From NCBI GenBank assembly GCA_032718475.1, contig JAUCBJ010004655.1, positions 5,988-69,987 of the forward strand: 64,000 nucleotides of DNA, given 5' to 3'. This stretch comes from Nemertoderma westbladi (taxonomy: Eukaryota; Animalia; Xenacoelomorpha). A program made the position numbers and the translations under genes. Below, piece after piece: positions 1-64,000 of this stretch. The first letter of the stretch is position 1; each line of letters starts with the position of its first letter. The notes below the pieces were generated by a model. The model searched no databases. It worked only from the letters and a program-made list of their open reading frames with translations, and had not been told where the DNA came from.

Positions 1-423
1 CGCACTCAGTATACAGTGTTCCATTGGTTTGGAGGGGAAACGCACTCAGTGTACAGGGTTCCATTGGTTTGGAGAGGAAACGCACTCAGTATACAGGGTT
101 CCATTGGTTTGGAGGGGAAACGCATTCAGTATACAGGGCTCCATTGGTTTGGAGGGGAAACGCACTCAGTATACAGGGTTCCATTGGTTTGGAGGGGAAA
201 CGCACTCAGTATACAGGGTTCCATTGGTTTGGAGGGGAAACGCATTCAGTATACAGGGTTCCATTGGTTTGGAGGGGAAACGCATTCAGTATACAGGGCT
301 CCATTGGTCTGGAGGGGAAACGCACTCAGTATACAGGGTTCCATTGGTTTGGAGGGGAAACGCACTCAGTATACAAGGTTTCATTGGTTTGGAGGGGAAA
401 CGCACTCAGTATACAGGGTTCCA
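1..423. repeat. 40-bp tandem repeat, ~10.5 copies visible, truncated at window start
   Basis: Unit CGCACTCAGTATACAGGGTTCCATTGGTTTGGAGGGGAAA repeated near-perfectly. Confidence 0.95.
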
Positions 424-917
424 CATGGTTTATATACATGGTTTACTGTAAAATTGATTTTCTTATTTGTTTTTACAGTCGTTCTTGGGAATTCAGTATT
501 TTAATGTTAATTCGATTTACCGATCTGTTAATAATTAAATATTGCTATATATGTAATAGTAAAATAAATTGGATGAGGGGCGCCATATTAAATAAAAACA
601 ACTACAATTAATCATGAAATATTGGAAAATCTCAATCTATAGTAAACCTGAATGATTTACCTAAAAAAATTGAATGATTATTGATTGTAGACCTATGGAA
701 AAACGTCAATTAAAATATATTTTTAAAAAGAAAAAAATTTTTAAAAAAATTTTTTTTTTTTCACCATTCCAACTATTCATTGTCCGACAAGATGTGCAGA
801 TACATCCTGTCGGACAAGATCCAATATCAATTTGGGATCGTTCACGTGAACAGAGTGGAAAAGTCTGAGTATCTATTTTATATCTTCTGTATATATTTTA
901 GTCGACATTTTTTTTAG

Positions 918-1091
918 ATTGTTTCATTTACAATGGGGGGTCTGTATGGAGGTCACCTTGAATATGACGGTGTGGCAGCAGTTGAACTCAATGTTGGCAT
1001 GTTTTTTAACGGTCCACACCTTTGTGGACTCTGCGGCAACTGGGATTTCGAGCCATTTAATGACTTCTTGAATCCAAATGGAGAACCCGTA
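918..1091 (+). CDS. Exon 1 (window numbering): VWD domain C-terminal part
   Basis: tttttag|ATT ... GTA|gtaagt; IVSFTMGG...HLCGLCGNWDFEPFNDFLNPNGEPV contains the VWD CGLCGN motif; phase 0-0. Confidence 0.9.
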
Positions 1092-1557
1092 GTAAGTTAT
1101 AATAGTGTTTATGTTTTTTTTCTCTACTGATATATTTTTATAATGTAGTAAATATTTATTTTGAACCACATTTCCATAGGTAACGTTGAACTAGTTGAAA
1201 AACAAGTGTTTCTGTATAATATATACATATGTTCCACGTTATGTCTAACTAATTATGATGTATGATCGGGGAGGTGTGCACATTATTATGAATTAGTGTC
1301 AACAATCAACACAACACAACACAACACTTACTATAGGAGATATATATGTAGGAGATTGCCACAAACATTAATTATTTTAGTTAGATATATTTTTGTAAAA
1401 CTCATACAGACCAGTAGGTTGAATGCAATCATCCTTCTCGTATGGTAAATCAAACTTATCAGAAACATGGTTATATCAGCTATATCAAACATTCGTATTT
1501 TATGCAAATAATAAATAATAATGAACTAATTATTTACATATACTGATTGAAATTTAG

Positions 1558-1674
1558 AATCACCAGGAATTTGTTGCTGCTTGGTCCCTCGGCGATTGCG
1601 ATCCTGCTGATGTACCAGGCGGTGTGTGTGATTCGCTCACATCCTCGGAAAGACACGCTGCTGCAGAACACGAG
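1558..1674 (+). CDS. Exon 2: end of VWD and linker
   Basis: tttag|AAT ... GAG|gttaga; NHQEFVAAWSLGDCDPADVPGGVCDSLTSSERHAAAEHE (F..AW motif ending VWD); phase 0-0. Confidence 0.8.
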
Positions 1675-2184
1675 GTTAGAATCAAAAAATTTACTTTATT
1701 TGTTAATAATTTTGTTTAAGTACAATCAGAACATTTCTTTTATGAAGAAATTATGTTATAATCGGTGAAAGTCTAACGAGTTGCCTAATTAATTTATTTG
1801 TAATTTATTTTTGTGTTTTTAATCTTTGTTGGAGAGTTGAATTTAGATATGCTAACTGTGATAACAAAAGCACGATGTCTTGAGGTTAATGTCAAGCTAC
1901 TAATTAATATATAAGCTTATCATGGTTGTGCTTCACTTACACATCCTAGTTTACAGGAGTGTCATTCCTATCCATATTTAAAACTAGCCCAGACGGGAGT
2001 TTAGCCACTGGACTTCAATTCACAGATCACCATCTGGAAATATATAAAATTATTAAGAAGCTCTTAGCTTCTTTCCTGTCTCAATTCGATTCGATTTTTG
2101 GACAACATGGTGATGGTGAAGTAAAAAAAACGTGTTCTGGTATTTAGCTCCCTGATTGGCTAGAGCTACAATAAGGCCTGGCCT

Positions 2185-2565
2185 GCTATACTACAATAAT
2201 ATACTATTAGTAGGCACACTGGGAAAGGCTATTCAGCTGGCGGGTTAATTAATACATTACAAACTTGTGTAAGCCTACTACAGTACAGTAATATAATATT
2301 AGTTGGCACACTGGGAAGAGCTATTCAGCTGGCGGCGGGATAATACATTACATTATAAACTACTACCATAACATATAACATAGGCCTACTATATTACAAT
2401 AATATACTACTAGTTGGCACACTGGGAAGAGCTATTCAGCTGGCGGGATAATACATTACAAACTACTACAATAACATAGGCCTACTATATTACTGTACAA
2501 TAATATACTATTAGTTGGCACACTGGGAAGAACTATTCAGCTGGCGGGATAATACATTACAAACA
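2185..2565. repeat. Degenerate ~92-111 bp tandem repeat, ~4 copies
   Basis: Core TTAGTTGGCACACTGGGAAGAGCTATTCAGCTGGCGGGATAATACATTACAAAC recurs at ~2206, 2298, 2409 and 2510. Confidence 0.85.
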
Positions 2566-3331
2566 TCAGATTTGTTGACCCCAAAAACCTTTTAATCCCA
2601 AAAAACTACTCAGCCATATGATAAACAATTGCGATTTTTCAACTAACAAATAAATTAATTACACCTAAATCCAATACAGCAATCCAAATTGTAATATGTG
2701 AAAAATTATCGCTAATATAACATTAGTGGAAAATTATTACATTACCCTGCAGTGGAATTATATTTTGCATTAGTTACATTAATTTATCGGTATTTTTTTA
2801 TCTATTTAAATTTTTGATGCGATTTCTAGTTACCGATATATAGCAATTAATGTACAACACGCCAGTGTAAATATTACTCATTCCCCATTCAGTCACAGAT
2901 AGACAGATCGGCTCGACTATAGTATTAATTCACTAATTTAAATTGCATCACCAACCAAATTGTATCAGTAAAAATTATTTTTTTGACAATTGATTTTTTT
3001 GTATTACTTCTCAGTGCCCCAGTTTTCTCATTGTAGGCCTATAATTCGATTGGTGCTGCTCCTGCATCTGTTGTCTGTTATGGACGCAACAACTTCCTCT
3101 CTTACGAAAATACCAAACAGTACGTTCGTATCAAAATCGGTTTCATTTGTCTGTAGCCGCATGAAACTGTATCGCATCAATGATCGAACTGCTTTTGGAA
3201 TCAAAGCACATATTTGAAAATTGATAATTTTGTGTCCAAGCCGATTTGAAATCCTCATAAAGTTATGCTACAGATGAATAAAATCAATTAATGTGAGAAA
3301 TTAACCCAAGGAGGGGGAGGGTTCCCCCTTA

Positions 3332-3681
3332 GCGGCCGTCCAAGTATGACGTCAGCACTTTAGGGGTGGAGGGGGGTTGGGAAAATCTGATGACGTGCTG
3401 ATGAGGGGAGGGGAGGGGGTCAGCCAAAATCTGACGTCAGCATGTTCATTTATAGGTGCTAGAAGAGGTATAGCAGAAGAGTAAATAGCTTCGAAGGCCC
3501 GTAGCACGACCTTCTGTTTCAGTTACCAGTCACCATCTTTCAGTGATTAGGACGCAAAATTTTTTTTAATCTGATTTAGGGGAGGGGGGTGGGTCAACGC
3601 CTATCTGATGACATCTGATTTAGGGGAGGGAGGGGGTCAACATTTTGGTGAAAAGTGCAGACGTCATACTTGGACGGCCCC
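3332..3681. mobile_element. MITE, PIF/Harbinger (Tourist)-like
   Basis: ~30-bp TIR G(C/G)GGCCGTCCAAGTATGACGTC(A/T)GCACTTT at both ends, flanked by TTA (3329-3331 and 3682-3684); internal G-rich subterminal repeats. Confidence 0.85.
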
Positions 3682-4254
3682 TTAAATATACTTTGAGTAA
3701 AACTTAAGGTGGCGTAGTCCTAGATGATTTATTCTAAATGGTGTTCCTGTTGTGGTTTCACCACATTTTTGACTATTCAATGGTAACTACTGTTTAGTGG
3801 TTTGGCTCTGGTTGAATTTCCCCTGATTTGTGAATAATAAAGCAAAATCAATATCCAAGTCAGCCGCTAGGTCAATAAATATAAGTAAGTATTTCAATAT
3901 TCAGAATTCAAAAGAAAAGTTTATCATAAAATATGATGAAATATGATGGTCAATAAATATAAGTAATAAAAAGTAATGTAAAGTTTAATAACAAACAAAA
4001 ATCTAAAGGAAAATAATTATTGTAGTATGGGACAGATAACAAAAGTTTTCATTTTTCGAGTGCTATATTTCAAATCGTAAAATATAATACACTTCTTAAT
4101 TTACTTTATTTTACGGCATATATATAACGACGACTTAAAAAAAAACATAAATACATTATATTGACATGCGTACTATTATATATCTAAAATTTAATATACA
4201 CCACGATACATTAGTTAATACATTTTATTGTCGACAGTTTATATTATACTTTAG

Positions 4255-4462
4255 TGCCTAGGTATTCTAAATGTGGCGAGTCTTGCGGAATGTTCCAGTA
4301 TGCCATTCGTTGAAAACATCTTAATTTCCTGCTTTGAAAATATGTGCGACGCCCTTCCCGATAACCCAAGAGCCAAATGTCAATACTTCGAGGCTTTAGT
4401 ACGTCTGTGTCAGAATGCAGGTGTGGTCATGCAGGGAGACTGGAGACAACAGACTTCATGTG
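4255..4462 (+). CDS. Exon 3: C8 domain
   Basis: ctttag|TGC ... TGT G|gttagt; CLGILNVASLAEC...SCFENMC...CQYFEALVRLC...DWRQQTSC is a typical C8 pattern; phase 0-1. Confidence 0.92.
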
Positions 4463-4524
4463 GTTAGTATCTAATAATTAAAATAATTTTGACTAGACAA
4501 TAGGCTGCAGACAACATACTGGAT

Positions 4525-7500
4525 GTAACAGTCTGGTTGTGGTTGTGGGTTGTATCAAATAATTCAGACTCATAACGACTGGAGACTTCAATCTGGTTGT
4601 TGGTAGTATCAAATAACTGGGGACAGTAGCAGTCTGGTTGTTGTTAGTATCAAATAATTCAGACTCATAAAGACTAGAGACTTCAATCTGGTTGTGGGGA
4701 TAGTATCAAATAACTGGGGACAGTAGCAGTCTGGTTGTTGTTAGTATCAAATAATTCAGACTCATAAAGACTGGAGACTTCAATCTGGTTGTGGGGGTAG
4801 TATCAAATACCTGGGGACAGTAGCAGTCTGGTTGTTGTTAGTATCAAATAATTCAGACTCATAAAGACTGGAGACTTCAATCTGGTTGTGGGGGTAGTAT
4901 CAAATAATTCAGACTCATAAAGACTGGAGACTTCAATCTGGTTGTTGGTAGTATCAAATAACTGGGGACAGTAGCAGTCTGGTTGTTGTTAGTATTAAAT
5001 AATTCAGACTCATAAAGACTGGAGACTTCAATCTGGTTGTTGGTAGTATCAAATAACTGGGGACAGTAAGTAGCAGTCTGGTCGTGGGTAGTATCAAATA
5101 ATTCAGACTCATAAAGACTGGAGACTTCAATCTGGTTGTGGGGGTAGTATCAAATAACTGGGGACAGTAGCAGTCTGGTTGTTGTTAGTATCAAATAATT
5201 CAGACTCCTAAAGACTGGAGACTTCAATCTGGTTGTGGGGGTAGTATCAAATAACTGGGGACAGTAGCAGTCTGGTTGTTGTTAGTATCAAATAATTCAG
5301 ACTCATCAACACTGGAGACTTCAATCTGGTTGTGGGGGTAGTATCAAATAACTGGAGACAGTAGCAGTCTGGTCGTGGGTTGTATCAAATAATTCAGACT
5401 CATAAAGACTGGAGACTTCAATCTGGTTGTTGGTAGTATATAATACTGTAACTGGGGACAGTAGCAGTCTGGTTGTTGTTAGTATCAAATAATTCAGACT
5501 CATAAAGACTGGAGACTTCAATCTGGTTGTTGGTAGTATCAAATAACTGGGGACAGTTGTAGCAGTCTGGTTGTTGTTAGTATCAAATAATTCAGACTCA
5601 TAAAGACTGGAGACTTCAATCTGGTTGTTGGTAGTATCAAATAACTGGGGACAGTAAGTAGCAGTCTGGTCGTGGGTAGTATCAAATAATTCAGACTCAT
5701 AAAGACTGGAGACTTCAATCTGGTTGTTGGTAGTATTAAATAACTGGGGACAGTAGCAGTCTGGTAGTTGTTAGTATCAAATAATTCAGACTCATAAAGA
5801 CTGGAGACTTCAATCTGGTTGTTGGTAGTATCAAATAACTGGGGACAGTTGTAGCAGTCTGGTTGTTGTTAGTATCAAATAATTCAGACTCATAAAGACT
5901 GGAGACTTCAATCTGGTTGTTGGTAGTATCAAATAACTGGGGACAGTAAGTAGCAGTCTGGTCGTGGGTAGTATCAAATAATTCAGACTCATAAAGACTG
6001 GAGACTTCAATCTGGTTGTTGGTAGTATTAAATAACTGGGGACAGTAGCAGTCTGGTTGTTGTTAGTATTAAATAATTCAGACTCATAAAGACTGGAGAC
6101 TTCAATATGATTGTTGGTAGTATAAAATAACTGGGAACAGTAAGTAGCAGTCTGGTCGTGGGTAGTATCAAATAATTCAGACTCATAAAGACTGGAGACT
6201 TCAATCTGGTTGTTGGTAGTATATAATACTGTAACTGGGGACAGTAGCAGTCTGGTTGTTGTTAGTATCAAATAATTCAGACTCATAAAGACTGGAGACT
6301 TCAATCTGGTTGTTGGTAGTATCAAATAACTGGGGACAGTAGCAGTCTGGCCGTGGGTTGTATCAAATAATTCAGACTCATAAAGACTGTAGACTTCAAT
6401 CTGGTTGTTGGTAGTATCAATTACCTGGGGACAGTAGCAGTCTGGTTGTTGTTAGTATCAAATAATTCAGACTCATAATGACTGGAGACTTCAATCTGGT
6501 TGTTGGTAGTATCAAATAACTGGGGACAGTTGTAGCAGTCTGGTTGATGTTAGTATCAAATAATTCAGACTCATAAAGACTGGAGACTTCAATCTGGTTG
6601 TTGGTAGTATCAAATAACTGGGGACAGTAGCAGTCTGGTTGTTGTTAGTATTAAATAATTCAGACTCATAAAGACTGGAGACTTCAATCTGGTTGTTGGT
6701 AGTATCAAATAACTGGGGACATTAGCAGTCTGGTTGTTGTTAGTATCAAATAATTCATACTGATAAAGACTGGAGACTTCAATCTGGTTGTGGGGGTAGT
6801 ATCAAATAACTGGGGACAGTAGCAGTCTGGTTGTGGGTTGTATCAAATAACTGGGGACAATACTGTAGCAGTCTGGTTGTTGTTAGTATCAAATAATTCA
6901 GACTCAAAAAGACTGGAGACTTCAATCTGGTTGTTGGTAGTATCAAATAACTGGGGACAGTAGCAGTCTGGTTGTTGTTAGTATTAAATAATTCAGACTC
7001 ATAAAGACTGGAGACTTCAATCTGGTTGTTGGTAGTATCAAATAACTGGGGACAGTTGTAGCAGTCTGGTTGATGTTAGTATCAAATAATTCAGACTCAT
7101 AAAGACTGGAGACTTCAATCTGGTTGTTGGTAGTATCAAATAACTGGGGACAGTAGCAGTCTGGTTGTTGTTAGTATTAAATAATTCAGACTCATAAAGA
7201 CTGGAGACTTCAATCTGGTTGTTGGTAGTATCAAATAACTGGGGACATTAGCAGTCTGGTTGTTGTTAGTATCAAATAATTTATACTGATAAAGACTGGA
7301 GACTTCAATCTGGTTGTGGGGGTAGTATCAAATAACTGGGGACAGTAGCAGTCTGGTTGTGGGTTGTATCAAATAACTGGGGACAATACTGTAGCAGTCT
7401 GGTTGTTGTTAGTATCAAATAATTCAGACTCATAAAGACTAGAGACTTCAATCTGGTTGTGGGGGTAGTATCAAATAACTGGGGACAGTAGCAGTCTGGT

Positions 7501-7965
7501 TGTGGGTTGTATCAAATAATTCAGACTCATAAAGACTGGAGACTTCAATCTGGTTGTTGGTAGTATAAAATAACTGGGGACAGTTGTAGCAGTCTGGTTG
7601 TTGTTAGTATCAAATAATTCAGACTCATAAAGACTGGAGACTTCAATCTGGTTGTTGGTAGTATAAAATAACTGGGGACAGTAGCAGTCTGGTTGTTGTT
7701 AGTATCAAATAATTCAGACTCATAAAGACTGGAGACTTCAATCTGGTTGTTGGTAGTATAAAATAACTGGGGACAGTAGCAGTCTGGTTGTTGTTAGTAT
7801 CAAATAATTCAGACTCATAAAGACTAGAGACTTCAATATGGTTTATTGGTAGGCTCAAATAATTCAAACGCAAAACTACTGGAGACAGCAAGGTCTGGTT
7901 GTGGGTTGAATCAAATTATTCAGACTCACTGGAGGTAGCATATTGGTTGTGGGAGTAGCAGTCTG
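4525..7965. repeat. Intronic minisatellite, ~95-bp dimeric unit, related to the exon 3 end and donor
   Basis: Unit GTAGCAGTCTGGTTGTTGTTAGTATCAAATAATTCAGACTCATAAAGACTGGAGACTTCAATCTGGTTGTTGGTAGTATCAAATAACTGGGGACA, made of two related subunits. Confidence 0.95.
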
Positions 7966-8606
7966 CAAAATTTCTGTCGTAGTTCTGACTATGTCCTCTA
8001 GTTCTACAAGATGTATCGCGCTTGAAACATAATTCAGGGTTTAAGTCAACCAAACCGTTTATTATTTTGTACACAAATGAAATTGCAGTCGTTCAATATA
8101 AGATAGACTTTGGTCTAAATTGCTTCGAAGTAATCGACGTGTAAAAATCTTTGCACCGATTCTAGGCGGTCACTTTGCCCTAAATAAGGTCTGCTGTTGG
8201 AGTGGGGGTTCCAAACGCAACGGTCTCGGTCTTGCATAAACTTTATATGCAGTTACCAAAGGGATAGGTCTAATTAAGGACAATACTGTTGTATTGATGC
8301 CCGTTTAACTATAGTTTTAATATATTCGCCAAAATTCAATTTGTTATTAATAATTACACCGAGGTCCCTATGATTAATAACGTTACTACTGCATTAATTG
8401 TATTTTCTGCGACAAGTGTCGGTCGACCGATACTTAGTACTTTACATTTCTTTTTAGCATCTCTCAACTGCCACCCTTTGGACCACTTGACGAATATATC
8501 AATAGTTTCCTGCAGTAGAAAACGTTCAGTAATGTTTGAAAATTTAAAAATATTTTCGCATCACTGGAAATATTATCTGTTAGGTCTCCTACATACATTC
8601 CAAAGT

Positions 8607-8800
8607 GTCCGGTCCGGTCCGGTCCGGTCCGGTCCGGTCCGGTCCGGTCCGGTCCGGTCCGGTCCGGTCCGGTCCGGTCCGGTCCGGTCCGGTCCGGTCC
8701 GGTCCGGTCCGGTCCGGTCCGGTCCGGTCCGGTCCGGTCCGGTCCGGTCCGGTCCGGTCCGGTCCGGTCCGGTCCGGTCCGGTCCGGTCCGGTGGTCCGG
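8607..8800. repeat. (GTCCG)n pentanucleotide microsatellite
   Basis: Perfect GTCCG run of about 37 units. Confidence 0.98.
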
Positions 8801-9155
8801 ATAATGTTCCTTGGGCTATTCCCGATTATACTATTTGATATTTTGAAAAAGAGTTGCCCACCTTTACCCGTTGCACCCTATCATTGAAAAATTTCGTGTA
8901 CCGATTAATGACACCGGCACAGCACGCGCCACACGGTACGTACCGATAACGGCTTATGCAGCTTGTGTTGTCTGCATCTGTGATGAATGACTTACTGTTA
9001 GGCCTACCTAACTTAATCATACTGAAAGTATAGTTACTTTATTTCACGCCGTGAGATATACAGTAGGCCCCTAGCCCATATCATATCATTGAGTTTACTT
9101 GTTATCGCGGCGTATTTTACGCCGACTTGAAAATAAAGATTTATATATTTTTCAG

Positions 9156-9355
9156 AGATTGAATGTGGGGAAAATATGGAATACGAGGTTTGTCACCTTC
9201 CCTGTCAATCGTCGTGCACTAACATTGAACCGAGTTGTAGTGAGGAGAGTTGCGTAGAAGGTTGTTTTTGCGCCGCCGGTAAGACCTACGACCAAGGTGA
9301 ATGTGTAGATGCCCAGCAATGCGGTTGTCGCCATACCAACGGTAATTACTACTCG
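9156..9355 (+). CDS. Exon 4: TIL domain
   Basis: tttcag|AG ATT GAA TGT ... TCG|gtgagt; CGENMEYEVCHLPCQSSC...CVEGCFC...CVDAQQCGC is a 10-Cys TIL; phase 1-0. Confidence 0.95.
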
Positions 9356-9649
9356 GTGAGTCTATCATAAAACAAATCAAGAAGATATTGTGTACGGGAA
9401 ATTTTTGTTTCTCTTACAGTAGCTTTTATATGCAAATTAGTATATTAGACCTCTACTACCACAGAATATGATTCAAATATTATATTATAATACTGAATTT
9501 CAATGGTGTCAGGCGGCAGAGGTTTATCTGTTCACCAATTTTGTTCTGTATTATTCTAAATTAAAGCCCGATGAAATATGTAAAGGCAAATGTACGCACA
9601 ATTGATTCTACTGTAGGCCTACCACACGTACCTACACCTATACACACTT

Positions 9650-10715
9650 CCTTCCGAACAGCCAAGTAAACTTAGAATCATGGATAATGATACCAATTCC
9701 GATAGATAGGGGAATGCTAATTAAAAACAAGGATTCACGGTTCATATACTAATCGATAGATTGGGGCGGCAATAATGTGAACGATACCTCTAGGAACGCA
9801 GGCAAAAATATCCCTGATGATAAAGAACTTAAATCACACTTTGAAGGTTTACTAAACCCGGCGGCTGATGCAGTGAAGATTTCGAATCTTCTCACCACAT
9901 ACTTCATTTGGATGACCAGTTCAGTGCGAAGGAACTTGCAGAATCTATGGCGAATATAGAGAACTCTAAATCATATTGATACAGTTTGGGGTAGGGCGGG
10001 TTGACCTCGGTGTGACTAATGAAATGAACAACTCGAAATCATATTGATACAGTTTGGGGTAGGGCGGGTTGACCTCGGTGTCACTAATGAAATGAACAAC
10101 TCGAAATCATATTGATACAGTTTGGGGTAGGGCGGGTTGACCTCGGTGTCACTAATGAAATGAACAACTCGAAATCATATTGATACAGTTTGGGGTAGGG
10201 CGGGTTGACCTCGGTGTCACTAATGAAATGAACAACTCGAAATCATATTGATACAGTTTGGGGTCGGGCGGGTTGACCTCGGTGTCACTAATGAAATGAA
10301 CAACTCGAAATCATATTGATACAGTTTGGGGTAGGGCGGGTTGACCTCGGTGTAACTAATGAAATGAACAACTCGAAATCATATTGATACAGTTTGGGGT
10401 AGGGCGGGTTGACCTCGGTGTCACTAATGAAATGAACAACTCGAAATCATATTGATACAGTTTGGGGTAGGGCGGGTTGACCTCGGTGTGACTAATGAAA
10501 TGAACAACTCGAAATCATATTGATACAGTTTGGGGTAGGGCGGGTTGACCTCGGTGTCACTAATGAAATGAACAACTCGAAATCATAGGAATCTCTCCTG
10601 GTGTATTTAAATCTCTTCCTGGCTGTTGACTAATATTTTTCCTTTTTCTTTTTAATTGTTGTATATTAAAATCTGGTAATGGACTCGATTGTAATAACTT
10701 CCGAGGTATCTATAA
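9650..10715 (+). mobile_element. Highly degraded LINE (non-LTR) ORF2 remnant, interrupted by a 68-bp array
   Basis: Broken frames give KELKSHFEGLLNP...LDDQFSAKEL... then GISPGVFKSLP...KSGNGLDCNNFRGI, resembling the pre-RT/RT domain 0 region. Confidence 0.55.
9968..10587. repeat. 68-bp tandem repeat, 9 copies
   Basis: Unit AAATCATATTGATACAGTTTGGGGTAGGGCGGGTTGACCTCGGTGTCACTAATGAAATGAACAACTCG; TCATA recurs at 9971, 10039, 10107 ... 10583. Confidence 0.97.
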
Positions 10716-11498
10716 AGTCGACCTTAGGTATATGATATTATAGTCAGTAAAAGTTAGTTGCTTCGGGTGATTTGGATAGGTGTTAGGCTGGTGGGCAAAA
10801 AGGTCGTAAATGTTTGGAGCAAATTACACCACACGATTAAAATATTGATTTTTCCATATATAAGAAACTGAAAGTATATGTCCGCGTCCCACGCAAGAAA
10901 CCACCTTAGTATCTAAAAAGTCTCGTGGTGTGGGAAGGTTATGTTGCTAGCCCTAGCCCTACGTGCACTTTATAGTAATATTTAATACAAAATATATAAA
11001 CCATCTACTCGATATAGTGACGTTATTCTGCTACATGCCCCTCTCCCTTTTTTGGACACCTTCTTCAAACTCTTTTAGCTATAGAGACTGAAAGCAAAAA
11101 AATTATGGCTCACCCACGAAAGAGGAGAGTGGGGAAACTATCTCTATTTCAAATTTCATGCTAGTGAACCAATTTGACCTGTTCCATTACAGTAAGAATG
11201 TTTGAAGCAATATATTAACTACTGTAGAACTGAACGATTTGAACCGTGCTCCACTCGGTACATTAAAGTCGGTAAGACATTAAGTCCTTTGTTAAAAAAT
11301 ATAAGAATTTATTTGGACTAAAGGTATATCCGTAGGACTATCTAAGTCCAAAACCCTGAACCTATCAAGCACACAATCAATAAACTGAAAATAGAATATC
11401 GAATTTTGTAAGGAGAACGGCGTGATACCTATAGTATTGATTGGTGATTAATATAGGACCATGATTAATATTAAATAATTAAAATGTGAATCTTCTAG

Positions 11499-11661
11499 GT
11501 GGGTGAAACCGTAATCAATGCTGATTGCAGCCAGAAATGTAGCTGTACTATGGACCACACAATGGAATGCATCTCTGTGAATTGTCAAGACAATTCCGTG
11601 TGCTCCAATGTAGACGGAATATATGGTTGTCAGTGCGAGGAGGACTACGAAATGGCTCCGG
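11499..11661 (+). CDS. Exon 5: TILa / EGF-like module
   Basis: tcttctag|GTG ... CCG G|gttcgt; VGETVINADCSQKCSC...CQDNSVCSNVDGIYGCQC; phase 0-1. Confidence 0.88.
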
Positions 11662-11698
11662 GTTCGTACTCAAATAATAATTGATTGTTTTCATCAGA

Positions 11699-12402
11699 GC
11701 CGTCACTCGGCCGTCACTCAACCGTCACTCGGCCGTCACTCGGCCGTCACTCGGCCGTCACTCGGCCGTCACTCGGCCGTCACTCGGCCGTCACTCGGCC
11801 GTCACTCGGCCGTCACTCGGCCGTCACTCGGCTGTCACTCGGCCGTCACTCGGCCGTCACTCGGCCGTTACTCGGCCGTCACTCGGCCGTCACTCGGTCG
11901 TCACTCGGCCGTCACTCGGCCGTCATTCAGCCGTCACTCAGCCGTCACTCGACCGTCACTCGGCCGTCACTCGGCCGTCACTCAGCCGTCACTTGGCCGT
12001 CACTCAGCCGTCACTCGGCCGTCACTCAGCCGTCACTCAGCCGCCACTCAGCCGTCACTTGGCCGTCGCTCAGCCGTCACTCGGCCGTCACTTGGCCGTC
12101 ACTCAGCCGTCACTCGGCTCAACCGTCACTCGGCCGTCACTCAGCCGTCACTCGGCCGTCACTCAGCCGTCAATCAGCCGCCACTCAGCCGTCACTTGGC
12201 CGTCACTCAGCCGTCACTCAGCCGTCACTCGGTAGTCACTCAGCCGTCACTCGGCCGTCACTCAGCCGTCACTCAGCCGCCACTCAGCCGTCACTTGGCC
12301 GTCACTCAGCCGTCACTCAGCCGTCACTCGGCCGTCACTCAGCCGTCACTCGGTCGTCACTCACCCGTCACTCGGCCGTCACTCAGCCGTCACTCGGCAC
12401 TC
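11699..12402. repeat. 11-bp minisatellite (GCCGTCACTCR)n
   Basis: About 64 tandem copies of CCGTCACTCGG/CCGTCACTCAG. Confidence 0.97.
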
Positions 12403-12480
12403 GACTTTGGCCATTAAATGATTATCGCAGCTGAAAAATATTTACAATAATTATTTCTTGTTTTATTTTTCAATATTCAG

Positions 12481-13606
12481 ATATAGTCGTAGTATAGTAG
12501 ATATAGTAGCTCACGGTAGTAGTATAGTAGATACAGTAGCTCACGGTAGTAGTATAGTAGATATAGTGGCTCTCGGTAGTAGTATAGTAGATATAGTAGC
12601 TCACGGTAGTAGTATAGTAGATATAGTAGCTCACGGTAGTAGTATAGTAGATATAGTGGCTCACGGTAGTAGTATAGTAGATATAGTATCTCACGGTAGT
12701 AGTATAGTAGATATAGTGGCTCACGGCAGTAGTATAGTAGATATAGTAGCTCACGGTAGTAGTATAGTAGATATAGTAGCTCACGGTAGTAGTATAGTAG
12801 ATTTAGTAGCTCACGGTAGTAGTATAGTACATATAGTAGCTCACGGTAGTAGTATAGTAGATATAGTGGCTCACGGTAGTAGTATAGTAGATATAGTGGC
12901 TCACGGTAGTAGTATAGTAGATATAGTAGCTCACGGTAGTAGTATAGTAGATATAGTGGCTCACGGTAGTAGTATAGTAGATATAGTAGCTCACGGTAGT
13001 AGTATAGTAGATATAGTGGCTCACGGTAGTAGTATAGTAGATATAGTGGCTCACGGTAGTAGTATAGTAGATATAGTGGCTCACGGTAGTAGTATAGTAG
13101 ATATAGTAGCTCACGGTAGTAGTATAGTAGATATAGTGGCTCACGGTAGTAGTATAGTAGATATAGTAGCTCACGGTAGTAGTATAGTAGATATAGTGGC
13201 TCACGGTAGTAGTATAGTAGATATAGTGGCTCACGGTAGTAGTATAGTAGATATAGTAGCTCACGGTAGTAGTATAGTAGATATAGTGGCTCACGGTAGT
13301 AGTATAGTAGATATAGTGGCTCACGGTAGTAGTATAGTAGATATAGTAGCTCACGGTAGTAGTATAGTAGATATAGTGGCTCACGGCAGTAGTATAGTAG
13401 ATATAGTAGCTCACGGTAGTAATATAGTAGATATAGTGGCTCACGGCAGTAGTATAGTAGATATAGTAGCTCACGGTAGTAGTATAGTAGATATAGTGGC
13501 TCACGGTAGTAGTATAGTAGATATAGTGGCGCACGGTAGTAGTATAGTAGATATAGTGGCTCACGGTAGTAGTATAGTAGATATAGTAGCTCACGGTAGT
13601 AATATA
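12481..13606. repeat. 30-bp tandem repeat, ~37 copies
   Basis: Unit ATATAGTRGCTCACGGTAGTAGTATAGTAG, highly homogeneous. Confidence 0.97.
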
Positions 13607-13850
13607 CTGTACGTAATTGATGTACATAATAATATATATGTACATACAATATACAGCACCGGTAATAAAGTTATACTGTATGAATTATCATTGATTAAAT
13701 GCTTATAAAGAGATACAATACTAATGTTTCAATAAATATTAGGAAACAATCCTTTATAACGGCTGAACTATTGTAATGGGTTACTTCTGAAATTAATGAT
13801 GACTTCTTTCTAATCTTTCTTGCTTCTAATAATATTTAAATATATTTCAG

Positions 13851-13909
13851 ACGGTTCCAACCAATGTATAAAAATTGTGACCGAAGAGGATTTGTGTAAC
13901 GAGCGCGAG
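13851..13909 (+). CDS. Exon 6: end of EGF-like module and linker
   Basis: tttcag|AC GGT ... GAG|gtaagt; DGSNQCIKIVTEEDLCNERE; phase 1-0. Confidence 0.82.
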
Positions 13910-13999
13910 GTAAGTATGTGCGACTTTACACAACGTACTGTAGCCTATGTACGATCTGTTATTGCATACACTACAGTACTATTTTATTATCCATTATAG

Positions 14000-14156
14000 G
14001 GTTATAGATACGAAGGTACTGACTGCAACCAAATCAACGAGTGTTTGGAAGGCATTGACGAATGTGACGCCGATGTTAGTGAGTGTGTTGATGAGGATCC
14101 GTTATACAGATGCGACTGTAAAGAAGGATTCACTGAAGTTGATGGTGTTTGTGTTG
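14000..14156 (+). CDS. Exon 7: cbEGF
   Basis: tatag|GGT ... GTT G|gtaagt; GYRYEGTDCNQINECLEGIDECDADVSECVDEDPLYRCDCKEGFTEVDGVCV; phase 0-1. Confidence 0.9.
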
Positions 14157-14203
14157 GTAAGTAAAGCTAATGAACTACTCAGATAACAACATTGAATATC
14201 ATT

Positions 14204-15228
14204 TGGTCCTTTCATAGATTGTAAATTTAGATGCGTATAAGATGTCGCTAAATTAAGATTCCTTTTATTCACATAAAACACTGTTGTACTGCTTTTACCA
14301 GAAGGCCTACCGGTATCAGGTTTCTGGGTGTATAGATAGCAGTATTTTGCGTGCCGGTAGTGTTCAATGTATCAATGACAGAAGGTACCAGCAGAGGCTT
14401 AGCGAGCCCTTCTAGCGCCCAGGAGAATGAAGCTGAGATAGCCCCCCTCCCCCCCTCCCCCTTCAATAATTTTAACTTTTCATTTATGGTGTTTTTTTTT
14501 AAATATTATATAACAGAATATAATATTTAAAAAAACATCTATAAAACAGTTTACTAAAAGTATATAACTATATCAAATCTACAATATTATACACAAGTTT
14601 GATATAGTGGAATTCTAATAATGTATATTGAATGGAGAGCGAAGCGAGCGGAGAAAATTTTTACATTTTTCGCTTATGACACATGTCCTGTATATACTGT
14701 ATCACAATCCCTGAATTTTCACTGATTTGTCTTATTTTTACAAGAATACCCTGACATTTGCCTGGCATTTCAGCGCCCCCGGGTGAGTGCGCACGGGGGA
14801 ACATTCCCCCCCCCCCCCCCCCCTCGCTACGCCTCTGGGTACCAGCTGACCGGAAGCCGGAGTAAAGTAGTATAGCAGCCTACTGTATGTAACAAATGCA
14901 GAAATGTAACTCAATAAAAAGATACCGGTACGGGGCTTAATAGTGCAATCATACCTAAGTAGGCATACCTTATAATAATGTTAACTTGTCTGTATGTTCT
15001 GACGCGTAGTCTACCAGTTCGGTACGTATATCAGTATATTGCAGTATTGTAGGTCTATCTGCCATTGAAAACAACCACTGAACTTGCGGTACACAAATAC
15101 TGCAATCTATACACATGCAGACTTGTGACCGGTACTGGTAAAAGCAGCGGAGCAGAGTGTTAGTCGAACGTGTTCTTAATTTGGCGATATTTTAAACGCA
15201 ACTTACTTTACAATGTATGAAATGACCA
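14204..15228. mobile_element. Old foldback/MITE with ~185-bp imperfect TIRs, hosting a nested hAT MITE
   Basis: 14204-14390 (TGGTCCTTTCATAGATTGTAAA...) is the imperfect reverse complement of ~15050-15228 (...TTTACAATGTATGAAATGACCA). Confidence 0.75.
14392..14837. mobile_element. hAT-like MITE
   Basis: TIR CAGAGGC(T/G)TAGCGAG at both ends; perfect 8-bp TSD GGTACCAG (14384-14391 and 14838-14845). Confidence 0.9.
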
Positions 15229-15550
15229 TATTAAGTGCAATATTAATTTTCACCTGTCTGCATGGATGGTTGTTTATAGATTATCTTTCATCTGGCGGTC
15301 CAGTTCGCCACACTTTCGATCAAGTTTTGTCTAGAATCGTGTAGTGTACTATCCTAATGCACGAAATCATATCAATGCCGTAATGTACGATTTATACAGG
15401 CAAGCGTGTTGGGCCGCATTTAATTATATCTCAAATTTATAAAATGTTAATTGTCAAGTGACGTCAACACTCAAAGTAAAGATTTTCTAAATTCCCTAAA
15501 ATACCAAGGTCCCGTCGTGAAACTCTGTTCTTATAAATTTTCCAATGTAG

Positions 15551-15775
15551 ACGTGGATGAATGCCAGTTGAACAGGGATGAGTGCGACCAATCAACTACC
15601 ACGTGCGTCAATGAGGATGGGGGATATACCTGCACGTGTAGAAATGGTTTCAGACCTTCCCAGAACAACCTGCAGTGCGTTAATATCAATGAATGCGAAG
15701 AGGGTGGTGATGACTGTGACGATAATGCTGAATGTATCGATAACTTTGGAGATTATTCATGTGAATGCGACAACG
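15551..15775 (+). CDS. Exon 8: cbEGF repeats
   Basis: tgtag|AC GTG GAT GAA TGC ... AAC G|gtaagt; DVDECQLNRDEC...NINECEEGGDDC; phase 1-1. Confidence 0.95.
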
Positions 15776-16269
15776 GTAAGTTCTGAAACCGTTTATGCAC
15801 CCGTTCATCAGTGATTATATATACATAATTATATATATATATATAGTGATAGATTACATGGTAGATTAGTGGTAACAACGTGTTGTTATATTGGACATTA
15901 CAACACTAGATGGCAAACATATCACGAATTACGGTACATCCATATATTCAATAGAGAAGTCATTTCGACTTTACAAAACTTGACTTTACTTAACTACTAA
16001 GCAGTACTTTACAGTTGACATTGAAAATAAATAAATATTGAAATATATATAGGGTATAAAGTTAATTTTCGCCACTGACAGGGATTGAACCCGCGCCAAA
16101 TACTATTAGGATACACTTTGAAAAAATATAACAAACCAATTGGTTACCTAAGTATTTAAACACTTTTTATAGTACGGTAATACAGGCGAGCACTCAGTTG
16201 AGTTTCTCAACTATAATATAATCTTATAAAAAAGTTGGTAAACGACAACCAATTTACCAGGGGCGGCCG

Positions 16270-16352
16270 TATTCTTAGTTCTCACTAGCCACAGGTAGTT
16301 AGAGATAGCAATCTAGTCTGACTACCTGTATGGCTAGTGATGACTAAGAATA
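16270..16352. repeat. Short imperfect palindrome / hairpin (MITE-like remnant)
   Basis: TATTCTTAGTTCTCACTAGCCACAGGTAGTTAGA pairs with TCTGACTACCTGTATGGCTAGTGATGACTAAGAATA. Confidence 0.75.
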
Positions 16353-16399
16353 AGGTCCCAGGTTATTCTGGTGATGTTACCAAGTTCCAATTGTTACAG

Positions 16400-16555
16400 G
16401 TTATTCCGGTAATGGTGTTAATTGCGCGGATGTAAACGAATGTGACATTGGTGATGATAATTGCCACGAAAACGCCAATTGTAATAACAACGACGGCGGG
16501 TTTGAGTGCGTTTGTAAAGAAAGTTTCCACGGCGACGGAGTTGCAATATGCGACA
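16400..16555 (+). CDS. Exon 9: cbEGF
   Basis: ttacag|GT TAT ... GAC A|gttagt; GYSGNGVNCADVNECDIGDDNCHENANCNNNDGGFECVCKESFHGDGVAICD; phase 1-1. Confidence 0.93.
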
Positions 16556-16630
16556 GTTAGTATAATAATTAATATTCCATATTAAGTAAAGTAAAGTAAA
16601 GAGGTTTAACAACCTTTCTGTTGGATTGGA

Positions 16631-18074
16631 GAGTTGCACAAGAAATGAAAACAAATAAGTTGGTGCCAGTTCCCAAGAAGGGCAACCTAACACTCTATGG
16701 TTCTTTTCGGTAAATCTCATTGATCTCGATTGCTGCAAAGCTATACAATAGGATTCTATTAAATCGCATCAGGGATCCCATTGAGAGACTGCTCCGTGGA
16801 AATCAGAATGGGTTCCGTAAAGGTCGTGGGACCATGGAGCCCATTTTGGCACTTAGAAGGATAATTGAAGAATTATCAAAAAAGAAAGACATGCATCTGG
16901 CTGTTATCTTTGTTGACTTCTTCAAGGCCTTTGATTCAGTCTCTCGCTCACGTATGTTCAGCATACTTTCATTATATGGGATTCCTGATGAAATTATTGC
17001 AGCAATCAGATCAGTATACGATGGTTCAACAACATTTGTGTCTACTGTTGACGGTGACACAGAACCATTTGAAGTGTTATGGGGCGTCCTCCAAGGAGAC
17101 ACACTTGCACCATTCTTGTTCATTATTGTGGTTGACTATGTTCTACGCATGTCCTTAGATCATCATAATGATGATGGGGTGATGATAACTCCACCTACTG
17201 GCTCCCGAAGTCGAGGAAATCCTGCCAAGTACCTAACTGATCTAGACTTTGCTGATGACTTAGGAGTACTCTCAGAATCATTAGAGGGAGCCCAACGGCT
17301 CCTCAGCTCATTAGAACATGCTGCTTCTAGTGTTGGTCTTTTTATTAACTCCAGAAGGACCAAAATTCTGACAGTTAACTTTGAAAGTCCTCAGCAAGTC
17401 TCTGATCGGATGAGCATAAGCTCAAAGGATGGTATGCTTGAGCATGTGGACGACTTCTGTTACCTGAGATCATGGATCCGGAAGTCAGGTGAGGACCTTC
17501 GAATACGTAAGGGAAAGGCATGGGCAGCCTTGAATAGGCTTTCCAGGATTTGGAAGTCACCGAGAATTAATCGGAAACTTAAGGTCCGATTATTTAGAGC
17601 AGCAGTAGTTCCAGTACTCCTCTACGGGAGTCCATGATGGGCTCTAACTGCTGAGGACACCAAATCTCTGGATCGCACATTCACAAGAATGCTACGCCGG
17701 GTTCATTGTGTCAAGTACAATGCACACATCTCCAACCAGACACTATATAACATTGGAGGTGTCTCATTGGTTCCCCCAAGCTTGACACTAGAACAAATTC
17801 GCCTCCGCTTTGCAGGGCATTGCTTTCGCCGTGAGGACCAGCCAGTGCATAATCTTGTACTTTGGCAGCCTCATGGAGTGAATAAGCATGGTGGACAGCC
17901 CATGACTTTCTTAAGACGCATCTTAAAGGACACTGGCCTTAAAGATGCGGATGATCTAGCAAATGTCATGGGTGATAGGGAGTTGTGGCGGTGCAATTTT
18001 GTTGACAAGCCGGCACAGCATTCTTAAAAATGCAGCTGCAATGCAGCATGCCGATCATAGTAGTAGTAGTAGTA
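16631..18074 (+). mobile_element. 5'-truncated RTE-like LINE (reverse transcriptase, pseudogenised) with TSD
   Basis: RT motifs VPVPKKG, QNGFRKGR, FVDFFKAFDSV, GVLQGDTLAPFLF, LDFADDL, plus C-terminal RLRFAGHC; in-frame stops; (TAG)n tail; GTTGGATTGGA duplicated at 16620-16630 and 18075-18085. Confidence 0.93.
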
Positions 18075-18225
18075 GTTGGATTGGAAGACCGGCACTTTAA
18101 CCGCCACCGCCACATTGACAATAGCATCATATCGATAGATAAGGATAATTTAGTTAAACTTGGCCCATCGCGATTTCTCCAAAAATATTAACATTTCATC
18201 TTCAAGGAAGCGTTTAAACCAAGCA

Positions 18226-18857
18226 TCCAGTGATGGCTTGCTTGAGTATGTGGATGACTACTGCTACTTGGGATCACAGATCCGGAAGTCATGTGAAGCT
18301 TAATGACTTTCGGATACTTAGGGAAAAGCATGGGCAGCCTCGACATTGGACAGATAGTCCAGGATTTGAAAGTCCCATAGAATAAAACGGAATTTCATGA
18401 TTCGATTATTTATGGCTGTAGTATAGTACCAGTACTCTTATATCGGAGTCCATGCTGGGCTCTAACTGCAGAGGATACTAAATCTCTGGATTGTGTACAA
18501 TGAACACATCTCTAATCAGACTCTATACAACATTGGAAGTGTTCCATTAATCTCCCCTAGCTTGATACTTGAACGGAGCCGCCTCCGCTTTGTAGGACAT
18601 TGCTTTCACCGTGAGGACCAGCCAGTGCATAATCTTAAGCTTTGGCGGCCTCATGGAGTGAATAAGCATGGTGGGCAGCCCATGACTTTCTTGAGACGCA
18701 TCTTAAAGGACACTGGCCTTTAAGATGCGGATGATCTAACAAATGTCATTGGTGATAGGGAGTTGTGGCGGTGTAATATTGTCGACAAGTCGGCACAGCA
18801 TTCTTAACATATTTGTAAGATATATAATGCAGCATGCCGATGGTGGTAGTAGTAGTA
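18226..18857 (+). mobile_element. Second, more diverged 3' fragment of the same RTE-like LINE family
   Basis: Aligns with ~17425-18075 (RLRFVGHCFHREDQPVHNL...FLRRILKDTGL); ends in (TAG)n. Confidence 0.9.
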
Positions 18858-19099
18858 TAATGAATTCGATATCAGTGCTCGACCGTGGTACTACAATCCG
18901 ATTGGTGGATTACAAAACTACCCACCTCCGAATGATCCCCAGATTAGTCATTACCTATACTGTTTGTGTGTGGTGTAGTTCTCGTTCGATACGCAAATGG
19001 TTCCGCTATTGACGTTTCACGTCCCCCACATTTGCGCTGTAGCCTACTGTTGTAATCTCTTCTCATTTACCAAAAGAACGCTTTGGTAAACATCAGATC

Positions 19100-19171
19100 T
19101 CCTCGATAGTATAGTGGTTAGTATCTGCGTCTGTCACATGCAAGACCCGGGTTCAATTCCCGGTCGGGGAG
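19100..19171 (+). tRNA. tRNA-Asp-GTC: tRNA-Asp (anticodon GTC), intronic
   Basis: 72-nt cloverleaf: acceptor TCCTCGA/TCGGGGA, anticodon stem TGCGT/ATGCA with loop CTGTCAC, T-arm CCGGG-TTCAATT-CCCGG; T5 Pol III terminator at ~19179-19183. Confidence 0.9.
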
Positions 19172-19325
19172 TTTCAACTTTTTGCTTAATTTATCCATCC
19201 CTAATTAATATCTTTAGTCCCCGACCAACAATGTCTTATATAAATAATAATTAGGCCTAATGTATAATGCTATTTATTTAATATTATTAAACTGTTTCCA
19301 GCGTATTAAGTTTATCCCCTTTCAG

Positions 19326-19511
19326 CTACCGATTGCGATCCTGGTTACGGTCCCGGGACCAACCCGGACGGATCCCACCGTTGCGACGACGTGGATGAAT
19401 GCGCCGCCAACGCGGACCAGTGCGACGCCAAAGCGGATTGCAGCAACAACGACGGCTCCTACGACTGTACATGTCGTTCCGGATACCAAGGCAACGGGAG
19501 GGATTGCGATG
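19326..19511 (+). CDS. Exon 10: half-EGF and cbEGF
   Basis: cctttcag|CT ... GAT G|gtaaga; TDCDPGYGPGTNPDGSHRCDDVDECAANADQC...GYQGNGRDCD; phase 1-1. Confidence 0.92.
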
Positions 19512-19634
19512 GTAAGATTAACGACCCAAATATTTTATGTAAAAAAAATATAAAGCTACTATATTGTTGTTTGAATATATTAATCTTCAATTTCCTCTTA
19601 TATTTATTATATCTAATTAATTAATCTTTATCAG

Positions 19635-19757
19635 ATGTGGATGAATGCACTCGAGGTTTAGACAATTGCCATGCTAAGGCAGATTGTATCAATAACAACG
19701 GGGGTTTCGATTGCGAGTGCAAATATGGTTACCAAGGTGACGGACAGAACTGCGAAA
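19635..19757 (+). CDS. Exon 11: cbEGF
   Basis: tttatcag|AT GTG GAT GAA TGC ... GAA A|gtaagt; DVDECTRGLDNCHAKADCINNNGGFDCECKYGYQGDGQNCE. Confidence 0.94.
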
Positions 19758-20437
19758 GTAAGTTATGTACTATAAACTGTTATTGGCTAACTACTGTATT
19801 TACTTGAAGACTTAGGCCTACTGTATAATCTATGTAGCACATAAGATTACAGTGCGAGGCGCGAGGCGCGTTGAAGTTTTAATAACGACGAGAACTGTAA
19901 CCCCGAAGTGGTATACCGACCTGGAGTCCTATCCAATTTTATTGGAAAATGTTAATATTTATTTATTTAAAATCTATTTCTTATAGCTAAAAGCAAAAGG
20001 ACATAAAAGGACATACAGTAATCTCCTTAGTAGGATTTGCCTCTCCTCGGGATAATTAGCCTTCCCATTTGCCATCGCATCACTATCGCGGTTTCAGGAT
20101 TTCTATCTACGAATTACCCCAAAAAACACAAAATTACCGAGAAATGTACAAAAAATATAAAAAACACAAAAAATTATCAAAAAAAAAACACAATATTACC
20201 AAAAAAATGTACCCAAAAACGGCAAAAATCATTTATATATTCCTTTGTATTTCGGTAGTGCTGCAGTGTGTCTTAGTATTTTGATTAGGTTTGAATGGGA
20301 CATAAATTCCTAGTATATTTTGAATATATATATACATATATATTTAGAATTCCTAATATATTTGACTGGGTTGGTAAGTTTTTATAAATTTTTATAAGTA
20401 TTTTTGAATAATGTTAATTTTCCGCGTTCCCTTCTAG

Positions 20438-20626
20438 ACATTAACGAGTGCGACGATGGTTTGGACGACTGTGACGAGAAGGCTGATTGTCTGGACACGG
20501 ATGGCGGGTTTGACTGCCGATGTAGAGTCGGGTATGTCGGCCATTGCGATTACTGCGCTGATATTGACGAGTGTGCCACCGGCGTCGCTAACTGCCATAA
20601 ACTCGCGCTGTGTTCAAATTCCGAAG
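20438..20626 (+). CDS. Exon 12: cbEGF repeats
   Basis: cttctag|AC ATT AAC GAG TGC ... GAA G|gttagc; INECDDGLDDC...DIDECATGVANCHKLALCSNSE. Confidence 0.93.
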
Positions 20627-21143
20627 GTTAGCAACCTTAAATACATTAATTCGTACAGATTCTGAATCCTTGCTGCAATCATCTACACCAATATCATCAA
20701 ACAAACTCCAGGCCCACCCATTCCCATGACACCAGGGAGATACAGTTTCACAAACAAACATACTGTACTTTAATCCACAGGTATACTTGTTGGGTCCACA
20801 CGTATCTTGGTAGCGTAGGTTATCTATAGACATACTATCTGGCAATTTGCTAATTATATTGTATTTTCAATTGTTACTGTTGTAACTAAAAAAAGATTCT
20901 GAATTCTAAAAATATTATTTGGGGGAAAAAAATTGATATGGAATAATATCATGATATTATTTTTTCCATTCATCTCAAATCATCTCGAGTTTGAATCTGA
21001 ACTCCCCGTTACGCATTGCCGGAGACCCGTCGACAACTTAACGCAATGCATTATAGGACCGTAACGCCCCCTACCGGCCCAGCTATACTGTAAGTTGCAT
21101 CACATAAAGTGCTACATTATTACACACCTTTCCTTTATTTCAG

Positions 21144-21354
21144 GTTCGTATGATTGTACTTGCCCCGAAGGCTACTATGGTTCTGGGCACCACTGCTGGG
21201 ACCTCAATGAATGCCTCAGTGTCGACTGTCAAGACAACAGCCGTTGTCTCAACGATATGCCCGGCTACCGTTGTGAGTGCTACCCTGGGTTCATAGACGT
21301 CGGCGGGCAATGTGATGACATCAACGAGTGTGAAGGTCACTCAGATGATTGCCA
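21144..21354 (+). CDS. Exon 13: cbEGF repeats
   Basis: tttcag|GT TCG ... TGC CA|gtgagt; GSYDCTCPEG...DLNECLSVDC...DINECEGHSDDC; phase 1-2. Confidence 0.93.
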
Positions 21355-21897
21355 GTGAGTGTAAATAAAAGCACGATTGAGCTTGTATAGAATCAATCAA
21401 TGTATGATTACTGTAGGCTTGTATAGAAATAGTAATAATTGCGAATTGTTGTAGCTCTTGTAGGACGTACTGTACAGTTTAGTACTGCAGTATATTTAGT
21501 GTAGTGGGAATACTCAATCTTTTTATATTAGTGTATACATAAACTACAGTACGTAAATAGCCGTAGGCCTATAGATACAGTCCGTATAATAGCCGTATAC
21601 AGTAGGACATACGGTAGGCCTACACAAATTCATGAGTGTCCATTCTCATTGTTACATACACTACATCCGCAGTTGTAGTGGTGGCGTTAGCTAAATAGTT
21701 TGTAATGTTGTTGGTTGGCGTCATAATACAGTACACCAAAATTAATAAGAATGCGTGTGTGTGGTGGTTAACAAGTTTACATTGTGGTTCGGTTCAGTGC
21801 AATTTATTTCATGTATTTATGGCCTACGCCTCTACGCAGACTACCTTGCTCATCCACCACACACTGAGTTTTTGGTACGGTATGTGCAATACACTCC

Positions 21898-22180
21898 ACC
21901 CACCTTGGTGTAGTGGTTGCATTGGATTCGCATCTCCTGCATGTCGTGGGTTCGATACTCACACGGGGCAGGGCAGTTTTCGTTTCGGCACGAATGCTTT
22001 AAAGGGACCAGCCAGGGCGGATCCTTTAGGCGGATCCTAAAGGGCCTTGCATCCTAAATGAGTACTGGAGTTTCCTCTGGGGAGTAAAGTTCTGGGCGAA
22101 CCGCACTGGAAATAGGTCGTCAGACTTCGTGCGTAATCCCTGGCCTAACGGCCGAAGAAAATTTACTTTACTTTACTTTT
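21898..22180 (+). mobile_element. tRNA-derived SINE
   Basis: Pol III A box TGGTGTAGTGG and B box GGTTCGATACT, a GC-rich body, and a (TTTAC)n 3' tail. Confidence 0.7.
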
Positions 22181-22243
22181 ATGTATGTAGTATAAATCTC
22201 ATTGTAAACTACCTGATTGGGATATTCTTATCCTTTCATGCAG

Positions 22244-22452
22244 CCCTGATGCGGAGTGCGCCAATGTAGATGGATCCTACTCTTGTACGTGCAACGAAGG
22301 TTACCGTGGAAACGGCCGACAGTGTGTGGACATTGACGAGTGTGTGGAGCGAATTCACGACTGCGATCCACATGCTGACTGTACCAACACCCCCGGCGAT
22401 CATTATTGTGAATGTCATGATGGTTACCAAGGCAATGGTGAAAATTGCATAT
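22244..22452 (+). CDS. Exon 14: cbEGF repeats
   Basis: tttcatgcag|C CCT GAT ... ATA T|gttagt; HPDAECANVDGSYSCTC...DIDECVERIHDC...GENCI; phase 2-1. Confidence 0.93.
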
Positions 22453-22617
22453 GTTAGTATTGGAGAAATAACACCATCACACACAGCGGGACGTCGTCGT
22501 AAAAATTTTGCGGCTTGAAATTTTTTTAACAACCAAACAGTTGCTGTGGCAAGCCAGGTGTTCAGCAGTTTTAATTAATTTATTGTAATTAACGTTTACA
22601 ATAATTTATGTTTGCAG

Positions 22618-22734
22618 TGGAGAGTACATGTAACCCTGGCGACTGCAACCAAGCTGCCCGATGTGATCTCGTAAACGACGAACCGCAATGTGTTTGTCTT
22701 CCCGGCTATACCGGAGATGGCAATGACTGTGATG
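22618..22734 (+). CDS. Exon 15: EGF
   Basis: tttgcag|TG GAG ... GAT G|gtaagt; LESTCNPGDCNQAARCDLVNDEPQCVCLPGYTGDGNDCD; phase 1-1. Confidence 0.92.
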
Positions 22735-25700
22735 GTAAGTAAACGGCCCACGCAATGACTGTGATGGTAAGTAAACGGCCCACACAATGACTGTGATGGT
22801 AAGTAAACAGCCCCCGCAATGACTGTGATGGTAAGTAAACAGCCCCCGCAATGACTGTGATGGTAAGTAAACGGCCCACGCAATGACTGTGATGGTAGGT
22901 AAACGGCCCACGCAATGACTGTGATGGTAAGTAAATGGCCCACGCAATGACTTACGGAAAGAGATGGCAATGACTGTGATGGTAAGTAAACGGCCCACGC
23001 AATGACTGTGATGGTAAGTAAACGGCCCACGCAATGACTGTGATGGTAAGTAAACGGCCCCCGCAATGACTTACGGAAAGAGATGGCAATGACTGTGATG
23101 GTAACTAAACCGCCCACGCAATGACTTACGGAAAGAGATGGCAATGACTGTGATGGTAAGTAAACGGCCCACGCAATGACTTACGGAAAGAGATGGCAAT
23201 GACTGCGATGGTAAGTAAACGGCCCACGCAATGACTTACGGAAAGAGATGGCAATGACTGTGATGGTAAGTAAACGGCCCACGCAATGACTGTGATGGTA
23301 AGTAAACGGCCCCCGCAATGACTTACGGAAAGAGATGGCAATGACTGTGATGGTAAGTAAACGGCCCACGCAATGACTGTGATGGTAAGTAAACGGCCCC
23401 CGCAATGACTTACGGAAAGAGATGGCAATGACTGTGATGGTAAGTAAACGGCCCACGCAATGACTGTGATGGTAAGTAAACGGCCCCCGCAATGACTTAC
23501 GGAAAGAGATGGCAATGACTGTGATGGTAAGTAAACGGCCCACGCAATGACTGTGATGGTAAGTAAACCGCCCACGCAATGACTTACGGAAAGAGATGGC
23601 AATGACTGTGATGGTAAGTAAACGGCCCACGCAATGACTGTGATGGTAAGTAAACGGCCCCCGCAATGACTTACGGAAAGAGATGGCAATGACTGTGATG
23701 GTAAGTAAACGGCCCACGCAATGACTGTGATGGTAAGTAAACGGCCCACACAATGACTGTGATGGTAAGTAAACGGCCCACGCAATGACTGTGATGGTAA
23801 GTAAACGGCCCACACAATGACTTACGGAAAGAGATGGCAATGACTGTGATGGTAAGTAAACGGCCCACGCAATGACTGTGATGGTAAGTAAACGGCCCAC
23901 ACAATGACTGTGATGGTAAGTAAACGGCCCCCGCAATGACTGTGATGGTAAGTAAACGGCCCACGCAATGACTGATGGTAAGTAAACGGCCCACGCAATG
24001 ACTGTGATGGTAAGTAAACGGCCCACACAATGACTTACGGAAAGAGATGGCAATGACTGTGATGGTAAGTAAACGGCCCACGCAATGACTGTGATGGTAA
24101 GTAAACGGCCCACACAATGACTGTGATGGTAAGTAAACGGCCCCCGCAATGACTGTGATGGTAAGTAAACGGCCCACGCAATGACTGTGATGGTAAGTAA
24201 ACGGCCCACACAATGACTGTGATGGTAAGTAAACGGCCCACACAATGACTTACGGAAAGAGATGGCAATGATTGTGATGGTAAGTAAATGGCCCACACAA
24301 TGACTTACGGAAAGAGATGGCAATGACTGTGATGGTAAGTAAACGGCCCACACAATGACTGATGGTAAGTAAACGGCCCACGCAATGACTGATGGTAAGT
24401 AAACGGCCCACGCAATGACTGTGATGGTAAGTAAACGGCCCACACAATGACTTACGGAAAGAGATGGCAATGACTGTGATGGTAAGTAAACAGCCCCCGC
24501 AATGACTGTGATGGTAAGTAAACGGCCCACGCAATGACTGTGATGGTAGGTAAACGGCCCACGCAATGACTGTGATGGTAAGTAAATGGCCCACGCAATG
24601 ACTTACGGAAAGAGATGGCAATGACTGTGATGGTAAGTAAACAGCCCCCGCAATGACTGTGATGGTAAGTAAACGGCCCACGCAATGACTGTGATGGTAG
24701 GTAAACGGCCCACGCAATGACTGTGATGGTAAGTAAATGGCCCACGCAATGACTTACGGAAAGAGATGGCAATGACTGTGATGGTAAGTAAACGGCCCAC
24801 GCAATGACTGTGATGGTAAGTAAACGGCCCACGCAATGACTGTGATGGTAAGTAAACGGCCCCCGCAATGACTTACGGAAAGAGATGGCAATGACTGTGA
24901 TGGTAACTAAACCGCCCACGCAATGACTTACGGAAAGAGATGGCAATGACTGTGATGGTAAGTAAACGGCCCACGCAATGACTTACGGAAAGAGATGGCA
25001 ATGACTGCGATGGTAAGTAAACGGCCCACGCAATGACTTACGGAAAGAGATGGCAATGACTGTGATGGTAAGTAAACGGCCCACGCAATGACTGTGATGG
25101 TAAGTAAACGGCCCCCGCAATGACTTACGGAAAGAGATGGCAATGACTGTGATGGTAAGTAAACGGCCCACGCAATGACTGTGATGGTAAGTAAACGGCC
25201 CCCGCAATGACTTACGGAAAGAGATGGCAATGACTGTGATGGTAAGTAAACGGCCCACGCAATGACTGTGATGGTAAGTAAACGGCCCCCGCAATGACTT
25301 ACGGAAAGAGATGGCAATGACTGTGATGGTAAGTAAACGGCCCACGCAATGACTGTGATGGTAAGTAAACCGCCCACGCAATGACTTACGGAAAGAGATG
25401 GCAATGACTGTGATGGTAAGTAAACGGCCCACGCAATGACTGTGATGGTAAGTAAACGGCCCCCGCAATGACTTACGGAAAGAGATGGCAATGACTGTGA
25501 TGGTAAGTAAACGGCCCACGCAATGACTGTGATGGTAAGTAAACGGCCCACACAATGACTGTGATGGTAAGTAAACGGCCCACGCAATGACTGTGATGGT
25601 AAGTAAACGGCCCACACAATGACTTACGGAAAGAGATGGCAATGACTGTGATGGTAAGTAAACGGCCCACGCAATGACTGTGATGGTAAGTAAACGGCCC

Positions 25701-28700
25701 ACACAATGACTGTGATGGTAAGTAAACGGCCCCCGCAATGACTGTGATGGTAAGTAAACGGCCCACGCAATGACTGATGGTAAGTAAACGGCCCACGCAA
25801 TGACTGTGATGGTAAGTAAACGGCCCACACAATGACTTACGGAAAGAGATGGCAATGACTGTGATGGTAAGTAAACGGCCCACGCAATGACTGTGATGGT
25901 AAGTAAACGGCCCACACAATGACTGTGATGGTAAGTAAACGGCCCCCGCAATGACTGTGATGGTAAGTAAACGGCCCACGCAATGACTGTGATGGTAAGT
26001 AAACGGCCCACACAATGACTGTGATGGTAAGTAAACGGCCCACACAATGACTTACGGAAAGAGATGGCAATGATTGTGATGGTAAGTAAATGGCCCACAC
26101 AATGACTTACGGAAAGAGATGGCAATGACTGTGATGGTAAGTAAACGGCCCACACAATGACTGATGGTAAGTAAACGGCCCACGCAATGACTGTGATGGT
26201 AAGTAAATGGCCCAAGCAATGACTGTGATGGTAAGTAAACGGCCCACACAATGACTTACGGAAAGAGATGGCAATGACTGTGATGGTAAGTAAACGGCCC
26301 ACACAATGACTTACGGAAAGAGATGGCAATGACTGTGATGGTAAGTAAACGGCCCACACAATGACTGATGGTAAGTAAACGGCCCACGCAATGACTGTGA
26401 TGGTAAGTAAATGGCCCAAGCAATGACTGTGATGGTAAGTAAACGGCCCACACAATGACTTACGGAAAGAGATGGCAATGACTGTGATGGTAAGTAAACG
26501 GCCCACACAATGACTTACGGAAAGAGATGGCAATGACTGTGATGGTAAGTAAACGGCCCACACAATGACTGATGGTAAGTAAACGGCGCACGCAATGACT
26601 GTGATGGTAAGTAAATGGCCCAAGCAATGACTGTGATGGTAAGTAAACGGCCCACACAATGACTTACGGAAAGAGATGGCAATGACTGTGATGGTAAGTA
26701 AACCGCCCACACAATGACTGATGGTAAGTAAACGGCCCACGCAATGACTTACGGAAAGAGATGGCAATGACTGTGATGGTAAGTAAACCGCCCACGCAAT
26801 GACTTACGGAAAGAGATGGCAATGACTGTGATGGTAAGTAAACGGCCCACGCAATGACTGTGATGGTAAGTAAACGGCCCCCGCAATGACTTACGGAAAG
26901 AGATGAATGACTGTGATGGTAAGTAAACGGCCCACGCAATGACTGTGATGGTAAGTAAACGGCCCACACAATGACTGTGATGGTAAGTAAACGGCCCACG
27001 CAATGACTGTGATGGTAAGTAAACGGCCCACACAATGACTTACGGAAAGAGATGGCAATGACTGTGATGGTAAGTAAACGGCCCACGCAATGACTGTGAT
27101 GGTAAGTAAACGGCCCACACAATGACTGTGATGGTAAGTAAACGGCCCCCGCAATGACTGTGATGGTAAGTAAACGGCCCACGCAATGACTGATGGTAAG
27201 TAAACGGCCCACGCAATGACTGTGATGGTAAGTAAACGGCCCACACAATGACTTACGGAAAGAGATGGCAATGACTGTGATGGTAAGTAAACGGCCCACG
27301 CAATGACTGTGATGGTAAGTAAACGGCCCACACAATGACTGTGATGGTAAGTAAACGGCCCCCGCAATGACTGTGATGGTAAGTAAACGGCCCACGCAAT
27401 GACTGTGATGGTAAGTAAACGGCCCACACAATGACTGTGATGGTAAGTAAACGGCCCACACAATGACTTACGGAAAGAGATTGCAATGATTGTGATGGTA
27501 AGTAAATGGCCCACACAATGACTTACGGAAAGAGATGGCAATGACTGTGATGGTAAGTAAACGGCCCACACAATGACTGATGGTAAGTAAACGGCCCACG
27601 CAATGACTGTGATGGTAAGTAAATGGCCCAAGCAATGACTGTGATGGTAAGTAAACGGCCCACACAATGACTTACGGAAAGAGATGGCAATGACTGTGAT
27701 GGTAAGTAAACGGCCCACACAATGACTTACGGAAAGAGATGGCAATGACTGTGATGGTAAGTAAACGGCCCACACAATGACTGATGGTAAGTAAACGGCC
27801 CACGCAATGACTGTGATGGTAAGTAAATGGCCCAAGCAATGACTGTGATGGTAAGTAAACGGCCCACACAATGACTTACGGAAAGAGATGGCAATGACTG
27901 TGATGGTAAGTAAACGGCCCACACAATGACTGATGGTAAGTAAACGGCCCACGCAATGACTGTGATGGTAAGTAAATGGCCCAAGCAATGACTGTGATGG
28001 TAAGTAAACGGCCCACACAATGACTTACGGAAAGAGATGGCAATGACTGTGATGGTAAGTAAACCGCCCACACAATGACTGATGGTAAGTAAACGGCCCA
28101 CGCAATGACTGTGATGGTAAGTAAATGGCCCAAGCAATGACTGTGATGGTAAGTAAACGGCCCACACAATGACTTACGGAAAGAGATGGCAATGACTGTG
28201 ATGTTAAGTAAACGGCCCACACAATGACTTACGGAAAGAGATGGCAATGACTGTGATGGTAAGTAAACGGCCCACACAATGACTTACGGAAAGAGATGGC
28301 AATGACTGTGATGGTAAGTAAACGGCCCACACAATGACTTACGGAAAGAGATGGCAATGACTGTGATGGTAAGTAAACGGCCCACACAATGACTTACGGA
28401 AAGAGATGGCAATGACTGTGATGGTAAGTAAACGGCCCACACAATGACTGTGATGGTAAGTAAACGGCCCACACAATGACTTACGGAAAGAGATGGCAAT
28501 GACTGTGATGGTAAGTAAACGGCCCACACAATGACTTACGGAAAGAGATGGCAATGACTGTGATGGTAAGTAAACGGCCCACACAATGACTGTGATGGTA
28601 AGTAAACGGCCCACACAATGACTTACGGAAAGATATGGCAATGACTGTGATGGTAAGTAAACGGCCCACACAATGACTTACGGAAAGAGATGGCAATGAC

Positions 28701-30253
28701 TGTGATGGTAAGTAAACGGCCCACACCTTGACTTACGGAAAGAGATGGCAATGACTGTGATGGTAAGTAAACGGCCCACACAATGACTTACGGAAAGAGA
28801 TGGCAATGACTGTGATGGTAAGTAAACGGCCCACGCAATGACTGTGATGGTAAGTAAACGGCCCACGCAATGACTGTGATGGTAAGTAAACGGCCCACAC
28901 AATGACTTACGGAAAGAGATGGCAATGACTGTGATGGTAAGTAAACGGCCCACACAATGACTTACGGAAAGAGATGGCAATGACTGTGATGGTAAGTAAA
29001 CGGCCCACACAATGACTTACGGAAAGAGATGGCAATGACTGTGATGGTAAGTAAACGGCCCACGCAATGACTGTGATGGTAAGTAAACGGCCCACGCAAT
29101 GACTTACGGAAAGAGATGGCAATGACTGATGGTAAGAAAACGGCCCACACAATGACTGATGGTAAGTAAACGGCCCACGCAATGACTTACGGAAAGAGAT
29201 GGCAATGACTGTGATGGTAAGTAAACGGCCCACGCAATGACTGTGATGGTAAGTAAACCGCCCACGCAATGACTGTGATGGTAAGTAAACGGCCCACACA
29301 ATGACTTACGGAAAGAGATGGCAATGACTGTGATGGTAAGTAAACGGCCCACACAATGACTGTGATGGTAAGTAAACGGCCCACGCAATGACTTACGGAA
29401 AGAGATGGCAATGACTGTGATGGTAAGTAAACGGCCCACACAATGACTGTGATGGTAAGTAAACGGCCCACACAATGACTGTGATGGTAAGTAAACGGCC
29501 CACACAATGACTTACGGAAAGAGATGGCAATGACTGTGATGGTAAGTAAACGGCCCACACAATGACTTACGGAAAGAGATGGCAATGACTGTGATGGTAA
29601 GTAAACGGCCCACACAATGACTTACGGAAAGAGATGGCAATGACTGTGATGGTAAGTAAACGGCCCACACAATGACTTACGGAAAGAGATGGCAATGACT
29701 GTGATGGTAAGTAAACGGCCCACGCAATGACTGTGATGGTAAGTAAACGGCCCACGCAATGACTTACGGAAAGAGATGGCAATGACTGTGATGGTAAGTA
29801 AACGGCCCACACAATGACTGTGATGGTAAGTAAACGGCCCACACAATGACTTACGGAAAGAGATGGCAATGACTGTGATGGTAAGTAAACGGCCCACACA
29901 ATGACTTACGGAAAGAGATGGCAATGACTGTGATGGTAAGTAAACGGCCCACGCAATGACTGTGATGGTAAGTAAACGGCCCACACAATGACTTACGGAA
30001 AGAGATGGCAATGACTGTGATGGTAAGTAAACGGCCCACACAATGACTTACGGAAAGAGATGGCAATGACTGTGATGGTAAGTAAACGGCCCACACAATG
30101 ACTTACGGAAAGAGATGGCAATGACTGTGATGGTAAGTAAACGGCCCACGCAATGACTGTGATGGTAAGTAAACGGCCCACGCAATGACTTACGGAAAGA
30201 GTTGGCAATGACTGTGATGGTAAGTAAACGGCCCACACAATGACTTACGGAAA
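22714..30253 (+). repeat. 7.5-kb satellite of interleaved 32-bp and 55-bp units copying the exon 15 end and GTAAGT donor
   Basis: 32-mer GCAATGACTGTGATG|GTAAGTAAACGGCCCAC; the 55-mer adds GCAATGACTTACGGAAAGAGATG; the first copy is the real exon/intron junction. Confidence 0.97.
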
Positions 30254-30503
30254 ACGGCTGAAACTGAAAATTTGGGATTTCGTAGTTTCGTAATTAGGGT
30301 TATTTCATGTTCCATTCCGCTCACCATTCCAATAAACAGTTCACATAAAATGTGAACATGGAAATACCTCCTGATGATGTGTTGTATGTCTGGAATTAAC
30401 TTACTTACCGCCGTAAAAATACAAAAATTATATCTTAATGTCAATTAGTAGTAATTAGTTTATTACTCATTACAACTAATTACTTTTTTCCTAATTTAAC
30501 CAG

Positions 30504-30854
30504 ACGTCGACGAATGTGAGGAGCTGGGGGACTCTGCGTGCCACGCTAGGGCCACCTGCAGCAACAAGCCGGGTGGGCACGATTGCGAATGCAACGACGG
30601 TCTCCTAGGCGACGGGGTCAACAACTGCGACGAGCCGGACGCGTGCGCGACGCACTCAGGTTGCGATGCCAACGCCCACTGTGTAAACGGCGCTAACGGA
30701 GCACGTTGCGAGTGTAACACTGGTTATATTGGTGACGGGACAGAATGCGAGGACATTAACGAGTGTCTTGAGGAGGATTGTGGAGACAATGCCATTTGTA
30801 TCAATAAACCCGGATTTTATATCTGTGTGTGCGAAGAAGGGTCTACTAGGAATG
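30504..30854 (+). CDS. Exon 16: three EGF/cbEGF
   Basis: aaccag|AC GTC GAC GAA TGT ... AAT G|gtaagt; DVDECEELGDSAC...EPDACATHSGC...DINECLEEDC; phase 1-1. Confidence 0.94.
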
Positions 30855-31952
30855 GTAAGTAAAAGTAGGCAGGGGACTGAATGGTTTCCATAAGGTGAGC
30901 AGGGGCTATTACTGTAGGGCCCATGATCGTCGTGTGTTCAGATAATACAATATTAGTGCTGTACTAACGTGTACTTTCGTAAACATTCACAAATATTAAG
31001 TACTAGTTTCTAACTTGAGGTTAATGAGGGTTCTCTATAGTTGTACATGGTTCTAAATCGATGTTGTTTACTTAAATTAAGCATATGGTTTATCACTCTA
31101 TACTCTTACTCGATTTATATGGTTTCTCACACGATGTCCAATGCATGGTTCCCGTTTTTAGATCTACATGATTTCACTTGATGTACCCTTGATTTTTTTA
31201 AATTTAGTTTTCAATCTTCAAATATGATCCCCATTGTGGTATATTATGTGTTATTTTAAAATATTATCTTATGTTCAGGGTTACAGGTTACAACTGTTAT
31301 TGTAAAGTTTGGAAATAGTAAAAAAAATTAAATTAAATAATATTATAATATTAATATTATACAGACGAATTTTGCTATATCCATCTTAGGACCACTGATA
31401 TGTTAAATATCGGTTTGACACAATCCAGATACAGTAAGCGGATATAAACTGACTACTAAAACCCCAATCTAAAAGAAAGGTGACCAATCGATCCGACAAA
31501 CTATCGCCTCGTCGACATTTCCAGTACACATCCAAACCCAATTACAGTTGAGAAACTCTTGTGTAACAATTTGAACTGAATCTAAAATCAAACAATTTTT
31601 TAGCATCACATTAATTCAGTTTGGTTTCACGATATTAGTTGTAAGGAAACTAACTACATACGTGTTCAGCCGGTCCCAAGTGTTAATATTTACACGAACG
31701 AGCGGAGCGAGTGAGTGAAATATTGAAACGAGGCACCGAATGTTTATCACCCGGGTGAAAAATACAAAAAAATAGAAATAATTGCCGCAATAATAAGTCA
31801 CCGTAGGAATATCCTTATAATTAATTAAATATACCTGCTAATTGCTGTTTTTACAAACAACATTCATTGAGTAATAAATTACTCATTACGACGCTTATTC
31901 CCATTGATTATCAGATGGGGCCTCATTGAATTCCTTGACATTGGATTTCTAG

Positions 31953-32093
31953 GAGAGTTGTGTGTGGACGATGATGAATGCTCCAACGGATCCAACGATT
32001 GCTCACCCAATGCTATCTGCTCCAACCTAGACGGGGGCGGCTACACATGTAACTGTAAACCTGGCTTCGAAGGCAATGGAAGAATTTGTGAAG
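31953..32093 (+). CDS. Exon 17: cbEGF
   Basis: tttctag|GA GAG ... GAA G|gtaata; GELCVDDDECSNGSNDCSPNAICSNLDGGGYTCNCKPGFEGNGRICE. Confidence 0.93.
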
Positions 32094-32387
32094 GTAATAT
32101 TATTTAATTATATAAACTTTACATTACATAAAAATTATAGATAAAGGAAAGACATTATTGAGTTAGACCACATGAAGAATACCTTCATTTACTACAGTAA
32201 CTTAATCTAAAATCACAATTTCAGAACTTTGAACATGAGAAAACCAAAACAGGAAATGTAAGCTGCACGATATTAAACATCTACAAGTTTTTCTAAGTTC
32301 ACCCTCTCATTACATTTTTTAATTTAAATGTCTTGTTTTTATATTGTAATAATACGATAAAGCTATCTAATCAATAAATGCTTACAG

Positions 32388-32563
32388 ACATTGACGAATG
32401 TTCCCCTAGCAACGGGTCGCCAAATTCATGCGGTTCCCTAGGGCCGGGAGGGAAATGCTCGAACACCGCTGGTTCGTTTGTTTGTGAGTGCGAACCACCG
32501 CTGGTACTGAAAGATGGTTCGTGTTCGCCACCAGATGGGCCGAACTCAGTGGTACCATGTGAG
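32388..32563 (+). CDS. Exon 18: cbEGF and start of next EGF
   Basis: cttacag|AC ATT GAC ... TGT GAG|gttagt; DIDECSPSNGSPNSC...CSNTAGSFVCECEPPLVLKDGSCSPPDGPNSVVPCE; phase 1-0. Confidence 0.92.
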
Positions 32564-33496
32564 GTTAGTTTGTGAGTGCGAACCACCGCTGGTACTGAAA
32601 GATGGTTCGTGTTCGCCACCAGCTGGGCCGAACTCAGTGGTACCATGTGAGGTTAGTTTGTGAGTGCGAACCACCGCTGGTACTGAAAGATGGTTCGTGT
32701 TCGCCACCAGCTGGGCCGAACTCAGTGGTACCATGTGAGGTTAGTTTGTGAGTGCGAACCACCGCTGGTACTGAAAGATGGTTCGTGTTCGCCACCAGAT
32801 GGGCCGAACTCAGTGGTACCATGTGAGGTTAGTTTGTGAGTGCGAACCACCGCTGGTACTGAAAGATGGTTCGTGTTCGCCACCAGCTGGGCCGAACTCA
32901 GTGGTACCATGTGAGGTTAGTTTGTGAGTGCGAACCACCGCTGGTACTGAAAGATGGTTCATGTTCGCCACCAGCTGGGCCGAACTCAGTGGTACCATGT
33001 GAGGTTAGTTTGTGAGTGCGAACCACCGCTGGTACTGAAAGATGGTTCGTGTTCGCCACCAGCTGGGCCGAACTCAGTGGTACCATGTGAGGTTAGTTTG
33101 TGAGTGCGAACCACCGCTGGTACTGAAAGATGGTTCGTGTTCGCCACCAGCTGGGCCGAACTCAGTGGTACCATGTGAGGTTAGTTTGTGAGTGCAACCA
33201 CCGCTGGTACTGAAAGATGGTTCGTGTTCGCCACCAGCTGGGCCGAACTCAGTGGTACCATGTGAGGTTAGTTTGTGAGTGCGAACCACCGCTGGTACTG
33301 AAAGATGGTTCGTGTTCGCCAACAGCTGGGCCGAACTCAGTGGTACCATGTGAGGTTAGTTTGTGAGTGCGAACCACCGCTGGTACTGAAAGATGGTTCG
33401 TGTTCGCCACCAGCTGGGCCGAACTCAGTGGTACCATGTGAGGTTAGTTTGTGAGTGTGAACCACCGCTGGTACTGAAAGATGGTTCGTGTTCGCG
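32480..33496 (+). repeat. 88-bp tandem repeat (~11.5 copies) of the last 84 nt of exon 18 plus donor
   Basis: GTTTGTGAGTGCGAACC...GTGGTACCATGTGAG|GTTA recurs every 88 nt from 32480; copies are near-identical to the exon. Confidence 0.97.
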
Positions 33497-36400
33497 TTCG
33501 TGGTGCCATGTCAGTTAGTTGGATGAACGCTGTGGTACCATATGGATTTAGGTGGGTGGACACTGCGTTACCATGTGGATTTAGTTGGGTGAATGCTGTG
33601 GTACCATGTGGATTTAGTTGGGTGAACGCCGTGGTACCCTGTGGATTTAGTTGGGTGAACGCTGTGGTACCATGTGGATTTAGTTGGGTGAACGCCGTGG
33701 TACCCTGTGGATTTAGTTGGGTGAATGCTGTGGTACCATGTGGATTTAGTTGGGTGAACGCCGTGGTACCCTGTGGATTTAGTTGGGTGAACGCTGTGGT
33801 ACCATGTGGATTTAGTTGGATGAACACTGTGGTACCATGTGGATTTAGTTGGGTGAACACTATGGTACCATGTGGATTTAGTTGGGTGAACACTGTGGTA
33901 CCATGTGGATTTAGTTGGATGAACGCTGTGGTACCATGTGGATTTAGTTGGGTGAATACTGTGGTGCCATGTCAGTTAGTTAGATGAACGCTGTAGTACC
34001 ATGTGGATTTAGTTGGATGAACGCTGTGGTACCATGTGGATTTAGTTGGGTGAATAATGTGGTGCCATGTCAGTTAGTTGGATGAACGCTGTGGTACCAT
34101 ATGGATTTAGTTGGGTGAACACTGTGTTACCATGTGGATTTAGTTGGGTGAATGCTGTGGTACCATGTGGATTTAGTTGGGTGAACGCCGTGGTACCCTG
34201 TGGATTTAGTTGGGTGAATGCTGTGGTACCATGTGTATTTAGTTGGGTGAACACTATGGTACCATGTGGATTTAGTTGGGTGAACACTGTGGTACCATGT
34301 GGATTTAGTTGGATGAACGCTGTTGTACCATGTGGATTTAGTTGGGTGAATACTGTGGTGCCATGTCAGTTAGTTGGAGACCGCTGTGGTACCATGTGGA
34401 TTTAGTTGGGTGAACACTGTGGTACCTTGTGGATTTAGTTGGATGAACGCTGTGGTACCATGTCAGTTAGTTGGATGAACGCTGTGGTACCATATGGATT
34501 TAGTTGGGTGAACACTGTGTTACCATGTGGATTTAGTTGGGTGAATGCTGTGGTACCATGTGGATTTAGTTGGATCAACGCTGTGGTACCATGTGGATTT
34601 AGTTGGGTGAACACTGTGGTACCATGTGGATTTAGTTGGATGAACGCTGTGGTACCATATGGATTTAGTTGGGTGAACACTGTGGTACCATGTGGATTTA
34701 GTTGGATGAACGCTTTGGTACCATGTGGATTTAGTTGGGTGAACACTATGGTACCATGTCGATTTAGTTGGGTGAATACTGTGGTGCCAGTCAATTAGTT
34801 GGATGAACGCTGTGGTACCATATGGATTTAGTTGGGTGAACACTGTGTTACCATGTGGATTTAGTTGGGTGAATGCTGTGGTACCATGTGGATTTAGTTG
34901 GATCAACGCTGTGGTACCATGTGGATTTAGTTGGGTGAACACTATGGTACCATGTGGATTTAGTTGGGTGAATACTGTGGTGCCATGTCAGTTAGTTGGA
35001 TGAACGCTGTGGTACCATATGGATTTAGTTGGGTGAACACTGTGTTACCATGTGGATTTAGTTGGGTGAATGCTGTGGTACCATGTGGATTTAGTTGGAT
35101 CAACGCTGTGGTACCATGTGGATTTAGTTGGGTGAACACTATGGTACCATGTGGATTTAGTTGGGTGAACACTGTGGTACCATGTGGATTTAGTTGCGTG
35201 AACACTATGGTACCATGTGGATTTAGTTGGGTGAACACTGTGGTACCATGTGGATTTAGTTGGATGAATGCTGTGGTACCATGTGGATTTAGTTGGGTGA
35301 ACACTATGGTACCTTGTGGAGTTAGTTGGGTGAACACTATGGTACCATGGGGATTTAGTTGGGTGAACACTGTGGTACCATGTGGATTTAGTTGGATGAA
35401 CGCTGTGGTACCATGTGGATTTAGTTGGGTGAACACTATGGTACCTTGTGGAGTTAGTTGGGTGAACACTATGGTACCATGGGGATTTAGTTGGATGAAC
35501 GCTGTGGTACCATGTGGATTTAGTTGGGTGAATAATGTGGTGCCATGTCAGTTAGTTGGATGAACGCTGTGGTACCATATGGATTTAGTTGGGTGAACAC
35601 TGTGGTACCATGTGGATTTAGTTGGATGAACGCTTTGGTACCATGTGGATTTAGTTGGGTGAACACTATGGTACCATGTGAATTTAGTTCGGTGAACACT
35701 GTGTTACCATGTTGATTTAGTTGGGTGAATGCTGTGGTACCATGTGGTTTTAGTTGGGTGAACACTATGGTACCATGTGGATTTAGTTGGGTGAAAACTG
35801 TGGTACCATGTGGAATTAGTTTGGTGAACGCCGTGGTACCCTGTGGATTTAATTGGGTGAACGGCGAACGCCGTGGTACCCTGTGGATTTAGTTGGGTGA
35901 ACGCCGTGGTACCCTGTGGATTTAGTTGGGTGAAAGCTGTGGAACCATGTCAGTTAGTTGGGTGAACGCCGTGGTACCCTGTGGATTTAGTTGGGTGAAC
36001 ACTGTGTTACCATGTGGATTTAGTTGGATGAACGCTGTGGTACCATTTGGATTTAGTTGGGTGAATACTGTGGTGCCATGTCAGTTAGTTGGATGAACGC
36101 TGTGGTACCATATGGATTTAGTTGGGCGAACACTGTGTTACCATGTGGATTTAGTTGGGTGAATGCTGTGGTACCATGTGGATTTAGTTGGATCAACGCT
36201 GTGGTACCATGTGGATTTAGTTGGGTGAACACTATGGTACCATGTGGATTTAGTTGGGTGAACACTGTGGTACCATGGGGATTTAGTTGGATGAACGTTG
36301 TGGTACCATGTGGATTTAGTTGGGTGAACACTATGGTACCTTGTGGAGTTAGTTGGGTGAACACTATGGTACCATGGGGATTTAGTTGGGTGAACACTGT

Positions 36401-39400
36401 GGTACCATGTGGATTTAGTTGGATGAACGCTGTGGTACCATATGGATTTAGTTGGGTGAACACTGTGGTACCATGTGGATTTAGTTGGATGAACGCTTTG
36501 GTACCATGTGGATTTAGTTGGGTGAACACTATGGTACCATGTGGATTTAGTTCGGTGAGCACTGTGTTACCATGTTGATTTAGTTGGGTGAATGCTGTGG
36601 TACCATGTGGTTTTAGTTGGGTGAACACTATGGTACCATGTGGATTTAGTTGGGTGAAAGCTGTGGTACCATGTGGATTTAGTTTGGTGAACGCCGTGGT
36701 ACCATGTCAGTTAGTTGGATGAACGCTGTGGTACCATGTGGATTTAGTTGAGTGAACACTGTGGTGCCATGTGGATTTAGTTGGGTGAACGCCGTGGTAC
36801 CCTGTGGATTTAATTGGGTGAACGACGAACGCCGTGGTACCCTGTGGATTTAGTTGGGTGAACGCCGTGGTACCCTGTGGATTTAGTTGGGTGAAAGCTG
36901 TGGAACCATGTCAGTTAGTTGGGTGAACGCCGTGGTACCATTTCAGTTAGTTGGATGAAAGCTGTGGTACCCTGTGGATTTAGTTGGGTGAACGCCGTGG
37001 TACCCTGTGGATTTAGTTGGGTGAAAGCTGTGGAACCATGTCAGTTAGTTGGGTGAACGCCGTGGTACCATGTCAGTTAGTTGGATGAACGCTGTGGTAC
37101 CCTGTGGATTTAGTTGGGTGAACGCCGTGGTACCCTGTGGATTTAGTTGGGTGAACGCTGTGGAACCATGTCAATTAGTTGGATGAACGCCGTGGTACCA
37201 TGTCAGTTAGTTAGATGAACGCCGTGGTACCGTGTGGATTTAGTTGGGTGAACACTGTGTTACCATGTGGATTTAGTTGGGTGAACGCTGTGGTACCATG
37301 TGGATTTAGTTGGGTGAACACTGTGGTACTATGTGGATTTAGTTGGGTGAACACCGTGTTACCATGTTGATTTAGTTGGGTGAATGCTGTGGTACCATGT
37401 GGTTTTAGTTGGGTGAACACTGTGGTACCATGTGGATTTAGTTGGGTGAATGCTGTGGTACCATGTGGATTTAGTTAGGTGAACGCTGTGGTACCCTGTG
37501 AATTTAGTTGGGTGAAAGCTGTGGAACCATGACAGTTAGTTGGGTGAACGCCGTGGTACCCTGTGGATTTAGTTGGGTGAACACTGTAGTACCATGTGGA
37601 TTTAGTTGAGTGAATGCTGTGGTACCATGCGGATTTAGTTGGGTGAACGCTTTGGTACCATGTGGATTTAGTTCAGTGAACGCTATGGTACCTTGTGGAT
37701 TTAGTTGGGTGAAAGCTTTGGTACCATGTGGATTTAATTGAGTGAACACTGTGGTACCATGTGGATTTAGTTGGGTGAAAGCTGTGGTACCATGTGAATT
37801 TAGTTGGGTGAACGCTGTGGTACCATGTGGATTTAGTTGGGTGAACGCTGTTACCATGTGGATTTAGTTGGGTGAACGCTGTGGTACCATGTGGATTTAG
37901 TTGGGTGAAGACTGTTACCATGTGGATTTAGTTGGGTGAACGCTGTTGTACCTTGTGGATTTAGTTGGGTGAAAGCTGTGGTACCATGTCAGTTAGTTGG
38001 GTGAAAGCCGTGGTACCCTGTGGATTTAGTTGGGTGAACTCTGTGTTACCATGTGGATTTAGTTGGGTGAACGCTGTGGTACCATGTGGATTTAGTTGGG
38101 TGAACGCTGTTACCATGTGGATTTAGTTGGGTGAACGCTGTGGTACCATGTGGATTTAGTTGGGTGAACGCTGTTACCATGTGGATTTAGTTGGGTGAAC
38201 GCTGTGATACCTTGTGGATTTAGTTGGGTGAAAGCTGTGGTACCATGTCAGTTAGTTGGGTGAAAGCCGTGGTACCCTGTGGATTTAGTTGGGTGAACAC
38301 TGTGTTACCATGTGGATTTAGTTGGGTGAACGCTGTGGTACCCTGTGGATTTAGTTGGGTGAACACTGTGTTACCATGTGGATTTAGTTGGGTGAAAGCT
38401 TTGGTACCATGTGGATTTAGATGGGTGAACGCCGTGGTACCATGTGGATTTAGTTGAGTGAACACTGTGGTACCATGTGGATTTAGTTGGGGGAAAGCTT
38501 TGGTACCATGTGGATTTAGTTGGGTGAAAGCTTTGGTACCATGTGGATTTAGTTGGGTGAACACTGTGTTACCATGTGGATTTAGTTGGGTGAACACCAT
38601 GGTACCATGTGGATTTAGTTGGGTGAACACTGTGGTACCTTGTGGATTTAGTTGGGTGAACACTGTGGTACCATGTGGATTTAGTTGGGTGAACACTGTG
38701 GTACCTTGTGGATTTAGTTGGGTGAACACTGTGGTACCATATGGATTTAGTTGGGTGAACACTGTGGTAACTTGTGGATTTAGTTGGGTGAACACTATGG
38801 TACCATGTGGATTTAGTTGGGTGAACAATGTGATACCTTGTGGATTTAGTTGGGTGAACACTGTGGTACCATATGGATTTAGTTGGGTGAACACTGTGGT
38901 ACCTTGTGGATTTAATTGGGTGAACACTGTGGTACCATGTGGATTTAGTTGGGTGAAAGCTTTGGTACCATGTGGATTTAGTTGGGTGAACACTGTGGTA
39001 CCATGTGGATTTAGTTGGGTGATCACTGTGGTACCTTGTGGATTTAGTTGGGTGAACACTGTGGTACCTTGTGGATTTAGTTGGGTGAACACTATGGTAC
39101 CATGTGGATTTAGTTGGGTGAACACTGTGCTACCTTGTGGATTTAGTTGGGTGAACACTGTGGTACCATATGGATTTAGTTGGGTGAACACTGTGTTACC
39201 ATGTGGATTTAGTTGGGTGAAAGCTTTGGTACCATGTGGATTTAGATGGGTGAACGCCGTGGTACCATGTGGATTTAGTTGAGTGAACACTGTGGTACCA
39301 TGTGGATTTAGTTGGGTGAAAGCTTTGGTACCATGCGGATTTAGTTGGGTGAACACTGTGGTACCTTGTGGATTTAGTTGGGTGAACACTGTGGTGCCAT

Positions 39401-42400
39401 GTGGATTTAGTTGGGTGAACACTATGGTACCTTGTGGAGTTAGTTGGGTGAATACTGTGGTACCATGTCAGTTAGTTGGATGAACGCTGTGGTACCATAT
39501 GGATTTAGTTGGGTAAACACTGTGTTACCATTTGGATTTAGTTGGGTAAACACTGTGGTACCATGTGGATTTAGTTGGGTGAACACTATGGTACCTTGTG
39601 GAGTTAGTTGGGTGAATACTGTGGTACCATGTCAGTTAGTTGGATGAACGCTGTGGTACCATATGGATTTAGTTGGGTAAACACTGTGTTACCATTTGGA
39701 TTTAGTTGGGTAAACACTGTGGTACCATGTGGATTTAGTTGGGTGAACACTATGGTACCTTGTGGAGTTAGTTGGGTGAATACTGTGGTACCATGTCAGT
39801 TAGTTGGATGAACGCTGTGGTACCATATGGATTTAGTTGGGTAAACACTGTGTTACCATGTGGATTTAGTTGGGCGAACACTGTGTTACCATGTGGATTT
39901 AGTTGGGTGAATGCTGTGGTACCATGTGGATTTAGTTGGATCAACGCTGTGGTACCATGTGGATTTAGTTGGGTGAACACTATGGTACCATGTGGATTTA
40001 GTTGGGTGAACACTGTGGTACCATGGGGATTTAGTTGGATGAACGTTGTGGTACCATGTGGATTTAGTTGGGTGAACACTATGGTACCTTGTGGAGTTAG
40101 TTGGGTGAACACTATGGTACCATGGGGATTTAGTTGGGTGAACACTGTGGTACCATGTGGATTTAGTTGGATGAACGCTGTGGTACCATATGGATTTAGT
40201 TGGGTGAACACTGTGGTACCATGTGGATTTAGTTGGATGAACGCTTTGGTACCATGTGGATTTAGTTGGGTGAACACTATGGTACCATGTGGATTTAGTT
40301 CGGTGAGCACTGTGTTACCATGTTGATTTAGTTGGGTGAATGCTGTGGTACCATGTGGTTTTAGTTGGGTGAACACTATGGTACCATGTGGATTTAGTTG
40401 GGTGAAAGCTGTGGTACCATGTGGATTTAGTTTGGTGAACGCCGTGGTACCATGTCAGTTAGTTGGATGAACGCTGTGGTACCATGTGGATTTAGTTGAG
40501 TGAACACTGTGGTGCCATGTGGATTTAGTTGGGTGAACGCCGTGGTACCCTGTGGATTTAATTGGGTGAACGACGAACGCCGTGGTACCCTGTGGATTTA
40601 GTTGGGTGAACGCCGTGGTACCCTGTGGATTTAGTTGGGTGAAAGCTGTGGAACCATGTCAGTTAGTTGGGTGAACGCCGTGGTACCATTTCAGTTAGTT
40701 GGATGAAAGCTGTGGTACCCTGTGGATTTAGTTGGGTGAACGCCGTGGTACCCTGTGGATTTAGTTGGGTGAAAGCTGTGGAACCATGTCAGTTAGTTGG
40801 GTGAACGCCGTGGTACCATGTCAGTTAGTTGGATGAACGCTGTGGTACCCTGTGGATTTAGTTGGGTGAACGCCGTGGTACCCTGTGGATTTAGTTGGGT
40901 GAACGCTGTGGAACCATGTCAATTAGTTGGATGAACGCCGTGGTACCATGTCAGTTAGTTAGATGAACGCCGTGGTACCGTGTGGATTTAGTTGGGTGAA
41001 CACTGTGTTACCATGTGGATTTAGTTGGGTGAACGCTGTGGTACCATGTGGATTTAGTTGGGTGAACACTGTGGTACTATGTGGATTTAGTTGGGTGAAC
41101 ACCGTGTTACCATGTTGATTTAGTTGGGTGAATGCTGTGGTACCATGTGGTTTTAGTTGGGTGAACACTGTGGTACCATGTGGATTTAGTTGGGTGAATG
41201 CTGTGGTACCATGTGGATTTAGTTAGGTGAACGCTGTGGTACCCTGTGAATTTAGTTGGGTGAAAGCTGTGGAACCATGACAGTTAGTTGGGTGAACGCC
41301 GTGGTACCCTGTGGATTTAGTTGGGTGAACACTGTAGTACCATGTGGATTTAGTTGAGTGAATGCTGTGGTACCATGTGGATTTAGTTGGGTGAACGCTT
41401 TGGTACCATGTGGATTTAGTTCAGTGAACGCTATGGTACCTTGTGGATTTAGTTGGGTGAAAGCTTTGGTACCATGTGGATTTAATTGAGTGAACACTGT
41501 GGTACCATGTGGATTTAGTTGGGTGAAAGCTGTGGTACCATGTGAATTTAGTTGGGTGAACGCTGTGGTACCATGTGGATTTAGTTGGGTGAACGCTGTT
41601 ACCATGTGGATTTAGTTGGGTGAACGCTGTGGTACCATGTGGATTTAGTTGGGTGAAGACTGTTACCATGTGGATTTAGTTGGGTGAACGCTGTTGTACC
41701 TTGTGGATTTAGTTGGGTGAAAGCTGTGGTACCATGTCAGTTAGTTGGGTGAAAGCCGTGGTACCCTGTGGATTTAGTTGGGTGAACTCTGTGTTACCAT
41801 GTGGATTTAGTTGGGTGAACGCTGTGGTACCATGTGGATTTAGTTGGGTGAACGCTGTGGTACCATGTGGATTTAGTTGGGTGAACGCTGTTACCATGTG
41901 GATTTAGTTGGGTGAACGCTGTGGTACCATGTGGATTTAGTTGGGTGAACGCTGTGGTACCATATGGATTTAGTTGGGTGAACGCTGTGGTACCATGTGG
42001 ATTTAGTTGGGTGAACGCTGTTACCATGTGGATTTAGTTGGGTGAACGCTGTGGTACCATGTGGATTTAGTTGGGTGAACGCTGTTACCATGTGGATTTA
42101 GTTGGGTGAACGCTGTGATACCTTGTGGATTTAGTTGGGTGAAAGCTGTGGTACCATGTCAGTTAGTTGGGTGAAAGCCGTGGTACCCTGTGGATTTAGT
42201 TGGGTGAACACTGTGTTACCATGTGGATTTAGTTGGGTGAACGCTGTGGTACCCTGTGGATTTAGTTGGGTGAACACTGTGTTACCATGTGGATTTAGTT
42301 GGGTGAAAGCTTTGGTACCATGTGGATTTAGATGGGTGAACGCCGTGGTACCATGTGGATTTAGTTGAGTGAACACTGTGGTACCATGTGGATTTAGTTG

Positions 42401-44482
42401 GGGGAAAGCTTTGGTACCATGTGGATTTAGTTGGGTGAAAGCTTTGGTACCATGTGGATTTAGTTGGGTGAACACTGTGTTACCATGTGGATTTAGTTGG
42501 GTGAACACCATGGTACCATGTGGATTTAGTTGGGTGAACACTGTGGTACCTTGTGGATTTAGTTGGGTGAACACTGTGGTACCATGTGGATTTAGTTGGG
42601 TGAACACTGTGGTACCTTGTGGATTTAGTTGGGTGAACACTGTGGTACCATATGGATTTAGTTGGGTGAACACTGTGGTAACTTGTGGATTTAGTTGGGT
42701 GAACACTATGGTACCATGTGGATTTAGTTGGGTGAACAATGTGATACCTTGTGGATTTAGTTGGGTGAACACTGTGGTACCATATGGATTTAGTTGGGTG
42801 AACACTGTGGTACCTTGTGGATTTAATTGGGTGAACACTGTGGTACCATGTGGATTTAGTTGGGTGAAAGCTTTGGTACCATGTGGATTTAGTTGGGTGA
42901 ACACTGTGGTACCATGTGGATTTAGTTGGGTGATCACTGTGGTACCTTGTGGATTTAGTTGGGTGAACACTGTGGTACCTTGTGGATTTAGTTGGGTGAA
43001 CACTATGGTACCATGTGGATTTAGTTGGGTGAACACTGTGCTACCTTGTGGATTTAGTTGGGTGAACACTGTGGTACCATATGGATTTAGTTGGGTGAAC
43101 ACTGTGTTACCATGTGGATTTAGTTGGGTGAAAGCTTTGGTACCATGTGGATTTAGATGGGTGAACGCCGTGGTACCATGTGGATTTAGTTGAGTGAACA
43201 CTGTGGTACCATGTGGATTTAGTTGGGTGAAAGCTTTGGTACCATGCGGATTTAGTTGGGTGAACACTGTGGTACCTTGTGGATTTAGTTGGGTGAACAC
43301 TGTGGTGCCATGTGGATTTAGTTGGGTGAACACTATGGTACCTTGTGGAGTTAGTTGGGTGAATACTGTGGTACCATGTCAGTTAGTTGGATGAACGCTG
43401 TGGTACCATATGGATTTAGTTGGGTAAACACTGTGTTACCATTTGGATTTAGTTGGGTAAACACTGTGGTACCATGTGGATTTAGTTGGGTGAACACTAT
43501 GGTACCTTGTGGAGTTAGTTGGGTGAATACTGTGGTACCATGTCAGTTAGTTGGATGAACGCTGTGGTACCATATGGATTTAGTTGGGTAAACACTGTGT
43601 TACCATTTGGATTTAGTTGGGTAAACACTGTGGTACCATGTGGATTTAGTTGGGTGAACACTATGGTACCTTGTGGAGTTAGTTGGGTGAATACTGTGGT
43701 ACCATGTCAGTTAGTTGGATGAACGCTGTGGTACCATATGGATTTAGTTGGGTAAACACTGTGTTACCATGTGGATTTAGTTGGGTAAACACTGTGATAC
43801 CATGTGGATTTAGTTGGGTGAACACTGTGGTACCATGTGGATTTAGTTGGGTGAACACTATGGTACCTTGTGGAGTTAGTTGGGTGAATACTGTGGTACC
43901 ATGTCAGTTAGTTGGATGAACGCTGTGGTACCATATGGATTTAGTTGGGTAAACACTGTGTTACCATTTGGATTTAGTTGGGTAAACACTGTGGTACCAT
44001 GTGGATTTAGTTGGGTGAACACTATGGTACCTTGTGAAGTTAGTTGGGTGAATACTGTGGTACCGTGTCAGTTAGTTGGATGAACGCTGTGGTACCATAT
44101 GGATTTAGTTGGGTGAACACTGTGTTACCATGTGGATTTAGTTGGGTAAACACTATGGTACCTTGTGGAGTTAGTTGGGTGAATACTGTGGTACCATGTC
44201 AGTTAGTTGGATGAACGCTGTGGTACCATATGGATTTAGTTGGGTAAACACTGTGTTACCATTTGGATTTAGTTGGGTAAACACTGTGGTGCCATGTGGA
44301 TTTAGTTGGGTAAACACTATGGTACCTTGTGGAGTTAGTTGGGTGAATACTGTGGTACCATGTCAGTTAGTTGGATGAACGCAATGGTACCATATGGATT
44401 TAGTTGGGTAACCACTATGGTACCATGTGTATTTAGTTGGGTGAACGCTGTGGTAGCATGCGTGAGGTTATTTGGGTGAACA
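33497..44482. repeat. 11-kb 33-bp minisatellite derived from the exon 18 donor region
   Basis: Unit GTGGTACCATGTGGATTTAGTTGGGTGAACACT (32-nt variants occur), compared with junction TGGGCCGAACTCAGTGGTACCATGTGAG|GTTAGTT. Confidence 0.96.
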
Positions 44483-44542
44483 ATAGGTGGCATATCTTTC
44501 GCGGGTAGGACTACATAATTGTTTTGCATTGCATTTTTGTAG

Positions 44543-44648
44543 CCTGAAGATGAATGCGCTGATGATGCTGAGTGCCGACTAACCGGGAGCGGCGGAAGAG
44601 TTTGTCGATGTTTGTCGGGATTCAGTGGAAATGGAAAGAGCTGTACAA
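44543..44648 (+). CDS. Exon 19: EGF
   Basis: tttttgtag|CCT ... ACA A|gttagt; PEDECADDAECRLTGSGGRVCRCLSGFSGNGKSCT; phase 0-1. Confidence 0.9.
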
Positions 44649-44791
44649 GTTAGTCTTAGGAATTTATCAAGAAATTAAACTCAATATAAAATTTGTCTTA
44701 TTTTATTACCAACTTATCTCAATCCAACTGTAATTTAATTTAATTCACTATTCTAATTGTCCTACTTATTTAATCTCTGCTTATCTTGCAG

Positions 44792-44917
44792 ACATCAATG
44801 AATGTTTGGATGGCTCAGCGAGATGCGATGAGTCAAATGGTAATTGTATCGATACAGACGGGAGTTACGAATGCGAATGTCGGGAAGGTTACACTGGTAG
44901 TGGGTTTAATTGCGAAC
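44792..44917 (+). CDS. Exon 20: cbEGF
   Basis: cttgcag|AC ATC AAT GAA TGT ... GAA C|gtaagt; INECLDGSARCDESNGNCIDTDGSYECECREGYTGSGFNCE. Confidence 0.94.
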
Positions 44918-45192
44918 GTAAGTAATACTGTAATTGTTCGAAATATTAAAAGCTTGTGGATTGTTTGTGAGACATTAAACCGAACCGAATCAATTAGTTA
45001 CATTATTAATGTATTTACGTTCCCTTTAACTTGCGACCGTCGGTATTGTTACATTGATTATGAGGAAGGGTGTGTTTGATTCAGATATTATGTGATGTAA
45101 ATTGTGTAGGATTTAGACTCTAAGGTATGAAGAATGTCTCACTTTGTCCTTTTATGACGCCACAATCTTGTATATATTATATTATATTATAG

Positions 45193-45420
45193 CGATGTGC
45201 CGACCTGGAGTTTGTCGTCATAAACAGACATGCTCTGTCGTAAACAACGCGGCAGTTTGTGAGTGTGTCTGTCAGGACCCGCATTGTGAACCTCTACCAG
45301 GGGAAGTCTGTGGGTCTGACGGTAACACGTATCCTAGCAACGCAGACCTCTTCGAAACATCGTGTCGATTGCCCTCGGAGGAACCAAGATTGACAGTCAG
45401 TTACTTCGGAGCCTGCGAAG
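45193..45420 (+). CDS. Exon 21: follistatin-N and Kazal domain
   Basis: ttatag|CG ATG TGC ... GAA G|gtgagt; ...EVCGSDGNTYPSN...SC...YFGACE; phase 1-1. Confidence 0.92.
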
Positions 45421-45679
45421 GTGAGTGACTCATTAATTATGTTTCTGTAATCATAATTGAACAGTCTGATCCTCTTTGTCTGTCAACAGCCTTTCTAAAC
45501 ACCATCCCCATGGCTCCCCTGTCACCAGCCAACCAAATACTATCCTTGATCTTTGACTGCCCATCACCAGACTACCAAATACCATTTTTTGCTGTGACAC
45601 CTCTAGATGGCTCCCGTATATATTACTGTAAGCATATGCCTACAATTTACTAAACAATACATTCGTTAATTAACAACAG

Positions 45680-45895
45680 ATGAGTGTGATGGAGTTACGT
45701 GCCGAGATGGGACTAGCTGTGAGGTTGTGGATGGATTAGCGAACTGCGTATGCGATCCTTGTACACCCGAGTCGTACGACAGCGGACTTGTATGCGCGCA
45801 GCACCATCAGTTCGAATCGGAATGCGGTCTACATATATACAACTGTGCGAGCAGTAGTCAGCTCGTTGTCACTAATCCAGGGCCTTGCCCGCAAC
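45680..45895 (+). CDS. Exon 22: follistatin-N and Kazal domain
   Basis: caacag|AT GAG TGT ... CAA C|gttagt; DECDGVTCRDGTSCEVVDGLANCVCDPC...LVCAQHHQFESECGL...NPGPCPQ, 10 Cys. Confidence 0.88.
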
Positions 45896-46146
45896 GTTAG
45901 TCATAATTTATATATAAACTTTTTTTCACTAATTTAATTTCATTGTCTCAGATATAAACTAAAAAAATTATAAATTGTAATATTACCACTAATCTTTATT
46001 GTAAAGTAAAAGTAACTGTTGATGACTGTTGTGTTGTAGATGATCTCCATATACAATACATTGAAAAATATATCGTAGTAAGTAGATGCTCTTTATTCAT
46101 ACTGTACCATGACCACGGTAGACTCCAACTCGATACATTCCTATAG

Positions 46147-46317
46147 ATTGTAGATACTCCGCGTACACTGAGTGGTTGCCATGCAGTGTAACCTGTGGGG
46201 TAGGCGAAGAGATCCGCACGAGAGCCATAAAGGCGCATCATGTTGGAGGAGGGACACCCTGCGATCTGGATAGTCTAGTCGAATCCCGTCCATGCGTTCA
46301 ACCGGTCTGTCCAGAAT
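46147..46317 (+). CDS. Exon 23: TSP1 (spondin-type) domain
   Basis: cctatag|AT TGT ... GAA T|gtaagt; CRYSAYTEWLPCSVTCGVGEEIRTR...GGTPC...ESRPC; the acceptor position is slightly uncertain. Confidence 0.85.
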
Positions 46318-47754
46318 GTAAGTTGTTTGGTTTATGTTATGAACAGTTTACGTCCCTATACAACAATACTATACAGTATGTTATTTATATAGCACAATAT
46401 ATTAATTTTATCCCCGTACCCTTAATAATAATTTGAACAACTTCTAAGTACAGTTTCATTATCGAAAGTTTTTTTTGTAAATTACGATTTGATTACAATA
46501 ATTATTATAAATATATTTAAAACAATAATTTATTAAGTTTAAGATATAAAATAAATAACAATTACTGTAGGCCAAGTTCAAGCAAACAATCAACAGATCC
46601 GACGAAATACTGTATTGTCAGTTAGAAGGCGCTATATACGGTACACTATACGGTACCCCCCGGGATATAGTGTGTATCAGTGATATGGATGTGAACGAAG
46701 AACACAACACCCCCCCCCCCCTTATCCCCAAATTTGTTAGCAATTTGGAAACAGATAGTTTCACCTCTCTCCACCTTATAGTAGGGTGAGCAGAATCTTT
46801 ATTTTTGCTTTCAATCTTTAGCTACAAATGTTTGAAAAGGTGTCTCGATATTGTGCACCGATATTGCATCAGTTACACCGCAGTTCGATTATTCTTTGTT
46901 GATACAGATGGAAAACAGGCCCCATGCGGAGGCGCGATGATTCCAAATATGTAGAATTTGGTAGGGAAATAGGCCAAACAGTACGGTAGCTTGTTATGGG
47001 GCGTTCTAATGTAATGTTGGACATTTTGCACCCCCTGGAAACGGTTTATTTGAGTTAATAATTTATCCACATTCTGTTTCTCTTACCTGGGCAACAGGTG
47101 CCATACCTAGGCCATGTACTGTATACTAATACTAGTACTGTACGTAGCTGTTTTCACACAATTAACTAGAATTATTATGTGTATATATTTATTAGAATAA
47201 ACTAGCCTCGCACAGATGAGAAACCATGTAATTTTTGAACGCTCATATCTCAGATATTTCGCAACGAAATTCAGGATCCATATTTGGAATCCATGGCACG
47301 ATTTGCAACGTCATCTTTCCATCGGTACCAGCGAATCAATATACGATTAAAGGGTGGATGCACCTGCAGTTTCACTGAAGCAATATCGACTTCGACGGTG
47401 ACGGATACACCTTTTTCAAACGTTTGTAATCAAAGATTAAAACCAAAATAACAATTCTGACTCGCCCAGGATGGAGGTCAAACTAACTCCGTTCAAAATC
47501 AATGCAATTTAATTAGATTTTAAGGGAAATTGGGAGGGGGGGGGGGGGGGGGGGGGGGGTGGATGGGTGGTATGGTGGTGTGTGTCCATCTCACTGAATT
47601 ATGATACAGAGATATGATTCATGATAATTAATTAACAAGGTAGGACTGGTAAGTCATTTGATAAAATTATCAATTTGTGAACTCATTTTAACTAAAATAT
47701 CTATATTTGTAGGGCCTACTGTACTAACTATTTAAAACCCATTTATTTTCCCAG

Positions 47755-47974
47755 CCGTTTGCGCCGATGAAGTTTGTGGAGTGGGTGAGGAGTGCGTCGT
47801 TGGGGCGGGTGGAGTAGCGAGCTGTGAGTGTCTGTCTTGCGGCGGCGTTCCAAACGAAACCAGTGTGCGGAACCGATGGGAACAATTACCCCAATCAGTG
47901 CCATCTATGGCGTCACGCCTGTCGGTCGAACAACGTCGATATCAAAGTACTGAAGGATGGCAACTGCGATGATG
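47755..47974 (+). CDS. Exon 24: follistatin-N and Kazal domain with +1 frameshift at ~47851-47860
   Basis: ttttcccag|CC GTT TGC...SCECLSCGGVPNE, then in the shifted frame PVCGTDGNNYPNQCHLWRHAC...DGNCDD G|gttcgt; 220 nt where 219 is needed. Confidence 0.85.
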
Positions 47975-49101
47975 GTTCGTAGTAATGAATTACTAACTTA
48001 ATTACGTTACTACTTACTAGTTGATTACAATTACGGCGTTCTAGAACTACTATTAGTTCTAGAACGCCTTGATTACAATGATATACAGTAAAGTGGTGGT
48101 GTTCCTGTAGGTGTACATGAATTTCGATTGGTAACTTCCAGGTGGGAGATTCATTGCGTTGTACGAATCGCCAAGGAGAATCTATATTTTATCTGTTTAG
48201 GTCAGAAAAGTGTTTTATCTTCACACTATACAGTTAATTATACAGTATACAGTGATACGGTATAATACATAATAATATAAAAAAACAGCCAATTTCTCGT
48301 AAAACCTCCAGTGCATCTCGTGACAAATTAACCAGAAATTAATTTGAGAATCTACAGAACTGGCAGTTTTCTGTCATTAATTAACTGGCGGTTATATATC
48401 CTTTGATGAAGGGTATACAATATTTTAGTTAATTTATACTGGTGGACCAATTTGAAAAAGGGCACTTTTTATATATATGGATATTTTATTTAGAAATTAA
48501 AATATAGCCAATTAAAAAATTAACAGTTAATTAATATATTAACTGCCGGTAATTAAAATAGTAAAATAGATTAGCCGCAAAACTATACTATTGTAAGGAA
48601 TATTATTAACAACACAGTTACAATACTAATTAATACAATTGAGTAATACGGCCATAACGCAAACCACAGAAAAATAATAATATATTGCATTGTTGTGTAA
48701 TCATTATTAGAAGGAAGTATGCGCTCCCTGGGAGGATTGGGTGTCGTTAGTTCTAAACCGGATACGTCATTAGTTATAATCAAAGCATCAGTAGTTCTAA
48801 TTGTGAAAGTCTTTGTTCCAATTGATTAGCACACAAAATTTAAATATTAATCCCCCCTCCCCCTCCTCCGCCTGTTCCTTCTTAATTCCCAATTAAAAAT
48901 CACTTCCCAAGACATTTAAGGTGTGTGTACCCCCACCCCCCCCCCCCCCCCCCCCCCATGAACACTATTTTCAATGAAACAAATTTTCTTCGAATTACGG
49001 GGTGAGCTCCACAAAAGTCTGTGGTCTGGTTGGTTAATCATTTCTGGCACGAAAGAAGCACATCACATCACTTATAATAAGTTTTAAGTGTATCCCACCC
49101 A

Positions 49102-51454
49102 ACTGCTGCGAAGATGCGAAGACGGTTGTAGGAGTTGCGACCACAAGCGGTTTACTCTCGCAACTGAAAGATATGAGTATGAGAACCCTCCAGGAGAAAT
49201 ACCGGTTTGGTCGTCGCCCGGGTCAACAAGGACCGCGTCCCTCAGTGGTACACAAGGCTGGGGTCGATAAATTGGCTACTGGAACAGAAGACAGAAGAAC
49301 CAACCTGTTGAAATGTAAAAAGACACTAAAGATTGCTACAATGAACGCACGCACGCTGAAAGCACATAGCAAACAGGGTAACATGGTCGCTCTGGCAATG
49401 GAATATAACATCGACATCATCTGCATCCAAGAACATCGGATTTGCCATGAAGACACTGCCATGAAGTACAATGACATTGGAAATGGACGGACGTTAGTAA
49501 AAAGCTCAGCAGTAAGAAACTCGACCAATGCATCAATTGGTGGAGTAGGAATTCTGCTAAGTCCATTTGCACTTAAGACCCTATACAACAACGAATCTAT
49601 AAATTCAGGGTTATGATCGCAACATTTGATGGGAATCCCAAGACAACAGTTATATGTTGCTACAGTCCAACTAATGCCTCAGAGCCAGAACAAGCAGCAA
49701 GTTTTATGAAGATCTGGCTGAACTTATAAAAGACATTCCGAAACACAATGTTAAAGTCATTGCTGGTGACCTGAATGCGCAAATTGGCCCAGAAGACATA
49801 AAGGGTTACACCTATAACACCAGTTCTAACAGAAATGGGTACTTACTTTTATACCTAATGGAAGAATGTGAATTGATACCAAGAAACAACACATTCGAAA
49901 AGAGTAAGGGGAAGCTATGGACCTTTCAATACCCTAATGGAAACAAAGCACAACTGGATTACATCCTTATAAACAAAAAGTGGAGAAACAGCATGATCAA
50001 CTGCGAGGCATACAGCTCGTTCAACCTAATTGGTTCGGACCACAGAATTGTGACTGCAGATACCAGACTCAGATTGAGAGCCAGCAATCCCAGGACAAAA
50101 TGACTGGGAGAAACTCAGAACTGACAATGCAGTAAAGGATGCTTACACAGTAGAAGTTAAAAACCGCTTTGAAGCACTTCAGTCAATGGATGAAGACCAG
50201 TCCACCGATTCAATATACCAGAATATAATAACAGCCCACAAGGAATCAGCTAAGAGGCATATCCCCCAGAAACCCAAACGAAAACAGTATGTGCCATGGC
50301 AAAACTCTGAGGTTACTTGTAAGACAGAAGATCTCAAGATAGCCTACAAAGTAAAAACCGAACAACCAACAACCGAAAACATTAACAAGGTTGAGAAAGC
50401 TAAGGACGATCTTAAATTGTCCTACAACATCAACCAGGAAAAGTACATACAGGATAAAATTGAAGCAATTACAACTGCTCACATACAGCAACAATCAAGA
50501 CTTATCTGGCACACTGTAAATTAGGTATCTGGTCGGAAAAGTTGTGCAAAGGGGCGCCTCAAAGCCGATAGTCCTGAAGAACGTGTTGGGAAGTGGAAAA
50601 ATCACTTCAGCAACTTGCTTTGGCAGACACCAAACATCGAGGTCAGCCCTACAAGGAAAATATATGACAAGACACTACCTATAGAAACAGGGGACTTCAC
50701 AAATGCCGAACTCCAAAGAAACATTAAAAGCATGTCCAATAATAAAGCAAGTGGATTAGATGATATCCCAGCGGAGGTATGGAAAACCGGAGTGCTAAAC
50801 AGACCATTATTGAATGTGATGTGGTCATGGATAGAGAGTAGCAAAAAGGACAAAGAAGTTAGGAAAGCAAAGGCTTGGATAGCTCTATCAAAAATGTATA
50901 CCATCTGGAAATCAGATCTCTCCAGGCACCTGAAGACTAAGTTCTTTCGAGCCACAGTGGAAAGTGTATTTTTATTTGGGGGTGAGACCTGCACACTGAC
51001 TAAATCACTTGAACAACGAATTGATGGTTGCTACACAAGACTACAAAGGGCAGCCCTAAACATCAGCTGGAGACAACACATGACAAACGCCGAGCTTCAT
51101 GGTACAAGCCACCTGTATCAACCACCCTCCGTGAACGCAGATTAAGATTCAGTGGGCACTGCTGGCGAAGTAAAGACGAGGTCATACCAGATCTACTTTT
51201 CTGGCAACCAACTCATGGAAAGCGTAGTCGTGGACGACCGGCATTAACATATATAGATCAACTTGAAAGGGATACTGAACTTGGGAGAAACGAAATTGCG
51301 ACAACTATGGAGAATCGGGAAGCCTGGAAGGATATCATTTCCACTGTCCGAGTTCGCTCGACCTAGTAGTAGTTGGAGAATCGGGAAGTTTGGAAGGATC
51401 TCATTTCCACTGTCCGAGTTCGCTCGACCTAGTAGTAGTAGTAGTAGTACAGTA
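49102..51454 (+). mobile_element. RTE-like LINE (APE endonuclease plus RT) with internal deletion of the RT core; degenerate
   Basis: APE motifs IATMNARTL, DIICIQEHR, GDLNAQIG, QLDYILI, SDHRIV; KASGLDDIPAEVWK is fused directly to post-RT RKAKAW; RLRFSGHCWR; (TAG)n tail; probable TSD GTATCCCAYCCA (49090-49101 and 51455-51466). Confidence 0.9.
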
Positions 51455-51921
51455 GTATCCCATCCACGTATACAGTAACCACAATAAATTACCTCTTGCT
51501 ATAATTTTTAGACATAAAAACTTAGCGATTTCTGGCATTGTCTTTAGAACGACTGACGCCCTGATTAGAACAACTGACGTTTGCTTTAGAACTAAAATAC
51601 CTTTTCAGTTAGAACTAAAGTCAATTGGAACTAATGACGTTTGCTATTAGACCAAGTGACGTTTGGGTTTAGTACTAAAGTCCATTGGAACTAAAGTACG
51701 TAGAACTAATAACGGGATACCACTAGGATACGCAAGTCGTCGAGTCAGACAAACCAATAGAATCAATCATGGGATATAATGGTAGATAATACTGTAGTTC
51801 CAAGCCCCAGGTGATTCGGGCGATGTGGTTGTAAAATTTGTAGTCATTTCGCTTCTTACAGGGCTCTACTGGAGTACCTGAAAGGTCTCAATTCTCCAAA
51901 TGTGTTATTGTATTATTCCAG

Positions 51922-52139
51922 GGGATGGAGGCTCTGAGCCAATCGAATGCGTCCGATTACGTCACGTTGGGCACCATAGTAACGAGGCAGGATGCAGGAC
52001 ATCGAACACTCGTGATTGGGGAGTTTGTAGAGGAGGATGTGGCGATATGCAGGATGAGTGCTGTCTACCGTCTGAAGTAGAAACTGTTACAGTACAGTTA
52101 GCCTGCCCAGATGGGTCGACTCAATCAACAGATATCGAT
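51922..52139 (+). CDS. Exon 25: C-terminal cystine knot (CTCK)
   Basis: attccag|GG GAT ... GAT|gtaagt; EC...GC...VCRGGC...ECCLPSEVETVTVQLACPDGS; phase 1-0. Confidence 0.9.
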
Positions 52140-53404
52140 GTAAGTTAACTTTTATTTTATTAATTACAATGACTTATAACGAACCTGTCTTTAGACTGGG
52201 TAGTTTTTGTCTAAAGCTGAGGCCGGCAAAAACACGATGGATATATTTACCTATATCACTATATATGTCACTATATCACTCACTATGTATGTTCACCAAA
52301 TGGCTTGAAACCACTTGCATGCATTGTAAAATTGTAAACGCAAGTATTTATCAATTGTTGTCTAGTTGTTGAATAAAAAAGTTGGGAACGATTCGAAGTG
52401 CGATATTCGAAATATTTGCATATTTTCAACATTATTGAACGCGAAATTAAATACCCACAACTCCCTTGCTTGAAATGTTTTTCAGGTGATTGATATTTAG
52501 CAATTATTATGAGGTTACTTACTACTGAAATCTGACAGAATGCCAAACGTATTATTATAGTTCTATCTCTATTCAGCCAGTTAGTGTAATGTCAAGCAGT
52601 ACATAATTTATATATCGTATGTATCTATAGGGCCTAATTGTCATCGTTATAATACTGTCATCAACTTAGGCTAAGCTCAATTGTAATGCAAAGGCTTAGT
52701 AGGTTTTGTATATCTGGGACGTTTACAACAGCTGTCGATTAAACTAACAAAACCATAAAACTGAACCAGGGTGGCTGCCAGCCGGGTACCAACGGCTGTT
52801 GGGTAGACTTAAGGGAACATTTCACAAACTTTCATAGGATGCTTGTACATGTACATTATATTGGTTGCTCCGATGTTTTTATTAGGCTAACTGAGAATGT
52901 ATCAGGTATAAATACTGTAATTATAGTGTTCTTTATTTTATTTATCTAATACAGAAAGACCCCTCCTCAGAATAAACTGCTCTTTGGGACCGTTTCCCAG
53001 GTTACGGATATGGATATCATTTCATACATCGCAGTAATTGTGATTATGATTTGTTTGCCTAGGCGAATGTGTATTACATTAGATGGGAGGCAGTTTTTTG
53101 GTTGATGCAAGTCATTCTTGGTTTGCATCTTCCAATCCCATCTGTTTCTTGGAGTCTGTGTAAGACAGGTTCGTTTAAAGCCATCTTGATGGCGTTCTAG
53201 TTTACTGATGTACTATAGTAAGCCCTAGCCTACCAGAGGTATATGACATTATGTATATGGCCATGTGTTTAAATGTTCCTATTAAATAGGGAAATATGCT
53301 GCAATTTTGGCAGAGATTGACAGGCTGATTATTAAGGTTATAAACTATATATTAAGGTTAAATATCGCTTATTGAAGATTGAGGTAACAGTGGTTCCAGT
53401 TGGA

Positions 53405-53706
53405 AATCTTAATTTAAAATCAAGAAAAGCAATATTAACGAAAAATAAATAAACCCATGGTAAGTTTCGATATATTACAAAATAATCACCTTCAGCCAAT
53501 TTAAAGTTTAAAACTCAAAATTTAAAACATCAGTATAAAATACACATAAGCCTAACGTGTTTTATTTCTGATGTTTTCAATTTTGAGTTTGTGTTTTAAA
53601 CTTTAACTTGGCTGAAGATGATTATTTTGTAATATATCGAAACGTACAGTACCATGGGTTTATTTATTTTTTCGTCAATATTGATTTTCTTGATTAAAAT
53701 AAGATT
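53405..53706. repeat. ~300-bp near-perfect palindrome (foldback element)
   Basis: AATCAAGAAAAGCAATATTAACG...AAAATACAC pairs with GTGTTTTATT...CAATATTGATTTTCTTGATT around a ~10-nt loop near 53550. Confidence 0.9.
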
Positions 53707-54023
53707 AAAGTAATATGTTAAATAAAATAAATGAAAAAAAAAAATCAATTAAGTATTAAAATTATTACTTTATTACATATTATTATTTCTTTAAGAACTA
53801 AAGGGACGTTAAGCACCATATTTTGGAGGAATTGTGCATTTTGTGATAAAAGCACCAAAACTTACCCAAAGATAGTCCATATATGGTGCTGATGTCTTGA
53901 TAGAGAACCACCTCTGAATACCATTGGTACCCTTTTATCATGGTAACAAAGTCCACTTACCTTAGTAACGGGTGATTGGCTGAATTAATGTTCCCCGAAA
54001 TTGGTCAAGTTACTCTTTGATAT

Positions 54024-54933
54024 GGATCTAGGACACTTCCCCCCCAGTTAAAGTGTTAAAATTAATCTGGGTGCACCAAAGCAACTAACAAAAGTTAAAA
54101 ATGGTTACAGGACAAGTTGTATCTAGTCAAGTTTTTTCAAAATTATAAAAGAAACATTTTTATAGTCAAATTTTGTTTGTTTTTCTTTTAATTAGGGGCT
54201 GCCGCCCCCAAACCCCCGCTCCTTTGGTTGGGGGCTGCCGTCCCCAAATCCCGGCATTCCCTGTGTGCCCGTGGTGGAAAACTTTGAAACCATTTTGAAA
54301 TAAATCAATTCATGTTTGTATCATCAGATAATAAATTGACTAAGCCTAAAGTAGGAGCCGTATTGAATGTTAACCAAATTAATATATAAATTACTACAAT
54401 ATTATATAATTCGACAAAATCCTATTAAAAATATTGCAAGTAACCAGGAAATTTAATTAATTTATCAATATGTAATGCTGAACACAGAATACAGGTCGAC
54501 GCATGTCGATTTTACCCTGGAGAAGTATAATTTTGATTGCAACAATAATATTCATCCCCATCTGCTACAATTTGAAGAAGACTATTACATAATAATACCT
54601 ATAATTAAAACAATTAATTATTATTATTATATATTTAATAAAAACTGTATATCATTCGGGGGATGGAATTTATAGGTCATCTAATTAATTGTTTAAAGAT
54701 TAGCAAACAATACAATGTAAATTACATTGATAAAATCCATAAATAAAACTTGGATATAAAATGTAAAATCGGGATGCAAAAGATCACTTTCTGAGCTAAG
54801 AAAGGAAAATTGGATACAACTTGTCTGGATACAAGCGGTCCGTTTACCTTACAAAATGAAAAATAAGAATGTGCGAAGTCGGGGGGAAGTGTCCGGGGGG
54901 GGGAAGTGTCTGGGGGGGAAGTGTCCGGACACC
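54024..54933. mobile_element. Non-autonomous DNA transposon with TIR and 8-9 bp TSD (MULE- or hAT-like)
   Basis: Ends GGATCTAGGACACTTCCCCCCC and GGGGGGGAAGTGTCCGGACACC; flanking (C)TTTGATAT is duplicated; GGGGGGAAGTGTCC occurs x3 at the right end. Confidence 0.7.
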
Positions 54934-55564
54934 TTTGATATACTGTATAGCGAAGTATTTAATCTCAAAGTGACCGAATATTCAAAGAATAGCCATAATA
55001 ACCTCTACCTCTATAAATGTCATGAAAATCTTCATTAAATATGGGATACAATTATTCTTAGCTTTAAAAAAGCTTTAGTTCAATATAAATTATAGGTAGG
55101 GGTAAAGAAAGGTAGGCATAGGCATACATTAAGTTAATATCCGGACGGACATTGTGGCTAGGGATGGCCGAATGGGAGTAAGGAAATATTAGGAAATTTC
55201 CTTCTCATTTTCCAGAAATTTCCTATTTTAATAACTTATTATCTAAGACTTACTTTTAATATTAAATGTTCCAGAAAACCTCATAATTATTGCATAAAAT
55301 AGTAATACAGTAAGATATAGCATGTACTACAGTACTTTAGGTAGACTGATCTACAGTAGGCCCAATGATCTATGTATTATTGTAAGTCATTCTGGTAATT
55401 AAATATTATTACGCATACACTTTTTATTACATTATTTTCACAGTTTTTCATTTCAAGTATACTTTTCCTGAAATTTCAGGAAAATTCTGGAAATTTCCTT
55501 GAGAAACGTATTTCCGGAAAACTCACATCGACTAATTGACAATTAATTATAGCAGGTGATAAAC

Positions 55565-56262
55565 TCACTATTACTATTACCGGAATGCTGTATTATATAC
55601 ATTACCTATATATTAAGAACGCTGTGCCGGCTTATCGACAAAATTTCGCCGCCACAACTCCCGATCACCCATGTCATTTGCGCTAGATCATCCTATATTC
55701 AAGGCCAGTGTCCTTTAAGATGCGTCTCAAGAAAGTCATGGGCTGTCCACCATTATTATTCATTCCATGAGGCCGCCAAAGCACAAGATTATACGCTGAC
55801 TCTGACTGGTCCTCACGGCGAAAGGAATGTGCTTCAAAGCGGAGGCGGTTCCGTTCAAGTGTCAAGCTACAGGAGACTAATGAAACAACTCCAATTTTGT
55901 ATAGAGTCTGTTTGGAGATGTATTCATTGTACTTGACACAGTGAACTCGGCGCAGCATTCTTGTGAAAGTGCCACCCAGAGATTTGGTATAGTCTGCAGT
56001 TAGAGCCCAGCAATGACTCCCATATAAGAGTAGGCCTACTGGTACTATTACTGTCATAAATAATCGAATTTTGAAATTCATTTTTATTCAATGGGACTTC
56101 CTAATTCTGGACAGAATATTCAATGCTGCCCATGCCTTCCCCTAAGTATCCGAAAGTCATCGAGCTTCACCTGACTTCCGGATCCGTGATCCCAAGTAGC
56201 TGAAGTCATCCACATACTCAAGCAAGCCATCACTGGAGCGTATTCACTTACGATCAGAACTC
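55565..56262 (-). mobile_element. Third 3' fragment of the RTE-like LINE family seen at 16631 and 18226
   Basis: Minus-strand LLYGSHCWALT...FTRMLRRVHCVKY...PMTFLRRILKDTGL; degenerate (TAR)n tail at ~55565-55580. Confidence 0.9.
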
Positions 56263-56318
56263 ACACTGACCTACAATACTAACTGTACTCACCACTCATA
56301 GCCTCTTTTAATATTTAG

Positions 56319-56381
56319 GTTATCACAGGATGCGAGTGCGGCCCAACTCCGGATGCTGTCGAGAACTTAGATGACAAATAA
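56319..56381 (+). CDS. Exon 26: final CxC of the cystine knot and stop
   Basis: atttag|GTT ATC ACA GGA TGC GAG TGC...AAA TAA; VITGCECGPTPDAVENLDDK* completes the CTCK in phase 0. Confidence 0.85.
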   Translation, partial: VITGCECGPTPDAVENLDDK

Positions 56382-59300
56382 CTCGTAAAGGAACTTCAGT
56401 AGATAAAAAGGTCCTTTATGTGGTGATATCATGAAGTAAAGCTTATAATATTTTTGGTGATTTTAGACTGGAATTTGAACAATATTTCGAAACAAATACA
56501 TTTGGAATGCGGGGTAAACAAAACATTATTTGTTTCTCTTTATTCATTAATTACATTCTGGTGATGGCAATAATTATGTATAATATTATAATATAGATGT
56601 GTAGTTAATGGTAAACTGAAACAATTTATTAATTACGTACAGTGTAATATAAAAAGGTGAAAAAAGTTTATATATAGCCATTCAATTACTTATAATTTAT
56701 ATTACTACAGTAATTGCACACTCAGGTAAACTGTTCGCTCTACGATGCACGGAGCTATAGGCTATTTACAGAGTAATTCAATTGATTTTTGTCTTTTATT
56801 CCTGAAATTTGCGAATATTTACATATTTTATACACCCTGTTCTAGAACCGATGTGCGTGCACCGCACCTGCATTTATCAAACTGTACAGAACATCGGTGA
56901 ATAATTTATACATTGATTATGCTGACTCAAAAAGAGAAGGCATGACATGACATTCAATCTTTTTAGAGATCAATTTCAAGAATTACATACAAACAAAGAA
57001 ATAAAATCTATAGATGTAGGCGGCAGTAATGATGAGATCTCAGACAATAGCATGGCTAGTATAACCTGTATCATGAAAGGAAATTGGTGGGGGCGAGGGC
57101 ATCTGTTCTTCAACATTAGAGTGAAAACATGAATTATGGAACTGGAATTGAAAACATTAACTGTCTGTTTTCATCTAGACTAGGACCTACCAATACATTT
57201 CAAGTGTTTGCATATTGAGTTTGTGAACAGTTTGGTTACTGTAGGAAGTAAGACAAAGAAGCCCTACTGGAAAAGAGGATTCGAGTGTGTACCTAAATTT
57301 CTAAAAAAAAATTAGGAATTGGTGAGAACCAAGGTTCTGTCAACTTCAAATATGAGCGTGATGTTTGCAAATGCTGAGGTGCCACAAAGCAAGTCATCGG
57401 GGATCACGCCATTTTAAACAACGTTCAATCGAATCAGCAGCACCCTTGAAAACCTATATACCCAACAAATATCGTTTTAGTTCAAGTTTTAGTATTATTT
57501 ATATATACTTTTATTATTATTTAACATATTTTTCCCATGAATATTCTACGTCAACTGTACTTCACTCTGATCCACCCCTATTTATCCTATGGACTAATTT
57601 TATTGGGGGGAGTGCGTACACAAATCACTTTCTATCGTACCTCTTCATCTATTATACAATGATCAACTAGCCCTCTTCATGTATGACATAACAATTAACA
57701 GCTACTTTACCCGAACTTACAAAAAATTACTGTTTCCATAACTAATTCCATATACCGGTATTTATCTCAAAACGTCCTTTACTACAGTATATTCTTCACT
57801 CACTTTATCTTATTGTATTCAAATTGAAAAATAATAAAAAATAAGTCTACATTACTACTCTCTGTTTCGCTAAATCCTAACATGTCTAACAGACTAGACG
57901 GAATCCAAAGGAAAAAATTTAAATTCTAAAATACTGTAATCTAAAATATCATTAGTAAATTTTACAACTCTGAAGTATTGTCTTTTTAAAAAAACAATTA
58001 TAGAGACCAAACACAGCACCACCCCCCCCCCCCCGTATCTATCAGCTACTGCAGTTGGGCTATACTAGCTTCGCTATTCCCTGGCTCTGGTAGCAGCACC
58101 AAGACCACACATTAGCAATTTCCATAATAAATACTAGAGACGGGCCTAGCGTCCCGTGAAGCAAGTCGTAGGAGACAGTACGAGTCAAATAAAAGCTTTT
58201 TGTTCTGTCTGATAAATTAGTGTGAGGGTAGTCCCGGTGGTGTACGAAAAATTTTCTAGACAACTTCAAACTATAATTATTATGTTGTAATCATCTAATG
58301 AATTATAAAAGCTGTTGTGATTATAGAAGATAGAGAGCAGTTAGCGAAATGATTATTTTATTCTATCGGATAGAGTAGTCAGAGAGGAGTCGAGGTGTCA
58401 ATTATTAATAATAATAACAGCAGTTGTCATGAATTCAATACAATCGCGCACAAAAAGTGATAAGACAAATTCGTTCTTATTTTTGTAATAAATAAAACAA
58501 GTTGAGATGTTTCAATGTAAACCGCGATTAACAATTTACACTGTTCAATGTAAACCACGATATTAATTAAATATAACAATTACATTATTATTATAACAGA
58601 TTTTTATATTTCAAACTATAATGTTAGCCTTATGGAGAATCATTTTGAGGCTGAGTAAATATTCAGCCTTATAAGCATACAGCCTCCACAGTATTAATGT
58701 TGGCACAAAGATTTCAAAATAAAACAATAATGCGATGAGAGCATAGTACAATACACTGTGTAGCCAACACACTGTATAACTAACAGTCATTTAGCTTGCA
58801 CGCCAATTAATTAACATAGCAAGGATGCATTGGGAAGAGTTATTCAGCTGTGACTGTGTAATAGCCAGCTAAAGCAGTTAATGTTTTGTTTGATTACTGT
58901 CTGGGTTCTCATGAATGCCAGCTGGTGTTTTATCATTGCGCCTATGGCAATTTTCGTGTTTTGGGGCTATTTTTCGAAATAAAACAAGTTGAGATGTTTC
59001 AATTTAAACCGCGATTTCACAAGTACCCTTAGAAATGGTCCATGCAAAATTTCATCAAAATCGTTAGAGCCGTTTTTGCTCTAGGTTAGTAGCTTTTTTT
59101 CTTACAGTAAATCAAGTTTAACGACTTGCTAATTAATTATAATTATTGTGTGCGATTTAATTTAATTTGATAGATATGAAATAAATTGTTGTACTTGATA
59201 CTTGGTGGCACGTAGGCCACAAAGGGGCAATGCTATGCATACTGGCCATTTGAAACCTCATCCAATGTAATCAGATTGTATGGTTCATTCAAGCTTTAAT

Positions 59301-59917
59301 GGTTTTAAGGCCAAAAAATATTTTGGTTCGATTTAAGTGCAGAATTTAATGGTGAATCCCAATATGTAAGTTATTTCTAACAATCTTACTATGGCATGTT
59401 TTCAATTCATTGAAAAAATGTGTTTCCTGGGAGATAGACAGTCTAGATTTGCCAAACATCAAAGCTGACATTGGAAATGAAATCAGCAACCTCATAAATC
59501 CACATGGTGAAAATTTTAGCTACGTCTTGTGTTTATTATAATGTTGAAATTGATGCGATGGAGAGCCACAATGACTGATAGGCTGACAATATTACACCAA
59601 ACCTCAAAGCTGACATTGGAAATGAAATCACCGACCAGAAAAACCTCCACAGCGACAATTTTAGCTACAGTATATCGTTTGAATATCGTGTCACTATATT
59701 TTGATGTACAAACTAACAGACAAACGGACTTCCTATTGCTGATGCATTTTTGTCGTGAGGTTATTTGAATTTGTGGATAGGAAAGTTTATCAGAAAGCCT
59801 TCATGTATCAAACTAACTAAACTTTGTTTGACTGACTGAATTTCCTGCAGTATTGAGCAAAACAAATTTTTTGAACATTGGCCAGTTCAATCTGCGCACA
59901 TCCAAATATGTTAAAAA

Positions 59918-61230
59918 GGTGGATGGGAATGTGGGATGGTGACTGCGAGGGAAGATGGGAAGGTTCATGGGAATGTAGGAAGATAGGAATGTGGGTGGAT
60001 GGGAATGTAGGAAGATGGAAGGGAATGTGGGAATATGGGAATGTGGGAAGGTGGGTGGGAATGTCGGAAGATGGGAATGTGGGAAGGAGGGTGGGAATGT
60101 AGGAAGATGGGAAGATGGAAATGTGGGAAGATGGGAATGTGGAAAGATGGGAAGGTGGATGGGAATGTGGGAAGGTGGATGGGAATGTAGGAAGATGGGA
60201 ATGTGGGAAGGTTGATGGGAATGTGGAAATATGGGAAGGTGGATGGGAATGTGGGAAGGTGGATGGGAATGTAGGAAGATGGGAATGTGGGAAGGTTGAT
60301 GGGAATGTGGAAATATGGGAAGGTGGATGGGAATGTGGAAAGGTGAATGGGAATGTGGGAAGGTGGATGGGAATGTAGGAAGATGGGAATGTGTGGAGGC
60401 GGATGGGAATGTGGGAAGATGGGGAGGTGGATGGGAATGTTGGAAGATGGGAATGTGTGGAGGTGGATGGGAATGTGGGAAGATGGGAAGGTGGATGGGA
60501 ATGTGGGAAGGTGGATGGGAATGTGGGAAAATGGGAATGTGGGAAGATGGGAATGTGTGGAGGTGGATGGGAATGTTGGAAGATGGGAATGTGTATGGGA
60601 ATGTGGGTGGGAATGTAGGAAGTTGGGAATGTGTGAAGATGGGAATGTGCGAAGATGGGAATGTATGAAGGTGAATGGGAATGTGGGAAGGTGGGTGGGA
60701 ATGTAGGATGATGGGAATGTGGGAAGATGGGAATGTAGGAAGGTGGATGGGAATGTAGGAAGATGGAAATGTGGATGGGAATGTAGGAAGATGGGAATGT
60801 GGAAAGATGGAAATAGGGTGAAGGTGGATGGGAATGTGCGAAGATGGGAATGTATGAAGGTGAATGGGAATGTGGGAAGGTGGGTGGGAATGTAGGATGA
60901 TGGGAATGTGGGAAGATGGGAATGTAGGAAGGTGGATGGGAATGTAGGAAGATGGAAATGTGGATGGGAATGTAGGAAGATGGGAATGTGGAAAGATGGA
61001 AATAGGGTGAAGGTGGATGGGAATGTGGGAAGATGGGAAGGTGGGTGGGAATGTATGAATATGGGAATGTTCGAAGATGGGAATGTGTATGGGAATGTGG
61101 GTGGGAATATAGAAAGATGGGAATGTGGGAAGGTGGATGGGAAAGTAGGAAGATGAGAATGTGGGAAGTTGGGAGTGCGGCAAGGTGGATGGGAATGTGG
61201 GTGGGATTGTAGGAAGATGGGAATGTGGGA
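59918..61230. repeat. Purine-rich low-complexity repeat built from GGGAATGT / GGAAGAT / GGTGGAT
   Basis: Continuous mosaic of these short motifs; the + strand is almost C-free. Confidence 0.95.
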
Positions 61231-61772
61231 ATAACAACGTTGATAGTTTGGTTAGAAAATCCCACCCCGGTAACCTGCTTATTTCCCTCAATGGGTAGGT
61301 AAAAACAACGTTTGTTGTTTTGGTTACAAAAGCCCGCTGCTGTAACCTGCTCCTTTCCCTCAATTGGTAGGTAAAAACAACGTTTATTGTTTTGTTTAGA
61401 AAAGCCGCCTCCGTAACCTACTTCTTTCCTTCAATTGGTAGATAACAACAACGTTTATTGTTTAGGTTAGAAATGCCCGCTGCTGTGACTTACTCCTTTC
61501 CCTCAATTGAAATTAAAAACAACGTTTATTGTTTTGTTTAGAAAAGCCCGCCTCTGTAACCTACTCCTTTCCCTCGATTGGTATGTATCAACATCGTTTA
61601 TTATTTTAATTAGAAAATGCAGCCTCTGTAACCTACTCCTTTCCTTCAATTGGTAGATAATAACAACATTAATTGTTTTGGTTATAAAGCCCACTGCTGT
61701 AATCTGCTACTTTCCCTCAATTGGTAGGTAACAACAACGTTTAGTGTGCTGCCTCTGTAACATGCTCCTTTC
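61231..61772. repeat. Degenerate ~72-bp tandem repeat, ~7.5 copies
   Basis: AACAACGTTTATTGTTTTGGTTAGAAAAGCCCGCTGCTGTAACCTACTCCTTTCCCTCAATTGGTAG recurs at about 72-nt spacing. Confidence 0.85.
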
Positions 61773-61869
61773 AAAAATTCTTAGTATTTTAACGCAGCAC
61801 CCGAAAAATTAAAAAAAATTCGCAAATTTTGCACAAAAAATCTCAAAATTTGACCTAAATGGTCAATTC

Positions 61870-63600
61870 CATGGTGTCAGACGTTGGGGCAAACCCAAAT
61901 TTTCGGTTGTTTTTTACTATTTGTAGGAAGTTGTTAATTCAAGGTCAATCAGAGTAATGCTTATACTACCTCAAATTCGAAGCTCTATATGAGAACACAT
62001 AATGAGTCCACTGAAAACTACTGGAGTTCTAGAAATTAGAGTTTAAAAAGTGGGTGTCGGACGTTTGAGTTTTGGGACAGTAAATTTGGCTAAAAATCCA
62101 AACATTCGTTTAACAGTGCTGATGAGAGCTTTTGCAAATTTTGGCTAACCACAGTGATCAGCAACTATTTGGCTACCTATTATTAATCCAACCTTTGTAA
62201 TATCCTAAATCTAACATACAGTTTTTGTAGTTTGATTGGAATTGAAATGGTGTCGGACGTTTGGTGTTGGACGTTTGGATTTTCCCACTAAACCAGGTTC
62301 TTTTATTTGTACTTTGTTGATAATGAATGCGAGGGTTCATATTCGCTTTGTCTTAAACAACATCTCAGCTTTACGGGGGTAGAAAAATACAATAATTTCG
62401 TTCACAACTTTTCAAACTATGGCATATTTATTGTACTGTACATTTTTTTATCACTTATTTCTCGAAAACGTTTTATGTGGTGCTAAATGGTTAAATTATG
62501 GTTAACCACAATAATCTGCAACTATGTGGTTAACTAATATATATCAAACTTTTGTAATAACATCAATCTAACACACAGTTGTTGCAGTTTGATTGTAAAT
62601 TAAATGGTGTCGGACGTTTTGTGTCGGAATTTTGGTGTCGGACATTCCAATTAACAGACTTATGTACTAATGTGTTATGTACTAACTATTGTACTAATGT
62701 GGATAAATCAATGGAAGTGTCATCCCGTGCTGTTACCCCCCTCCCACCGTCGCACTTAACGATTCCCCCCCCCCCCCACCCCCATTCCTGTTACTCCCCC
62801 CCCCACCCCCAAACACATAAATATTTCAAAATGTTTCAATCTATATTATTGATAAGGAAAAACATATGCCTACTATTGTTTTTCTCTCCAAAACAATAAA
62901 CAGATGTTACCAATTTGGGGAAAAGAGCAAGTTATGGAGAGGGTAAAAATAAGCAATGATGTTATCAAATGAGGGAAATGAGTAATAATAAAATTATATA
63001 CATGGGCTAACAGGAATGGGGGGGGGGGGGGGGGGGGGGGGGTAACAGCACTTGAGTCTTGAGGGCGACAACATTTATAACAATGACCCATCTTGAAAGT
63101 AAAATCATTGGCCTACCGAAACAGGTAACAGGTAGCACCAGTCAAATAGTAATAGTGATGGTAATACCAACGACTATTCGACATGCTTATCGAACATAAA
63201 TAAATTGTTGTTCATTGCCGGTTACCCTATGGATTCAGTAAATTAGTTTGGTAGACCTTCAAAAGTGGGAATCTCGAAACGGTATGTACTACGGATCATG
63301 CCCTTTCCCCAGAACAAATTGGCTACTACTTGCTGGAATTAACTATTGTTTTATGACATTTTAACGCCGGGTAAAGCCATAATCATGTTTTACATCCAAT
63401 CACATTACAGTTACATTTTAGGTGTCTGGACGTTTGTAAAACAAAGGTGCATATTCTGGGCTTCTGTACATGCCTGTAGCCAAGAGGCTTTCAGTTCGGC
63501 ACTACAATAACTTCTACAAAACCAACTCTTTAATTTATGGACTATTTGATTGGCATGTAACTAGAAAGAAAATTGGAAAAAAAGTGTCGGACGTTTGTGA
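61870..63600. repeat. Region with dispersed GGTGTCGGACGTTT motifs, possibly subterminal repeats of a DNA transposon
   Basis: Motif at ~61873, 62053, 62249, 62606, 62635, 63421 and 63584; ~62140-62265 is imperfectly duplicated at ~62495-62625. Confidence 0.5.
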
Positions 63601-64000
63601 AATTTACAAGAGTTTATTTAACTCCAAATTTTCTTTACATGCAAGTATGCACTACCACTTTGTAATAGCTTAATTGATGCAGTAATAGATAACCTTGATA
63701 TTGGTACCGAAAACATCAAATTTATTCCGAGTACTTTAGAATTTATGACGGATCATAAACTGACTTAATTTTGAAGAATTATCTCAAAAAAAGAGGTAGT
63801 CTCTCATTCATTTTACTAAATCTGTACACTCGGCCCTAGTGATGACTTTTTAAATATAATATTCATAATCTATGAGAAAAATGGCACCAGAAAGTGTATT
63901 CAGTGATAACAAATTATGCATTTTATTTTTTAACCCTTTTGCCCGTTTCTTATGGAATTGACCAAATGTTATTAATTATTAGAATTCATCCACCTATTGA

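What the first reader, a model, noticed from the sequence alone, without database searches (positions are those of the whole stretch)
4438..44482. Recurrent 5' splice-donor-seeded satellites: three introns of one gene are filled by amplified copies of their own exon end and donor
Seen: four unit families start at, or just after, an exon 3' end and copy that junction. Exon 3 gives a ~95-bp array (3.4 kb, diverged), exon 15 gives a 32/55-bp array (7.5 kb, near-perfect), and exon 18 gives an 88-bp array plus a 33-bp array (12 kb). The arrays of different introns are unrelated to each other, so these are independent events that share only their position at a donor. Together they total about 23 kb. 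The unique intron left is only ~250 nt (intron 15) and ~60 nt (intron 18). Inference: donor junctions act as hotspots or tolerated sites for satellite birth. The first copy stays the intact exon, so amplification is tolerated, and tiny introns become giant. The arrays look like an age series from intact to eroded donors.
Basis: partly seen in the sequence, partly recalled or inferred. Interest (0 to 1): 0.85.

Follow-up and report, generated by a model that had tools for sequence, protein, structure and literature searches.

The report
Splice-donor stutter arrays in one gene
Three introns of one animal gene begin with head-to-tail copies of the preceding exon's end and its splice signal (23 kb in all), a spliced contig still uses the first signal at the two introns that could be checked, and this is likely a tolerated, large example of a repeat type already described in lancelets, chickens and human genes.

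Summary
A 26-exon VWD-C8-TIL-EGF-Kazal-TSP1 gene carries four arrays (95, 32/55, 88 and 33 bp; 22,852 bp) whose best match is their own upstream donor (exons 3, 15, 18). One run that behaves as RNA splices from the first donor at exons 15 and 18; exon 3 was not covered. Short-read depth fits the assembled size of the 55- and 88-bp arrays and suggests that both are about 4-8 times shorter in one other sample. The 33-bp array was not depth-checked, and 3.8 kb of it is a near-exact doubling that could be an assembly error. The 'donor hotspot' reading is not shown: 3 donors against 0-1 acceptors is not significant, six other arrays in the gene are not junction-derived, and the scan's unchecked notes list many acceptor arrays in this genome. 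The type is known: amphioxus 'mirages', chicken 'exon stuttering' (spans to 23.5 kb, length-variable) and the human F7 VNTR. The scan found it before in at least 14 other pieces of this genome and in other genomes. Best mechanism: microhomology-seeded duplication across the junction, growth by unequal exchange, tolerated because the first donor wins. The extra point here is that the exon 18 donor was seeded twice.

The parts
918..56381 (+). Host gene: 26 coding exons seen in the window, VWD-C8-TIL-TILa, many EGF, Kazal, TSP1 and a cystine-knot-like end; its 5' part lies upstream of the window or was not found
4255..4462 (+). Exon 3 (C8 domain); donor after 4462
   Evidence: no RNA cover
4438..7975 (+). 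Intron 3 array: source junction 4438-4502, edge copies more exon-like, core 4540-7862 of about 33 units of 95 bp, each made of two junction-like halves
22618..22734 (+). Exon 15 (EGF); first donor after 22734 is the one used
22714..30252 (+). Intron 15 array: mosaic of 32-bp and 55-bp (32+23) units; 174 donor 9-mers identical to the real one; internal exact blocks at lags of 1,802 and 1,416 bp
30253..30503 (+). Unique remainder of intron 15 (251 nt) with the acceptor of exon 16
32388..32563 (+). Exon 18 (EGF-like); first donor after 32563 is the one used
32476..33495 (+). Intron 18 young array: 88-bp unit (81 exon + 7 intron bases), 11.6 copies, 99% alike, 10 extra intact donors
33500..44482 (+). 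Intron 18 older array: 33-bp unit, about 334 copies, 88% alike; the common unit has lost the GT, 48 units keep GTTAGT, the last unit keeps the exon-like end; 36113-39875 is doubled at 39861-43786
44483..44542 (+). Unique remainder of intron 18 (60 nt) with the acceptor of exon 19
16358..16399 (+). Single diverged copy of the exon 9 acceptor and exon start, 39 bp upstream of the real one: an acceptor-side counterexample to a donor-only rule
   Evidence: (16 of 18 identical, none of 300 shuffles as high)

Best explanation
Each array is a tandem amplification of its own exon end plus splice donor, likely started by a short duplication between microhomologies that flank the junction, likely enlarged by slippage and unequal exchange, and likely tolerated as neutral intron filler because the spliced contig uses the first donor at exons 15 and 18. 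Shown: sequence identity to the junction, first-donor use at two introns, kilobase block duplications inside two arrays, a stop codon within 15 nt of each first donor. Inferred: (1) seeds at short repeats (CAATGACT at intron 15; GAAC for the 33-mer and GTT-GTT for the 88-mer at intron 18); (2) at intron 15 the 55-mer came first, since it holds exon-only and intron-only flanks of a single donor, and the 32-mer arose inside it; (3) at intron 18 the 33-mer came first and the 88-mer re-seeded the same donor and pushed it downstream; (4) transcripts from later donors would carry a premature stop and would be removed by nonsense-mediated decay; (5) junction arrays persist because the seed copy is pinned by the exon, while the genome makes tandem duplications everywhere.
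For: Junction match and controls. Run X4 holds one 2,606-nt contig that joins exon 15's first donor to exon 16 and exon 18's first donor to exon 19, skips introns 16 and 17 at GT..AG, and has no depth on the array bins. Read-through of each first donor meets a stop at once. Exact blocks of 1,470 bp (0 differences) and 1,910 bp (1 difference) inside arrays. Unit-contig depth over neighbouring single-copy depth in X1 is about 53-64 for the 55-mer and 10-11 for the 88-mer, against 43-58 and 9 expected from the window. In sample S2 the same ratios are about 7 (X2) and 8-17 (X3), and about 2 (both), while the 95-mer bin stays at about 70 in X1 and X2: VNTR-like variation in the young arrays. A 44-bp tandem duplication with 5 nt of microhomology in X2 and X3 lies 21 bp past donor 2 without spanning it, and six non-junction arrays sit in the same gene. 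Same behaviour in lancelet mirages (PMC3087553), chicken exon stuttering (PMC12954441) and F7 (PMC1557585).
Against: No array-free allele or sister-species intron was seen, so the microhomologies could be leftovers of the last partial unit. RNA evidence is one contig from one run labelled 'DNA?'; contigs drop rare isoforms, and exon 3 was not covered. Depth is a crude yardstick (the tool says it is no copy number), X1 may be the assembly's own source, X2 and X3 are one sample, and the X3 ratio for the 95-mer is only about 30 on uneven depth. Junction-spanning arrays look more frequent in this gene than uniform seeding predicts (P = 0.002-0.025 for 3 of 8 loci), though the window was chosen for this feature. 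The 33-mer's length is unverified.
Confidence: 0.72

Rival explanations
1. Splice junctions are mutational hotspots in this lineage: transcription or splicing (R-loops, polymerase pausing, RNA-templated repair) seeds duplications at exon borders, donors and acceptors alike.
For: 3 of 8 array loci in the gene span a donor (P = 0.002-0.025, post hoc). The exon 18 donor was seeded twice. Unchecked scan notes report at least 14 further junction arrays in this genome. In chicken over 90% of copied exon pieces lie within 1 base of the border (PMC12954441 section 7).
Against: No unbiased genome-wide count was possible (no genome held). The scan's notes are selected for being striking. Selection alone forces surviving exon-containing arrays to span a border, and exons are richer in GC (51% against about 33-40% in unique flanks), which may favour their own seeds. 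Six arrays in the gene and the 44-bp duplication are not junction-spanning.
Confidence: 0.17
2. The arrays tune expression: more donor copies divert more transcripts into frameshifted, decaying forms or slow splicing, so array length acts as a dial, as proposed for the ABCA7 VNTR.
For: 174 and 10 perfect extra donors exist; lengths appear to differ between samples; ABCA7 shows single-unit retention and length-linked splicing (PMC5954066, passages). One unchecked note reports use of a later donor at another locus of this genome (e1-10614089).
Against: X4 shows only first-donor joints and no array-containing contig. Older arrays have lost most donors, which fits decay or silencing better than use. 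No sign of conservation.
Confidence: 0.06
3. The large sizes are partly assembly artefacts: two alleles or overlapping reads were joined in tandem inside the repeats.
For: The 33-mer array ends in a near-exact 3.75-kb doubling whose copies differ by 163 bp; the 32/55 array has a 1,470-bp exact repeat. The assembly may hold indel errors (one extra base in exon 24).
Against: X1 depth matches the window's multiplicity for the 55- and 88-mers; all array units tested exist in an independent sample; 75 distinct variants among 289 33-mer units cannot come from one collapsed repeat. At most this trims about 3.8 kb from intron 18.
Confidence: 0.05

Closest known systems
Amphioxus 'mirage' minisatellites (Adh3, globins BflGb6 and BflGb9, troponin C, PGBD5); PMC3087553 passages, PMC3902484 passage; the original Adh3 paper was not read
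   Same: [quoted passage not shown]
   Different: Mirages occur at both 5' and 3' borders and the globin cases have 3-6 units; here about 11, 33, 180 and 334 units over 1-11 kb, all at donors, with one donor seeded twice.
Chicken 'exon stuttering' on dot chromosomes (Hron et al. 2026, PMC12954441; abstract, sections 7 and 9, first part of section 8)
   Same: Lateral exon pieces with their splice site copied through the neighbouring intron; several introns per gene; two clusters in one intron; spans 112-23,555 bp; lengths vary between individuals; purely intronic arrays alongside.
   Different: Described for GC-rich bird chromosomes with 1-44 detected exon copies and stated not to be found in other vertebrates apart from some gerbil genes. 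Here it is an AT-rich invertebrate-type locus (about 40% GC) with up to about 334 copies, so high GC is not needed.
Human F7 intron 7 37-bp VNTR, with 6-16, CBS intron 13, lamin B2 and PDGF minisatellites (PMC1557585; abstract and passages)
   Same: The first unit spans the donor; identical pseudo-donors follow; the most upstream donor is used.
   Different: 5-25 copies and one intron per gene; 6-16 and CBS also use the nearest pseudo-sites, which was not seen here but could be hidden by contig assembly.
ABCA7 intron 18 25-bp VNTR (PMC5954066; passages)
   Same: Donor-containing array reaching kilobases (an allele of 9,711 bp is named); retention of one unit gives a frameshift.
   Different: Its unit starts at the GT and holds no exon bases; splicing effects and disease risk are shown there, none here.

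Membership tests
Mirage / exon-stuttering minisatellite | Tandem unit spans an exon-intron border of the host gene and repeats its splice site | tested here: met
   exact for 32/55 and 88, diverged but above all controls for 33 and 95
Mirage / exon-stuttering minisatellite | Local origin: unit confined to the intron next to its source exon | tested here: met
   Within the window no frequent 14-mer of 95, 32/55 or 88 occurs elsewhere, one chance-level hit for 33; X1 depth fits local copies only for 55 and 88. The whole genome could not be searched.
Mirage / exon-stuttering minisatellite | Coding exon intact and normal splicing kept | tested here: met
   Exons 1-23 in frame; first donors used at exons 15 and 18 in one contig; exon 3 not covered
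Mirage / exon-stuttering minisatellite | Length variation between alleles or individuals | tested here: inconclusive
   Depth ratios differ about 4-8-fold between S1 and S2 for the 55- and 88-mers; depth only, one other sample, no spanning reads; 33-mer not tested
Chicken sequence stuttering (narrow sense) | GC-rich avian dot-chromosome setting | tested here: not met
   Window GC 31-51% per kb; no close vertebrate relative of the protein found. It works like stuttering but is not that setting.
Dispersed satellite or transposon-borne repeat inserted at donors | Same unit at unrelated loci, or element ends and target duplication around the array | tested here: not met
   Arrays of different introns share no 14-mer; each runs directly out of its exon
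   No genome held; in this gene 3:0 or 3:1, not significant; unchecked notes list acceptor arrays

The most novel reading that the evidence does not exclude
This lineage has a genome-wide, splicing- or transcription-coupled process that repeatedly seeds tandem duplications at exon borders in AT-rich DNA, each new unit taking more exon and displacing the older array (33-mer then 88-mer at one donor), followed by selective sweeps of donor-dead unit variants (3 of the 5 changes in a common 33-mer fall at donor positions -2, -1 and +1; P = 0.003 post hoc). Exon borders would then be the main source of intron growth in this genome.
Probability: 0.15. Interest if true: 0.7.

Novelty: new member of a known kind. 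Interest (0 to 1): 0.3.

Why it matters
As a single locus it is a dense example of a known oddity. Its use is as a test bed: hundreds of perfect decoy donors behind a real one, in alleles that appear to differ several-fold in length, allow a direct test of first-come donor choice outside mammals, and four arrays of different age in one gene show the life cycle (seed, grow, re-seed, lose the donor). It also shows that exon stuttering does not need GC-rich bird chromosomes. It would matter more only if a genome-wide count proved a real junction bias.

Tried and rejected
Whole genome not held, so the genome-wide donor/acceptor test could not be run. No RNA holder listed; X4 proved to behave as RNA when laid. 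X4 gave no cover of exons 1-3: no evidence either way on exon 3 splicing or on the seed of the 40-bp array at 1-431. Protein searches: exon 3 gave no hit among 5 candidates; exon 16 gave 28 generic EGF-rich proteins at 30-48% identity, so no orthologue, no sister-species intron and no taxon were established. Rejected: the 30-bp array as a copy of donor 5 or acceptor 6 (1,492 of 6,974 and 1,434 of 6,902 control windows score as high); junction origin for the 5, 11, 40, 66, 68, 72 and 101-bp and the G-rich arrays; relics at the other 22 donors (none below P = 0.02 in the nearest 250 nt; D20 0.047 and D22 0.027 are expected among 50 tests); the '5 of 10 units' binomial, because the 32-mer is not independent of the 55-mer. 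Paper searches found nothing relevant on such arrays in echinoderms, acoels or under 'intron expansion'; one found only the chicken paper.
Full report
Host gene. The window holds a + strand animal gene. I placed 25 exons between 918 and 52139 with AG/GT borders (exon 17 start corrected) and a last coding exon at 56319. Exons 1-23 join into 1,336 codons without a stop. Pfam on 13 single exons gave VWD, C8, TIL, TILa, EGF, Kazal and TSP1 for 11 of 13; exon 25 looks like a cystine knot by language-model features (0.93, weak recognition value). No close orthologue was found and I did not establish the taxon; one unchecked scan note suggests an acoel worm. No genome is held.

Observation. TRF gives the four arrays at the stated places, 22,852 bp in sum. 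Of 13 arrays scored against all 25 donors and 25 acceptors, 4 match their own upstream donor best. The 32/55 and 88 units are exact copies of the junction. The 33-mer matches exon 18's end at 23 of 28 bases, above all 7,062 control windows. The 95-mer matches the exon 3 junction above all 6,964 control windows, but narrowly (46 against 42), and its exon part alone is not distinctive. The last units of the 95-mer and 33-mer arrays are closer to the exon than the core units, as expected when edges escape homogenisation. Arrays of different introns share no 14-mer (28 pairs).

Anatomy and order of events (inferred from sequence). Intron 15: 252 pieces, 177 of the donor-bearing type and 75 carrying the 23-bp part. 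The 55-mer holds bases found only upstream of the 32-mer's start and only downstream of its end, so it must have been copied from a single-donor allele; the 32-mer is then the stretch between two CAATGACT words within it. Intron 18: the array's far end preserves an exon-like end followed by a degenerate donor, which allows a 33-bp unit bounded by GAAC in exon and intron; the 88-mer, 81 exon plus 7 intron bases, is a second and later duplication at the same donor. Intron 3: a first repeat of about 65 bp at 4438-4502 and then a homogenised two-part 95-mer. These microhomologies cannot be told from partial last units without an array-free allele.

Age. Donor 9-mers identical to the real one: 10 in the 88-mer array, 174 in the 32/55 array, none in the other two; 48 33-mers and 25 95-mer halves keep GTTAGT with a changed exon side (matrix from the gene's own 25 donors). 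Mean pairwise unit identity is 99% (11 of 11 units), 95% (180 of 255 pieces), 88% (289 of 310) and 94% (28 of 32); pieces of other lengths were left out. So origin is ordered 88 and 32/55 young, 33 older, 95 oldest, but the 95-mer is homogenised and the 33-mer array has a recent 3.75-kb doubling.

Reads. One search listed 6 runs, none on record as RNA; I laid 4 of them twice. X4 behaves as RNA: one 2,606-nt contig skips introns 16 and 17 at GT..AG, continues upstream of exon 16 into exon 15 ending at its first donor, and continues from 32563 into exon 19; it has no depth on the array bins. Contigs drop rare forms, so low-level use of later donors is not excluded; such use would include a stop within 15 nt of the first donor in all three introns. 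X4 does not cover exons 1-3. Depth, a rough guide only: in X1 (possibly the assembly's source) the 55-bp cycle stands at 1,240 and the 88-bp cycle at 224 against 19.5-23.4 for flanking unique contigs, ratios of 53-64 and 10-11, close to 43-58 and 9 counted in the window. In sample S2 they are 161 and 50 against about 22 (X2), and 267 and 41 against 16-32 (X3). The 95-mer bin is 1,934 on 28 (X1), 1,603 on 23 (X2) and 275 on 9 (X3). The two young arrays thus appear several-fold shorter in the other sample while the old one does not, at least in X2. The 33-mer was not tested.

Is there a donor hotspot? Not shown. The gene span holds ten larger TRF arrays; six are not junction-derived. A single acceptor-side copy lies before exon 9, and S2 carries a 44-bp tandem duplication near donor 2 that does not span it. 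3:0 gives P = 0.25 and 3:1 gives 0.63. Against uniform seeding, 3 of 8 loci at donors gives P = 0.002-0.025, but the window was picked for this. Scan notes, unchecked and not counted as evidence, describe at least eight donor-seeded and seven acceptor-seeded loci elsewhere in this genome, which would make it a junction phenomenon and not a donor one.

Mechanism. Most likely (0.72): microhomology-seeded duplication across the junction, growth by slippage and unequal exchange, tolerated because the upstream donor is chosen and stray products would be degraded. Rivals: a junction-coupled mutational hotspot (0.17), a regulatory dial (0.06), partial assembly inflation (0.05).

Known systems. Amphioxus mirages are tandem repeats spanning exon-intron borders at either end, length-unstable, without disturbed splicing (PMC3087553, six passages read; PMC3902484, one passage). 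Chicken exon stuttering covers 236 introns in 115 genes, 1-44 copies, spans up to 23,555 bp, 183 of 192 length-variable (PMC12954441: abstract, sections 7 and 9, first part of section 8; it does not use the word mirage). Human F7 and four other genes have donor-spanning minisatellites, with first-donor choice shown experimentally for F7 (PMC1557585, abstract and passages). ABCA7 shows that such an array can affect splicing (PMC5954066, passages). Supplements were not read; the chicken paper's gene list could hold closer multi-intron parallels. Seven searches found no report for this kind of locus in another invertebrate than amphioxus; the library lacks most subscription papers.

Verdict. What it adds is density, copy number, low GC and double seeding of one donor. 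Interest 0.3; 0.7 if a genome-wide count proves a junction-coupled process (probability 0.15).

Noticed in passing
window 47755-47974: Exon 24 (Kazal) is 220 nt and changes frame by one base: the first half reads in one frame, the Kazal match in another.
   Followed up: partly
window 1695-1738: Runs X2 and X3 carry a 44-bp tandem duplication with 5 nt of microhomology, 21 bp past donor 2 and not spanning it; absent from the window.
   Followed up: partly
window 1596-1717: Exon 2 has two very different alleles in X1: 8 differences in 122 nt at equal depth (13.8 and 13.3).
   Followed up: no
window 3258-3687: 430-bp high-copy insertion with 31-nt inverted arms, skipped by contigs in X1, X2 and X3: MITE-like and polymorphic.
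   Followed up: partly
window 1-431: 40-bp array running off the window start, present in S2 too; its seed may be an upstream exon that lies outside the window.
   Followed up: partly
window 8607-8793, 9962-10587, 11699-12398, 12489-13606: Four further intronic arrays (5, 68, 11, 30 bp) with no junction match; introns 3, 4 and 5 are repeat-rich regardless of splice sites.
   Followed up: yes
window 16714-18060, 18200-18860, 49000-51450: Decayed LINE-type retroelement pieces in introns 9 and 24 (RT-like frame by eye; weak endonuclease match), ending in TAG runs; the 3' 66 bp of the last is tandemly doubled. A further piece lies on the minus strand near 55630-56290 (by eye).
   Followed up: partly
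window 19099-19172: tRNA-Asp(GTC) gene inside intron 9.
   Followed up: no
window 918-4462: The RNA-like run X4 covers exons 16-18 at depth about 400 but not exons 1-3; 3' bias, another start site or a gene boundary are all open.
   Followed up: no
window 59949-61747: Downstream of the gene, a G-rich 8/16/20-bp array (GC skew 0.98) abuts a 72-bp array.
   Followed up: no
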